Source of the DNA: Mobula hypostoma
Lineage: Eukaryota
Assembly: GCF_963921235.1 (NCBI RefSeq)
Contig: NC_086108.1
Span: 56,546,001 to 56,610,000 of the forward strand
Direction of reading: 5' to 3'
Length of the DNA stretch: 64,000 nucleotides
Shown here: positions 1 to 64,000 of the stretch, in pieces
Layout: every line of letters starts with the position of its first letter
Position numbering within the stretch: the first letter of the stretch is position 1
Made by a program: the position numbers and the translations under genes
The notes under the pieces: generated by a model
Database searches by the model: none
Seen by the model: only the letters and a program-made list of their open reading frames with translations
What the model was told of the DNA's origin: nothing

Positions 1-1325
1 TTCTGTCTCTGTCTCTGGAGACAGCTTATCCACTGATGTCTACTATAAGCCTACTGACTCTCATAGCTATCTGGACTATTCTTCTTCTCAACCTGTCTCT
101 TGCAAAAACGCCATCCCCTTCTCGCAATTCCTCCATCTCCGCCGCATCTGCTCTCAGGATGAGGCTTTTCATTCTAGGACGAGGGAGATGTCTTCCTTTT
201 TTTAAAGAAAGGGGCTTCCCTTCCTCCACTATCAACTCTGCTCTTAAACGCATCTCCCCCATTTCACGTACATCTGCTCTCACTCCATCCTCCCACCACC
301 CCACTAGGAATAGGGTTCCCCTGGTCCTCACCTACCACCCCACCAGCCTCTGGGTCCAACATATTATTCTCCGTAACTTTCGCCACCTCCAACGGGATCC
401 CACCACTAAGCACATCTTTCCCTCCCCCCCCCTCTGCATTCCACAGGGATCGCTCCCTACACAACTCCCTTGTCCATTCGTCCCCCCCATCCCTCCCCAC
501 TGATCTCCCTCCTGGCACTTATCCGTGTAAGCGGAACAAGTGCTACACATGCCCTTACACTTCCTCCCTTACCACCATTCAGGGCCCCAAACAATCCTTC
601 CAGGTGAGGCATCACTTCACCTGAGAGTCGACTGGGGTGATATACTGCGTCCAGTGCTCCCGATGTGGCCTTTTATATATTGGCGAGACCCGACGCAGAC
701 TGGGAGAACGCTTTGCTGAACATCTACGCTCTGTCCGCCAGAGAAAGCAGGATCTCCCAGTGGCCACACATTTTAATTCCACATCCCATTCCCATTCTGA
801 CATGTCTATCCACGGCCTCCTCTACTGTAAAGATGAAGCCACACTCAGGTTGGAGGAACAACACCTTATATTCCGTCTGGGTAGCCTCCAACCTGATGGC
901 ATGAACATCGACTTCTCTAACTTACGCTAAGGCTCCACCTCCCCCTCGTACCCCATCTGTTACTCATTTTTATGCACACATTCTTTCTCTCACTCTCCTT
1001 TTTCTCCCTCTGTCCCTCTGAATATACCTCTTGCCCATCCTCTGGGTCACCCTCCCCCCTTTGTCTTTCTTCCCGGACCTCCTGTCCCATGATCCTCTCG
1101 TATCCCCTTTTGCCTATCACCTGTCCAGCTCTCGGCTCTATCCCTCCCCCTCCTGTCTTCTCCTATCATTTTGGATCTCCCCCTCCCCCTCCAACTTTCA
1201 AATCCCTTACTCACTCTTCCTTCAGTTAGTCCTGACGAAGGGTCTCGGCCTGAAACGTCGACTGCACCTCTTCCTATAGATGCTGCTTGGCCTGCTGCGT
1301 TCACCAGCAACTTTGATGTATGTTA
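1..1325 (+). mobile_element. Penelope-like retroelement (PLE), 3' part: RT C-terminus, GIY-YIG endonuclease and 3' pseudo-LTR; runs off the left window edge
   Basis: ORF 637..930 has the GIY-YIG signature (IYCVQCSRCGLLYIGETRRRLGERFAEH...LEEQHLIFRLG...GMN). ORF 36..503 contains NRVPLVLTYHP. Frameshifts in C-runs and a stop near 622. The pyrimidine-rich 3' UTR ends in a hammerhead-bearing pLTR. Confidence 0.92.
1227..1264 (+). ncRNA. Minimal type I hammerhead ribozyme motif in the PLE pLTR
   Basis: TAGTC(1227-31) CTGACGA(1232-38) AGG-gtctcgg-CCT GAAA(1252-55) CGTC GACTG(1260-64). It has the CUGANGA and GAAA core boxes, stem II, a palindromic ACGT mini stem III, a GUC triplet and stem I TAGTC/GACTG. 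Confidence 0.8.
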
Positions 1326-2439
1326 CTACAATGGGAGTTGTGTTGTCACAGCTGTTCTTCCCCTGAAAGCTGGGGCCATTACTCAAATCAGGCTAAAATT
1401 CAAAAGACAGTCAGCAAAATCATTACCAGAGGAAGAAGTCAGCTGCTATGACTGGTTATGGCCCATATTTGTGTAATCCATAACCCAAAATAAAGACAAG
1501 CACATCTCTAAACCAATGCTCAAATTTCCCATCCAATATACTCTACCATACAGGCTTCTCGATGGAACAGATGGCCAATGATAAAAGTGATAAAAGGTGA
1601 GCAATGTTTTAAAGGCAGTTGCAACATACGTAAATGTACAGCCAAGGCGTACACTAAGTTATCATTACTTCAAGGAAGGAATAATGAGAGGCAAGGAAGA
1701 GTTCCCATAGAGTGTTAGAACATCAGAAGAAAGCAAATAGGACTGTTCAGGGAGATAAAGACAAAGGAAGCAGAATAAATTGTGCAAATGAAAACACAGA
1801 GGTTGCCCACAACTGAGAACTCATCCATAGCCCAATGAAGAAACTTAGTATCAATGTCTTTGTTTTCAACAATTTACTAGGGTTTTTATCGAAGCTACAT
1901 TTCATTATCTGCATGGACTTAACTGCAGCTCAGCAGATCTTTTAAAAAGTAATTTTTAACATGACTGTGAACCTCAATGAGATTATTATTTTCTATCTAG
2001 TCAAAGTAATTATGACCATAAGGCTATTTAAAATAAACTTTCTGAAACAATTTAAAATGACCAAATCCACAGTTACTTGCCAAGGTTATTGTGGGAGGGG
2101 AAACAGGCATGAGGGCAAGAGTTTTGTTTAAATTTATACTTGAAGGATGTGGCTTTTATTTATATTCAAAAGGGTGGTGGCAGGATGGTGTCTTGTTGTG
2201 GGTGGTTAAAAAACTTCCAAATATACTTTGTCTGAACTACTCTCACTGCAATCTGCAGCCTGCAATTTCGCTTTAACATATTTTTTAATTGTCTTAACGA
2301 ACTAGCGATTTCATGATTTTCTGAAGGACTCAGACTTAACTCACAAGTATGCAGGCTCAGCACCTTTAAGTGAACACAGGAGAGGTAGGGAGGGCAGACT
2401 CCCAGCCAGATTAAAACTGTGAGGCATGAAACTTCCTCT

Positions 2440-4810
2440 ACCCAGCATCTTGTTAGCAAATATACAGTTGCTGGAGAAGCTTAAAGACCCAAGGGCAAGA
2501 TCGCTGTATCAACGGGAAATGAGGGATAGCTGCATTCTCTACTTCAGAGACATAGTTCACTCTGGACAAGATGGATATGGTGGTAAGATTTCAGGGCTTC
2601 TTGATACACAGGATGGACTGGACTGTTCACTCAGAGAAGGCCAAAGGTAAGGGTCTGTGCTTCATGATAAACTCTTCGTTGTGCTCTTGTTCCCCCGATC
2701 TGGAACATAACGATTAAGTCCCATCCGTTCTAGTTACCAAAAGGGGTCTCCTCCGTGATCCTGACCACAGTTTACATACCACCAAAGGCAGCTGTTGATC
2801 AGCCACTCAAAGTATTGATCAACAAACAAGAAACAGCCTACTCTGACACCTTTCAAAACACTGTGGAACTTCAATCAGGCTTTTTTGTACAAACCTCTGC
2901 CTAATACTCCAACATATTACCTGCAGCATCAGGAAGTCCCAACACGCTCAACCATTGTGATACTACAATTAGAAATGCCTACCGTTCCTTGCCCAGACCA
3001 CATTTCTGGAAATCTGATCACTTGGCTCCCATCGTCCTGCCTCCATACAGGCAGAAGCTAAAAAGCAAGGCTCCAGATGCAAGGACAACAGAGGTGATCA
3101 GAGGAGGCAGAGGAGAGGCTACGGGATTGCTTCGAGTTGGTAGAGTGGGCCATGTTCAAGTACTCAGAGGATCTGAACAAATGCACCACAGTCACTGCAG
3201 ACCTTACAAAAACAGTCGTAGACAGGTTTGTCCCGACAAATTCATTCAGAGTCTTCCCTAACGAGAAGCCGTGGATAAACCACATGATCTGCAACCTGCT
3301 GACAGCCAGATCAGTGGCATTCAGGACTGGCAACCATGGGGTCCAGTTACAACCTCTGGAAAGCCATCACATGTGCGAAATGGCAATTCCAGACCAAACT
3401 TGAATCATTAGTCATACTTTATTGATCCCAGGGGGAAATTGGTTTTCGTTACAGTGGCACCATAAATAATAAATAGGCACCATAAATAATATAGTAATAG
3501 AACCATAAATAGTTAATTAGTAATATGTAAATTATGCCAGTGAATTATGAAATAAATCCAGGACCAGCCTATCGGCACAGGGTGTCTGACCCTCCAAGGG
3601 AGGAGTTGTAAAGTTTGATGGCCACAGGCAGGAATGACTTCCTATGACGCTCTGTGCTGCATCTTGGAGGAATGAGTCTCTGGCTGAATGTACTCCTGTG
3701 CCCACCCAGTACATTATGTAGTGGATGAGAGACATTGACCAAGATGGCACGCAAGATGGCATTGTGGCAGAGTTAGAATGTAATCACCTCCTAAAAAGTG
3801 AAACCAAGTGACAGAGGAGATAAGAAGGCTCAACTCCCAGATGAACTCAATGCCTTTTTTGCACACCTCAACCATCAAATCACGAGACAACTTTACAAAC
3901 TCCCACAGACCCTGATAACTGTGATTTCAGTCTCTGAGACCGATGTGAGAGCATCTTAAAAGGAGGGTGAATCAATGGAAAGCATCCGGCCAGACAGGGT
4001 ACCTATGCTGATCAGTGGTATCCATAGCCTCTCGCTTTGCCAGTCTGAGGTACCCACCTGCTTCAAACAGGCTTCAATTATACCTGTGCCTAAGTAGTAC
4101 ATGATAACCTGTCTAAATGACAATCATCCAGTAGCACCTACATCTACGCTAACAAAGTGCTTTGACAGGCTAGTGATGAAACATGTTAACTTCTGCCCCA
4201 GAAGAGACTTGCTGCTGCTCCAATTTGCCTACCCTCACAACAGTTTAACAGCAGACTCCATTTCATTAGTTTTTTTACTCAACCCTGGAACATCTGGACA
4301 GCAAAGATGCATACATCAGGATGCTCTTTATTGACAATAGCTTGGCATTTAATACTATCATCCCCTCAAAACTAATCAATACACTTCAAGAACTAGGCCT
4401 CAATACATCCTTGTGCAACTGGATCCTTGATTTCTTCACTTACAGACCCTAGTAATTTCAGTTTGGTAACAACTCCACCACAATTTCCATCAGTACAGGT
4501 GCACCACAAGGCTGCATGCTTAGCCCTCTACTCTACTTGCTTTATACTTATGGCTGTAGGGCTATAGTACAGCCCCAATGCCATTCTTCAGCTTGCCGAT
4601 GACATCACTATTGTTGGCCAAATCAACGGTGGTAATGAATCAGCATACAGGAGGGAGATTGAAAGTCTGACTGAGTTGTGCCACAACAACCTCACACTCA
4701 ACATCAGCAACACCAAGGAGTTGATTATTGACTTCAGGAGGAGGAATCTGAATGTCCATGAGTCAGTTCTCATCAGGGGATCAGAGGTGGAAAGGAAAGA
4801 GACTTTGACT
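2440..4810 (+). mobile_element. Degenerate Rex1/Babar-type LINE (APE endonuclease + RT fragments)
   Basis: Fragments LLANIQLLEK..YQREMRDSCIL, KSDHLAPIVLPPYRQKLK, FPNEKPWIN, CLNDNHPVAPTS..KCFDRLVMKH; many stops and frameshifts. Confidence 0.85.
3408..3762 (-). mobile_element. 5'-truncated Rex1-like LINE 3' end nested in the 2.4-4.8 kb LINE
   Basis: HPLHNVL..RSTFSQRLIPPRCSTERHRKSFLPVAIKLYNSS C-terminus; near-identical to 28700-29010. Confidence 0.85.
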
Positions 4811-6111
4811 TTGCTAATCAACTACAGACACCCCATAGCTTGAACAGCCATTTCCAATTCAATTTCCAAGAATTCTCTAATGCTCTGATAAACTTATGGA
4901 AAATGCGGGACACTTGCTAACAATATTTTTAAGGCTATGTGTTGCAGTTGACACCATTGTCTCTGAACTGCGAAGAATTTCACCCTGGGAGGTACAAGGG
5001 AACAACTGCAAATAAAAAGTGCACGGTCGGATGAACGCTGACTCACTGATTAATGAGAAATTGCTAATATATCCAGCTGTGCCACTACTCCATGCAATAG
5101 TAATGCACAAGCTTATTGGAAAAGCTGTGCAGCCAGTTCACGGAGAAAACGAGCTTTACTTTAGCAAAGCCATTTAATTTACTGCAATGCCACAGCCAGA
5201 TCTCAACAATGTGTATGGCTTGAACATCTGGTACCATCTGCTCAATGCTTTTCACTAATTTACTAGCTGTTGGTGACAGGAAGGGAACAGAAGCTCCATT
5301 TTCATATTCACTTTTACCTGACCTGCTGAAACTGGCATTTGTTGTACCAACTTTACTGTGTTACATTCATTCTAGGTCGAGTTACAATAGAAGCTGACTA
5401 TCACAACACTCTCTCTCTCCCCCTCCCCCCCACAGTTCCCTCCTGACACAAACTTCCAGGATTTTCAGTTGATATTTTAGACCTTCAATATTCATAGCAT
5501 TTTGCTTCAACTCCTGAGAAAGTGGCTTTCTTTTATGGTGCATATCCACCAAAACACATGGCCCAATGTCTCACTCCCAAAAAGGCAAGCTGTTCAGGAA
5601 CATTTAAATTCGGTAGTTTATATCACATGAAATCAAAACTAACACCTATGATCCTTGCATTGAAACATTCTCCGCCCCCCCTTTACTTGACCCTAACTCT
5701 GATTTGCTTGGTCATATTATTTTGATATTGAAGAGGTGAATTAGAGGCATAGTCTTTTTACTTTCCTGCAGAGAAATATACCTGCCACAATGTTAGTGGC
5801 ACCAACTCCAGAAGAAATTGAAATGTATCCACCATGCAGCAGATCGCAGCACGGCGAGGGGCATGATTTATGCAATCACTGTGTTTATACACACACACAA
5901 AATCCTGAGATGCAAACCTAAAAGACAACCTGGTGAGTGGTGAGGGGGAGAGGTAATCAAATCATCACAAGATCTTGAATGATTTTAACACTTTCCAATG
6001 TGAACAAGGGAGAACAAATCACCTGCAGCACCTCCCCACCTAATGGTCTAACTGTTTATTATCTAGGCTGACCCAAATGGAATATTAAATAGGAGCTGTA
6101 ACTATACTTAC

Positions 6112-6214
6112 TTTTGACTCCAATTTCTGCTTTACATAAGCTCCATTGGCAGCTGTTAATACATCATTTGTAAGAATGTATCCATATCCAAATGAATCAA
6201 ATGCCATATCAGAA
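6112..6214 (-). CDS. SLC35D1: SLC35D1 coding exon 7 (103 nt; [34 protein letters not shown])
   Basis: Acceptor ttttctttcag, donor AAA|gtaagt. The peptide matches vertebrate SLC35D1 ([28 protein letters not shown]); phase 2 to phase 0. Confidence 0.95.
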
Positions 6215-7089
6215 CTGAAAGAAAATGCAGAACAGTGTTTCTCTTTTCATTTTGCACATTAAAACAAAGATATCTACAAACTATATTCCTAAAGTTTAAT
6301 CATGTAAGTTCAAAAACATTGGCACATACTTCAGAATTCAAAGCTCACTTATTTCACACAATGAAATGCAAAGTACCACCGGCTAAACCTGTTTGCCTGT
6401 TTTCCCCCCAATATGATTTAAGTAGCTTTTTAATATTCAATTCTCTCCACCATTTGGTTGTTATCAAGTATTCACTATTTTGCTATCCATGTAGTCATGA
6501 GAAAGAGGGAAATTGGGGCTTGATTGAAAGACAGGTACACAGTCAAGTATGACTGACTTTAAATTGATGTAATAGAAATTTTGTCATCCATTTCTCCTCA
6601 TTTCTTCTGTCCACACCATTTGTGCACAATTCTGCAGTGATCCAGAATTTTGTGGGTCCAGATATTTGTATGCTTTGAATGTGATCAAGACACACATCAC
6701 TGGGTTAGGGTTGAAAGTTGTCAGAGTCATACCATGGTTGGGGTCTGCTGACTGTTGCTGCTTTTAGACAAGCTAAATATGATAGCCTTTGGCTAATTCC
6801 CAAAAAGGTAGTGCAAGAGATCAAGACTAGAATTATTGTCTATTCTTCTCATATCCGCTAATCATAGAACCTAATTTTCCGTGAAGTGTTGTGGAAAAAC
6901 AGCAAACATTTAAGACTTAAAATTAGCAGGGAGTTTGAAAATATTGCAGAGAAGTCAAAACTCTGTGTAATGGACTGGAATAGTATAGTGGAACTGGACG
7001 TGATTTGAAGAAAAATGGAAAAACTGAAGGGCCAAATAGCCTGCTCCAATGGCATAACACATTACAATTTTATCAATTATAAATCTTAC

Positions 7090-7158
7090 CTGGCAGCAAT
7101 AAACGCACCAAGCAACATTGCAAATACAGTCATCTGAACAGAGCGGGAGAATTTCTTA
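7090..7158 (-). CDS. SLC35D1: SLC35D1 coding exon 6 (69 nt; KKFSRSVQMTVFAMLLGAFIAA)
   Basis: Acceptor tgtttgcag, donor CAG|gtaaga; matches MTVFAMIIGAFVAAS; phases consistent with flanking exons. Confidence 0.95.
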
Positions 7159-9999
7159 CTGCAAACAGATGAAAAAGGGTTAAGTTTAGTTTCGCAAAAA
7201 ATAAGGTAATGTACAAATGCCAACTATTAAGATCAACTGGCACCATTCAACTGGGCACTGGAAAAACAGAACGCAACAAAATCAAAGTTAAACATTGCAC
7301 AATGAAAGCTGGAACCTTGAAATAAATAAAATGCTGGAAACAGATTGGTAGCAACTGTGAAGCAATTTTAATCCACTGAACTACTCAGCAATAATAAATG
7401 ATTTATGCAGCAACATTTCCACCTACCAAAAACTCTCCAATTATATAACAGAAATTAAAACAAGATTCTTTCAAATATTGTTTCATTAAACCCTAATCAA
7501 AGATACAGGATCCAAGAGCATTTTGAAAGTATCATTTCAATTAACTGGTGAAGAAATGTGGTAAGTTTTTCATGCAGTCTAAACAAGTGCTTAACGGCAT
7601 TATCCAAATAAATGTATAATTTCTCATTGATTTTTCCATATTTGTAACAAGCACTTCCTCAAGCAGCCATTCCCATTCCACCTGAACTAGCCGAATCCAT
7701 GTTCACTTGGCTTCATTTAATATTGCAACATTTTCTCAGAAATCAGACTGGCAAAAATATATACACTGTAACCACTGAGGACAGTTTTATTTTTTTTTAA
7801 AAGTGTCCATTCAACTTGGAAATCTCTTTAAAATGGCAAGCTGCTAAAGACTGGGTTAGGGAAGTAATTTAATCATCCTACTAAAGAAATCTTTAAAAAG
7901 CTAAAAGGTTGCGTTAACAATAACTCAGGTGGCTTGATTATTATGGATTACATTACAGCTATGCAGAGCTTTGATTATACACCATTACACATCAATTTCA
8001 GCCTTGGAGGGTGTAGCAGGTTTACCAGAATGATTCTGGGATCCCAAGTGTTAAATTACAAAGACCATATAAGAGTGGCTAGGTTATAGAAGGGGCAATC
8101 TAATGACGATGTTTATGATAGGATTTTATAGCACAGAAAGTGATAAATTATTTCCTCTGGCACCACTGATCAGAATAAGGAAGCCCTCCCTACCTTAGTA
8201 AAAGAGCTGGAGTGACAAGCCTTGATTGAAAAAGTACTATTTAATACAAATGGGGAGGAAACATTTGGAACTCATTCCTTTGAATCGCTTGGGGCTAAGT
8301 GTGCAAAAAACAACTTTACAAAAATGATTTTTCTTCCTTTGTGTAAAAACAAGGACAACCGAATAAATGCAGATGGGAAATGTTTAGGTACAAAATAGCC
8401 AGTAGTTAACTGTGTGGCAGGATCCTGACTATAGAGCTGCTGCAATCTATACCTTTCTGCTAATCCAATTTTGGAAAACAAAACACTCTGAAAGCCCTAT
8501 GGTTCTAATGATGTAACATGTTTACTAATCACTATTCATTACAGCACAGAAAGTAACAGGAATTTCCACGGAAGGCAGAATTAAATGTGGCACTCAGTAA
8601 ATCAGGCCAAGCTGTCAGTAATTCTCCGCCCTTCTCATGGAAAACCTTTTTCTACAGGCATGTCCACAGGAATGTTCAGAAAGCAGTGATCAATATTTAT
8701 GAGCTATTTTTGCTGTAAAATCCCCACAGATCTGCTGAATAAGCCACTGGGTTTTCAACAAACATTTTAAAAACCTGTAACAGGCCCAAACATACTGCAC
8801 TGTTTATAATTCCTTGAAATTTAATACCTCAAAATAAAAACATTGCCATTTCAGCATTACTATGCACTCATGTACACTCTAATCTTTCCAGTCTCTATGT
8901 CATGTTCTGTAAAACATGTTCAAAAATTGCTTTTTTTTGCTTGCAGTTTGCTCCCCAAGAAATCCTCAATTCTGTTTGAATACTCCTTGTAGTCTGTGAT
9001 GTCATCTTTGTTGCTGAATGAAAAGCTCTACTAGAAACCAATACTTAACTACGGCTGTGAAAAAAAGGAAAGTCCAAAAGTTTCACGGTGGGCATCTTTT
9101 TAATTCAAGGTTCATTGTTTCACCAGTGATCTTATCAAGGCTAACAAAACAAGGTCCAATTGTTTCAGCATTAGAGTACAAGCCAAAGCAGCTATCATTT
9201 ACCCACCTCCTCAAAATATTGTATTGTTTTTTTCTACAGAAGCTACATCATAGCAAGACTCAGGCATCAGGACACAGTGGCCAAAACTATCAAACCAGGA
9301 CATCCAAGCCTACAGTGCATTTGCAAACTTAAGTGGAAGTGTATTAATATATTATGAAATTATATCAGCAAGAAATCCACAGCATCTGAGCAAAAAAAAG
9401 CAGCCTATATCCATCTAAAACTTCCAAAGCATCAAGTAGTCCACAGATAATGGAAAATAATACTTAAAACTAACATGACTACTTGGATCAAGCTAGTTCA
9501 TCACCACAGAATTTTTTGCAGGCTGTTTCACTGCACGCAAAAGGTCCAAAAAAGTGTGGCATCACCAAATGCAGTCATGACCAGACATTTGATAACTTCA
9601 CTGCAATTAAATCATCATGTGGCAGATATAACAAGACTCAATAGTTTGAAAACCAGGAAGAGAACAGCGACCCAGAAATCACCACTTAATCAGCCTGCTG
9701 AGCCATCTAAAAACCTGGAAAGTTGAAACCTACTGCCTTCAATACCACCACCTTAACACCCTGATTGTTCAGAAGAATTCTAATCACCATCAAAACATAT
9801 TCTCCAAGCTTAAACGAAAAAATACTGCAAAACATCAATCTCCATGGATGCGGAAAATAATTTAGAAAGGTGATCAAAACAAGAGCAAAACAATTAGTTT
9901 TGATGGACACCAGTTTTTAGTTTTAGCTGAACATCACTTGGGATTTGGGGGGAGCCAGCAAAGGTTCAGAATTAGCTCTGATAGGAAGCAGAGGGAGAC

Positions 10000-11310
10000 G
10001 TCTGAAGGTTAATTACCCAACTGGAGTTCAGTGATTAATAGGGTGCTCTAGGGGGTCATATTAGGACCTCATTTCTTAAGTAAATGATTTGGCTATGAAT
10101 CTATATGCACAATTTGCAAGTTTGCTGATAATACTAAATTAGGGGGTATTGTTGACAATGAAGCAGGTTACAATGAATTAAAAAATCTTGGATCGGTTAG
10201 GGATAGAGGCTGAGGAACAGCAAATGGATTTTAACTTGGATAAGGGTGAGGTGATGCATTTTGGAGATTCAAACTAGAATAGGACTTGCATAGTGAATGG
10301 CAAGACAATGACAGATGCTGTGGAACGGAGGGACCTGGGAGAATAAGTGCACAGTTCACTGAAAGCAGCCATTCAAATGGCCAGGAAAACATTTATAGCA
10401 CACTGGCTTTCACCAGACAGAGCATCCCATCATTTAGGAGTACGAACATTATGTTGCACTTAAATAAGTCTTTGGTGAGGTCGCACTTGGAGTACTGAGT
10501 AGACCTGTTATAAGACAGACATTGTCAAGCTGGAAAGGATGCTGAAAAGATTTATGAAGATGCTGCCTGAACTAGCAGCCTGAGTTGATAGGAAAAGGCT
10601 GTCCATGCTGGGTCTTTATTTCCTGGAGCACAGGAGAATGAGGACAGAAGTTTATAAAGTAAGGAGGGATATGAGCAAGGTGGACATTCAGTCTTTTACA
10701 CAAAATTAGAGGACACAGATAAAAGATCATTCATTCGTTACGTGCTGTGATGCATGATGCAAGCCATCATGGCACTTCCACGACCATGATAATTTCTTGG
10801 TAATTTTTCAGTGGTTTGCCATTGCCTTCTTCTGGGCAGTGTCTTTACAAGACAGGTGACCCCAGCCATCCTCAATACTCATCAGTGTATTGATGCATAA
10901 CCAAAGGTCGCATAAACAGGACTAGTGATACTCACCAGCTGCTCATACGACCATCCACCACCTGCTCCCATGGCTTCAGGCAACCCTGATCGGTGAGCTA
11001 AGCGGGCACTATACCTTGCCAACAGGTGACCTACAACCTAGTGGAATGAAGGAAAACCTTACACCTCCCTTGGTAGAGGTACCTCCACTCCACCACCCAT
11101 AGATACAAGATAAGAAGAGATTTAAAAGAGACTTGAGCAGTATCTGAGGAAGTGAGCAAGGCAAGCACAATTACAATATAAAAGGTATTTGGATAGCTAC
11201 ATGGAGATGAGGGGCATGAAGGCTTATGGGCCAAACACAGGCAAATGGAACTAGGAGGGAGGACACAGGTGGTCCTGAGGGTCCTTTTCTGTGCTGGATT
11301 ACTCTAGGAC
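10000..11310 (+). mobile_element. Degenerate CR1 LINE 3' part, interrupted by an RTE-type insertion
   Basis: RT remnants (KFADNTKLGG-like, KSLVRSHLEY) and a CR1 3' UTR that resumes after 11111. Confidence 0.8.
10728..11100 (-). mobile_element. Short non-autonomous retroposon with RTE-like 3' tail inserted in CR1
   Basis: Flanked by a near-perfect TSD, agataaaagat (10717-27) / agatacaagat (11101-11), with a (GAAT)n-like tail at the left end. The RTE assignment is from recalled resemblance only. Confidence 0.6.
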
Positions 11311-11903
11311 TTTATCCAATGGAGAGATCACAATTTTTGCCAAGTTCTTTCTCATTAATAAGCATGACTCCAGGGTTTACTGTTCAACTAATTCTGCTGT
11401 AAAACCAGGACAAAGAACAGGAACTTGGTCAGTTTTCTAGTCTTAATAGCACAAATATCCTCAAAACCTTACAACAGGCAACTCAAAATGTATAGAGGCC
11501 CCCAAATATTAAGGGAAAAATGGACATAGCAACAGCTAAACTTCAGTGTGTTGACAAAAGCAAAATTAAGATCAGCACAAATTCCAGAGCACAATTTTCC
11601 AAGCATATTAATATCACCATCAGGTCACAAGTCAGCATTAACATCAATCACCAGTTTATAAACCACAGTGGCTCAACTGCAAGGCAAATTTGGGGAGAAG
11701 TGAAACTTAAGGTTAGAGTTATGAGTTGTGAGCATGTTATGTTGGTGCTGGAAGTGTAGCAACACTTATGGAATGGCCAACATGGCCCTCACAGGTTTTC
11801 ACTGTATGCTTTTATGTACATGCAACAAATAAAGCTAAACTTTCTTTTACAAAGTCTCAGTCACATTTAAAAGCCTTTATTATTCCAGCACATGACTATC
11901 TGA

Positions 11904-12153
11904 GCAACACACATCGAAGTTGCTGGTGAACGCAGCAGGCCAGGCAGCATCTCTAGGAAGAGGTACAGTCAACGTTTCAGGCCGAGACCCTTCGTCAGGA
12001 CTAACTGAAGGAAGAGTTAGTAAAAGATTTGAAATCTCGGCCTGAAACATCGACTGTACCTCTTCCTAGAGATGCTGCCTGGCCTGCTGCGTTCACCAGC
12101 AACTTCGATGTGTGTTGCTTGAAGTTCCAGCATCTGCAGAATTCCTGTTGTTT
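11904..12153. mobile_element. Fold-back mini-PLE (inverted pLTR pair) with a hammerhead on the minus strand
   Basis: Arms gcaacacacatcgaag...ccgaga and tctcgg...tgtgttgc are inverted copies. TSD-like acatgactatctga (11890-903) / acatgaccatctaa (12154-67). Confidence 0.88.
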
Positions 12154-12334
12154 ACATGACCATCTAACCTGGTCATACAACACTAATCAAACTTTGAGCC
12201 TGCAAGACTTTGAATAGAGCTATAAAAAAAATTGCAGAATGCCTCACACTGTATAATCCACTACATACTTGTATTTATAGAAAAAGATTTCTGAACTCTG
12301 AAGATAACAAATCCGTCATTAATGTTTTCATAAA

Positions 12335-12700
12335 ACAGCCCGCATAATCAAAGACACCCTCCACACCAGACACCCTCTCTTCCAACAAACAGCAGATACA
12401 AAAGCCTGAAAGCAGAGCACCAGGCTAAAGAACAGCTTCTATGCCATTATAAACTGATTAAATAATTCCTTTATATGATAAATTGGAGTCTCAACCTCAC
12501 AATCTAACTCATTATGATCTTGCACCTAATTGTTTAGCTGCAATGCACTCTCTCTGAAGCTGCTACCCTATTCTGGATAGTTATCGTTTTACCTTGTTTT
12601 GCCTCAATACACTATGTAACGACCTGATCTGTGTCAACAATATGCAAGGCAATCTTTTCACTATCTTGGTACATGCATGTGACAATTATAAACCAATTCC
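12335..12700 (+). mobile_element. Old Rex1/L2-like LINE 3' fragment
   Basis: Remnant of the ..IIKD..HP..LF..GRRYKSLKA..RLKNSF.. terminus and a typical 3' UTR ending gacaattataaaccaattcc. Confidence 0.6.
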
Positions 12701-12959
12701 AATTATTGCTGCAAGAGGAAAGGATGCAACATATTGCACGTACAATGTTTGCAGATTGACAGCAAAATGGCAATACTTAGTGATATTCAAAAAATTATCC
12801 AAGTAGTCAACAATCAATCACAAATTGCATCTATACACCAAGATGAAAACCAAGTTGTATTTTTGGTGTTACAGAAGCATCCCAAGGAGTTTCACTGGAA
12901 TATTTTGAATAAAATTAATATCAGAATGTTATTTTTGAAATAAAGAGGGCATGAATAAG

Positions 12960-13730
12960 GACTAACAGAGACTCCTTCGCTTGCAGCTCTGGAAACAGCT
13001 CTACTTCTAACTTTAATATCTCTATTTTTCCTTTTCAGGGTTCTTTTAAAGACCCTAACCTGGAGTTATACACTGACTTTGGTTCTTTGCGGGAATGGGA
13101 CTGTTCTCAGGGTCTCACGACTGGCCATTATTCGATATACCAAGGACCTGGCCTAGAAGAATACCTAGACGAGGTTGCCTTTGGAGTTTCTTGATTTTGT
13201 GGCTCTGGAGGCTGGTGGATTCAAGGTCGGTGCCTCTGCAGGAAATCGGTGTGCCATGGGAGAAGGAAGATCTTTGGCTGTGTGCTTGGAGACCCGAGTT
13301 CTTTGGGCACAGAGCTCGGAAAAAGTGATGCAACTGACTTTTAACATTGTAAATCAGTGAGTTGTTTATTATGTCTCTCCTCTCGCTGTGAAACAGAGGC
13401 ACCTCTTTTTCCCTTATTAGGGAGAGAGAGAGCCTGTGGTGTGTTGAATTACCGGGTGAATGAGTAGTCTGGGATAATGCAAATCTGTGTTTTTATTGCA
13501 AGCTTGAGTGTTCGGTGGGGGGCACTGATGCTTTTTTTTTGCTGGTGGGGGAGGGGGGATCGTTGCTTTGCTGATGCCTATTGTGGGTGGAGGCTTTGGG
13601 GTTCTAACATTTAACTGTCATTCATTCTTTGGGACACTCGTCCATTTTCGTGGATGGTTGTGAAGAAAAAGAATTTCAGGCTGTATATTGTATACACTTC
13701 CCTGACATTAAATGTACCTTTGAAACCTCT
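12960..13730 (+). repeat. Unclassified interspersed repeat, probably a non-autonomous retroposon
   Basis: GC-richer block ending in a LINE-like tail gacattaaatgtacctttgaaac; no coding remnant recognised. Confidence 0.4.
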
Positions 13731-14309
13731 GAAGTTCAGAGACAATTCTAGACCATTTAGCCCTGGTATGTGAAAACAGTTACTGATGTTCCAGCAAGTA
13801 CATTTGATGTGGCCAGAACTGATGTAGTTCAATGTCAACGAGATAGGGAATGGGAAAACAAGGATTTTAAGATAAGGATCCAGCTTTTGAAAGCCAAGAT
13901 ATTGCTTCAACAGAAGTTGATGTACATCAGATAGAAAAGGCAAACTGATTTGGAGCAGGTTGGGACATGGGCCGGTCAAGTTTTAGTGTATAGAATGTGG
14001 GATGTGAACAAAAAGCAGTTGTAACAGTAAGATCTAAAAAGTAAAAATTTCATAGAAGGTTTTAGAAGACAAGCCAGCCCAAAGTTAGAGTCACAAAATG
14101 AAGAATTTTAAAATTGTGCTATTCAGCTATAGAGAAACCATATTTAACCTTGAACGCAATCTCATTCCTGAATATTTACTCAATATACATCAGGTAACAA
14201 GATCTATAAACAAGCAAAATTGAATATTATGCATGCATTCAATTTGAAAAGTTAGAGTACTAATACATTTAAAAAATATTAACAATATGAATAAAGTCTT
14301 AAGTTTCCA

Positions 14310-14910
14310 GCCAGCTACAGGTATAGACTTTAAACCAATGTTTTGATGACAAACTCTGCCATCTTCATCAGCGATGATGACTAGGTATGTCTAGTCTGGT
14401 GGTATAGTCCACCTCTCCTGTTGAATGAGGACTAACCAGACAGGTTTCCGCTGTCCCGCTTGTTTACAATCAATTCCAGTTCTTAGTGCAAGACCATTGA
14501 CTTTATTAAAATTCTTTTCCTGTAGTTTTATTTCAATAGCTTCCTTCACCAAGCCGTCCCAAAAACCCATTGGCGTGGCACAGCAGTTTTGTGCCGAACT
14601 CAATCCTACAGCAATTACGAATGCAAAACTACTGTGCCACGCCAATGGGTTTTGGGACCACTCGGTGAAGGAAGCCATTGAAATTAAACTGGAGGACAAG
14701 AATTTTAACAAAGATGAAGTTCTCACGCCAAGAACCGGAATTTGATTGTAAACAAGGTGGGACAGTGGAAACCTGATAGGATGAGGACTAACCAATCAGG
14801 AGGGGAATATTATGGGGTATATATACCATCAGACTAGACATGCCCAGACATTATCCCTGATGAAGATGACAGTTTGCTATCAAAACGTCAGTTGAAATTG
14901 ATACTTTTCA
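14310..14910. mobile_element. Palindromic PLE derivative (second PLE family): two inverted copies of the GIY-YIG C-terminus + pLTR
   Basis: ORFs 14391..14795(-) and 14425..14745(+) both end in FWD..VKEAIEIKL..KNFNK. Centre ggcgtggcacagcagttttg / caaaactactgtgccacgcc. CTGATGA boxes in both arms (14857 on +, about 14370 on -). Confidence 0.85.
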
Positions 14911-15074
14911 CCAGCTTCCAGCTGGGTACGAATTTATTTGTTGTATACGGCAGGAGAGTACAAGATCCTTTTTCATATTGCCAACATTTAAGTCTCTACT
15001 CATGTTTAAAAATTAGTTCTAAGATTGACCAACAATGTTTTTGGTGAGAAACAGAATATTGCATTATTACATAA

Positions 15075-16365
15075 AACTTAGAACAGCACTAATGTCCTCT
15101 TCCTGTGTATCATCTATATCCCTCCATTCCATTCCCTTCAATTTCACCTGTCTATCTAAAAGTCTCACTTCAAACTGCCTGATTCCACATCTATCCCAGT
15201 AATCCATTCCAGGCAGCTACCACTCCGCACAAATATAAAACTTACCCCCTCGCATCACCTTCAAACTTCCCACCAACTAACCTTAAAATCACGTCCTCTG
15301 GAGTTTGACATCTCTACCCTGGGAAATTATCCTGGGTCTGCCAGCCCTCGTCTATGTGCAATGGTGGCTTGCTCTGGGGTTAAAGTACTATGTGCATGAG
15401 TAATAGGAAGAAGCTTGTTTTTGCTGTTGCTGTTTGTTGCTTGTTGCATTGTGTTCTGCCGATCATTGTGGGCATGCTATGTCAGGGCTGGAAGGTGTGG
15501 AGACACTTGCAGGTGGCCCCCAGCAATGAGTGGGTGTGTTAGTTTTTAAACAGAAATTCTGCATTTCACTGTATGTTGCGATGTACATATGACAAATTAT
15601 CTTGAATTTGGCTGCACTACCCATGACTCAAGTTTTAAAACCTTTATCAGGCCTCCCCCTCAGCCTATAACACTATAAAGAGCAACTCAAATTTGCCCAA
15701 CTTTTCCTTAAAACTCATACCCTCTAATCCAGGCAGCATTCCGGTAAACCTCTTCTGTACCCTCACCACATCCTTCCTGTAATGGGGTGACCAGAACCAA
15801 AGGCAAAACTCCAAGTGCAGTCTGAATGAAATTTTATATAGCAGCAGAACTTCCTTATTCTTATATTTAACACCCCTATAAATAAAGACAAGCCTGCCAC
15901 ACACCAAATTTTATCACTTAAACCACTTTCCTAGCCACTTCCAGTGAATACCTGGACCCTAAGATCCCTCTGTAGCTCAATGCTACTAAGGAAGTGTGTA
16001 CTGTCTCCTTACATTTGACCTTCCAAATGAAACCACCTTACACTTGCCCAAATTAACTATCTGCCTCTTCTCTGTACACTTCTGTAGCTGAAAAATATCC
16101 CACTGTATTCATTGGTAGTAGTTTACAATACCCTCAACTCACACAGATCCAATCTCTACCCCTTGCAGAATATTTCTGGACATGGCCCTCTGGTGAGAAC
16201 AGGCTTCCACCTTTCACTACCTTCCATGGGGAAACCGGTTCTGAATCTGAACTTGTAATTCACCCAAGACCCCATCCATCTTTTTTCCTACCATGAGGGT
16301 CCATGGACTTTAGTAAGGAATTTGATAAAGTCCTTTGCCTTGCCCTCGTCAAGCCCCTTTGTCAC
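15075..16365 (-). mobile_element. Degenerate CR1 LINE 3' part, with a secondary insertion at about 15350-15610
   Basis: ORF 15665..15907 LYKISFRLHLEFCLWFWSPHYRKDV..VQKRFTGMLPGL. Confidence 0.85.
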
Positions 16366-16435
16366 GTCATTACAAAAATATTGCAAAAACCCTAACATAT
16401 ATGAGCAATATGTGAAAGTTTTCTCAATACATTTA

Positions 16436-17612
16436 TAGTAGCATGCAAAAGTTTGGGCACCCCGGTCAAAATTTCTGTTACTGTGAATAGCTGAGCAAGT
16501 AAAAGATGAACTGATTTCCAAAAGGCATAAAGTTAGAGATGACACATTTCTTTAATATTTTAAGCAAGAAAACTCTTTTTATTTCCATCTTTTACAGTTT
16601 CAAAATAACAGAAAAGGAAAAGGGCCGAAGCAAAAGTTTGGGCACCCTGCATGGCAGTACTTAGTAACACCCCCTTTGGCAAGTATCACAGCTTGTAAAT
16701 GCTTTTTATAGCCAGCTAGGAGTCTTTCAATTCTTGTTTCTGGAATTTTCGCCCATTCTTCCTTGCAAAAGGCTTCTAGTTCTGTGAGATTCTTGGGCTG
16801 TCTTGCATGCACTGTTTTTTTGAGGTCTATCCACAGATTCTTGATGATGTTTAGGTCAGGGCACTGTGAGGCCCATGGCAAAACCTTCAGTTTGCGCCTC
16901 TTGAGGTAGTCCATCGTGGATTTTGAGGTGTGTTTAGGTTCATTATCCTGTTGTAGAAGGCATCCTCTTTTCATCTTCACCTGTTTTTTTTTTACAGACG
17001 GTGTGATGTTTGCTTCCAGAATTTGCTGGTATTTAATTGAATTCATTCTTCCCTCTACCAGTAAACGCTCCCCGTGCCACTGGCTGCAACACAAGCCCAA
17101 AGCATGATCGATCCACCCCCGTGCTTAACAGTTGGAGAGGGGTTCGTTTCATGAAATTCTGCACCCTTTTTTCTCCAAACATACCTTTGCTCACTGCGGC
17201 CAAAAAGTTCTATTTTAAATCCATCAGTCCACAGGACTTGTTTCCAAAATGCATCAGGCTTGTTTAGATGTTCCTTTGAACCTTTTGAATAGAACACCCA
17301 AGGAAGAATGGGTAAAAATTCCCCAAACAAGAACTGAAAGACTTAGCTGGCTATAAAAAGCGTTGACATGCTGTGATACCTGCCAAAGGGGATGTTACTA
17401 AGTACTGCCATGCAGGGTTCGGGCCCTTTTCCCTTTTTGTTATTGTGAAACTGTAAAAGATGGAAATAAAAAAGTTTTCTTGATTAAAATATTAAAGAAT
17501 GGTGTCATCTTTAACTTTATGCCTTTTGGAAATCAGTTCATCTTTTACTCGCTTACCTATTCACAGTAACAGAAATTTTGACCAGGGGTGCCCAAACTTT
17601 TGCATGCTACTG
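16436..17612 (-). mobile_element. Tc1/mariner (DD34E) DNA transposon, defective
   Basis: TA TSDs at 16434-35 and 17613-14; TIR (c/t)agtagcatgcaaaagtttgggcacccc. Transposase fragments WKQVLWTDGFKIELFG, KHGGGSIMLWAC, QQDNEPKH, WASQCPDLNIIKNLW (catalytic E replaced by K), with a frameshift. Confidence 0.95.
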
Positions 17613-17971
17613 TATTTTTAACTGAGAAACTAAATAAGTTAATTATCACTCAGCTCATGATATCATACACCCACCTTGCCAGCACAGTTCTTTTAATTTT
17701 TTTTTACAACAGAAAATCAGGTAGAAGATTGTGGTAGAAGGACTCTGGTTAAAACAACTGTATGCTCTCATCAATTGGCCAATCTTACCTACAAAGCAAG
17801 ACTATTTTTAAACACAGAACTGAATAAACTCAAATTTTGAGAAATAAAACCTTGCAAGGATGTAATATTGCATAGCTAATTTGCTGATTATGTATTTATC
17901 TTATAGAAGTTGGAAGTATGAAACATGTGGTTTTAACATTATTAAATAAATTAAATTTTGATGTTACTTAC

Positions 17972-18043
17972 TTGAGCAGTAAACCTTCGGCTATCATTGT
18001 AAACAGAATAGAAAACCTCCTTAGGACTGTAAACATCGGGAGA
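17972..18043 (-). CDS. SLC35D1: SLC35D1 coding exon 5 (72 nt; LPMFTVLRRFSILFTMIAEGLLL)
   Basis: Acceptor ttttcccag, donor AA|gtaagt; near-identical to the SLC35D1 peptide. Confidence 0.96.
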
Positions 18044-18128
18044 CTGGGAAAATGAAATTAAATTTAGAAAAAGCTACATTTTTAAAATAAAGCAACTTTT
18101 TTTTTCAAAAGAATGGATTCAAACATAC

Positions 18129-18196
18129 TTCAGTTTCTTAGTACCAAGAAGTCCTGTCAGTTGGTTCCCCAAATACAAGAGAGGTAGTGGAAATAT
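18129..18196 (-). CDS. SLC35D1: SLC35D1 coding exon 4 (68 nt; IFPLPLLYLGNQLTGLLGTKKL)
   Basis: Acceptor tttctcatag, donor AA|gtatgt; matches [23 protein letters not shown]. Confidence 0.96.
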
Positions 18197-20935
18197 CTAT
18201 GAGAAAGTAGTTTTAAATTTATCATTAAATAAATGCATTGTAATAATAATTTAAAAAGATGCAAAAGAAATTACAATATAAGGTATCGTCCACTTTAACA
18301 TAGGTTATGCATATAATTTTCTCACCACTTCGGAAAACTTAAGATACTGATGATTTGCCTGCTAAACTGTTACATTCCCATTCATTCACATATATGTCCC
18401 TAATAGCAACAATGTTTTTCTTCTATTCTTTTCCCCCTTTGTTAGATTTGAACATGATTTGCAAGCTTTGTACAGCAACTCAGGACACTTGACAATTGTC
18501 AAATGATAGTGGATATGTAGTTATTGTGGTCTCACTGTAATTTGCCAAGCTTCAAAAGTTTAACACTTCTGCACAAACGCAGAACTTGCTAACAAAACAA
18601 CTCCATTAATTTTCTTGCTGCTCTTTGACACTGGAATCTGGGTGGAGATGAACGGCCTAGCACAAACTTGTTAAATTCCACAGTATGTCCGGCTGCAGGT
18701 TCTCTCAAGGCATTTAGAATCATCAACTCACTCAACTGAACGGAGATTGTAGCCACAAGGAAGAAAAGTGTTTACATGCTACAGTTGTTAAAGAATTTCT
18801 GGATATTGGAGTTTTAAATTATTTTATTTTGATTTATTTTTAAACAGGTAAGTATCAGACACATGGAAAAGCATTTGAAAACTTGTTATTTTTTGGCATA
18901 TGGCAAATTCACAACTGTGAAATATGGTTCTGGCTCATCCAGATGACCAGACCACAAAGCACATTGCCCTGACGTCACACAGGTCACTGACAGCCTTACG
19001 CCCAGCTATCCAGCTAACCTGGCCTTTTCCATAGGAAATCAAATAGAGGGAGAGAGGTGCTTTCAGCAAGTTTCAGGAAACATTTGTCTAAACAGTAAGC
19101 CAGCAATCTAACACCAACAAGATCAAGTTCTTATTTCAGGATCTGGGAGTAACAATAATTTCAAAGTTATAAATTCCTTTTTCTTTCCAATAAAAGTTGA
19201 TAAGAAATTCATGCTGTCCAGATACATGCAGGTACAGGAATGAATGCTGATTACAAGTTCTTCAAAAATACAATCCTTACTTGGCTAGGCCCACCAAAAT
19301 GATTATGGAGACAATTCATTTATTTATCACATGTTCACTCACTGAAAAATAATGAAACAATCAACACAACCCAAGACGTGATGAGAACAGCCCACAAGTG
19401 TCGCCATCCATTCCAGAGCCAATAGCATGCTCACCACATTAGCAGAATGCACGAGCGACAACAGAATAATTAGGGATGGAAAACAAAGAATGGATTTGAA
19501 AGCAATCATCACACTTGGTGAATAGGTTCCAGGTGCAGAAAAATAAAGGATTATATTGATATTTGTTCTTTGCAGAGATCAGAAAGCTAAAATGATCCCT
19601 TCCACTATTTCTATCATATGGACTTCGGGTCATTTGTTACCTCACTGTTCCCATGCCCTAAGACCACAAATCTAAGATATTTTCAATTCAGTGGCTTAAT
19701 AGTAAACTGGAACCTCATTTTTACTTAGAATGTGTTCATGAGAACACTAGTGTAACCAGTCCAGGCACAGTCACTATTGCAAACATTACTGACAGTACTG
19801 CCAATCTGCCCTTCCTACTGCTGTACTGGGAAACTAGGAGAGAGCTTAGCCCTCCAGTAGCATGCCTACAGCAATGAAACAGCTCAAGCAAGTACATCAA
19901 TCCATGGCTCAGTGAGAAGTGAGTCACCAAGGCAATGTGCAATGACTACCCGAGAAGGGCTGGTGTTGCTGGGTTGAGTTTGTTATCACAAGTCTCCAAG
20001 TGGTGATATCATCATCCATTACTTTCAACAATAGGCAATGACAGAGCACAGCATCTAGACACTGTCAACACATAGTGCCCAAAGGCCTGAGCACACTCTC
20101 TTAATCCCAGATCTCAGTACTGCTGTGAGAGCACTGCTCAGCCCAGTCGGCCCAGCACCAGTGGTTCACTTCACACTGAGCTACGCAGTGATGCGATCTG
20201 TTTCAACTATCTAGATATCAAGCACTTAGTGCAGTAGCATGTGGCTCATGCAGTTTTTTTTAAAAAAGGAAATACCCATTATTGTTCAAACTCTAGAACT
20301 AAGAGCACAATAGCAAAACAGCAAATTACACCAAGTGAACATCGGCACATTTTGATAAACTCAGTCAGATCTATGAAGCCATTCTATTGCACATTTAAAT
20401 TAAAAGGTAAGATTTCTAAAAATTGCTGATAATCACATTTTACAAAATTGTGATGAAGGTTAAATTTATCGAGTGGTATAGATACTCCGTATTTGATCCA
20501 ATGATGAATGCAGTGTGGTCACAAAATCCCTTTTAACCAGCTCAACTGTACTGCATTTATTAACAAGTTGCTTAGATATACTTTTGCTAAAAATTCAACA
20601 GCAGAAGTCTTTATTCCAATTCCTAAATAAAAGCTCTGCCAAACAATTAAAATTTGTTACAAAAAATAAGGAAATTACAAAGTACTATTGATCAGCTTTG
20701 TTGCAAACTGAGTCGTTTACAAAGCTTATAATTCATATTAAAGCATCCTCTAATAATCTATATGTGGAAAACCTTCCAACTTGTCATAATGCTGAACAAT
20801 GATGAGTGTAGTAATTTGTTTGATAAGCCTATTCTGCAATATTTTTCATACAAAATGTGAACTATTCAAAAGTGAAATCCAAACTATATTAATTACATTA
20901 CTACATAATGGAAATCAAAAAATATTCAGACTTGC

Positions 20936-21022
20936 CTTTCGAGGCATACTATAATCGACGTCAGGAAACTTTACCACTTTGCATGCCTTACCCACCCACA
21001 GTAGGGTCACTGTTGCCAACAT
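20936..21022 (-). CDS. SLC35D1: SLC35D1 coding exon 3 (87 nt; [29 protein letters not shown])
   Basis: Acceptor tcatttgcag, non-canonical donor AAG|gcaagt; matches MVATVAVLWVGKALRVVKFPD..PRK. Confidence 0.94.
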
Positions 21023-21136
21023 CTGCAAATGAAAGAAAGTTTTCAGAAAGTAGGCCACATGCGGCTGTTCACGCATTTATGCAAACTGAAGGCTTACAAT
21101 AAAGCATTGACAAGAGAAAGTGTGAAAGCAACATAC

Positions 21137-21170
21137 CTGACCAAGACCCACAAATATTATTGAAGGGAAT
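21137..21170 (-). CDS. SLC35D1: SLC35D1 coding exon 2 (34 nt; FPSIIFVGLGQ)
   Basis: Acceptor tttcatctatag, donor CAG|gtatgt; phase 2 to phase 0; matches FPSSLCVGLGQ. Confidence 0.94.
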
Positions 21171-21829
21171 CTATAGATGAAATTAAAAAGATGAGAATGG
21201 TTAAACTTCAGTCTCCGATACGTTTGCAAGGATAACAAGTCAAAAGTGGAAAGAGAGAGAGAAAAAAGTGCGTTAACTCCCTTATTTCCTCTTTCCCGAA
21301 ATTAACAAAGCGACTTTGGATTGGCCTTTTACATTTTCTGCTGTCAAATTAACAAGCAGAGATGTAAAAACCAATCCAATCATTTTTAATTCAGCCCGCT
21401 AAGTTATCGTGAAAGAGAAAATAAACTTTCAATAGTGGTTAAATACAAAATTCTCAAATTGAAAAGTGAGAAACGCAAAGTAAACCTAAGTTTCTAACAG
21501 CAATTTTAAAAGTTAATGCAAAATATGAGAAATAACTTTGGCAGTGGATAGATCAGTATTTCCATATATTAAGAATCTGAAACCAAATATTGCTTCGGAA
21601 GAAATAGGAGCTGCTCGTTTCCTATGGATTTATACATTTAACACAATTAAAAGTTGTCATATGCAAAATTTCACCTTATAAATAATGCTGCAGTTTAAAA
21701 AAATCTCAAGTATTTAAAATACACACACGCAACGTATTAACATTTAAGTCATGCTGGAGTCAATAAAATATCTTTAATAGGAATTAATGCAGAGAACATA
21801 ACGATTAAACCAGATGCGATTTCTGTTTC

Positions 21830-22530
21830 AAACACGCCCCGCTGCCAAGGCTAACGGCGCGGATCCCCGGGGTTCACGCCCTATGCAATTGATTTTTCAC
21901 CTGTGGCTGGTAAGGACGCTCTTGTTTACGACGACAATAAAAAACGAGCTTATTCCGTAAAAAGCGGCTGCGCACAGCTTCAGGAAGACGGTCATCGGCT
22001 CGGCCGACATCTCGCCGACGCGAGCAGCATCTCCAGCCGCCTCGCTTCTTTCCTGGCTCGACTTAACCACAACATCATGACGTTGACGAACTTCTAACAT
22101 GTCTTCAGCCCCCAGGCTCCGCGGCGACGTCCCCCTCCCCCTCCTCGGCGTGCTGATGTCATAGCCTCCCGGGCCGCACGTCGTGCGTACCGGGGGAGGG
22201 GGAGTTTGAGTGTCCGAGCTAGTGGAAGATATTACGTAAATTATCTTTTTGTTATCGATTAATCTAAGTTAAGTAGCACTGAATTTTGAACCTGGAGATG
22301 ACAAAATAAGTTTTAACTATGTGAGTCCAAGCTTTACATCTGAAAGCCCGGTGATAGATAAGAAGCGTGATTTCTAGACAGTGAGGCTGGCGTTAACTAC
22401 AGGGTCCCTTTGTTTCGCATTAATATTGTATCGGGGCTTCTATATGCGACCGACGTTTTCGAGCCTGGTGGCCACCATCAGTGCTGGAGAGGGAGACGCT
22501 TCTTGCTGGCGTTTGGGGCGACTGGGCTGG
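21830..22530. promoter_or_regulatory. CpG-island promoter of SLC35D1
   Basis: CpG-dense non-repeat block around exon 1. Contains GC-box-like CCCCTCCCC/GGGGAGGGG runs, TGATGTCA (22154-61) and TTACGTAA (22232-39) bZIP-type motifs. Confidence 0.8.
21901..22100 (-). CDS. SLC35D1: SLC35D1 coding exon 1 (UDP-glucuronic acid/UDP-GalNAc transporter N-terminus)
   Basis: MLEVRQRH...AEPMTVFLKLCAAAFYGISSFFIVVVNKSVLTSHR resembles human MAEVHRRQH...AETLTVFLKLLAAGFYGVSSFLIVVVNKSVLTNYR; donor CAG|gtgaaa. Confidence 0.95.
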
Positions 22531-22984
22531 CGAGATAGAGAAAACAGGGGGATTAAAAAAGTAAGAAAACTAAGTATAAAGGAGCGGGGTTTGAAAGTAG
22601 GATATCGAAGCAGTACAAGAGAGTGAGGAAAAGGGGATGGACAAGATTAGGTGCCCACGTATGTGCGTATTTGTGTGTGTGCGGTTCGAAGTGCACAGGC
22701 TGGTTTCCTGTCGATTTCAACCTCTGCCATTGGACCAAGCCCTTATAGTCAAAACTGTGGTACCGAGTGTACAACCATCACTCAAGGTTCATAAAATAAA
22801 ATACAGATACTTCTCAAGACTGGAAACAGAAACAAGTCATAGAGCCACATAAAACAGCGAAATAGGCCCATTGGTACACTGTACTCATGCTGACCTTCAA
22901 GCACCCTTTTACCAGCATTTGGTGTGTGGCTTTCCTTGCCTTGCTCCTGAGGGAACTACCTAATATGAATATTAGGGTCATAAG

Positions 22985-23290
22985 CACAAGAGATTCTGGA
23001 AATCCAACGTAATACACACAAAATGCCGGAGGAACTGAGCAGGTCAGACAGCACCTATGAAGAGGAAATAAAAAGTCCATGTATTGGGTGGAGATCCTTC
23101 ACTAGGACCAGGAAGGAAGGGTGAAGAAGCCAGAATAAAAAGGTGGGGGAGAGCAAGAAGTACAAGCTAGTAGGAGATAGTTGAAGCCACGTGAGAGGGA
23201 ACTTGGGTAGATGGGGGAAGGGTGGTGAAATGAGCTGGGTGGCGATAGGTGGAAAAGTTAAAGGGCTGAAGAAGAAGGAATCTTAGGAGA
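22985..23290 (-). mobile_element. Old PLE pLTR/3' UTR fragment
   Basis: ggaggaactgagcaggtcagacagcacctatg... pLTR motif with a decayed hammerhead, followed by a purine-rich UTR. Confidence 0.75.
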
Positions 23291-23294
23291 AACC

Positions 23295-24720
23295 GTTGGG
23301 CATCAGAGCAGAATTAGGCCACTCAGCAGGTCTGCTCTGCCATTCCATCATCGCTGACTTATTATCCCTCTCAACCCTGTTCTGCCTTTTCCTGTAACCT
23401 TTGATGCCGTGACTAATCAATAACGTAGCAACTCTTTAACCATACTCAATAACCTAGCCTCTAAAGCCATCTGTGGCAATGAATTCCACACAATCACCAC
23501 CCTCTGGCTAAAGAAATAACTCATTATCTCTGTTCCATATGGATGTCCCTCTGTTCTAAGCCTGTGCCCACTGGTCCTAGACTCACCCATTTTAGGAAGC
23601 ATCCACACTACCTAGGCCTTTCAATAAGATCTCTCCCCCTCCCACTCATTCTTCTAAGCTCCAGCGAGTACAGGCCCAGAGCCATCTAATGTTCCTTATG
23701 TGTTAACCCTTTCATTCACAAACTCATTCTTGTAAACCACCTCTGTACCCTGTCCAAGTGCAGTCTGACCAGTGCCTTATCAAGCCTCAGAATCACATCC
23801 TTGATCTTATATACTAACCCTCTTGAAATGAGAGCTAACATTGCATTTACTTTACTTACTACTGACTCAACCTGCACCCATGCCTGAGGCTGCTTAACAA
23901 TATAAGAGGCCATGGTATTACAGGAAAGTTAGAAGCATGAATAGAAGATTGGCAGGAGGACAACAGTGAGAATAAAGGGGGCCTATTCTGGTTGGTTGCT
24001 GGTGACTAGTGGTTTTCTGCAAGGGTTGGTAAAGGTGTAGAAAATAGTCTACACCTTTATTCCTTCTACCAGAGTGCATGACCATACAGTTCACTACACT
24101 ATATTCCACTTGTCACTTTGTCCATTCCCCTTGTCTGTCTCGGTCCTTCTACTTCCTCAACACTACCTCCAAACTTGGCCACAAAGCCATCAATTCTGTC
24201 ATCCAGTTCATACATACTGTATAATGTGAAAAGAAGCTGTCCTAATACTGACCCCTCCAGAACACCACTAGTCACCAGCAGCCAGCCAGAATAGGCCCCT
24301 TTATTCCCACTGTTGGCCTTCTGCCAATCTTCTATCCATCCTTCTATATTTCCTGTAATACCATGGCCCCTTATCTTGTTCAGCAGCCTCAGGTATGCTA
24401 CCTTGCCAAAGGCCTTCTGAGAATCCAAGTAAACAACACCCACTGACTCTCCTTTGTCTATCCTGCCTGTTATTCCAACAGATTTATTAGGAAAGATTTC
24501 CTCTAAAGGAAACCATGCTGACTTTGGCCTTCTTTATCACAAGTATTCAATTTATCATGCCTACAAGTATCCCAAAACATCTTTCCAACCAACCAGTGAA
24601 GTCAGGCTAACTGACCTATAATTTCCTTATAGTGATTCTTGAAAGATAATTATCAATGTCTCCACAATCCCTTCAGCTACCTCATTCTGAACCCTGGGAT
24701 ATACTCCATTTGGCCTTTTT
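23295..24720 (-). mobile_element. Degenerate CR1 LINE (RT + 3' UTR)
   Basis: ORF 24099..24443 VVYLDSQKAFGKV..RLLNKIRGHGI..VTSGVLEGSVLG; FFSQRVVIVWNSLP. Confidence 0.9.
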
Positions 24721-24734
24721 CTTATTGTTAATGT

Positions 24735-25012
24735 CAGGAAGGAGGTACAGAAGCCTCCAGGCACACACTTAGTGATTCAGGAAAAGCTTCTTCCCTTTTG
24801 CCATCGGATTTCTAAATGGACATTGAACCCATGAACACTACTTCACTGCTTCTTTATTTCCGTTTTTTGCACTAATTTTAGCTTAACTATTTAATAGATA
24901 TATATTTAGAGTAATTCAGATTTTTAAAAATATTTATCATGTATTTCATTATACCACTGTAAAGTTAACAAATTTCACAGCTTATGATGGTGATATTAAA
25001 CCTGATTCTGAT
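24735..25012 (+). mobile_element. Rex1-like LINE 3' end
   Basis: SGRRYRSL..HT..FRKSFFP remnant and tail aataaa-like attaaacctgattctgat; same family as 49140-49420. Confidence 0.75.
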
Positions 25013-25014
25013 AA

Positions 25015-25700
25015 GCACTTCATCACAGTAGATATGAGTGCAACCGGGTAATAGTCATTGAGGCGTTCACCTTGCTCTTCTTGGGCATTGTTATGATTGT
25101 CACCCTGTTAAGGCAGGTGGGAACCTCTGACTCCAGCAGCGAGCGATTGAGAATGTCCTTGAACACTCCCATGAATTGGTTGGCACACCATCACATCAGC
25201 CTGACTAACGTTGGCCTGAGGTGGAAGTACATGCTACCAGGATGATGGCAGAAAACCTCCTCGGCAAATAAAATGGACAACACTTGATCGCTAGATGTTC
25301 CAGGATGGGTGAGTCAGAACTGCCAGGTCTGTATACCACAGAGCTAATCATGAAGCCCATTCCACTTCCTCTACCTTTAAAAGACTCAGTTGTCCGGTCT
25401 TTACAACAGATGGTGAAGCCCTTGGGGTGTAGTGGTGTGTCTGAAATGGCAGGGATGAGCCATGTTTCCGTGAAGTAAAGTATGCAGCAGTCCCTGATGT
25501 CACTTTGATACTGTAATCTTTCTCTGAGGTCTTCAATTTTATTTTTCAGAGGCTGTACACTCACCAGCAGGATAGTCTGGAGTGGGGTGTGAAAAACCTA
25601 AAGTCACTGTTTTTCGATCGTACCTGTAGACTAGCCTGCTTTCCTCACTTCTTATTTCTTACAGGGGAATTACATTTGTGACACGAGTCTGCCATCTGGC
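25015..25700 (-). mobile_element. Rex1/Babar LINE fragment (APE endonuclease, internally deleted)
   Basis: ORF 25205..25564 VQPLKNKIEDLRERLQYQSDIRDCCILYFTETWL..CPFYLPRRFSAIILVA. Confidence 0.85.
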
Positions 25701-26295
25701 ATCTGCCAATTTTAAGGATCAAAAGATTTCTTTAAAATATCCTAACACGCTGTTTACTGAAGTATTCATGTCTATGACTGTAGATTTCTAATGTATTAGT
25801 CCCTAAAGGCAATATTTGATTATTCCCATCAGAGCTGCATGCAAAGAATTGGCAATTATTGGTGCCAGCTGAAAATGAGCAACAGCAAACGAGTAATAAA
25901 AATACAAAATACTGGACTTACTTTGCATTCAGGTCAATGACATTTCCTTAAGGTTGGAAAAATGAAAAAAAAAACACAAGTTTTAATTTGCAGAGAAGGA
26001 GCAAGAGAAAAAGAGGATGCCTATGACTGGATTGAAACAAGTAAATGGGTGACAAATCCTGTTGGTGTAACCACATAGAGGTGTTGAAAGTTTGTTAATC
26101 TTATCTGATCTATCTCAAGGAAATGTTAATAAATGGAGATAAACGTGGGGAAAATACTGCAACACTGAGATACAGAATGCATTAATTGTTAGAAACCAGA
26201 AGAAAATTAGAATGCTGGAAGTAGTCAGGAAATCAGCTAGTATTCCTGAAGAGTGGAGAAACTAATTATCCAGTCGGATAACCTTGCATCTATAC

Positions 26296-26485
26296 CAGGA
26301 TCAGCAACCTTTTTGCCTCTGTGGGCCGGATCGCGTATGAATGAGTGGACGGTGGGCCAGGTAAATGCCATAAAAAACTTGAAGTATGGGAGTTATTTAT
26401 TTAAATACATCTAGTTATGTTTGGCCTCAAACTGATGAATAACGTATGCTAGAAAATCATTTGTGCTTAAAGTTGCCTACCCCTA
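26296..26485. mobile_element. hAT (Charlie-like) MITE
   Basis: Perfect 8-bp TSD ATCTATAC (26288-95 / 26486-93); degenerate TIRs caggatcagcaacc / agttgcctaccccta. Confidence 0.85.
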
Positions 26486-26649
26486 ATCTATACCATCCAA
26501 TTCTGATAAAATAGGGCAGAGTGCTTATCTAAAGAGTGACAGGTAACTAAACTCTGTCACCATTGTAGACTGAAAAGATATTCTGGAAACCAGCCACCCT
26601 AACTGCATTTTTTTATATATTGTGGAAGAAATCACGTTGTCAGCACTAA

Positions 26650-27600
26650 ATTGAAAAACGTGTAAGTGAATTTCTACCTCACTCTGAAGGAATTATTTCA
26701 GTATCTGAATAATATGAAGGAAGCAGTGGAAAATACAAGCATTGCTTCTGCAGTTGCATGGGAAGGGAGAACCAGGAGGTTGTGGAGTGAACAGTCCATT
26801 CGGATTGCTAAATAGAAAGGAAAGGAAGTTGCATCTCATTGGAGCTGATGAAAATTACTGTGAGTGATTAGTGTGAAGGCTGGTGTGGTGGTGGTAGGTG
26901 AGGAAAAGGGGGCCCCACTCCTTACTCTGGGAGGTGAGGACAGAAGTGTAAGAAGTGGATAGTGTCTACCCAGAATAAGCATAAGTTCTTGAGGCTGCAC
27001 ATTTGAGCTGGAAGAAATGGTTAGAATTAAAGGAATAGTTGTTCAATGTAAATTCAGCCAGATGAAGGTGGAAGGGAACTGTTTTAGCTTCTGTTGAAGA
27101 ATATAAAGGGTCCTCAGTCTACTCTAGTGTGGACAGAGGCTTATAGAAAGAGTGGCCATGCATAGTAAAACTAAGCCTGTTAGGGCTTAGAAACTAGAAA
27201 CTATCAAAAATGGCAATGGAGTTGAGGGTGTTTTGGCGTAACTGGGAAAGGCTTGGACGTGAGGGAAGAAGAGTGGTGTCAGATAGAAGAAAGTAAATTC
27301 TGTCAGAAGAAGAAACAATGGGTCTCCCAGGGAAATCCTGCTTGTTGATCTTAGGGAGGAGTTTGAAATAGGCGGTGGAGATTTGGCAATAAAGATTCGG
27401 AGGGAAGGCATCTGAAAAACGTGAGGTCCATGACTTTCTGGAAGACAATTGCTTGATGCTCAAAGGCAGGTCATTGTCTAGAGGGAGGATGAGGAGGTAT
27501 TCAAGAGGTGATGTTTGGCCTCTGCAAGACATAGGTCAGATTTCCAGACCTCAACAGCACCATCTTTGTTAGTAGATTTGACAGCACTGTTGAGATTGTC
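26650..27600 (-). mobile_element. Old PLE RT relic
   Basis: ORF 27194..27532 TAYFKLLPKINKQDFPGRPIVSS, a PLE RT motif. Confidence 0.75.
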
Positions 27601-28249
27601 TGTGCATAGGTTCACCCCCCCCCCCCCATTTCACTTCCAGGAATGACCAGCTTGGAAAAAGTTGTGTTCTGATGAAAAATTATTGACCAGAAACATTAGT
27701 TTTGTTGTTCTTTTCACAGATGCAGCACGAGTTGTTGAGTATCTGTAGCATTTGCTTTTCTGTTTCAGATTTCCAACAACTGTAATTGTAGTTTTACTCT
27801 TCAATCGCAAATTATCAGCTTGTTTGATTCTAATCAAATTAAAGGCTTTTGTCCATTTTACTTTCCCATCTGAAACCACTTCTATCTCTTATCTCAGTTG
27901 TCTGATCAGGCAAGAAAAACCCAGGGAGCAGTGTCAACCGCCATGAATGGTGATATAGTATTTCTGTCAATCTTTATTGGCCCTTCATCTCCAACATGCT
28001 TCGTGCTGGGGTGATATTAATCTGCAGGATCAATGGGAAACTGTTCAACTGCTTCTGCCTCCACTCTAGAACTAAGACCATTTCAACTTCAGGCAGGCAG
28101 CTGCAGCACACAAAAACACTCCTATTCAATGTATCAGTATTTAATTACAATACTTATGGACAAATTATATATTTATCATTTCCCTTGGCCCACCTCTTTA
28201 AAATGTTCAAAACAATTTGCACTTGATTATTCAATAAAATACATGAATT

Positions 28250-29035
28250 AAGAGAGATTTACAAGATGTTGCCTGGATTGGAGAGTGTGCCTTACGAGAA
28301 TAGGTTGAGTGAACTTGGTCTTTTTTCTTTGGAGCGACCGGAGGATGAGAGGTGACTTATAGAGGTGCATAAGGTGGTGAGAGGCATTGATCGTGTGGAT
28401 AGCCAGAGGCTTTTTCCCAGGGCTGAAATGGCTAACACGAGGGGGCATAGTTTTAAGGTGCTTGGAAGTAGGTATAGAGCGGATGTCAGAGGTAGGTTTT
28501 TCACACAGAGAGTGATGGGTGTGTGGAATGCACTGCCAGCAAAGGTGGTAGAGGCAGATACAATAGGGCCTTTTAAGGGACTTTTACATAGGTACGCAGC
28601 GCTTAGAAAAATAGACGGCTATGTAGTAGAGTAATTCTAGGTACTTTCTAGATTAGGTTATGTAATCAACACGACATTCCTGGCCAAAGGGCGTGTAATA
28701 GTCATAGTCATACTTTATTAATGCCGAGGGAAATTGGTTTTTGTTACAGTTGCTCCATAAATAATAACTAGTGATGGAACCATAAATAATTAAATAGTAA
28801 TATGTAAATCATGAAATAAGTCCAGGACCAGCCTATCGGCACAGGGTGTCTGACCCTCCAAGGGAGGAGTTGTAAAGTTTGATGGCCACAGGCAGGAAAG
28901 ACTTCCTATGACGCTCGGTGCTGCATCTCGGTGGGATGAGTCTCTGGCTGAATATACTCCTGTGCCCACCCAGTACATTATGTAGTGGATGGGAGACATT
29001 GACCAAGATGTGCTGTAGATTTATATATTCTAAAC
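28250..29035 (+). mobile_element. CR1 3' end with a nested Rex1-like fragment
   Basis: ORF 28365..28634 RGIDRVDSQRLFPR..TRGHSFKV..FFTQRVMGVWNALP. The tail is split at 28700/29010. Confidence 0.9.
28700..29010 (-). mobile_element. Rex1-like LINE 3' end with (TATGAC)n tail
   Basis: Near-identical to 3408-3762 (ORF track gives the same peptide). Confidence 0.85.
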
Positions 29036-30102
29036 AAATTTAACAACTACGACAGCTTAATTTGTTGCATTCTCCCACAAGCGAAATAGGGAATTTTCAA
29101 TAGCAGGCCTTGACAAAACAAACATTCATACTAACTTAATATCTTGAAGGTGCTTTTTCCAGTTCTAATTAGGGATATTTTCAGTATATAATTTGAGACT
29201 AACCACAGCACTAGATTATTTTTGAAGTGTCCTTTTTGTGGTATACAATTTTCTTTGGTAACAGCATTGGAGAGTTTACTTTAGAATCATAACCAAAAAT
29301 AATGACTGGGAAGGTGGTTCAATTGTTACAGTTGGGAAGGTGAAAGGTATCGAAAATTTTCAGAGACGTTGTAATGGCTTCTCTAGTTTTTATTATTGGC
29401 TTCTGAATGAATCTGCGCCAGTAACTTTTAAAGCATCTCAGTATGAGATTACTCAGGTGATTTAGAAACCTTATTTTACCCTGTATTTCAAGGCAATCAG
29501 CAACCTCATCACATTCACTTTGTGACTGCTTTCCAAAGCTTTTGTGGGATGTTGTGAAGGCAGTGATGCAGTTCAGCATTCATGAGGGATTCAAAACTTG
29601 TGTCATTATGTTTATTTGGTTAATTTTGCAAAGAACAGCATTTCTGAATGCTGCCAAACCATTTTGTTTCTGAATTCTCTGTGGCAGTTGGGAACCAAAG
29701 GGAAATTCATGGCATATTGCTCTATTTTTCTGAATATGGATCTCAGTGTTTTTAATTTCAGAAAGCTTTGAAAATTTTCTGTTAAAGGTTTCAAAAAGGT
29801 ACAATTTGGCTTGCCTAGACTCCATAGATGATTTTGTTGTTATATTCTGCCACTCACTCTACATCAGATAATTTCGTCAGCATTTTCAGCATTTCTGACT
29901 TTGCACTTATCCTTTGCATTAAAGCTTACAAGAAAAGCTATTGCTTTACTAATTTTAAAATTTCCATACAATGGGTCTGTTATTTGCTGAAGCTAAGGCA
30001 CCTCCTTAACTACAATTATGAATAATTGTACTTTTCAGGAATAAAAATAGAAATTGCTAGAAAATAAGTCTGAAATTCAGTCAACATCAGTGGAAATAGA
30101 AA

Positions 30103-30299
30103 CACAAAATAATCTGCAGATGCTGGGGTCAAAGCAACACTCACAACACGCTGGAGGAACTCAGCAGGTCGGGCAGCATCCATGGAAAAGATCGGTCGAC
30201 GTTTCGGGCCGGAACCTGACGAAGGGTTCCGGCCCAAAACGTCAATCGATCTTTTCCACAGATGCTGCCCAACCTACTGAGTTCCTCCAGCGTGTTGTG
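30103..30299. mobile_element. Fold-back mini-PLE (third pLTR family)
   Basis: Inverted arms around 30210-30225; perfect 14-bp TSD AGTGGAAATAGAAA (30089-102 / 30300-13); CTGACGA at 30216-22. Confidence 0.9.
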
Positions 30300-32974
30300 A
30301 GTGGAAATAGAAATTGTTCAAGTTTCAGATGTGGAATTACACCAGGCCTGTGAAAGAGAAAAATAAATCAGTGAGGATAGCAGCAAACAAGGGACTTTAG
30401 CATTAACTATTTCTCTTTGCACAAATGTTGCCAGACCTGCAGAGTTTTTCTGTCATTTTATGCTTTGTATCATATTGACTCTTTTTTAAAATCCTACTCA
30501 CATAAATCTGGCCACTGGGTAGTTCCCACAACCTTACCCATTGTAAAGACCAAAAGCTTAATTTGGCAGTAGCTGCTCCCATTAAGCCAATTTGACTCAC
30601 CCTATCACAACTATTTTCCTTTTTTTCTGTACATAGCTATCCTAACTTCTCTCCCTTGAAAACCTAACTCATACCTCTCTCATTCCCAGTTACAACAAAG
30701 GATTGAAGACCAGAATGTTGACTTTATCTATTTACAGACACTGCCTGGACTGCTAAGCTTTTCCAAGATATTCCATTTTTATTTCTGATCTCCAGCATCT
30801 ACAGTTATTTTGATTTTCATTTTTTATGGTGGTGTATCTCATTTAGAGATTTTTCTAGAAGGATTAACAACACAGCTGAAATCACTTAACAACAAAACTT
30901 TTATTTATAGGATACTTTTTGAAGGGTTGTTTTTTATATGTTGATGAAATAACAGTTTCAGTATTCAATTTAAAATCATGTTTAATATCTAGAGTTTCAT
31001 CACGTCATTTCGTTATTTTCAAATTCGTTTGTGATACTTTGTGGTTTGGTGTTATTTTTAGCACATATAATTAGAAGAAAAGCATTCTGGAGGATAGAAG
31101 AGTACTGCGAAATATCGGAGATGATGAAGAATCACATATTCAAGTACATTTTCAAATTACAAGGGAAAAGCATGAAATTTTAGGTCTTAATTTGAATAGT
31201 TAGGCAGTTAAATCATCAAGAAGCATACAAGAAAAGTTTTCAGAAACTTGATCCACAAATAACCATGGCAATATTTATTTAATGTATAAGGATTGCAATT
31301 TGTCTACCAATATGTCCTTCTGCATTTCATAATCTGGTAAACTTTCAGCATCTTTGGATATTTTGCAACGTGGACCACAAATTAACTACTTCAGTGAATT
31401 TCATAATATTTAATAGAATTTGAACTCACAATTGCTAGTTAACTGCTATCAAAACAATTACAACCACCCTTTCAATGGTTGAAACTTGTCATGTAGAAAA
31501 ACCTATGGAGTGTAGTCAGGAGATATCTGGGTTAATATTGATTAGGAGGAAACTCTTAGAATATCGACCAATGGACATATTGAGATTCAGTCTTGATGCA
31601 GTCTTTTCAAGGACGTAACTGGTTCTGAGTTCAAACTGTAGAGCAGCATCGCTGAGCCTGTGAAGTGTCTCTCCCTCCAAAAGGTGCATCTTTTAAGATC
31701 CCTTCAGAGTTGACACTTAGGGAAGCCCCCAAAATGGGCTAGCAACAAAAGGTAAACATCAATGACAATTGCTTTGTGCTGATCAATCCTCCAGTTTTCT
31801 CTGTAATTTAGCCTTAATGTTCCACACACAAGGTAATATATTTAAGTTTCTTAACAATTGTTTATAATGAACACTTACATTAGCTGTTATGCCTAGATAG
31901 ATTTTATAGTTAAACACATCCATTCCCACAGCCTTTTGCAGCTTAAGTTGTCCATAGCTTCTAGTCCTCAGGATCACACAATAATGAAGTAGAATCATAA
32001 AAATATTACAGCACATAAAAAGGCCATTCAATATAATTCCATTATTCAATATAATTCCATCATCCATCACTTGATCTGTAGCCATGTAGGTCACAGTTCT
32101 CCAAGAATGGGATGAGGATTTACCCTCACCTACCTTCTAATCCTCTGTACCCTCCCCAGTGCACTCACAATTTTCCTACAATTTGATTAGCAGAATTGTT
32201 AGAACAAAGTCATAGTCACCAGTTTTATTTATGTTGTACACATTACATTTTATGCCTCAGATAATTAAAAATGCACCCCATATCCCTTTTTAACCACATT
32301 TTTGATCAGTGCTGATACTTTTAGTCCCTTTCGATTTTGCATATCTTTCAATATCGTCCTACTTAATGTGTCTTCCCCTGCCATATTGAACTTCCTCAGT
32401 GTATTACCACACTACTATGTGTTAAATTCCTTTTTTAACTTCCTGCAGATCTAGTCCTTAGGTTACAGTCTGCATCCTATGTTCACCAATAGGAGAAGCA
32501 CACACATAAATCCAGTCTCTTGCTAGATCAGGCTCCAGCCAATATAGCCCCATTTTCATGTATTGTTTATTTTTCCTATCTGTTTGATAGAAAAAGTGCT
32601 TCTAGACCGTGTAAAATAGTATGTTTTATATTTAGAGGGATTTTTTCTGCAAAGTTATCAGCCATTAATATTGGGATGGTATTGAGAAGCTCAAATCCAG
32701 TCATTGAGAGTGTACAGAAACGGTTGAAGGAGCAGACCCCTTCACCAACTACCTACTCACCAGCCCAAGTAGCAGAACTAACAACTATGCCATCTATTTT
32801 CCCGTGGATCTAACGATTGCCAATGGCCAATATCCTTTTATTTCAGCCAGTAGCTTGCTTTTTTTGAAATAAGGGTGCCTCTTTTCTCCTTGCTTTCTGT
32901 CTAGATTCTAGAATGCATCATAGTGCCCTCATGATTCGATATGGACAAAGTTGACCCCAAAGTTTATTATAGAA

Positions 32975-33450
32975 CGAGAGATTCTGGAGATGCTAGAAAT
33001 CCAAAGTAACATTTACAAAATGCTGGAGGAATTCAACAGATCAGGCAGCATCTATGGAAAGGAATAAAGAGTTGACGTTTTGAGCCAAGAACCTTCATCA
33101 GGACTGTGAAGGAAGGGGGAAAATCAGAATAAGAAGATGAGGAGGAGGGGACAGAGTACAAGCTGGGAGGTGATAGAGGGAAAAGGTAAAGGTTTGAATA
33201 AGAAGTAATTGGATAAGAGAGGAGAGTGTACCATGGGAGAAGGGGAAAGAGGAGGAACAACAGAGGGAACTGATAGGCAGGTGAGGAGAAGAGAAAGGGT
33301 AAGGGGGAGCCAGAATGAGAAGTGTAACAAGAAAATGAGGAAGGGGAGGAAATTACCCAATGTTCAAGAAATGAATGTACATGCCGTTAGGTTGGAGGCT
33401 ACCCAGACCGAATATGAGGTGTTGCTCCTCCAATGTGAAAGTGACCTCAT
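32975..33450 (-). mobile_element. PLE 3' end (pLTR + UTR + end of GIY-YIG)
   Basis: Minus strand reads cagtc-CTGATGA-aggtcttggctc-AAAA-cgtc; EEQHLIFGLGSLQPNG-like terminus near 33380-33430. Confidence 0.82.
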
Positions 33451-34229
33451 TGTAAATCTACAGCCTTTTTGTTTGCCTGCCAGTTTGTAAAATAGAGGGA
33501 ATAAAAATGTTGATGTTCTAACCCAAATAAAGTTGAAATAGATAGATGAGTGAAAGTTGAATTGTGAATATTGATAAATGGAGAAAAGTCTTCCTCTGTA
33601 AATATGAAACTTGTATCATGGTATGTACCTGAGAATTTTGGGTTGTGCACTGTTAGACTTGCCATACCTCTGATTATTAAACACTATTATTACAGAGTTC
33701 AAGTGGCATATACTTCAGAAGTCTGAAGTACAAAAAATACTCCTGCAACAGTTATTTGATATATACTGTGTGATTTTGCTGTGGACTAGTAAAGCAGCAG
33801 ATATACACAGCAAAATATCAGATCTTTTAAAAAAAATACAAGGGATATTTTTACCTCAAAATGAACAGTAATTTACTTTCAGGAAGGAAATGTATTAACA
33901 AAATGTAAGAAATAGATTAAATGTAAAATGAAACTTGGTAAATTAAATTGATTTTATTCATTGGCATGCCCTTTAGGTCAAAATAATTTATAAATCATAT
34001 ATCTGATAAGAATTTGTCCTTTTATTGTACACTAGACATGCATTTTGTATTAATTTTTACCAAGAAATTTAGAGAAACAGGTTACAGGAGAAAAGGCTGT
34101 TGTCAAACTAATGGAAAATATTGAGATAGGGAGGTGGGGGTAAATAGCATTCTCCATTGTGACTGGACACTCCAAACCCCACCTTGCCCCACCACCCCAT
34201 GATGAACTGACTTGATTGACTCTCAAAAT

Positions 34230-34495
34230 TAACAGCACTTTAATGTTGGAGTTCAGAGTTCAATTCTGCTGTTGTCTGTAAGGAGTTTGCAAGTTCTCCC
34301 ATGACCGTGTGAGTTTCTTCTGGGTGCTCTTGATTCCTCCCACGGTCCAACGATGCACCATTAGTCGGTTAATTGGTCATTATAAATTGCCTTGTGATTA
34401 GGCTAAAGTTAAATAAGGAGGTTGCTGGGCAGTGTGGCTCTTCGGGCCAGAAGGCCCTGTTCCACACTGTATCTCTAAATGAATAATAATTAAAT
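34230..34495 (+). mobile_element. tRNA-derived SINE (V-SINE/HE1-like) with CR1-like tail
   Basis: B-box-like gagttcaattc, then gtctgtaaggagtttgca..ttctcccc.tgacc..gtg.gtttc..gggtgctc..ttcctccca (V-domain-like), ending gggccagaaggccctgttcc..tgtatctctaaat. Confidence 0.7.
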
Positions 34496-35272
34496 AAAAG
34501 CTTAAATCAGCCATCAAAATGGTAGAATGTCTCTAACACTTACAAACATTAGAATATATCAAATACTTAACATTTTTAATTATCATTGTAAATTATTGTT
34601 TTGATTTACTTTTTACTTGTTACTTATCTCCTATTTACATCTCACAGATCAGCCTCATTTACTGTAATAAGCTTTTACCACACCCTCTCAGCTGGCACCA
34701 TCACTATTTACATAATTTAGTGTCTCTACTTCCGACCCCTTCCCTTTCTCTGCATGGTATAACTTCATTTTCAATTCTGAGGAACTGTTAGCTACCTGAA
34801 ATGTTGACTGCTTTTCCTTCAAAACTTGCTGCAGACCTTTAGAGTATTTTCAGTATTTCTGTTTTATTTTAGTTTTTTTCCTGTAAATTCTGTGAAATTT
34901 ACAACGAGTAGTGTTACTTCCTCAATAATCTAGCAGAATATTGGTGCAGGAGTGGGTGTGTGTGATATCATTAATCTTCAAAATACAGGCTTCATCAATT
35001 GGATGTTCCAGTCTATGATTTTCGTAACAAATGATGTCTTTTATTTCTAAATGATTAAAAACAGCATGATATATATTCCAGCTAAATTGTTTCATAATAG
35101 ATGTTGTGCCTTCATTTCTGTAGTCTGCTGAAGGGAATCATTGTCAAGGTTCAAATGCCAATTACACCTAGTTGCTAGGGCTTTAGTATTTAAAATAAGC
35201 AATTTGGAGTGTTCTCATACACAGAAGAAGAATGTATTGACAGATATTAAGATTATTCCAAGAATTCTGTAC

Positions 35273-35449
35273 CTGCCACCTTGAATACTGAAATCAATCT
35301 CATTTCTATTGCTATCCTTCCCTCTTTTTAATAACTGTTTCCCTTCTGCATCCCTTGGGTTTACTGGTGAGAATATATGTGTGTTTCTAATCTTCTTTTT
35401 GGTTAATGTTATCTCCATCATTACTATTTTTTAGACATACAATGAATAA
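35273..35449 (-). pseudogene. Candidate downstream exon of the C1orf141-like gene (frame-disrupted)
   Basis: Acceptor gattttcacag, donor CAG|gtacag. The open stretch MMEITLTKKK...IQGG reaches the donor, but entry needs a 1-nt change in an A6 run. Confidence 0.35.
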
Positions 35450-36134
35450 CTGTGAAAATCATGGAAGCTCACAAATAAAATCCCGCTCTTTGATCTAAGA
35501 AGGCTTAAATTTGGATTAGATTTTGTGCTTGCAAAATAATGAGTCATAAATTTAATCTTTCTTGGTACAGGCATTGAATAAGGATGGGCTTTTCCTTTCC
35601 TTTATTCGTTCCCTTTACACTTCCCTGTTTATTTGTCTTTGCTGTGCAGCCTGCAGTTAGGTTTCCACATTTAATTTCTCCAACTCAAGACAGAATTGCT
35701 ATGCTTGGTTAATCCTAAAAGCCAAACAAACACAGCTTGACATAATGTGACACTTATTGTTTAATCACTGGAGTACATTATTACCAAGCTCATCTAAGAG
35801 CAAAACACTAGATTTTCTGTTAATATATGTTATTAGTCATAATAGCTTGATTGTCATTTTTAATGATACTAACATTCCTGGAAAACCAATCATTTCTGAA
35901 GTATTCCACTTATGCAAGTACAGTTAAAAAAACATCTTGGAGCTTGAGCACCCAGCTATTAATTTACATTAAATACAAGTCCTCTGCTTACCTATATTTT
36001 TATCTTGGAAATCTGTTTATTTCAGTGGAGAATATCCTGATCCATCCACTTTAATGTTGATGAATAATCCAAGAAAACTTCAGAGGATATGGTGAATCAC
36101 ACAGAAATTCAATTCTGTTAATTATTTCTCAACA

Positions 36135-36900
36135 CAGTGGATCTGGTCTATTGGACCAAGGGTAGCCATTTATTTGGGATAATTCTTAAGGAACAAAAAC
36201 GAATCGAGAAAATAGCCAGGACACTCGTAGTTTGTTTGGGACACCATGTTGCATACTGAGGCAGAAGACTTGCTGAACTGTCTGCAGTTAGCGTCAGTCA
36301 TGATAACTTGTGTGGTCACTGGAGTGAAGAGTTTTTAAGTAGTGTCAGTTGTGTTGAAAAAGCAGTGATTTTTGTCCCTGATAGTTGGCAAGAAATAAGC
36401 TGAAAGGCAATTCAGTCTGTATTGCTCACTAAAATTTCAAGTACTCAGATTTGAAGATGCTAGAAATGGCCGGGAGTTTAAATATAAAACAATTTCACTC
36501 CTTCAGCAAATTAGAAACTATGAAGAATTTGCAGTCAGTGACAATCACCTTGAATGTTACAATGAAAATGAAGATTTGAAGGATGCAATTGTTGATGCAT
36601 TGCATGAAGCCAGTCCATTATCTGCACTAAGTGTGCCTATGCTGATTTTCTTCATTTACAGTCAATCAAAAGAACACAGCAACATACCATCGTTAACTAT
36701 TAGGAACTAATTCACAGTACTGTAGTGGTATTAGTGATGTTCTAATTTTCTCTGTATTTTATTTAAATATATAATTTGTTACTCATTTAAATGGTAGTTT
36801 GTCTTTTATTGTACTTTTTTAACCATTTCCATGAAACTTTTGGCTAATTGGGGCCAAAATGCACTGGTCCCGAAGTGTCCCAAATAATCAGAATCCACTG
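36135..36900. mobile_element. TcMar (Tigger/pogo-like) non-autonomous DNA transposon
   Basis: TIRs cagtggatctggtctattgga / tcccaaataatcagaatccactg; TA on the right flank, CA (mutated) on the left. Confidence 0.75.
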
Positions 36901-38354
36901 TAATTATTTACTTTTGCATACCTCCTACATTCAAGGTAACCAAAAAAAGCAATTTCCCTATCCCAGAAATTACAAGAGGACAGTGAGAAACTCTTTAGAA
37001 TTTCAGGGCCTCCATTTTAACTGAAATTTGTTGTCAATCATTGATCAGCCTTGACCAGTAAATATGAAATAATGATTGCTATGCAATTCTTTTGTGAGAA
37101 TTGTGATTGTGATTTAACACAGTGAGATTAATAGATTTACTATGGGAATAACCACTATCAAGGAATCTACACACATGCAGTAAAAGACAGGAATTAGATA
37201 TTCAGCATTATCTTGCAAGCAAAAATATATCATATGGTATAGACACTCAAATATCTAATACTGAAAAATGAAAATTGTGCAGTTTTTATTGCTACATAAA
37301 TGTAAATCACAATAAACATCCTGCCCATGTGAACAATGGATAATAGGCCAAGAACTGAAGTGTTTGAAGAGTATGCTGACCAGGTCATTTTCTGATGAGA
37401 AGCAAGAAGAAGTAGAGCTCTGATTCAGTTGCTTCTGTATCTGTAAGAAAGTTCAGTAGTGGCAGGTTAAACACTTTAGCAAAATCCTATTACTTATATA
37501 GGTTAAAAGGTCCTGGTGTACTCTTCTCTGGTCTATGGTCTATATCAGTATTTCCAGTTAATAGTTTACAATTTTTTTAGGATATATTTACCAAATCCTT
37601 CAAACGCATTCCGAGTTCTGATTAGACATTTAGCACTGATTGTTAGCAGGCTGTCATTATAACTCCCTGTAGCCTGCTGTTCGGAGGTACTCAGTAAGGA
37701 ACAGTAATTATTAGCCTTTTCAATTTCCTCTTTGCCTCTCATACAGGATTTAAGGTTGAATGAACTTAAGAGCAGGAAATAGGCCATAAGGCCCTTCATG
37801 ACTGCTCTGCCATTCAATATTGTTTCAAGCTGCTTTTCCCGTCAAAATTATTTCTTCCAATATAGACCACATATTTTCCCCAGTGCAGTTCCACTTGAAT
37901 TTGTAATCACTCTGATGCTCTCTGCACTTTGACAGTTTTCACTTTCCTACTCAGCTATACCATGGATGTAGAATCCCTCTATACTTCCATTATAAAACAG
38001 GAGGATATGAAAACCCTCAGCTTCTTCCTTGAGTAAAGTCCCAACCAATTTCCTGTCCACAGACACACTAATTTTCTTAGCTGAACTCCTTTTTGCTTTG
38101 AACTGTTTGTTTATCATGACTCATGTTCTCCCAGTTAAAGTGTTTCTATGGGTACTTGCATGGCCCCAAGCTATGCCTGAATCTTTCTTGTGGGATAAGT
38201 CAAACAGTCCTTGTTTTGTACTATGCAAACCTCCTGCCTTGGTTCATCTTGGACTCCTTCCTTCCTTTTCTGGAGTTCTCTGCTTCCACCTCAGGGGATA
38301 GGTTAATGTCAAATGTTCATCACAAGCATACAGATTCTGACACTATCTCTCAGT

Positions 38355-39160
38355 CATAGTCATAGACTTGTACAGAATAGAAATGGGTCTTTTGTCCCAC
38401 GTATCCATGCTGACCCTTCTGCACAGGTACACTAATTTCATCTGCCCATTTGCTCGGTCTCCCATGACTTCCCTGCATAACAGTATATTTTAAACGTACT
38501 AATTATATCTGATTCCACCACCTCTTCTGGAAATGTTCCAATATCAGCCACTCCCTTAAAAAAAAACTTCCCCCCATCAAACCCCTATAAAACTCCTTCT
38601 CTTCACCTTAAAACTATGCCCTCTTACTTTTTTAATCCTACTATGGGGAAAAGATTTTAACCATTGACTCTTATCTACACCTCTTATAATTTTATAAACC
38701 TCTTTAAGATCATCCTTCTCTCCCCGTAACCAAAGTCCTCCAATTCAGGCAACATCCTAGTGAATCTCTTCTGTATTATTTCCAATGCAACCACATCTTT
38801 CCTATTGTATTGTGCCCAGAGCTAACCATTTTTCCCTAAAATTACAAGGAAGTGCTCTAGTTTTTATTCTGTGCTACAACCTATGAAGGCAATCATGTCA
38901 TGTTTTTTTCACCATCCTATCTACCATTGTTGCCTATTTCAGCAAACATTTAATAAGATCCTCTGTTCACCATCATAATTTACTCCATATTATCTATGGT
39001 ATATATCCTTTTCGAGTTTCAAAATGCATCACCGCACACTTGTCAAGATTAAACTTATCTACCAGAACTCTACCCAACTTCCCGTCTCATTGATATCACG
39101 ATGTGGTCTTGGACAACTTTCCTCATTGACTATAATACTGCCAATTGTTGTGTAATCTGT
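38355..39160 (-). mobile_element. Old CR1 LINE 3' part
   Basis: CR1 3' UTR pattern (gtcatagtcatag tail, ttaaaactatgccctct) and RT remnants. Confidence 0.7.
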
Positions 39161-39369
39161 AAAATTGACAATTGTTCCTTCTGTATTTGCACGTTTCAAC
39201 AATGCTTACTCTTACCCTGTCTCCTGTACAGATTCCAATCCATTGTCATTACTTTATTGCTATTGTATTTGCTCAGATGACGAGTCTTACACCACAGATG
39301 CCTCTGAATTGTCTTCCTTTCTCCTTAATAGTTGCTTTTCTCTCTACCACAGTTGTAATAACCATTGAC

Positions 39370-39960
39370 CATGCCTCATCTATTCCCATATGTTTGCTCT
39401 CATAACTTCTTCTCCCAAATAGAGCAAGAGGCGAGTTCCCTTGGTCAATTTCTACACCATCCTCAACAGATCATCCTTCACAGTTTCAGCCACTTTCAAC
39501 AAGATTCCACCAATGAACATTGTTTCCACTCCCATTTCAGTGTTCCAATGACTGTTCATTTCACTGTCATACCTACCAACTACTCCACCTCCCTTAATAC
39601 TTCCTTATGCATCCTGAGGGGATACAACTCATGTTTTTTTTACCTTTTACCTTTTAACCATTCAGAGAGACAGTCTGTTCAGCAATTCATTTGTCCTTCT
39701 TCAAACCTAGTGAACAGCATTGGGTGCTCATGATGCGGTCTCCTCTGTGTGGGAGGAATATAATGCAGAATGGGTAACCGCAATGCTAGGGCAACCTTGG
39801 ACTTCCCATAGCCTCTTGTTTTAATCCCACTCCCACCCTGAATTCTTGCACTGCACTAGTGGAGTTCAATGTAAACATGGAAACCGCATCTCATATTTCC
39901 TTCTGGGGTTTTTGCAGCCTTGTGGATTTAATACTTAATTTCATAGTTACAGGAAACTCA
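39370..39960 (+). mobile_element. Old PLE GIY-YIG relic
   Basis: QQIILHSFSHFQQD..QQFICPSSNLVNSIGCS followed by degraded CGLL.G remnants. Confidence 0.65.
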
Positions 39961-41701
39961 CTTTCTCAATCTGTATCAAAGCCTGCCAGTTTTGCTGAAG
40001 ATTATCCGCATATATAATTGTCTCTTTCCCTACCAATATTGCCTGATCTCCTCGGCATTTCCCACAGCTTTGACCTGCCTTTCTCTGTTTCTATATTTTT
40101 TTTGTTTTCTTACTGTAACTATCCTCGTTAACTTACCAATCAGGTTTTGTTGACACCTGAACACCTTGATTACCTTGGCCTTATACTGTCAGACATATTT
40201 TTTCCAATTTTCCCATTTCTAAAAACGGGTCTTTGAAACGATGGGTTAATTATATGCTGTCTTACCAGCTCAATGCCTGCTGCATTTTCTGTTTTATTTC
40301 AGATCTCCAGCATCTGCTGGTGTTTAATTTTCTTTAGTTCATCAACATGGAATGTTTATGGGGTGATTTTCTTTCAATCCATCCTCCACACTGTTTCTGC
40401 TCATTTTGATTTTCCAACCTGTATGATGATTATATTGCTTTTGTAACACTTTTCTCATTTCCTGTTTTATGCAATGCCCTATGTTACTAAGACCATTGGG
40501 AGGACCTACAGACAAATCTCAAAAATGTTTTCTGTCCTTTGCTGTTTCTTAGCTCTACCCAAATTGGCTCTTCTCATTTCAGGAACTACTGTATTGAATG
40601 TGGGGGCATACTAATAAGAAACCTTCTCCATGTTAATGCATATATTATGAACAACATTTCAAAGTCATCTCTGAAAACATTAGGAAAGAACCTAAATCTT
40701 CTGAATTACTAAAACTGATTGGGTCTCTGATGAGAACAAGGATGTAATGATTTGTGATTTTTCATGCCCATCTATCCAGTTCCCTCCAGATGGGTTGAAT
40801 TTCAATAGGGGAAACACTGAAGAATAAAGATTATGTCAGTAGTTTACCAAAGCACACCAGATCTTAAAGCGTTAAAGAAAGTTGAAGATATAGGCATAAT
40901 ATCAGCAGGTTGTCAAAGGGAGAAGACAACTAAGCTTGATCTTAACATTATAGCATCAGCCTGCAGTGGTTTTAGGCAAGTGTCTTAGGACACTGTATTT
41001 GATTCTTATTTGTCCCACACCTCTGGAGATTTGAAGTGTTCTTCCTAACCAGAGCGACAGGGGGAGCAGCCAGTTCTGTACAGAATATGTGACCTTTCTG
41101 TATGATGCACCTTCTGTTAAAGAAAACATTTAAAATATTCAAGGTAACAGCCATAATCAGTGGTTAGCTCTTTTGCCTTGGAGTCTGAAGGTTTTTGGTT
41201 TATGTCCCGGCCTAGAGGCTGTAGCATAAAGTTTATGCTGAAATGCCAAAGGCATGTTGTTAGAAATGGCTGTTTTCTGGAGCGATATTGAACTAAGAGC
41301 TGAGGAAAAACTTAACTCTACATAGCAGCAAGAAATGCTTTTGAGAGTATCAGCCGCTGGTTACATATTTGTACTGTGGAACTGAGAGGAATGTATTGTA
41401 GAACTAGTGGCTGATATCCTTACAAGTTTTGCGTGCTACCAACGCAGGTCAACCTCATGCTCTACCCCATTCACTAATATCTGCTAACCTCGGGCATACC
41501 ATCAGGTCTTTCATGGGCATTTAAAAGTCTCATGACACTATGTTAAAGCAAAACAGAGGGATTATCCCCAATGTTTTGGGTGATAATTATTCCTCATAAT
41601 AATTTCATTGTCTATGAATTAAAATATTCTTACATAAAGCTCAATTGTCTTACACCTTCTTTACTCATAGCTAAACAATATATTTCAGAAATCATTGTTA
41701 C

Positions 41702-42870
41702 CTGCATCAGCCTTTGGTACATTGGAAGGACTAGGTTCAATTTTTTTTAAGAGACACTGTTTCAGAAGGCAACTTTTCTTCATCTAACTTTGGATTTACT
41801 TCTCTAGAAATGCTTAAGTTATCAGTCTGTGTTGGAGATATGTTGTTTACAGGAGATTGAGTGGTACCAGCTGATGTGATTGAAGGTTGAAACTCCAATG
41901 CTTCCTTCATCTCCTTTTCTTCCATTGATTGTTTATTCTCTGATTTTTCCTCTAAATTCCTGATGATGAGTGAAGCTGGAGGTGATTTTAAGTATGAAGA
42001 GATTGGAGAGTTTTCACGTTTTGGTGCAGGTGTAGTTCCTGATGATTGTGTAACTGTAGGTTTTTGGGCACCTGGATCTGTGGCTATAGATTTTAGTATG
42101 TTGCCATTTGGCTTTTCCTTTGAATTTATGATTGGTGTAAATTTATACTCTGGTTTCGATTCATGATCCTCATGGGCTATGGAACTTAAAGCTTCCATCT
42201 TAGAATGAGAGAATGATAATGCCAATTCTGGAGCTGGAATTGAAGATTCATTATGCAATCCAAATGCAGGACCTTTCTCATTTACATTTTTTTCCTCTGA
42301 ACACTGCAAAGCCTTGGCAGTAAAATGGAAGAAAGGTTTTTTAGTTGTTGCATTTTTGGATGGATTAGTGACACTAATATCTTCCTGCTTTAGTTTTTGC
42401 TCTCCTGCTAAGCCTTTGAAGTTTAAGGCTTCTTTCGCAGTTCTGTTGCAGGATGAAATCATGAGGGCAGTAGTAAGAGGCTTTTGTGGACATACTACAT
42501 CTGCTCTAGTGATAAATTTGCTCACTCCTGGCAAAGGTCTGCTAGATGTAATGCCAATTTGCATTTTGCTGAGTTGGTCACTAATCAGTGTAATTATGTC
42601 CTTTATTGGTTGATTTTTTATGTGCTGTTTTGTCTTCAGAGGTTTAGTTGTCCCATCACCTGCCAATAAATATATTTGTTGATCGTGTGATTTTGTGACT
42701 CTTTTCACAGTTTTTACAGGCAATTCCAGGGACTTGTTAAAAGACTTTATTGTTTCATGTGATTTTGAGCTATTTATAGAACTAATTGAATAAAGATACC
42801 CTGAATCTGTGATTGATTTCACTTGTCGATTCCATGAATGGAGATCAAAAGGGCATGATTCACTTTCAAC
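41702..42870 (-). CDS. Large (1169 nt) exon of the C1orf141-like gene; S/T/P/K-rich low-complexity region, stop at 41737-39 just before the donor
   Basis: Acceptor cctttatttacacag in phase 0 with the 47819 exon; about 377 open codons (VESESCPFDLHSWNRQVKSITD...TVSLKKN); donor GCAG|gtaaca at 41702. Confidence 0.75.
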
Positions 42871-43533
42871 CTGTGTAAATAAAGGAGGAACATAGATTTC
42901 TAGCTCTCATTGGAAAAAATTAAATCAAAAAAATTACTTTTGGATTGCAAGCATTTATTTCCCTCAACCAATATTTTGTTTATGTCAGCTATGCAGAATT
43001 AAGACACAGTGGCCTAGAAATGTGATGGTTTTGTATCTATTTGTTAGCCAGTAGAAAAGCATCTAAACTTGTAAGTCAGGAAGGAAACATATTAATTACA
43101 TGTACTCCACCCCCACCATATTGATAAAGGCAAAAAGTATTTTCAAATCCCCAAATCAAAATATATGTATAGTCAAAGCAATAGGTGAAATTCCTGACTG
43201 TGGCATCATTTGTTTCCAAATTTTTTTTAAACCTGTTAAGCAGAATTTTTATTTCTTCTTAGGAGCCTTTCGCCCTGGTTGTCAGAAAATTAACATGTAG
43301 GCCATATTTGCTGCTGACCTATGTGCTGAGACATTGGCATTGTGAACTTGCTCGTTGATTCTATCCTGATGCTATGTGATGAGGCCTTCAGTGATGGCTG
43401 GTCTTGCGTGTATAAATGAAAGAAGGAAAGAGAGGGCAAGACTACCAACCTCCCCCCCCCCCCCACCCACCATGCAATATTTTGATTGCTGATTAAACCA
43501 TGCAAACTTATCTAAAGAAGCTGCATTCTAATA

Positions 43534-43613
43534 CGAGGTTTCCCAACCTGGGGTCCATGGGCCCCTCAATTAATGGTAGGCATCCATGGCATAAAAAAGG
43601 TTGCGCACCCCTG
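43534..43613. mobile_element. 80-bp hAT (Charlie-like) MITE
   Basis: Perfect 8-bp TSD TTCTAATA (43526-33 / 43614-21); TIRs cgaggtttcccaacc / ggttgcgcacccctg. Confidence 0.85.
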
Positions 43614-43799
43614 TTCTAATACAAATTGGACTTTCCGTACTGAAGTTCCATGATATAGTTTACATTTCAATCCCAATTTCACAGACTGAAAATTGGGATT
43701 CAGTGTCCAACTGCAGTATCTCCTCTATACACGTTCAGCATTCAGGTGTCAAATTGAAAGAGACAGTATTCAGAACTTTCCAGGTCTCAGCTTGTGCAA

Positions 43800-46740
43800 A
43801 ACAGAACATGGAATATAGAACAATAAATTCAGAACAGGCCCTTTGGCCCACAATGTTGTGCTAACCTTTGAACCTACTGCAAAATTAATCTAACCCATCC
43901 CTCCCACAGAGCCCTCCATTTTTAGAACACAGAACAGAGAACATCACAGCATGGTTTAGTCAGCTTTCAACACCACAATGTTGTGCCTTCTTTTTAAAGT
44001 ACTCGTAAGATCAATCTAACTCTTGCCTTCTACATAGACCTCCATTTTTTCTGTCATCCAGGTGCCTGTCTAAGAGTTACTTAAGCACCCCTATTACATC
44101 TGCCTCTACTACCATGCTACAATTCACTGGGTAAGGAACTTACCTCTGACATTCCCCCTATACTTTCCTACAATCACCTTAAAATTATCCCCTCTTTTAT
44201 TTGCCATCTTTACTCTGGGTAAGGAATTTACCTCTGACATTCCCCTTATACTTTTCTACAATCACCTTGAAATTATCTCCTCTTTTATTTGCCATTTTTG
44301 CCCTAGGTAAAGTTTTTGGCTGTCCACTTAATCTATGCCTATTATCATCTTGTACATCTTTATCAAGCCACCTGTCAACCTCTTTTGCTCCAAGGAGAAA
44401 AGCCCTAGCTGACTCAGCCTATCCTCCATAAGGCGTGCTTGCTAATCCATCCTGGTAAATCCCCTGTGTACCCTCTCTGAAGCTTCCACATTCTTCCTAT
44501 AACGAGGCAACTAGAATAGAACACGATACTCCAAGTGTGGTCTAACCAGGCTTTTATAGATCTGGATCATAACATCATGGCTCTTGAACAAAATCGCTCA
44601 ACTAATGAAGGCCACCACACCATATACCTTTTTAACCTCCTTATCAACTTGCATGGCAACTTTGAAGGATCTATGGATGCAGAACCCAAGATCCCTATGT
44701 TCTTCGACACTGTTAAAAATTTTGCCATTAATCCTGTATTCTGCCCTCAAGTTGCACCTTTCAAAGTGAATAACTTTAACCTCTTTCCTGGAATGAACTC
44801 CATCTGCCAATTCTCAGCCTATTTCTGCATACTAATAATGTTCCTTTGTAATGCACGGCAACCTTCTACACTATCCACAAAAGACCACCGACCTTTGTGT
44901 CATCGGCAAACTTACTAACCCATACTTCCACTTCCTCATCCAAGTCATTTATAGAAAATAACAAAGAGCAAGACGATTCTGAATCCATGCAGCTAACTAA
45001 GTTTCCCTGGATCCCATTCCTCCTGACCTTTTGACTGAGCCTGCCATGGGGAACCTTGTCAAACATGCTATTAAAATCCATATACACCACATCAACTGCT
45101 CTGCCTTCATCAATTTGTTTTGTCACTTACGCAAAGAATTCATTTAGGATTGTGAGGCATGACTTGCCCCTCACAAAGCCATGCTGACTATGCTGAAGTG
45201 GGCTATGTTTCACCAAGTGCTCATAAATCCTGCTTCTATGAATCCTCTCCAATAGTTTACCAACCACTGATGTAAAACTCACCAGTCTATAATCCCCAGG
45301 GTTACACCTATCATCTCTCTTGAAGAAAGGAGTGCTATTTGCCAACCTCCAATTTTCCCCAACTACTCCAATGGCCAGTGAGGAAGCAAAAGTTATTGGA
45401 AAAGGTACAGCAGTCTCTTCCCTCACTTCCTGATCTGAGGTGTATCCTATCCAGCCCAGGGAACTTACCTATCCTCATGTTTTTCAAACATTACAGCACA
45501 TCCTCTTTCTTAACATTGACATGTTCCAGCATATCATCCTGTTCTATGTTGACCTCATGTTTGTCAAGGTCCCTCTCACTAGTAAGTACTGAAGCAAATT
45601 ATTCACTAAGGACCTCCCTACCTCTCTGTACTCTAGGCACATATTTCTTCTCTTATTCCTGATTGATCTTATCTTAACATTTTCTATGTTACTCTAGCCA
45701 TCCTCCTATTCTTAAAGTATGTGTAGAATGACCTGAGATTTTCCTTAATCCTACTCGCCAAGGCTCTTTCATGTTCCCTTCTAGCTCTCCTAAGTCCATT
45801 CTTAAGCCAATTCCTGGCTACCTTGTAACTCTCTAGAGCCTTCCCTGATCCTTGCTTCCTATACCTTAAGCCTGCTTCTTTCTTCCTCTTGAGTCGATGT
45901 TCCACATCTCCTATCAACTATGGTTCCTTTACCCTACCATCCTTTCTCTGCCTCAGTGAAACAGACCTATCCAGAACCCTGTGTAATTGGTCCCTAAACA
46001 ACCCCCAAATTTCTGTTACGCAGTTCCATGAGTACACCCATTTCCAAGTTCATGCCTAATAATATCATAATTTGCCCTCCCCCAGTTAAGTACTTTCCTA
46101 TACCATCTGCTTTTACTCTGTCTATGGTAAAGGTCAGGGAGTTGTGGTCATTGTCGTCAAAATGCTCACCAACCAAGAACCCAACCAGGTTCATTGCCTA
46201 GTGCAAATATAGTATGGCCTCTCCTCTAGTTGACTTTTCTACATATTGTCATTGTCTACACATCAAGAATCCTTCCTGGACACACTAAACAACTTTGGCC
46301 CCATCTAAACCTTTTGCCAATCAATATTAGTAAAGCTGAAGTCATCCATGACAGCAACCCTGTTCTTTTTGCACTTTTCCCAAATCTGCCTCCTGATCTG
46401 CAACTCAGTGTCTCTGTTGCTACTGGGGATTCCATAGAATACGCCCAATAGAGTGTTTAATCATTCCTATATCTGAATTCTACCCACTCTGATTCAGTGA
46501 ACAATCCCTCCATGATATCCTTTTTGGCAGATGTGATACTATCTCTGATTAGCAATACCGCTCTTCTCACCTTTTTTACCTCTCTCCCTGTCCCTTTTGA
46601 AACAATTAAACCTTGAAACATCTAGCAGCCATTCCTGCCCCAGGACAGCCAAGCCTATGTAAGGGCCATAACATCATAGTTCCATGTATTGACCCATGAT
46701 CTAAATTCATTTCCTAATACTGTAACATCATAATTCACCC
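43800..46740 (-). mobile_element. Degenerate long CR1 LINE (EN + RT) with stacked 3' ends
   Basis: ORFs 44866..45126 DEGRAVDVVYMDF..FDKVPHGRL..SKFADDTKVGG; 45127..45426 WRLAN.TPFFK..PGDYRLVSFTSVVGKLLE..QHGFVRGKSCLT; 45994 VGEHFDDNDHNSL. Confidence 0.92.
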
Positions 46741-46937
46741 TCTTCCAACAAACCTTTCCTGACCATGATTCCCCTGCCACCTTTCCACTCTCAGTCCACA
46801 ACAGAGACCTATATCAGAATCAGGTATATCATCACTCACATATGTCATGAAATTTGATTTTTTTTGGAGGTAACATATAGTGCAATACATAAAATACTAA
46901 AGAATTGTGCAAAGGTCTTGGACACCCTAGCTATATA

Positions 46938-47480
46938 TGTAATGCCCTGGTTAAGGTTTTTACTGCTGTAGGTATTTCATTTTAGCAGTTCTGAAGAGCA
47001 GTCTACAGTATTCTGCTTTCAGCCTGTTTGGGTTTGAGCTGAGATAAGAGGCTTTGTTGTTCAACTTAGGAATGTGTTGTCAGCTAATCAGGATGGTGGA
47101 ATTGGGAGATGGTTCTGGAGAACACTGCATGTAAAGGTTTTGTGAGGGACACTGGTGTGGGTTGAGGTCTTTTTTGGCAGGAGCAGGGAGAAGACAGGAG
47201 GGAAGGTGGCTGAGGATGCCATCCCTGTTGCACAGGATGCTTTGTGCAGATGAATGACTTCAAGGAGGAAAAACCAATACTCCTGTGGGAGACCTGTCTG
47301 TTCAAGATGGATTTCAAGCGACATTCGGAAAGTGGTGTGTGCTTTCACGCAGACTGAGTGTCCAATTCATGAGTTACAGACAAGTTCAAGTTGAACTCCA
47401 ACTTAAGTGCATATTTGACTGTTTAAAAATAATGCATCTCAGGATTCTCTTTCTTGTACTAACTTTTTTTGCTGTAACAT
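46938..47480. repeat. Possible LTR fragment
   Basis: Begins TGTAATGCCC within a TA run and may end ..GTAACA; no clean TSD. Confidence 0.35.
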
Positions 47481-47818
47481 ATCCAATCCAGTGGGCAGTC
47501 TTACTGAGTTGCATATGCTATGGCAGGGAGAATTGGCTCCAACTATGACTCCTTAATCAACAACCTTAGGCCTAACATTTTTTTTGTCCTCACCTACTGT
47601 TTTGTTCTTGTTGATGCAAATTATCATTGAATGCTGTGATGAGATACTGTAGATATTACTCCATAATTATTTTGTGAACTCCTCTTCAATGCTTATATTA
47701 TGTCTTAGCATGGATTTAATATTGTTAACAATCTGTAAAAAGTGCCCAAATATCTTATAATCTCCAATTCCCTTAGTAGGTAGTGTTAAGCACCAAACTT
47801 AGGTATTACAGCACTCAC

Positions 47819-47996
47819 CTGTGGTGGAAGTTCTTGTTGTGGAGATAAGCTGATGATCTTTATGTTAGGTTTTTTCATTTGATCCTCAATGCTGAGAGGT
47901 ATGAGTGTTGATTCCAAGTCTATATTTTCATTTTCCAATTTTTTCATGAGTTCTTCACACATTTTGGATGGTTTTCTGATGTCAATCAGTCTCTCC
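47819..47996 (-). CDS. C1orf141: C1orf141-like exon with the conserved motif (ERLIDIRKP...TLIPLSIEDQMKKPNIKIISLSPQQELPPQ)
   Basis: Acceptor ttattactttacag, donor CAG|gtgagt. The motif resembles human C1orf141 [22 protein letters not shown] (recalled), and the position and strand relative to SLC35D1 match human. Confidence 0.75.
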
Positions 47997-48119
47997 CTGT
48001 AAAGTAATAAACAGGTTAACAGTTTCACCAAATTTCTCAAATTGTGTTACTTTCTTGAATATGTTTGGTCCTGATCCATTAGGCTTTATACTAAAAAGCC
48101 AAAGGCTTGTTCAGTTGAC

Positions 48120-51100
48120 AGGGATTCCTTTCAGACTGACATGGAAAATATACTGAAGAGTAAGGAAATATGGAGAAATCAAACAAATATTTTATGTGTC
48201 TTCAAGTAAGAAGGGCAAAAAAAGCTCCAGAAATCGTGGGGATGATACATCTAAAGTGAATGAGGATCTCAAAGAGATTAGTGCTTATACAAAGTATCGG
48301 AAAAATTGATGGGATTGAAAACAGTTGGCTGTGGAGAGAGTGAAAGCAGTGTCTGTCATTTTGGTAAATTCCATGCACTCCAAAATGGTTCCCAGAGAGT
48401 AGAAGGTAGCAAATATAACCACACCATTACAGAAAGGAAATAAACCACACACTAGTTAAATTGATTGGGCACTTAGAAAATACTCCCAGGATTGGACAAT
48501 ACAAGCATGGATTTCTGAAAGGAAGTCATATTTGACAAAAGATAATGTGTTGGAGATGGTTTACATAGCTTGGCAGGGATTTAGAACTTGAAAAGAATCA
48601 GAAGGGAGAAGAGCTAAAATGGAAATTAGAAAGGCAAGGAGAAGGCAATCATGCAGGAAATGATAGGGATAACACTAACCTGAGTACATTGGGAAAGAAC
48701 AGAGTGCACACATATGAGTACATGAGAGTACAAATTGAGGACGAGTTCATTGCATACTTCCAGGATGGTTTCCGAGAGCAAGGCACTAAGGAGACAGCCA
48801 GTGGGCAGGCTATTTTGATCTGTTATTATGTAATGAACCAGTGTTAATTGATGATCTTTTAGTAAAGGATCCCCTTGAAAAAGGTGACCATAGCATGGTA
48901 GAATTTCAAAATCAATTTGAAGGTTAGAAATTTCAGTTTAAAATGGTTGCCTGGATTAAGGGCAGTTATATCGATTTGAGTATGGAAATATCCAAAGAGG
49001 ACAAAAATAGAATGAAGAGTAAGATTCAAGGTTCAGGATTGTTTAGTGTTATTTCCTGTATACAAGAGTAAAGGAGAACAAAATAATTGTTACTCCAAAT
49101 CTAATGCAACACAAGAAAAAAAAACACATAAGATAAAGAATCAGAATCAGGTTTAATCTCAACGGTATATGTCATGAAATGTGTTAACTTTGCAGCAGCA
49201 GTACTCCATAATTCACACTACATGATAATATAGAAAAACCGAATTATGGTAAGTATATATGTATATTAAATAGTTAAATTTAATAAGAAGTGCAAAAACA
49301 GAAATAAAAAAGTAGTGAGGTAGTGTTCATGGGTTCAATGTCCATTCAGAAATCAGATGGCAGAGGGGAAGAAGCTGTTTCTGAATTGCTGAGTGTGTGC
49401 CTTCAGGTTTCTGTACCTCCTTCCTGATGGTATCAATGAAGAGAGGGCATGGCCTGGGAGGTGGGGGTGCTTAATGATAGACACCACCTTTTTGAAGCAC
49501 AATCCCTTGAAGATATCTTGGATACTATGGAGGTCAGTGCCTATGATGAAGCTGAGCAATTTTACAACTCGCTGCAGCTTACTTCGATTCTGTGCAGTAG
49601 CCCCCCAACACCTCCACAGTATATCTGTAGAAATTTGTAAAGTACACAATCAGCTCTTTGGTCTTACTGATGTTGTTGAATGCAAAGTTGTTGCTCTGAC
49701 ACCACTCAACTAGCTGGTATATCTCACTCCTGTACACCCTCTTGTCACCATCTGATATTTGCCAACTATGGTTGTATCATCAGCAAATTTATAGATGGCA
49801 TTTGAGCTATGCCTAGCAAAGCATTCACGAGTACAGAGAGAGTAGAGCAGTAGGCTAAGCACACATCCCTGACGCACGCCAGTATTAATTGCCACTAAGG
49901 TGTAGATGATATTACCAATCTGCACAGATGGTGGTTTTCCGTCTAGGAAGGTGGGGATCCAGTTGCAGACGGAGCTACAGAGGCCCAGGTTCTGTAGCTT
50001 TTCAATCAGGCCTGTAGGAATGATGGTTTTAAATGCTGAGCTATAGTCAATAAACAGTATCCTGACACAGGTATTTGTATTGTCCAGGTGATCAAAGACC
50101 ATGTGGAGAGCCATTGAAATTGTGTGCACCATAGACCTATTGTGGCGACAGGCAAATTGCAGTGGGTCCAGATCCTTGGTGAGACAGAAATAGATTCTAG
50201 CCATGACCAACCTCTCAAAGCATTTCATCACCATAGATGTGAGTGCTACTGGACAAGAGTTGTTAAGGCAGCTCACACTACTCTTCTTGGGCACAGGTAT
50301 AATTATTGACCTTTAGAAACAGGTGGGAACTTCAGTCTCTCTTCAATGTCTTCAATCTCTCAATACAATAATAGGAACATAATAATAATCACAATAAATA
50401 TAAAGATGTAAAATTATATATATAGATTGATTGTATATCCATAAAGTGATGGCTCGATATTTTTGAATCCGTTGGTCCTGAGGTGGACGCTACAAAGCCT
50501 CCCTTCTGATGGGAGTGGGACAAACAGTCCATAAACAGGGTGGGTGGGATCCTTCATGATGTCACTGGCCCTTTTCCTGCACCTTTCTGTCCTTGATGGT
50601 GTGTAGGCTGGTGCCAGTGATGCGTTGGGCAGTTTTAGCTACCCATTGCAGAGCCTTCCTGTCTGCCGCAGTGCAGCTTTGTATCAAGCAGTGATGTAGC
50701 ATGTTCGGGTACTCTCTACTGTGCATCTGTAGAGTGCTGTGAATATGGATGTCATTGTCCAGATCACTTCAGCCTCCTCAGAAAGTAGAGCTTGCCTGAC
50801 TGATCAACTGTGAAAGGCATTTCACAAATTCCAGCAAAGGTATATTCTAGTAAGAAAAGCTAATTGAGAAGGATGAACTATCAGATGATATCAAATTGAA
50901 AGAAAAAAAAACTAAGATTAATGGAAAGAGAGAGGGTAGATAAAGCAAACATTGGTCCTTTAAAGACTGCGACTGAGGAATTAATAATGAGAAATAGAGA
51001 AATGGCAGTGATTTTAAAATATTACTTTCAATATCTCAAAATATCCCAACAACGATAGACATCGAGGGATTAGAGGGAAGGAGGAATTTAAAACAATCCT

Positions 51101-51490
51101 TTTCACTAAACTGCAGTGGGCAAAGTAAAAGAGCTAAAGGCTGAGATATCCCTGTATTTGATGGCCTTTGACCTATAGTTTTAAAAGAAATGGCTGTAGG
51201 GATGGTGGTGATATTAGTTGCAAGTTAAATTCTAGAGAGATCTCGACAATTAGAAAATGACCCATCTATGCCATTATTCAGAAAGGGAGATGGAGAACAG
51301 GAAATTATAGTGAATCTTTAGAATTCTCTACCCAAGAGAGAGAAGAAAACTCTGGGAGCTCGGTCACTGAATTTATTCAAAACAGAGATCAAACAATAGT
51401 TTTTTAAGTTATTAGGCAATCATGGGTTTAGTTCAGCAAGGTGGCATCAAAATAAAAGAAAAATTACCCAGACATGAGTTGCTGGCTGGC
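48120..51490 (+). mobile_element. Old CR1 fragments, split at 49020/50800 by nested insertions
   Basis: EN remnants (FQDGF..AILDL.LCNEP..KDPL..DHSMVEF) on the left and RT-proximal remnants on the right. Confidence 0.7.
49140..50335 (-). mobile_element. Rex1/Babar LINE, 5'-truncated RT
   Basis: ORF 49710..50294 CLNNSCPVALTSMVMKCFERLV..DPLQFA..RILFIDYSSAFKTI..QGCVLS..KFADDTTIVG; (TCTGAT)n tail at 49140. Confidence 0.93.
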
Positions 51491-52044
51491 CTGCTCCTCT
51501 CTCTATTTCTTATTTCTCCATCTGTTAATTAGCCATTATACTTGTATACAGTAGGCATGTTTACATCCCATATCCACACCCTCCTTTACAACATCCTGCT
51601 TTTTCAGATTGCCATTAAGCTACATACTCATGGCAGGCGGCCAAGGAGGGAAGAAAGGTTTTATCATATTAAACAAGATGATATCAAAATGACAAGACAC
51701 AGGAAGCAAATCTGAGGATGCAATAGCTGGGCTTAGAATCACCTATTTTAATGACTCCTCTAGAAACTCTGCAGTGGAATGTAGAGGGAAAAACAGGAAC
51801 AGTTTGAGAGGAAGAATGTTAAGTCAAGCAAAACATTCGGGAGAACACATTGTAAGTAAATGTAAAGAACCATCTGCCCTACCTCCAGCATTGCTTACGT
51901 GGTGTTCAGCAGTATAAGTTCAATATATTTACTTGGACAGTTAATATAAGAGAACTACTTCATATGCATCCATGCTAAGCATTGTCTGTTCCAACAAAAA
52001 AGGTGATATAGAGCAAAAGTGGAAGCAGCATTAGTTGACTCTAA

Positions 52045-52270
52045 GACCATAAGACATAGGAGCAGAATTAGGCCATTCAGCCCATTGAGTCTGCTTCATC
52101 ATTCCATCATGGATGACATATTATTTCTTTCAACCCCATTTATCTGCCTTCTCCTCGTAACATTTCACACCCTTACTAATCAAGAACCTATCAACCTCTG
52201 TTTTAAAGATACCTAATGACTTGGCCCCCACAACCATCTGTGACAATGAATTCCACAGATTCACCACACT
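52045..52270 (-). mobile_element. CR1 3' end
   Basis: VVNLWNSLSQ..AKSLGIFKTEVDRFLISKG and tail ctcctatgtcttatggtct. Confidence 0.85.
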
Positions 52271-52593
52271 AATTATCCTAACATTCTGTATAATCCTGGA
52301 AGGCAATTCAGGTTGAAATGTCATCTGACTATTCAACCATAAAGTAAAATACCAAGAACTATTGATAAGGCACACATTAATTAAATGTTGATCTTAACCT
52401 ACCCTCCATACTCCAGTTGAGTGGGTTCTGTTGACTGATGACCATTTATCCCAACCCGGATTTTATTTGGATTTTGAAGCTGCTGTGCAACTAGTTTTCC
52501 AACTTCACCATGAATGCAGTACCTATTTTCCTGGGTATCACCTTTGAAAAAGAGTAAAGCAACACATTTGCAACACATTCACCTTCTACACAG

Positions 52594-52820
52594 CAACATA
52601 CATCAAAGTTGCTGGTGAACGCAGCAGGCCAGGCAGCATCTATAGGAAGAGGCGCAGTCGACGTTTCAGGCCGAGACCCTTCGTCAGGACTAACTGACGA
52701 AGGGTCTCGGCCTGAAACGTCGACTGCGCCTCTTCCTATAGATGCTGCCTGGCCTGCTGCGTTCACCAGCAACTTTGATGTATGTTGCTTGAATTTCCAG
52801 CATCTGCAGAATTCCTGTTG
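52594..52820. mobile_element. Perfect fold-back mini-PLE with hammerhead cores on both strands
   Basis: 95-bp perfect inverted repeat (52593-687 / 52694-788) with a 6-nt loop; 16-bp perfect TSD TTCACCTTCTACACAG (52578-93 / 52821-36). Confidence 0.95.
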
Positions 52821-53683
52821 TTCACCTTCTACACAGGATATCTTTCGTCTTTGGTCAATCAAAAGTAATGCTGTTTGCTTCATAGAGTAAAAAGGGAGTT
52901 CACAATGACAGTGCTCATTTCCTTAGCACCTTTACAATAAGGGAATGTTCAATATTACAATTAATGTGGATTTTGCTAGTGCCCTTACCCATGTTTCACT
53001 GGGGCTGGTTGTGGCGTTTAAGTCATTGTAGTCTTGTGCATTTTCCTTTGGGACTGAGGTTCAAGGGTTAAGTTGTAATCAAAAGTCAAAATGGAAAAAT
53101 ACTACCATTCCTCTGACATTAGAGTTACTTTATACTAGGTCTGCCTTGAGGCAATTTAGATGGAACTTATTGTGTTCCATGTGTGATCCAATAGACTTCA
53201 TTAAAAGGCCTGGGCAGCTCCACAGCAGAAAGTTTGACCTTTACAGACATAAAGTCAAATTGTAATCCAGTCGAAGGAATGGGGCAGACATCACCAATCC
53301 AGGAATCATATAGACATATTCACTCGCCAGAAAGTCTACTTCCTACCTAGAAATAGCAATAGATTAAAATGGTAGAATGTATTCAACCTTGAGGTTATTT
53401 GCATTATTCTGTCCTGAACCTTGTCCTCCGGTTTCATCTATTGTATTATTGCTTCCTGTAAGGACATGCAGTTTTCAAGCACAGCACAGACACTGGCATT
53501 TGCACTCATTAACCCACCCTGATAGTTTTCCCTCATCACACCCATCAGCTGCTCTACTTACCTCCTACAGAAGATGGCAGCAAAACCACACATTTGGCTG
53601 TATCAGTGAAATGTTAAATTGTCTTAGGCCTACATGCAATAGAGATTAAAAACTGATCTGCTGGCAGTCCTCTTTTTACTTAC

Positions 53684-53831
53684 CAGTGAAGGCACTTATA
53701 GGTGTTTGTTCTTTACAGGAATTGATCCCCGTGATAGAGTACCAATGTGACTTGTCCTGATATATTTGAGAAGCACGAGCGATAGCTTTGTTGTCATGTA
53801 GGAGCATTTGCAGATGAGGAACTGTCTCAAC
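53684..53831 (-). CDS. Putative second coding exon of the C1orf141-like gene (148 nt; VETVPHLQMLLHDNKAIARASQIYQDKSHWYSITGINSCKEQTPISAFT)
   Basis: Acceptor tattttgctcaaag, donor CTG|gtaagt; open in phase 0, joins the 57971 exon. Confidence 0.55.
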
Positions 53832-54059
53832 CTTTGAGCAAAATAGATATTACACCATTCACTATTTCTGAAACTATCAGAATATTAATGACAGGAGACA
53901 ATTTATGCCTGGAAATATACAGTATATGAAAGGTTTTTAATTGTCCAATGACAACTCAATGTAAGCTATCAAGGCTGAGTTTTTATTATTTCTCAAATCA
54001 TATACATACAGCCATAATATAACAGAAATCATATAAATCATTACAGAAAAAAAAATGGA

Positions 54060-56650
54060 GACACCAGAAACAGCAGATACTGGAATCTGGAGCAACACAT
54101 AATTTGCAGGAGGAACTCCACGGGTTGACCAGCACCGGTGGGAGGAAGAAATTAGTGTTGTTTCGGGTTGAATGTTTCAGGACTGAGAGTAGAAAGGCAA
54201 GATGGCCAGCATAGAGAGGAGAAGGAGGACTGTAAGAAAGGATTATAAAGTGATTGTTGTACTGAGTAGGGGTTTAAGATGGTAGGCAGGGAAGAGAGGT
54301 TTGCAGGGTAGCAGGTGAATGATGGAGACAGACAGAGGGAGAGTTTTTTAAAAAAAACAACAGATGGAACAAAATGGGTGGAGGTGAGTCTGAAGGTGGA
54401 AGACAGCTACTGGAGGGAGATAAACTGGAACACAAAATGCTATCAGGGTTGAACTTGGATAAGTGAAGGAGGTGACTGTTCGAAGTGAAGAGAGAGGTGA
54501 ATGAAAGTTGGAACAAGGTGGGGGGTGGGGGGAACATGTGTGTGAAGTGAGTGGACGGAGCCAGGAGGGGGAAGGGGGACAAACATAACAGGACCAGAGG
54601 ATCAGAAGGAGGAAGGAAGGAGAAAAGGGTGGGGGTGGTGAGAAGGGTTAAAAAAAAGGAGGGGAGGTACCTAAATTTGGAAAACTCAACATTCATGACA
54701 TTGGATAGTAGATTACCCAGGCGGAATATGAGATGAGATGGCTGTAGAGAAGGCCAAGGATGGACAGGTCAGTGTGCGAATGGAGTGGGATGCTGAAATA
54801 GTCTACAACTGGGACCACAAGATGACCATTGCAGACTGAGTGCAGATGTTCTGTGAAATGGTTGCTGAGTCTGCACTTGGTCTCACCACTGTAGAGAACG
54901 CCACATCAGGAGCACTAAATGCAGTAGACAGGGCTGGAGAAGATGCATATGAACCTTTGTCTCACCTGTAAGAACTATTAAGGTCCCTGGACAGTGGTGA
55001 GGGGGAAGTTGTAAAAACAAACGTACCATCTACTGTGAGGTCAGGGGTAAAGGAGGGACGGGTTGTGGAAGGATGAGTGGATCAGGAATCATGGAGCCAA
55101 TGGTCCCTTGGAAGTCAGAAAGGGGTGGGGAGGAGTAGTCATGGCTATTGGTGGATTGAGTTGCAGCTGGCGGAAATAATGTAGCATGCTGGATGCGGAG
55201 GCTCATTGAGTGAAACTGGTATACTAGGGGTACTCTATCTCTGTTCTCTCTGGGAAGAGGTGTGTTGACTGTTTGTATGAGAAACAAAGGAGATGCTCCT
55301 CCAAACACAGTAGAAGGCTGTGCTTCCTGAGAAAGGAGAACATTTCAGACGTCCTGGAAGAGAAAGCCTCTTGAGAACAGATGTAGCGGAGATGGAGAAT
55401 CTGGGAAAATGACATCCTTACAAGAACAGAATAGGAAGATGTGTAATCTAAGTGGCTGAGAGAGTCAGTGGTTTATGATAAACCTAGACGGATAGTTTAT
55501 CTTCTCAGATGGAGATAGTGAGATCTGGAAAAGGGAGAGAAGTGTCAGAAATGGTTCTCGTGAACTTAAGAGCAGAGTGGAAGTTGGCAAAAGTGATTAA
55601 ATTGATGAGCTCTGCATGGATGTAAGAGGCAGTGCCAATGCAGTCATCAGTTTAATGGAGAAAGAGTTGGGGAGTGGTACTGAAGAAGGTTTGAAACAGG
55701 AAGTGTTCCACGCAACCAACAAAAATACAGGGAAAGTTGGGGTTCATGTTTAATCCTTTAATTTGTAAAAGGAGAGCAGAGTCAAAAGAGAAATTGTTTA
55801 AGGTAAGGATATGTTCAGCCAGGTGGATGAGAGTATTAATGGGGGTGAACTGGTTTTATCCTTTTTGTAGTAAGAAATTTCTAGACCTTCCTGATTTGGG
55901 GTGGGGGGGGGGTGTAGGTAGAAGTGTATAAAGACTGGACCTCCATAGTGAAGATGAGGCATTGGGAGCCAGGAATCTGGGAGTTGTCCAAATGGTGGAG
56001 GGCATGCGAGGTGTCCTGGGTGTAGCTGGGAAGGGACTGCACAGAAAGAGACAGAATGGAGTTCAGGTATGAAGTACAGGCAGAAAAAATAATTTTGTGG
56101 ATCTTGGGTAACGGATAGAAGCAGGAAGTGTGATATTGAGGCACTATCAGATTACAGGCTGCAGAGGGGATTTCTCCCAATTTAATGAGATCCATGACAG
56201 TGTGGAGATGATGACCTGGCATTTATTGGTGAAGTCATCATTCATGGATTGGTAAGAGGAGGTATCAAGAGTTGTTACTTGGCTTCTCCAAGGTAAATGT
56301 CAGTCTGCCTGATGACAGTGCCACCTCCCCCCCCCGCCCCCGTCAGCGGGTTTGATAACTAGGTTGCGGTTGGTGTGCAGTAAGGACTGTGAACAGGTCA
56401 GCGTGGGAATAGGAAGAGAGTGGAAATGGTCTGCAACTGAGAACTCAGGTTTGTCATTGCGGGCTACAAGTAGGTGTTCTATGAAATAGTCTCAACGATG
56501 TAGAGAAGTTTACGTCGGGAGCATGGAATGCAGTAGGAAGGATTAGAGGAGATGTATTTGAGTGTTTACCTCACCTGGAAGGACTGTTTAGGTCCCTGGA
56601 TGATGGTGAGGGAGGTGGTGTAAAGACAAGTGTTAGATCTGTCCTTAATT
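54060..56650 (-). mobile_element. Long degenerate PLE (RT + GIY-YIG + pLTR)
   Basis: ORFs 55881..56222 FYPLPKIHK..YTQDTSHALH..IFTMEVQSLYTS, 55224..55415 FSQILHLRYICSQ, 55030..55308 NRDRVPLV, 54274 MNVEFSKFR; pLTR at about 54060-54190. Confidence 0.88.
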
Positions 56651-57049
56651 CAGTCAGTAGCACCTCACTCTCCTCATGCTCCACCAGATCTCTCTTCCTT
56701 TCCTCATCTCTGTCTCACCACAGCACCTCATCTTCTGACCTCGTACCTCACCCTTAGTCTCATACTAAACTTAATACCTTCTCTCTTCTTTCTGTGATCT
56801 TCCCTCCTCTCACCTCAGCTCCTCTCCTCATCTCACCTCCCCATCCCCCTCCCATTACCCTCATCCTCCTCTTCTGACCCTAATCTTTGCTCAACTCCAA
56901 CCGCTAGTGGTTTTTCACCATGCCCCCTGACCTCTCCCTCTCTGATACCACACATTCTGGCACCAATATAGCATACCCACAGAGTTCAGCAAAACAAAGC
57001 AAGCCGCAGTAACAACAACAATAACAGAACAAACTCCTTTCCCACCCTA

Positions 57050-57050
<1 letters not shown>

Positions 57051-57086
<36 letters not shown>
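57051..57086. repeat. (CA)18 microsatellite inside an unclassified minus-strand repeat (about 56940-57660)
   Basis: Direct reading. Confidence 0.95.
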
Positions 57087-57089
<3 letters not shown>

Positions 57090-57970
57090 CCCTGACCCCA
57101 TGAAAGGCCACCTGTGGGCCTCCAATCCTTGGCTTCAGACTTTGAACTTGCAACCACTTGTCCTCTGACCTCTGGACAAGCTGGGCTTTGAACCAGGCCT
57201 CCACCTCCGAACTTGTTGATTTCTGCCTTTGACCTTGGGGCATCTACCTCTGGACTCCCAGTGCTCTGGACTTTGACCCTTGGCTTTGTCCTCCAGACTT
57301 GACTGACCTCTGGGTACTGACTGCTGATCATGGGTTTGACTTTCAGGCTTCGATACCAGGACTTGTCAATCGTAGGCCTGGACTTCCAGGCTCACATAGT
57401 CCTCTAATGCTGGTGACCTGGGGAGTAACCAACCTCATGACTCCATATGGATCTCTGACCTGGGACTCACTGACCTGGGGGGGGGGGGCTGGGTCATTGA
57501 CATACAATTGTGGAGTATTCTGACTTGGATTCCGAAGACAGACTCCTAATCCTGACTCTTCATTTACTGCCATGACCCCTAACTCCCTCTTCTGTCCCCT
57601 AAACCATCACTACAAACCTACAAAACAACTTAAGTCTGAGCCATGACAACAGCACATGGCCAGTTTGATTTTTAGAACACATTGTCAAACACGTCTCTAT
57701 CCTTCCACCCTTCCATCATCTCTGCCAAGTTCCCTCTACTGTTTTTCTCCTCCACCCCACCTGTGTCATCTCTAACTCCATAGTCATTGGAACTGTGTCA
57801 ATACTTTCGGAATGTTAGGTCTACAGCTGTCAGATATAAGTCTTACACTGGCATACAAACATCTCTGAGTAACAGATTCTGCAACCATTTGGCATCCTCA
57901 GATTCTTGCGAACTATTTGGACAAGTTAAAAATGCAAAGCCGAGTGAGAGAAAGTAATATGATAATTTAC

Positions 57971-58051
57971 CTCTTTGATCCAATTAGTTCGTTTAAATAT
58001 TGCTTGAGGTTGTACTCTTGTTTTATCTCTGTAGTTAAATCCAGCAGCCAT
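57971..58051 (-). CDS. Putative first coding exon of the C1orf141-like gene (MAAGFNYRDKTRVQPQAIFKRTNWIKE); exon starts at 58065
   Basis: Acceptor ttttgctacag, ATG in strong Kozak context (aactATGG), 27 codons, donor GAG|gtaaat in phase 0. Confidence 0.55.
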
Positions 58052-58524
58052 AGTTTGGACCCTCCCTGTAGCAAAATTTAAGTAACATAAGCCTTCCAGG
58101 ACATAATAGACATATGTAGCTATAAACAGAAAATCTGTCTTTTGGGTAAATTGTTATATCAAGCTGACCCAAGTGAATAAATAAAGATCCCATGGCACTC
58201 TGTGAATAAGAATATGATAATTCTTCATGCCTTCCATCACAGCTAATGGAGGATTTCTGAATGCAAATCCGCGTATGTCTTCTCCATTACACTAGTGTCT
58301 ATACTTGACCACTACTTCACTGATTGTACAACAGTAAGTAATTTGTGTCTTTCAATGTAAAGGCAAGTTGCTTTTCATTTGAAAAGTCTAAGCAAATGAT
58401 CTTTTGCAGTAGTGTTTTTGGGCTAATGAAGCCTAGCCCCAAGTAACAGAGTGCATTTTTTTTCCCTAGACAGCTCAAGTCAACATCAAGTATTCTCAGC
58501 CATCAAGAGTACACTAATTAACAA

Positions 58525-58685
58525 ATCACACAAAATGCCGGAGGAACTCAGCAGTCCTGCTGAAGGGTCTCAGCCCAAACCATCAACTGTACTCTTTTCC
58601 ATGCGTGCTACCCGGCCTGCAGAGTTCCTCCGGTATTTTGTGTGTGTTGTTTGGATTTCCAGCATCTGCAGACTTTCCCTTGTTT
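58525..58685 (+). mobile_element. Older fold-back mini-PLE
   Basis: Short inverted arm cacacaaaatgccggaggaactc / gagttcctccggtattttgtgtg; 11-bp TSD CTAATTAACAA (58514-24 / 58686-96); decayed hammerhead (CTGCTGA). Confidence 0.85.
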
Positions 58686-59314
58686 CTAATTAACAACTGC
58701 CTTGACCCAAATGTAAATTATAATACAGCATGGTTTTGTTTGGTAGACATGTCAGTTCAGACGAACCAGATTTATTTTAAGTTAGCAACACAATTGTGAA
58801 TGGTGGAATTTAGATTCAAGATTGATTAATGTCATTTCCTGTACACAAGTGTAAGAAGAATGAAAAATATTAGGAATGTGGTGGGGATAATTTTAACCTA
58901 AATCAAACAGTAAAAATTCGAGAAGACTCATGATTAATGCACTGGTCAAAAATTTGGTCTATTTTCCCTAGCTCTTCACCCCATTTAATTTCAGCTTTCC
59001 TTTCCAACAGATTCCCATCTGGCCCATCCTTAAAATTATATTTCTCTTCAAACACTTCACCAACACTCTTACCTCATGCTCTCTGAGATAATTTTCTCCA
59101 TTAAATGTATCTCCTGCTCTCTATTACCACTAATTATCTGAGCATCCAAATTCACTGGATATTGTAAATAGTATCTTTATCACATATAGTAAGTATACCA
59201 TTTTCTTTTAATTCACTGCTGCAGTATGTTCTTTAAAAATGATTACCTTTGAAAAACATTTCCTATGCTTTGCACCTGAACTGGAGAGGGACTAATATCT
59301 TAGAGACTAATATC

Positions 59315-61825
59315 TTGTTAATGCTGCACGATGGGGTTTATGGCTGAAAGATTATGGCTTGGAGCTTAATGTCCAAGGGTACACATTGTATTGAAAGGAT
59401 AGGCAGGAAGGCAGAGGTGTGGCATTGGTCTGTTGTAAAAAAAATGAAATCAAATCATTAGAAAGAGGTGACATAGGGTTGGAAGGTGTTGAATCATTGT
59501 GGATAGAGCTAAGGAACTGCAAGGGTAAAAAGACCCTGATGGGAGTTGTATACAGACCCCCAAACTGTAGTAAGGATGTTACCCACAAATTACAATGGGA
59601 GATAGAAAATGCCTGCCTAAAGGACAATGTTACAATAGTCATGGGAGACTTCAATATGGGATTGGGAAAATCAGATTGGTGCTGGAATTCAGGGTGGGAA
59701 TTTCTAGAGACCCTATGAGATGGCTTTTTAGAGCAGCTCACTGGCAGTGATGATGTAGAGCAGCAATAGCTGGAATTTCCTGAAGCAATTCAGAAGGCAC
59801 AAGCTATATACGTCCCAAAGAGAAAATGTTCTAAAGGAAAGATGACAGAACCATGGCTAACAAGAGAAGTCAAAGCCAGCAAAAAAGCCGAAGAGAGAGA
59901 GCATATAATAGAGCAAAGATTAGTTGGAAGTTAGAGGATTAAAAACCCAATAGAATACAACTAAAAAATTAAGAAGCTAAAGATGGAATACGAAAGTAAG
60001 CTAGCCAATAATATTAAAGAGGATACCAAAAGTTTTTTCAGTTACGTAAGGTGTAAAAGAGGTGAGAGTAGATATTAGACTGCTGGAAAATGATGCTGGA
60101 GAGGTAGTAATGGGGGACAATTAAATATCTGATGAACTGAATAAGTATTTTGTGTTAGTCTTCACTGTGGAAGACACTAGTAGTATAGTGGAAGTTCCAG
60201 GTGTCAGAGGGCATGAAATGTGTGAAATTGCCATAATTAGAGAGAAGGTTCTGGGAAAACTGAAAGGTCTGAAGGAAGGTAAGTCACCTGAACCAGATGG
60301 TCTACACCCCAGAGGTCCGAAAGAGGAGACTGAAGAGATCGTGGAGGCATTAGTAGTGATCTTTCAAGAATCACTAGATTCTGGAATGGTTCTGGAAGAT
60401 TGGAAAATTGCAAATGTCATTCCACTCCTCAAGAAGGGAAAGAGGCAGAAGAAAGGAAATTATAAGCCAGTTAATCTGACCTCAGTGGCTGGGAAGATGT
60501 TGGAGCCGATTATTAAGGATGTGGTCTCGGTACTTGGAGGCACATGATCAAATAGACTGTAGCATGGTTCCCTCAAGGGAAAATCTTGCCTGACAAATCT
60601 GTCAGAATTTATTGAAGAAGTAACAAGCAGGATAGATGAAGGAGAATTGATTGATGTTGTGTACTGGGATTTTCAGAAGGTCTTTGACAAGGTGCCACAC
60701 ATGAGGCTGCTTAACAAGCTATGAGCCCATGATATTACAGGAAAGATTCTAGCATATAAAGCAGTTGCTGGATGACAGGAGACAAAGAGAGAGAATAAAG
60801 GGAGCCTTTTCTGGCTGGCTTCCAGTGGCAAGTTGTGTTCCACAGGGGTCTGTGTTGGGACCGATTCTTTTTATGTTATATGTCAATTATTGGGATGATG
60901 GAATTGATGGTTTTGTTTCAAAGTTTGCAGACGATGTGAAGATAGGTGATAGGTGGAGGTGCAGGTAGCTTTGAAGTAGAGAGGCGAGAGAAGGAATTAG
61001 ACAGATTAGGAGAATGGGCAAAGAAATGGTAGAAGGATTACAGTGTCAGGGAGTGTATGATCATGCACTCTGGTGGAAAAAAGAAAAGGTTGACTATTTT
61101 CTAAATGAAGAGAAAATACAAAGGAACTTGGGAGTCCTTGTGCAAGATTCCCTAAAGGTTAATTTTAAGGTTGAGTCTGCGGCGAGGAAGGCAAATGCAA
61201 TGTTAGCATTCATTTCAAGAGGACTAGAATATAAAGTTGAAAATTTATAAAGCACTGGTGAGGCCTCTTTTGGAGTTTTGTGAGCAGGTTTGGGCCCCTA
61301 TCTTAGAAAGGATGTATTGAAGCTGGAAAGGGTTCAAAAGAGGTTCACAAAAATGATTCTAGGATTGAGTGGCTTGTGATATGAAGAGCATCTGATGGCT
61401 CTGGGCCTCTATTCACTATTCGGAAGAATGAGGGGTGATCTCATTGAAACCTATTGAATGGTGAAAGGCCTTGCTACAGTAGATGTCAAAAGGATGTTTC
61501 CTGTGGTGGGAGAGTCTAAAACCAGACTACACAGCCTCAGAATAGACGGGTATCCTTTTAGAATGCAAATGAGGAGGAATTTCTTTAGCCAGAGGGTGGT
61601 AAATCTTTGGAATTCTTTGCTATAAGCAGCTGTGGAGGCTAAGTCTTTATGTATATTTAAGGCAGTGGTTGATAGATTCTTGATTGGTCATGGCATGAAG
61701 GGATATAGGGAAAAGGCAGGAAACTGGGGCTGAGAGGAAAATTGAATCAGCCATGATGAAATGGCAGAGCAGACTTGATGGGCCAAATGCCAAATTCTGC
61801 TCCTATATCTTAAGGTCTTATGGTC
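59315..61825 (+). mobile_element. Near full-length CR1 ORF2 (APE + RT), inactivated
   Basis: ESLWIELRNCKGKKTLMGVVYRPP..MGDFN; KSPEPDGLHPR..EDWKIANVIPLLKKG..NYKPVNLTS; VPQGSVLGPILF..KFADD; 3' tail ctcctatatcttaaggtcttatgg. Confidence 0.95.
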
Positions 61826-62520
61826 ATTCAGCCCTAGTTCTTGCTCTGTTTGATTCACGATCATACCAGGCAATGTACCAGAAGTGAATGAGCTGATTTT
61901 CTTTAATTATTGACATAAGCAGATCAATATCTAGATATTTATTTTAAGTTTATTTATGTAGAGTCATACAACATTGTTCATTTTTATGTAACTTTTTGAA
62001 AATTATGTCAAAATGTAATTGTCATGTAATGTTCTTTGGAAAATACATAAATTCTAAACAGTTTTCAGAGACTAAACATACATTGGTTCTATAATTATTG
62101 CTTTTGTCATGGTCCAGATCGGGGTCCCTTTAAATTTACCTTGTTTACGTTACGATCCGGACCGTTGATTCCCTGTTTTCCTGTGTCCCTTGACTTTGGT
62201 GATTAGAGGCAATTAGCACTCGGCTGAACCGGTAGTTTATAGTCTCCGGCTTTCAGCCGTTTGGCGCGGGAGTGTCTGCAAAGTCATCCAAGGTACGGTG
62301 TGCCGATGCCATCTGGCCGGAGCAAGCCTAGTCTCTGCTGAAGTGAGTGCCAGTAATTCGCCTCTCCTCACCGGAACAACCCTGTCCGGTTACCTCACCA
62401 AAGCGAGCCTGCAAAGTTTCCTCACCGAGGTGGGTCTGTCAGTTAACCCGCCGGAGGGAATCAAGAACCGCTGTCTACTGTTCCCAGGCTGAGTCGAGAG
62501 CTCGCCACTACCTGGAGGTT

Positions 62521-62895
62521 CCAAGTCAAGTCCTGGCTCTGGTGGCATTCAAGCTCCAAGTCAAGTCCTGGCTCCGGCAGCATTCAAGCACCAAGTCAAG
62601 TCCTGTCCCTGGCGGCATTCAAGCACCAAGTCAAGTCCTGGCCCTGGCGGCATTCAAGCACCAAGTCAGGTCCTGGCCCTGGCGGCATTCAAACACCAAG
62701 TCAAGTCCTGGCCCTGGCGGCATTCAAGCACCAAGTCAAGTCCTGGACCTGGCGGCATTCAAGCACCAAGTCAGGTCCTGGCCCTGGCGGCATTCAAGCA
62801 CCAAGTCAGGTCCTGGCCCTGGCGGCATTCAAACACCAAGTCATGTCCTGGCCCTGGCGGCCTCCCAGTTCTGAGTCAAGTCCTGGCCCTGGCGG
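62521..62895 (+). repeat. 35-bp minisatellite, about 10.5 copies (ccaagtcaagtcctggccctggcggcattcaagca)
   Basis: Unit starts at 62521, 62556, 62591 ... 62836, 62871. Confidence 0.95.
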
Positions 62896-63024
62896 TCCGT
62901 GATTCCTATCCTACCCCCTTGTCTGAATCCCTTCTCCATTCCTCTAGCCCTCATCTGCAGCCCTCGCCTGCTCTTTGGTCTAGTTCTATCACCGGAGCTA
63001 GATAGGTATTGTCTGGTGTGCTTT

Positions 63025-63314
63025 CATGTTGGTCTTGTCCTGTCCTTGCCTCCGTGGGGTAAGTCAAGTCGTCTTGCCGTTACCCCGCAGGGGGTCATGT
63101 CTTGTCTCGTCTGGTCCTCGCCTCCGTGGGGTAAGTCTGGCCGTCTTGCCGTTGCCCCGCAGAGAGTCATGTCTTGTCTCGTCTTGTCCTCACCTCCGTG
63201 GGGTAAGTCTGGCCGTCTTGCCATTGCCCCATGGAGAGTCATGTCTTGTCGTGTCTTGTCCTTGCCTCCGTGGGATAAGTCAGGCCGTCTTGCCGTTGCC
63301 CCGCGGGGGGTCAT
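63025..63314 (+). repeat. 72-bp tandem repeat, 4 copies
   Basis: CATG anchors at 63025, 63096, 63168, 63240, 63312. Confidence 0.95.
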
Positions 63315-63432
63315 GAGTCCCGGCCCTATGTCCTGTACCCAAGGAGGGGTCCCGGCTCTCTGTTCTGTGTGTGAGTCCCGGCCCTATGCCCTGTACCCAA
63401 GGAAGGGTCCCGACTCTGTGTTCTGTGTATGT
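63315..63432 (+). repeat. About 58-bp tandem duplication
   Basis: gagtcccggccctatg.cctgtacccaagga.gggtcccg.ctct.tgttctgtgt occurs twice. Confidence 0.9.
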
Positions 63433-64000
63433 GTCCATGGTTCCATGTACCTGCTCTCCCGAGACCGAGGCTCTGTGTTCCCATGTTCCTCCTCTCCCTA
63501 GCCCATGTCATGTCCATACCTGGTTCTGGGGTCTGAGCCCGAGGCAAGACCCAGGTATTGGGTCCTTGCCCAGTTTCTGGCTTGGAGTCCATACCGTAGC
63601 CTCTTCATGTCTCCTCTAGTTCTGGGAGCTGATTCCGAGTCCTAGCCCAGACCCCTAGTCCCAGCCTAGTCGTAGTCCTGAGTCCTTGTCCAATTCGCTA
63701 CTCCTGCTCCTGCCTTGCTCTCCTGGTATCGAACAATAAACTAAATCTAAGTAATCTCACAAGATGCGTCTTGCATTTGGGTCTACCCTTGCTCCCTATG
63801 CCCCCACCAGCGTGACAGCTTTAACTGTTTATTTTGCAATAAAACAGTATAAACATAAATTGGTATTTCTGCCTAAGTTACCCAGTGTCGGAATTTCCAA
63901 CCACAATGTAGTGAGAGTAAACAGTAGAAAAAAAAGGAATTTTAATATTTATGTTGTCCTTTCAATTTACATCACATTTGATGTGGGTGGTTTAAACCAG

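Follow-up and report, generated by a model that had tools for sequence, protein, structure and literature searches.

Four small inserts in the 64,000-nt stretch of Mobula hypostoma DNA analyzed here (the window) are best read, with somewhat better than even confidence, as 5'-truncated head-to-head PLE insertions that represent three subfamilies within a single lineage. Each is likely the one-time product of an autonomous element, formed by the joining of two target-primed cDNAs that likely stalled near the upstream edge of the hammerhead ribozyme. The head-to-head pLTR layout is already published for PLEs, and with an architecture that is ordinary for these elements, the remaining interest is mechanistic. 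Breakpoints are given relative to the C of CTGACGA (offset 0, window position 1232 in the parent element), with the scissile bond at +27/+28. The parent, the inserts (E1 to E4), and their apparent TSDs are located as follows.

1..1325, plus strand: parent element, subfamily A, the 3' portion of a putatively Neptune-like PLE.
1208..1243, plus strand: likely 3' splice site and overlapping predicted hairpin, both of putative function.
1227..1264, plus strand: complete minimal type I hammerhead of the parent, from a descriptor scan, of the kind treated in sections of PMC4209133.
11902-12153: whole E1 insert, inverted arm first and forward arm second.
11890..11901: left TSD of E1 (right copy 12154-12165), 12 bp with 1 mismatch.
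11902..12034, minus strand: E1 inverted tail-less arm, 131 nt, reaching -36, with a complete hammerhead with GUU, and TACTAAC.
12035..12153, plus strand: E1 forward arm of 119 nt, lacking the core and starting at +11, with a 35-nt tail and a junction microhomology of 0.
30103-30299, minus strand: whole E2 insert.
30089..30102: TSD of E2 (other copy 30300-30313), 14 bp, exact.
30103..30216, minus strand: E2 forward (tailed) arm, subfamily B, 114 nt from +9..+11, with a 39-nt tail.
30215..30299, plus strand: E2 inverted tail-less arm, 85 nt to -1..+1, with a 2-nt junction overlap.
52594-52820: whole E3 insert.
52578..52593: left TSD of E3 (right copy 52821-52836), 16 bp, exact.
52594..52697, minus strand: E3 inverted tail-less arm, 104 nt to -10..-6, with a complete hammerhead at 52687.
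52694..52820, plus strand: E3 forward arm, 127 nt from 0..+4, with a 33-nt tail and a 4-nt junction microhomology.
58525-58685: whole E4 insert.
58514..58524: left TSD of E4 (right copy 58686-58696), 11 bp, exact.
58525..58554, minus strand: E4 inverted tail-less arm, 30 nt, ending at +59..+62.
58552..58685, plus strand: E4 forward arm, subfamily C, 134 nt from -5..-2, with a mutated hammerhead core and a 41-nt tail.

As the preliminary description had reported, all four inserts place an inverted 5'-truncated pLTR beside a direct pLTR with an unpaired tail on one end only (35, 39, 33, and 41 nt in E1 to E4); the tail end is the terminus of one arm, and the other arm terminates 33 to 41 nt earlier. 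The proposed 11- to 16-bp TSDs also held up as apparent duplications, with scores of 9, 14, 16, and 11 (E1 to E4) that all exceed the best score (8) among 300 random flank pairs. Target end and element overlap by 2 to 5 nt at three of the four tail-less ends. Within each insert, both arms share the same subfamily variants, and the arms match each other at 94/94 positions in E3 and 82/84 in E1, where both differences fall at CpG; the E2 arms have 7 mutual differences, 5 of them CpG-type.

Arms of E1 to E4 are 92 to 98% identical to the 3' end of the parent, in agreement with the PLE origin claimed earlier; the several independent families claimed with it reduce to three subfamilies of one lineage, with E1 and E3 in a single subfamily (109/116 identical), E2 in subfamily B, and E4 in subfamily C. 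The parent differs from E3 at 2 positions per arm and from E1 at 6 to 9, and the E1 and E3 junctions are different. It runs from the C-terminal part of the RT through a C-x4-C-x2-C linker, a GIY-YIG endonuclease ending near 930 (Pfam PF01541, E 2.6e-05, 625-927), and a ~300-nt pyrimidine-rich spacer to the hammerhead and a tail-less 3' end, in an ORF interrupted by frameshifts and one stop. One Mobula hypostoma protein matches the parent at 92% over 101 aa. The RT portion in the window is C-terminal only and gave no Pfam match on 3-338; RT motifs are visible by eye in longer homologues. The linker also occurs in P0001, and a CX2-5CxxC linker between RT and EN is given as a Neptune clade feature in part of PMC8557442; on linker type, the parent appears Neptune-like. 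No clear GT donor is found at the ORF end of subfamily A, a point against the likely 3' splice site. In subfamily A, pLTR and tail share an open frame; it was considered as coding and, because it is lost in subfamily B, was not taken as such.

The parent hammerhead consists of helix I, CTGACGA at 1232, helix II, and GAAAC-GTC, with helix III absent and a predicted cut after 1259. By the minimal descriptor, only three complete hammerheads occur in the window (1232 plus, 52687 minus, and 11998 minus), with none in E2 or E4. Rfam returned no hammerhead family on the window, just miRNA-like hairpin matches below threshold, and the count of bare CTGANGA (50 versus 40.6 expected, equally high in 5 of 100 shuffles) is uninformative.

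Forward arms of the four inserts begin within 16 nt of one another, from -5 to +11 relative to CUGACGA. Under a smooth truncation model, this clustering has P values of 0.0001 to 0.025 over 12 settings, for a sample of four inserts chosen by eye and with a statistic picked after the data were seen; two weak loci from outside the window supplement the sample. Six of eight arm ends lie inside -10..+11, and seven of eight arms cross the GUC site intact, with none ending there. Ends of the inverted arms vary, from 36 nt upstream in E1 to about 60 nt downstream in E4. The earlier statement that junctions lie at or near the hammerhead is borne out for the forward arm in 4/4 inserts and not for the inverted arm of E1 (-36) or E4 (~+60), and the nonrandom clustering it proposed stands for forward-arm starts within the window. 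Breaks concentrate at the ribozyme's upstream edge and not at its cut site, probably because copying stalls there. We found no published report of such a hot spot at the ribozyme 5' edge in the open-access literature searched.

Sequence complementarity did not predict this position: weighting by exact microhomology and 12-mer duplex energies gave no hot spot there, and the best predicted cDNA-cDNA duplexes lie away from the observed junctions, which counts against the reading favored here. Summed inner microhomology is 9 nt over the four junctions (0, 2, 4, and 3; P 0.003 to 0.007), where the E2 and E4 values, including the 3-nt E4 overlap, use bases inferred from related copies; for E1 and E3 alone, whose parent is known, the excess has a P of 0.07.

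These features suggest an insertion scheme in which both nicked target strands would each prime one cDNA from two known start sites, on an RNA that was presumably uncleaved and unspliced. Both cDNAs would likely stall close to the upstream edge of the ribozyme and then be joined to each other via 0 to 4 nt of microhomology, possibly by end joining of the kind described for L1 twin priming. For a lizard PLE studied in vitro, parts of PMC11167929 report that cutting and extension take place on both strands of the target, that RT starts internally at two sites bracketing the tail, and that ribozyme cleavage is dispensable. The unpaired loop lies on the tail-less arm in E1 to E3 and on the tailed arm in E4, a difference compatible with two independent cDNAs and not with fold-back of a single cDNA. 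The E1 junction has no microhomology, which counts against microhomology joining.

The least certain step is what stops the RT. A predicted hairpin spanning -19..+11, in which the ribozyme core would be base-paired to a likely branch point, a pyrimidine tract, and an AG, is our tentative candidate for the stop hot spot, at odds a little short of even; splicing factors bound to the acceptor could give an equal outcome. A modified form of the earlier proposal, in which ribozyme structure would act on the switch point via the predicted competing hairpin or the likely 3' splice site at the ribozyme 5' edge, is plausible. Acceptor-like features include a branch-like TACTCAC (TACTAAC in E1), a pyrimidine tract, CAG at -9..-7, and TAG at -5..-3; the AG at -4/-3 is also part of helix I, so its conservation is no proof of an acceptor. 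In the Mobula predicted protein P0023, the family-A peptide begins at about -13 and the AG at -4/-3 is not used, while in P0025 it begins at -9..-6, consistent either with splicing to the CAG acceptor or with a break in the genomic copy at that point. A third candidate, P0026, was dropped as a chance repeat match (1/3 matches). In Penelope of D. virilis, according to part of PMC4209133, the intron runs up to the 5' end of helix I. The hairpin has a predicted energy of -10.5 kcal/mol (z -1.79, with 11 to 12 of 200 shuffles as good, which is borderline), is the most stable predicted 36-nt fold from the RT start to offset -540, and has a similar counterpart in 4/5 copies tested, being absent from the oldest. 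GAAGG can pair with any pyrimidine tract, which weakens the hairpin case.

A bolder version would make the hairpin a three-way switch that keeps the RNA unspliced and uncut, thereby selects the mobile template, and provides the RT stop that mass-produces 160- to 250-bp palindromic inserts in ray genomes. We regard this as rather improbable; if true, it would explain both intron retention and the apparent dispensability of the ribozyme.

Other PLE copies in the window include two tailed relatives and one older pair.

32972..33450, minus strand: related tailed copy, noninverted, with its 5' break within the ORF.
22980..23300, minus strand: related tailed copy, noninverted, with its 5' break in the pyrimidine spacer.
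~14329..14960, no strand assigned: older inverted PLE pair of a different clade, with its junction ~230 nt upstream of its own hammerhead and no convincing TSD.

The pair at 14329-14960 is a counterexample to a junction at the hammerhead. Five old relics found with nhmmer (an E range of 6e-10 to 2e-3, which also takes in a sixth at 54066-54226) do not enter the breakpoint counts, since their ends cannot be read. Scanning metagenome contigs and viral contigs for the pattern gave 0 loci.

Parent positions 601-1350 were also compared with contigs from 4 of 24 listed public sequencing runs; no run listed is on record as RNA, and X11 and X17 are guessed to be. In each of the four runs, summed depth rises 2.5- to 3.4-fold between bins 1201-1225 and 1226-1250, and among the left loose ends listed, the largest is "before 1228" (272 contigs in X1 and 226 in X5). 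Neither was counted as support, because depth is not copy number and also peaks at the ORF end, and because the loose-end consensus resembles the spacer of another subfamily. A lower depth ratio of putative RNA to DNA over 926-1225, which would fit an intron, is unusable since contig depth cannot rank parts, and a 905-1228 skip in contigs is not GT..AG.

Several other explanations were weighed against the stalled two-cDNA origin. The same origin without any special barrier would apply if PLE cDNAs typically reach ~120 to 130 nt and this is by chance the distance between the start sites and the hammerhead. For a Chlamys pair, the median length of de novo insertions is 128 bp (part of PMC9977147), canonical hammerheads are missing from most Chlamys according to a portion of PMC8557442, and the eight arms here have a median of 116.5 nt (log-sd 0.50, falling to 0.16 if the 30-nt arm is left out). 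However, four lengths within 20 nt under a log-normal with a median of 128 have P values of 0.056, 0.019, and 0.005 at sigma 0.2, 0.3, and 0.5, and other copies in the window extend hundreds of bases further, making a simple length limit unlikely.

We assign the same low probability to self-priming on an antisense RNA template, with endonuclease resolution leaving the tail on one side (Arkhipova et al. 2013). This was proposed for head-to-head palindromes (PMC3846280) and accounts for arm identity and intron retention, and on the antisense strand the E3 junction does coincide with a natural inverted repeat of 4 bp around a 6-nt loop. Against it, the geometry of E4 is opposite, the E1 junction has no pairing, target-element overlaps occur at tail-less ends, and in vitro RT starts map to both tail ends (part of PMC11167929).

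Slightly less probable still is run-off, in which RT, having started in the 5' pLTR of the transcript, copies as far as a processing boundary or RNA 5' end that lies a short way upstream of the ribozyme, or else a purging from introns of longer, acceptor-bearing arms. The promoter, 75-bp intron, and helix I of D. virilis Penelope lie close together (excerpts of PMC2377424 and PMC4209133), and acceptor-like sequence sits at the equivalent place here, yet the E1 inverted arm reaches -36 and retains branch point, tract, and AG, and foreign exon-1 sequence is present at 0/4 junctions.

The preliminary description had offered a self-propagating MITE-like or retrozyme-like class, transcribed and reinserted whole, which is very unlikely. 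Small size, terminal inverted arms, and TSDs fit this idea, as do an opposite-strand joint at 1229/1271 (depth 1673, in one contig of X17, a run guessed to be RNA), a candidate 1256-1217 joint (depth 181, X1), and the sufficiency of rotifer pLTRs in cis for mobilization (part of PMC3846280). Conversely, 0/6 insert pairs share a junction and every arm tracks its own subfamily, none of the four elements has two same-strand hammerheads, the E3 transcript is predicted to form a 94-bp duplex (-209 kcal/mol) that buries the motif, and neither DNA run has an opposite-strand joint among the best 15 of 326 joints, where the best X1 joints listed have depths of ~180 to 200 versus ~17 to 32 for the lowest-depth pieces, with saturated counts. 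MITEs have terminal inverted repeats reaching both ends and a fixed-length TSD from a DNA transposase; here, one end is an unpaired tail, and the TSD varies from 11 to 16 bp. With no shared junction, no same-strand hammerhead pair, and different junctions even in same-subfamily E1 and E3, the inserts fit neither retrozymes nor MITEs and are likely one-off products.

Hammerhead self-cleavage, suggested earlier as setting where RT switches template and weighed here as the maker of an RNA end where RT runs off, is the least credible of all: complete minimal hammerheads are present in subfamily A, but 7/8 arms cross the cut and 0/8 end at +28, which already contradicts self-cleavage as the source of the E1 to E4 breaks, and the relevant portions of the literature describe minimal motifs whose cleavage is weak and requires dimer formation (PMC4209133), catalytic mutants that insert normally, and no Anolis RNA-seq reads ending at the site (PMC11167929).

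How integration is completed, why introns are retained, and what the hammerhead does are treated as open for PLEs in sections of PMC11167929, PMC8557442, and PMC3846280. Two-armed inserts record both cDNA starts, both stops, and the target cut in ~200 bp, and a copy-rich genome could therefore test twin priming against antisense self-priming directly.

Among known systems, as far as the sections cited describe them, Pen2a_Av of Adineta vaga (PMC3846280; scheme in PMC8557442) shares with E1 to E4 a direct pLTR that meets an inverted, 5'-truncated one head-to-head, a one-sided 30- to 40-bp tail, a TSD, and a palindrome or overlap at the inverted junction. Unlike that unit, E1 to E4 have no ORF between the arms, total 160 to 250 bp, and, although formed in four independent events, have forward-arm starts that fall within a 16-nt span. 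Poseidon PAc of Anolis carolinensis (parts of PMC11167929) likewise has two RT starts bracketing the tail, which would explain the tailed and tail-less arms seen here, extends both strands, and does not need its hammerhead; it belongs to the Penelope/Poseidon clade, whereas the parent here has a Neptune-type linker, and its start sites are reported as nonhomologous to the cut DNA, whereas E1 to E4 show 2- to 5-nt overlaps; the sections cited contain no analysis of where its 5' junctions fall. Minimal hammerheads of metazoan PLEs are also type I without helix III, and in Schistosoma, hammerhead pairs lie 100 to 700 bp apart on opposite strands (portions of PMC4209133, which do not connect the motif with sites of truncation or inversion). 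Non-LTR retrozymes (bioRxiv 10.64898/2026.07.22.740005) are similarly small, noncoding, and pLTR derived with a type I hammerhead, but they form head-to-tail tandems with at least 2 complete same-strand hammerheads, whereas E1 to E4, arranged head-to-head, contain one complete motif at most. L1 twin priming (part of PMC10760644) provides a parallel for the proposed joining step, with two target primings, a microhomology join, and an inversion within one TSD. The inverted L1 piece is an upstream, nonoverlapping part, whereas the cDNAs of E1 to E4 would start almost at one place, so that their product is a palindrome.

Each of the four Penelope-like element (PLE) mini-inserts proposed in the preliminary description was present, and every one consisted of a tail-less inverted arm and a tailed forward arm within a target site duplication (TSD). 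Junctions are expressed as offsets from the C of CTGACGA (position 1232 in the parent element), with the hammerhead cut predicted at +27/+28.

Two-armed PLE inserts and their parent
1-1325 (+): parent, 3' part of a Neptune-like PLE, subfamily A
11902-12153: E1, subfamily A; tail 35 nt; TSD 12 bp (1 mismatch); inverted end -36, forward start +11
30103-30299 (-): E2, subfamily B; tail 39 nt; TSD 14 bp; inverted end -1 to +1, forward start +9 to +11
52594-52820: E3, subfamily A; tail 33 nt; TSD 16 bp; inverted end -10 to -6, forward start 0 to +4
58525-58685: E4, subfamily C; tail 41 nt; TSD 11 bp; inverted end +59 to +62, forward start -5 to -2

The TSDs proved real, scoring 9, 14, 16, and 11 compared to a best score of 8 among 300 random flank pairs. 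An origin from several PLE families had been proposed; E2 and E4 do represent two further subfamilies (~75 to 80% alike to the parent), but E1 and E3 belong to the parent's own. Arm-versus-arm identity within an insert was 94/94 in E3, 82/84 in E1 (both differences CpG), 68/75 in E2 (5 of 7 CpG-type), and 26/28 in E4. Because both arms of each insert carry the same private variants, each insertion event had one source. E1 to E4 are real inserts of an already described PLE type. The parent endonuclease (625-927) matched GIY-YIG in Pfam, and it was most similar to proteins of rays (92% to Mobula hypostoma, 76 to 85% to Hypanus sabinus), so this vertebrate DNA probably comes from a ray-like cartilaginous fish. 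The parent linker reads C-x4-C-x2-C, a type given as a Neptune feature in part of PMC8557442, and on this motif the parent appears Neptune-like.

The inserts likely formed from two cDNAs primed at both target ends. For Poseidon of Anolis carolinensis, a section of PMC11167929 reports that both target strands are cut and extended and that reverse transcription (RT) begins at two internal sites bracketing the tail; two cDNAs, one per start site and target end, would yield a tailed and a tail-less arm within one TSD. Target-element overlap at the tail-less end was 2 nt in E3, 4 nt in E2, and at most 5 nt in E4, and was not clear in E1. Inner-junction overlaps were 0, 2, 4, and 3 nt in E1 to E4 (sum 9, P = 0.003 to 0.007; E1 and E3 alone, P = 0.07). 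The tail-less arm supplied the unpaired loop in E1 to E3; in E4 it was the tailed arm that did. Palindrome formation via antisense self-priming, described in part of PMC3846280, remains a rival; two cDNAs are favored over self-fold-back because they allow both the tail in E1 to E3 and the stop in E4. Fold-back of a single cDNA was rejected, as the tail in E1 to E3 could not be added and the fixed stop in E4 was left without explanation.

Junctions had been placed at or near the hammerhead, which held for the forward starts (all four within 16 nt) but not for the inverted ends of E1 (-36) and E4 (+59 to +62); six of eight arm ends lay within -10 to +11. Forward-start clustering gave P values of 0.0001 to 0.025 under geometric truncation (means of 60 to 400 nt, with and without microhomology weighting, 12 settings) and 0.0015 to 0.056 under a log-normal length model centered on 128 nt, values that are optimistic because the elements were picked by eye and the statistic was chosen after the fact. 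The junction of a fifth inverted pair, from another PLE clade, lay ~230 nt upstream of its own hammerhead, and all three non-inverted relatives (23k, 33k, and 54k) reached far upstream.

Other features of the window
14329-14960: the fifth pair, old, from a second PLE clade that we take to be Poseidon-like; hammerhead motif at 14857, arms 76 to 84% alike and joined inside the endonuclease-coding region, with the loop supplied by the tail-less arm and without a convincing TSD
54066-56633 (-): long, decayed, rearranged PLE remnant keeping RT, endonuclease, pyrimidine spacer, decayed hammerhead, and tail
27615-27783, 30401-30460, 30680-30812, 34736-34844, 40254-40320: ancient pLTR relics (nhmmer E, 2.5e-06 to 2.3e-03; ends unreadable)
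16420-17629: Tc1/mariner-like DNA transposon remnant; inverted arms of ~340 bp (87%), DDE_3 match (E, 2e-08)
21897-22268 (-): probably the first coding exon of a gene, presumably resembling an SLC35D-type nucleotide-sugar transporter; no match in a Pfam search; E1 lies downstream on this strand, its complete hammerhead and acceptor-like signal sharing the exon's orientation
41737-42906 (-): 389-codon Ser/Lys/Glu-rich open frame, probably a large host exon; no match in a Pfam search
62521-62895: 70-bp tandem array, ~91% identity
63024-63315: degenerate repeat, ~72 bp
4042-4734, 23306-25597, 49140-50339, 60125-61826: decayed LINE remnants, by eye CR1-like plus other RT and endonuclease fragments

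PLE pieces also lie within predicted ray host proteins (P0023, P0025, P0003, and P0005; these include STARD3NL, a receptor-like protein, DIPK1C, and mucin-2 isoforms), which suggests exonisation or annotation artefacts. In two of three protein matches, family-A peptide in Mobula predicted proteins begins at about -13 (P0023) and at -9 to -6 (P0025); these exonised pieces, a biased sample, agree weakly with the forward-start clustering, and the P0025 start may reflect splicing rather than a genomic break. Searches of the open-access literature found no paper describing breakpoints that concentrate at the edge of the hammerhead.

A generic short cDNA length, with no ribozyme-edge effect, is a real alternative: excerpts report a median of 128 bp for Chlamys insertions (PMC9977147) and canonical hammerheads absent from most Chlamys (PMC8557442). 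That one hairpin switch links splicing, ribozyme, and RT stop seems unlikely. A hairpin predicted at -19 to +11 (-10.5 kcal/mol), which may account for the stops at the ribozyme edge, is the most stable predicted 36-nt RNA fold from the RT start to about -540; it would compete with the hammerhead, and it overlaps CAG (-9 to -7), a pyrimidine tract, and a heptamer resembling a branch point, which reads TACTAAC in E1 and TACTCAC in the parent. The C-to-A variant of this heptamer, at 1212, was common among run contigs. In Drosophila virilis Penelope, the intron end coincides with the helix I 5' end (parts of PMC4209133 and PMC2377424), and P0025 is consistent with phase-1 splicing into -6. P0003 ends with residues beyond the usual last codon, which hints that another subfamily has a donor where its ORF ends. 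The hairpin had a z of -1.8 against shuffles (11 to 12 of 200 as good) and was missing in one of five copies tested, P0023 did not use the acceptor, subfamily A had no clear donor, and the best predicted cDNA duplexes were not at the observed junctions. Among the joints listed, one at 905-1228, which skips the whole pyrimidine spacer and is not GT..AG, occurred in both runs guessed to be RNA and in neither DNA run.

The idea of a self-propagating class was not supported: none of the six insert pairs, including same-subfamily E1 and E3, shared a junction. The E3 transcript is predicted to fold into a 94-bp duplex. Sequencing-run joints were surveyed against parent 601-1350 in contigs of 4 of 24 listed runs, with counts saturated and palindromes assembling badly; no opposite-strand joint from either DNA run was in the best 15 of 326. 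In DNA run X1, the strongest joints among those listed had depths of ~180 to 200 versus 17 to 32 for the lowest-depth pieces. Both observations speak against subfamily A having a fixed junction at high copy number. One opposite-strand joint, at 1229/1271 (depth 1673), was listed from a single contig of X17, a run guessed to be RNA.

Self-cleavage or ribozyme structure had been suggested to set the junction. Seven of eight arms crossed the GUC site, the eighth ended 30 nt short, and none ended there; therefore, the template was uncut, in agreement with a section of PMC11167929 in which insertion of the Anolis element proceeded as usual despite catalytic mutations and none of the RNA-seq reads had an end at the cut site.

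Retrozymes carry at least two complete same-strand hammerheads (two being the criterion in part of bioRxiv 10.64898/2026.07.22.740005), whereas none of E1 to E4 does, and that assignment was rejected. Inner overlaps resemble those of L1 twin priming, a model called unvalidated in part of the review PMC10760644. Among published accounts, seen as excerpts, hammerhead pairs on opposite strands lie 100 to 700 bp apart (PMC4209133) and inverted pLTRs and short extensions are listed as standard (PMC8969392). The layout of E1 to E4 is that of the known PLE unit, an inverted truncated pLTR with a one-sided 30- to 40-bp tail, a TSD, and a junction palindrome (PMC3846280, PMC8557442).

Follow-up and report, generated by a model that had tools for sequence, protein, structure and literature searches.

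How did a perfect palindrome of PLE sequence, tailed on one side only, come to lie in an intron of a ray gene? The question is posed by 227 nt at 52594-52820 of a 64,000-nt stretch of DNA from Mobula hypostoma (the window), which lie between the two copies of a TSD and can be dissected as follows:

52578..52593, plus strand: left copy of the 16-bp TSD, whose last 2 nt (AG) also match the template at an internal start site
52594..52697, minus strand: inverted, tailless, 5'-truncated pLTR piece of 104 nt (equivalent to 1222-1325), including the spacer at 52688-52693
52694..52697, unstranded: 4-nt microhomology CTGA at the head-to-head junction, matching a short inverted repeat, TCAG/CTGA, that the pLTR itself contains (1222-1235)
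52694..52787, plus strand: direct 5'-truncated pLTR piece (equivalent to 1232-1325)
52788..52820, plus strand: 33-nt PLE tail, on the right arm only, with homologues at 12118-12153, 58653-58685, and 30103-30135
52821..52836, plus strand: right copy of the 16-bp TSD

Each arm (52592-52687 and 52694-52789) runs to 96 nt without a mismatch, and the 6-nt spacer GACTAA (52688-52693) separates the two; the arm length comprises 94 nt within the insert and 2 contributed by pairing of the AG of the left TSD with the CT that starts the tail. A preliminary description of the locus had spoken of perfect 95-bp arms, which is right as to their perfection and off by one as to their length; its 6-nt loop, perfect 16-bp TSD, and 227-bp insert are borne out. 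The two TSD copies agree at 16 of 16 positions, and the window has no other match even when up to 2 mismatches are allowed (shuffled sequences average 0.12 such matches, and 2 of 100 shuffles reach 2). As RNA, the insert folds at -222.7 kcal/mol (z = -30), a stability equaled by none of 200 shuffles, and either strand reaches about -223 kcal/mol. The insert is nevertheless asymmetric: the 33-nt tail (52788-52820) extends the right arm and is found neither on the left arm nor at 1325. Loose ends of contigs at 52816 and 52822 place the 3' end of the PLE family at about 52822, and the first TT of the right TSD also matches the template. One plus-strand frame (52696-52821, 42 codons) is open across the whole right arm and tail, consistent with a PLE ORF that starts within the pLTR and tail.

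The source family is represented at the very beginning of the window:

1..1324 (also given as 1-1325), plus strand: longer, defective, tailless PLE copy with a CX4CxxC linker, a GIY-YIG domain (625-930), and a 3' pLTR with a hammerhead

Compared with the pLTR at 1222-1325, each arm differs by two substitutions (1266 and 1287) and the last base (1325), giving 97-98% identity; the preliminary description had counted about 2 differences from 1232-1325, to which that last base has to be added. The left arm, when reversed, corresponds to 1222-1325 and the right arm to 1232-1325, with the substitutions common to both. The spacer is pLTR 1226-1231 read in the orientation of the left, tailless arm, of which it is a part, and the two arms overlap by the CTGA at 52694-52697. 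The pLTR lies downstream of the 625-930 frame, which matches the Pfam GIY-YIG domain (PF01541) with an E value of 2.6e-05, above the cut-off. This domain has two cysteines between its VIY and YIG motifs and two histidines downstream, and the linker CKRNKCYTC just upstream of the frame conforms to the CX2-5CxxC pattern as the domain does to the CCHH motif. By the definitions in the available text of PMC8557442, its motifs make this a putative Neptune- or Nematis-type endonuclease, the choice between the two being one that needs the RT, whose core lies before the start of the window. A Pfam search of 3-500 returned no match. The endonuclease frame is interrupted by a stop at 622, and the reading frame changes between the ORFs at 3-503 and 178-624; this copy is thus defective and ruled out as the source of the protein, implying an intact copy elsewhere.

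Two pLTR ends, both 5'-truncated and fused head-to-head, thus make up the insert, and only one of them has the tail. An inverted, 5'-truncated copy, a one-sided tail within the range of 30-40 nt, and a TSD that is single at the empty site are all found here; the first two, together with a TSD, belong to the PLE anatomy already described in the accessible portions of PMC8557442, PMC3846280, and PMC8969392, a precedent that the preliminary description did not mention. We are hence confident that the hairpin is a single PLE insertion, and the earlier reading of it as a PLE-derived retro-insertion holds.

Its history can be followed in the contigs of 4 of 23 public runs, namely, X4 (organism A), X5 (organism B), X9 (organism C), and X12 (organism F), with organisms D, E, and G left out; none of the 23 is recorded as RNA, and four that were guessed to be RNA, with 5-8% of the words, were likewise left aside. 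In all three organisms other than A, contigs cross the site without the insert. A 1686-nt contig of X5 (record 16) joins 52280-52577 to 52821-53180, the two segments being contiguous in the record (1350-1647 and 988-1349), so that it lacks 243 nt, i.e., the 227 of the insert and 16 more, and keeps exactly one TSD copy, as the preliminary description had predicted for relatives. In X9 (record 23) and in X12 (record 1), a single contig passes directly from 52566 to 52821. Beside the target site, an 11-nt tandem duplication (52567-52577) is present in organisms A and B and absent in C and F; it predates the insertion and falls in the branch-point region of the host intron. In X4, contigs cover 52280-52616 and 52801-53180 with no differences from the window and include both flank junctions. 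No empty allele of organism A, such as the polymorphism suggested in the preliminary description would entail, was seen among the listed pieces of this single run, whose contigs drop alleles. Substitutions in the flanks number 11 of 658 in B (1.7%), 24 of 647 in C, and 33 of 647 in F. The insertion is lineage-specific and younger than the split of A and B, about 0.8% per lineage; the locus is a clean presence/absence marker for lineage A. The claim that it is very recent is sustained to this extent only: at the full age of the split, 1.9 mismatches would be expected over 112 paired sites, and the probability of none is 0.15, so the perfect arms by themselves date the insertion weakly.

Perfect palindromes are a known artefact of assembly and library construction, long ones are unstable, and no piece bridging the central junction occurs among the 32 listed of about 133,800 contig pieces, X4 possibly being the source sample itself. 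A fold-back chimera is hardly credible all the same. The flanks are unique and not mirrored, both flank junctions occur in run contigs, relatives lack exactly the insert and one TSD copy, and the TSD, the one-sided tail, and a junction within pLTR sequence all match three diverged sister hairpins in the window:

11890..12167, plus strand: older hairpin of the same family with a 47-nt spacer, 2 mismatches in 83 arm positions, a 14-bp TSD with 2 mismatches, and the tail on the right arm
30089..30313, minus strand: hairpin of an older subfamily, in the opposite orientation, with a 14-bp TSD and 7 mismatches in 75 arm positions
58514..58696, plus strand: hairpin of an older subfamily with an 11-bp TSD, a short (33-nt) tailless arm, and a long tailed arm

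Each of the four hairpins has a TSD (16, 14, 14, and 11 nt, respectively), a tail on one arm only, and its own junction. Their inserts measure 227, 250, 197, and 161 nt, and their arms differ at 0 of 94, 2 of 83, and 7 of 75 positions and, in the last, at 4 of 34 with one additional gap. In three of them the tailless arm is the longer, in the fourth the tailed arm, and the arm that owns the spacer divides likewise. For the three hairpins whose arm cores were compared, each arm is closest to its own partner (0, 2, and 7 differences within versus 6-30 between hairpins). Single-arm pLTR pieces are also present at about 22990, 32980, and 54060-55518. Since the junctions differ among all four, the hairpins are independent insertions rather than a hairpin MITE family, and counting copies that share one junction would mislead.

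These sisters bear on two further explanations. In one, a non-autonomous hairpin family, MITE- or retrozyme-like, is copied as a unit, and its appeal lies in abundance: 67,022 (X4), 41,064 (X5), 11,686 (X9), and 16,418 (X12) contigs align to the stretch, their depth being concentrated over the element, and 15,298 of those from X4 do so at 99% identity or more (summed contig depth is not copy number and was not used as such). PLE-derived non-autonomous retrozymes do exist, going by the available part of bioRxiv 10.64898/2026.07.22.740005. We nonetheless judge such a family highly improbable, the four window copies differing in junction, length, and TSD size, and the 15 listed of the 492 joints in the contigs of the four runs being scattered. 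Specifically, a MITE-like family fails on shared internal structure and fixed TSD length, with four junctions and TSDs of 11-16 nt among four copies. Some contig joints may be alignment effects among diverged PLE copies. In the other explanation, the palindrome would have formed after insertion, either through a second insertion at the same site or when a longer inverted element lost part of its sequence, and gene conversion would have equalized the arms, making older DNA look young. Inverted repeats can indeed convert and delete, and a symmetric joint at a CTATAG palindrome (52640-52645 and 52736-52741; 52643 to 52738), seen in all four runs in 5, 8, 2, and 1 contigs, is either a recurrent junction or a product of central deletion, the latter suiting this proposal. 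Yet both arms lie within a single TSD, the sequence missing from the empty site is precisely the insert and one TSD copy, the layout recurs four times in 64 kb, and the older sisters have gained arm mismatches (2, 7, and 4), so conversion is not equalizing their arms. An origin after insertion is therefore very unlikely.

With four in this 64 kb, insertions of this kind appear to be very numerous in ray genomes. The window base at 52782 makes up at most 20% of the depth in X4 versus 2-5% in X5, X9, and X12, and that at 52728 makes up 31% in X4 versus 3% and 2%, but 71% in X12; these shares are a weak hint that a PLE subfamily has expanded in organism A. The window holds other inverted or repeated structures. 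An inverted pair at 14472-14742 (96 nt, 79%, 79 nt apart), where we take a frame to resemble the C terminus of a PLE endonuclease, is possibly a hairpin of a second PLE family. An inverted 102-nt pair (89%) at 23879-24397 lies inside a LINE-like fragment related to 60125-60880, which suggests a LINE inversion; 16447-17600 is a Tc1/mariner-like DNA transposon remnant with 133-nt inverted arms at 89% and a DDE_3 match; and 62451-63429 contains tandem arrays of 35-, 72-, and 58-nt units.

How, then, did one insertion event yield two arms? We favor, as the probable route, a two-nick priming process in which each nick in the target primed its own cDNA. The protein would be supplied by an intact copy elsewhere, and its GIY-YIG endonuclease would nick both strands 16 nt apart, each 3'-OH then priming a cDNA. 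One cDNA would start at the end of the tail and the other at an internal start site 33 nt upstream, each start having a 2-nt match between target and template (TT and AG). Both might stall after about 100-130 nt, whereupon their 3' ends, TCAG and CTGA, could anneal, and fill-in would produce the palindrome along with the TSD. The accessible text of PMC11167929 offers precedent in the PLE protein of the anole Poseidon element, which in vitro nicks and extends both target strands, and in two start sites of anole reverse transcription that delimit the tail. The same source finds no strand preference of these start sites, which counts against the two-nick route. That the longer arm is tailless in three hairpins and tailed in one is something that two independent cDNAs allow.

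The principal competitor to two-nick priming is also a single PLE insertion, with the second arm made by self-priming: a tailless cDNA or an antisense RNA would fold back at TCAG-GACTAA-CTGA and copy itself, and the tail would be added or trimmed as the ends are resolved. Antisense-RNA self-priming was proposed by Arkhipova et al. in 2013 (PMC3846280), where, in the portion available, palindromes at inverted junctions are interpreted in this way. The junction of our insert offers a 4-bp stem with a 6-nt loop, its arms are identical where other copies differ, and the symmetric CTATAG joint of all four runs also speaks for self-priming. Moreover, the microhomology at the junction is an inverted repeat of the template itself, so that fold-back of a tailless cDNA or self-priming of an antisense RNA yields the same product, which speaks against two nicks. 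The finding that the arms are mutual closest relatives would suit the copying of one from the other, and templates from the same source or a succession of subfamilies also explain it. Against self-priming, the sister at 11905 lacks microhomology at its junction and has 47 nt of spacer, that at 58522 has its spacer on the tailed arm, the 4-bp stem is weak, and a tail on one arm still requires a second priming or resolution step. On balance we regard self-priming as possible, if rather unlikely. Fold-back of the tail-primed cDNA alone is ruled out for the 52594-52820 copy by the spacer, which is antisense on the strand starting with the tailless arm.

Generalizing from two-nick priming, it is an even call whether short hairpins are records of two-ended PLE priming in which the two RT start sites are used one per nick. 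If so, two-ended priming would explain in a single step the inverted pLTRs with a one-sided tail, whose formation is called unresolved in the published PLE work, as far as its accessible text goes. Within the literature searched (titles and the openings of abstracts, with few subscription papers), we found neither short PLE hairpins in rays nor twin priming in PLEs, nor a statement of the idea of one start site per nick for inverted pLTRs. The single locus matters little in itself; its value is that of a sample from a large natural series, in which the geometry of junctions over many young copies with empty sites could separate two-nick priming from self-priming.

The preliminary description had further noted back-to-back hammerhead cores, and the sequence CUGACGA..GAAACGUC is present on both strands of the insert. 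The two motifs are of unequal completeness:

52655..52692, minus strand: complete minimal type I hammerhead with a 5-bp stem I, CUGACGA, an extra A, a 4-bp stem II closed by G.U, and GAAAC/GUC without loop 3
52694..52726, plus strand: truncated hammerhead core in which the 5' strand of stem I is missing (stem I of 0 bp)

A pattern search of both strands of the window gave six core matches, with a stem I of 5 bp at 1232 (plus), 52687 (minus), and 11998 (minus), 0 bp at 52694 (plus), and 3 and 2 bp at 27669 and 34777; Rfam models at the gathering score gave no match in the window. The minus-strand motif has the core, the extra nucleotide at 9/10.1, a stem I in the 4-5 bp range, and the palindromic 15.2-16.2 positions; it lacks the G10.1-C11.1 pair, which is G.U in its subfamily, the older copies at 30103 and 58522 having C. 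The plus-strand motif has no stem I. In the monomer fold, the core pairs with itself, and within the hairpin, both cores are locked in the stem, from which freeing stem I is predicted to cost about 64 kcal/mol. The complete motif is on the strand of the host pre-mRNA (minus), on which the antisense arm is transcribed first; the 96-bp stem would accordingly form and the hammerhead would be unable to fold. A working ribozyme at this locus is thus unlikely on these predicted folds, and two working back-to-back ribozymes are rejected, as only one forms stem I and both are buried. What stands of the original claim is a core on each strand.

The transcript in question belongs to the following gene:

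41737..58051, minus strand: host gene with five coding exons (58051-57971, 53831-53684, 52541-52403, 47996-47819, and 42870-41737), GT-AG introns, and an open frame of 559 aa
52542..53683, minus strand: host intron 2, 1142 nt long (899 nt without the insertion), with the acceptor AG at 52543-52542

The gene was recognized from a 389-aa minus-strand frame (41737-42906) with one homologue, an uncharacterized Narcine bancroftii protein with 52% identity over half of the query, which was the only match among 2493 candidates; an earlier search of longer proteins gave none. Together with the repeat content, this homologue suggests a ray as the source. Further exons were located by tblastn with the N. 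bancroftii isoforms, and the five-exon model is the best of eight open combinations. Pfam gave no match for the last exon. The gene could be an orthologue of C1orf141, given its position beside a gene that we assume to be SLC35D1-like: the minus-strand frame at 21897-22040, starting MSAEPMTVFLKL, resembles, in our estimation, the first coding exon of a nucleotide-sugar transporter of that type, and Pfam and PDB searches of the exon near 22030 gave no name.

The hairpin is in intron 2, with the base of its stem 50 nt upstream of the exon 3 acceptor. The duplicated target preserves the last 52 nt of the intron as they are in the empty allele, and the predicted accessibility of the last 40 is 0.39 in both filled and empty in silico alleles, lending no support to an effect on the splice site. 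Two AGs of the insert that are preceded by a pyrimidine (52691 and 52641) lie within the loop edge or the stem. An influence of the hairpin on splicing or editing of exon 3 is doubtful, and most likely the insertion is a neutral passenger. Since the insert is intronic, the formation of double-stranded RNA from its transcript is plausible on the modeled fold; as the preliminary description proposed, such RNA might be a substrate of ADAR or Dicer, and the DNA might extrude a cruciform. If hairpins were equally dense genome-wide, much of the perfect dsRNA in the introns of rays would come from them. Within 20 nt of the acceptor, exon 3 positions 52523 and 52528 show organisms B, C, and F agreeing against the window, making these changes specific to lineage A. 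About 470 nt separate the sister hairpin at 58514-58696 from the start codon of the host gene, upstream of which it may occupy a promoter or an intron of the 5' UTR.

Several parallels are offered by known systems. In the twin priming of L1, two target nicks prime two cDNAs, which are joined by microhomology within one TSD to give a 5' inversion, and mostly non-overlapping parts of one RNA are copied; in the ray insert, both cDNAs would instead span the same 94 nt, resulting in a palindrome rather than an inversion. The closest likeness is to Pen2a and Pen3a of Adineta vaga (PMC3846280; scheme in PMC8557442, Fig. 2), which, in the parts of these sources available, share the head-to-head 5'-truncated pLTRs and the 30-40 nt tail on one arm, as well as a TSD around the insertion, a junction marked by an overlap or a palindrome, and an empty site with one TSD copy (PMC3846280). 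The ray insert departs from these rotifer elements in that both arms are cut down to about 100 nt and enclose no ORF, so that the whole insertion is hairpin, in its TSD of 16 bp versus 8-10 bp in the rotifer examples there, and in its host, a cartilaginous fish.

The Poseidon element of Anolis carolinensis (PAc) shares the hammerhead in the pLTR, two classes of 3' end separated by the tail, and extension on both strands (PMC11167929, available text). Unlike Penelope and Poseidon, which are without it in the accessible part of PMC8557442, the ray family has a CX4CxxC linker; unlike that of PAc, its target is not strongly AT-rich; and in the text available of the PAc work, the two start sites are not linked to inverted insertions (PMC11167929). 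With the minimal type I hammerheads of metazoan PLEs, as given in the accessible portion of PMC4209133, the ray motifs have in common CUGANGA, an extra nucleotide before stem II, GAAAC/GUC without loop 3, and a 5-bp stem I. They differ in that the ray cores are 6 nt apart, one is without stem I, and stem II is closed by G.U rather than the conserved G-C. The same source reports that such hammerheads need a dimer and cleave weakly, and that pairs on opposite strands occur 100-700 bp apart in Schistosoma. Non-LTR retrozymes are likewise short, non-coding, pLTR-related, and hammerhead-bearing; in the available text of bioRxiv 10.64898/2026.07.22.740005, their units follow one another head-to-tail and each contains a complete ribozyme, whereas the ray insert is head-to-head with its ribozyme sequestered, and its single complete hammerhead, against at least two complete head-to-tail units required, removes it from that class. 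New in the present analysis is the placement of the insert: it occupies intron 2 of a host gene that is intact, and a splice acceptor follows 50 nt downstream.
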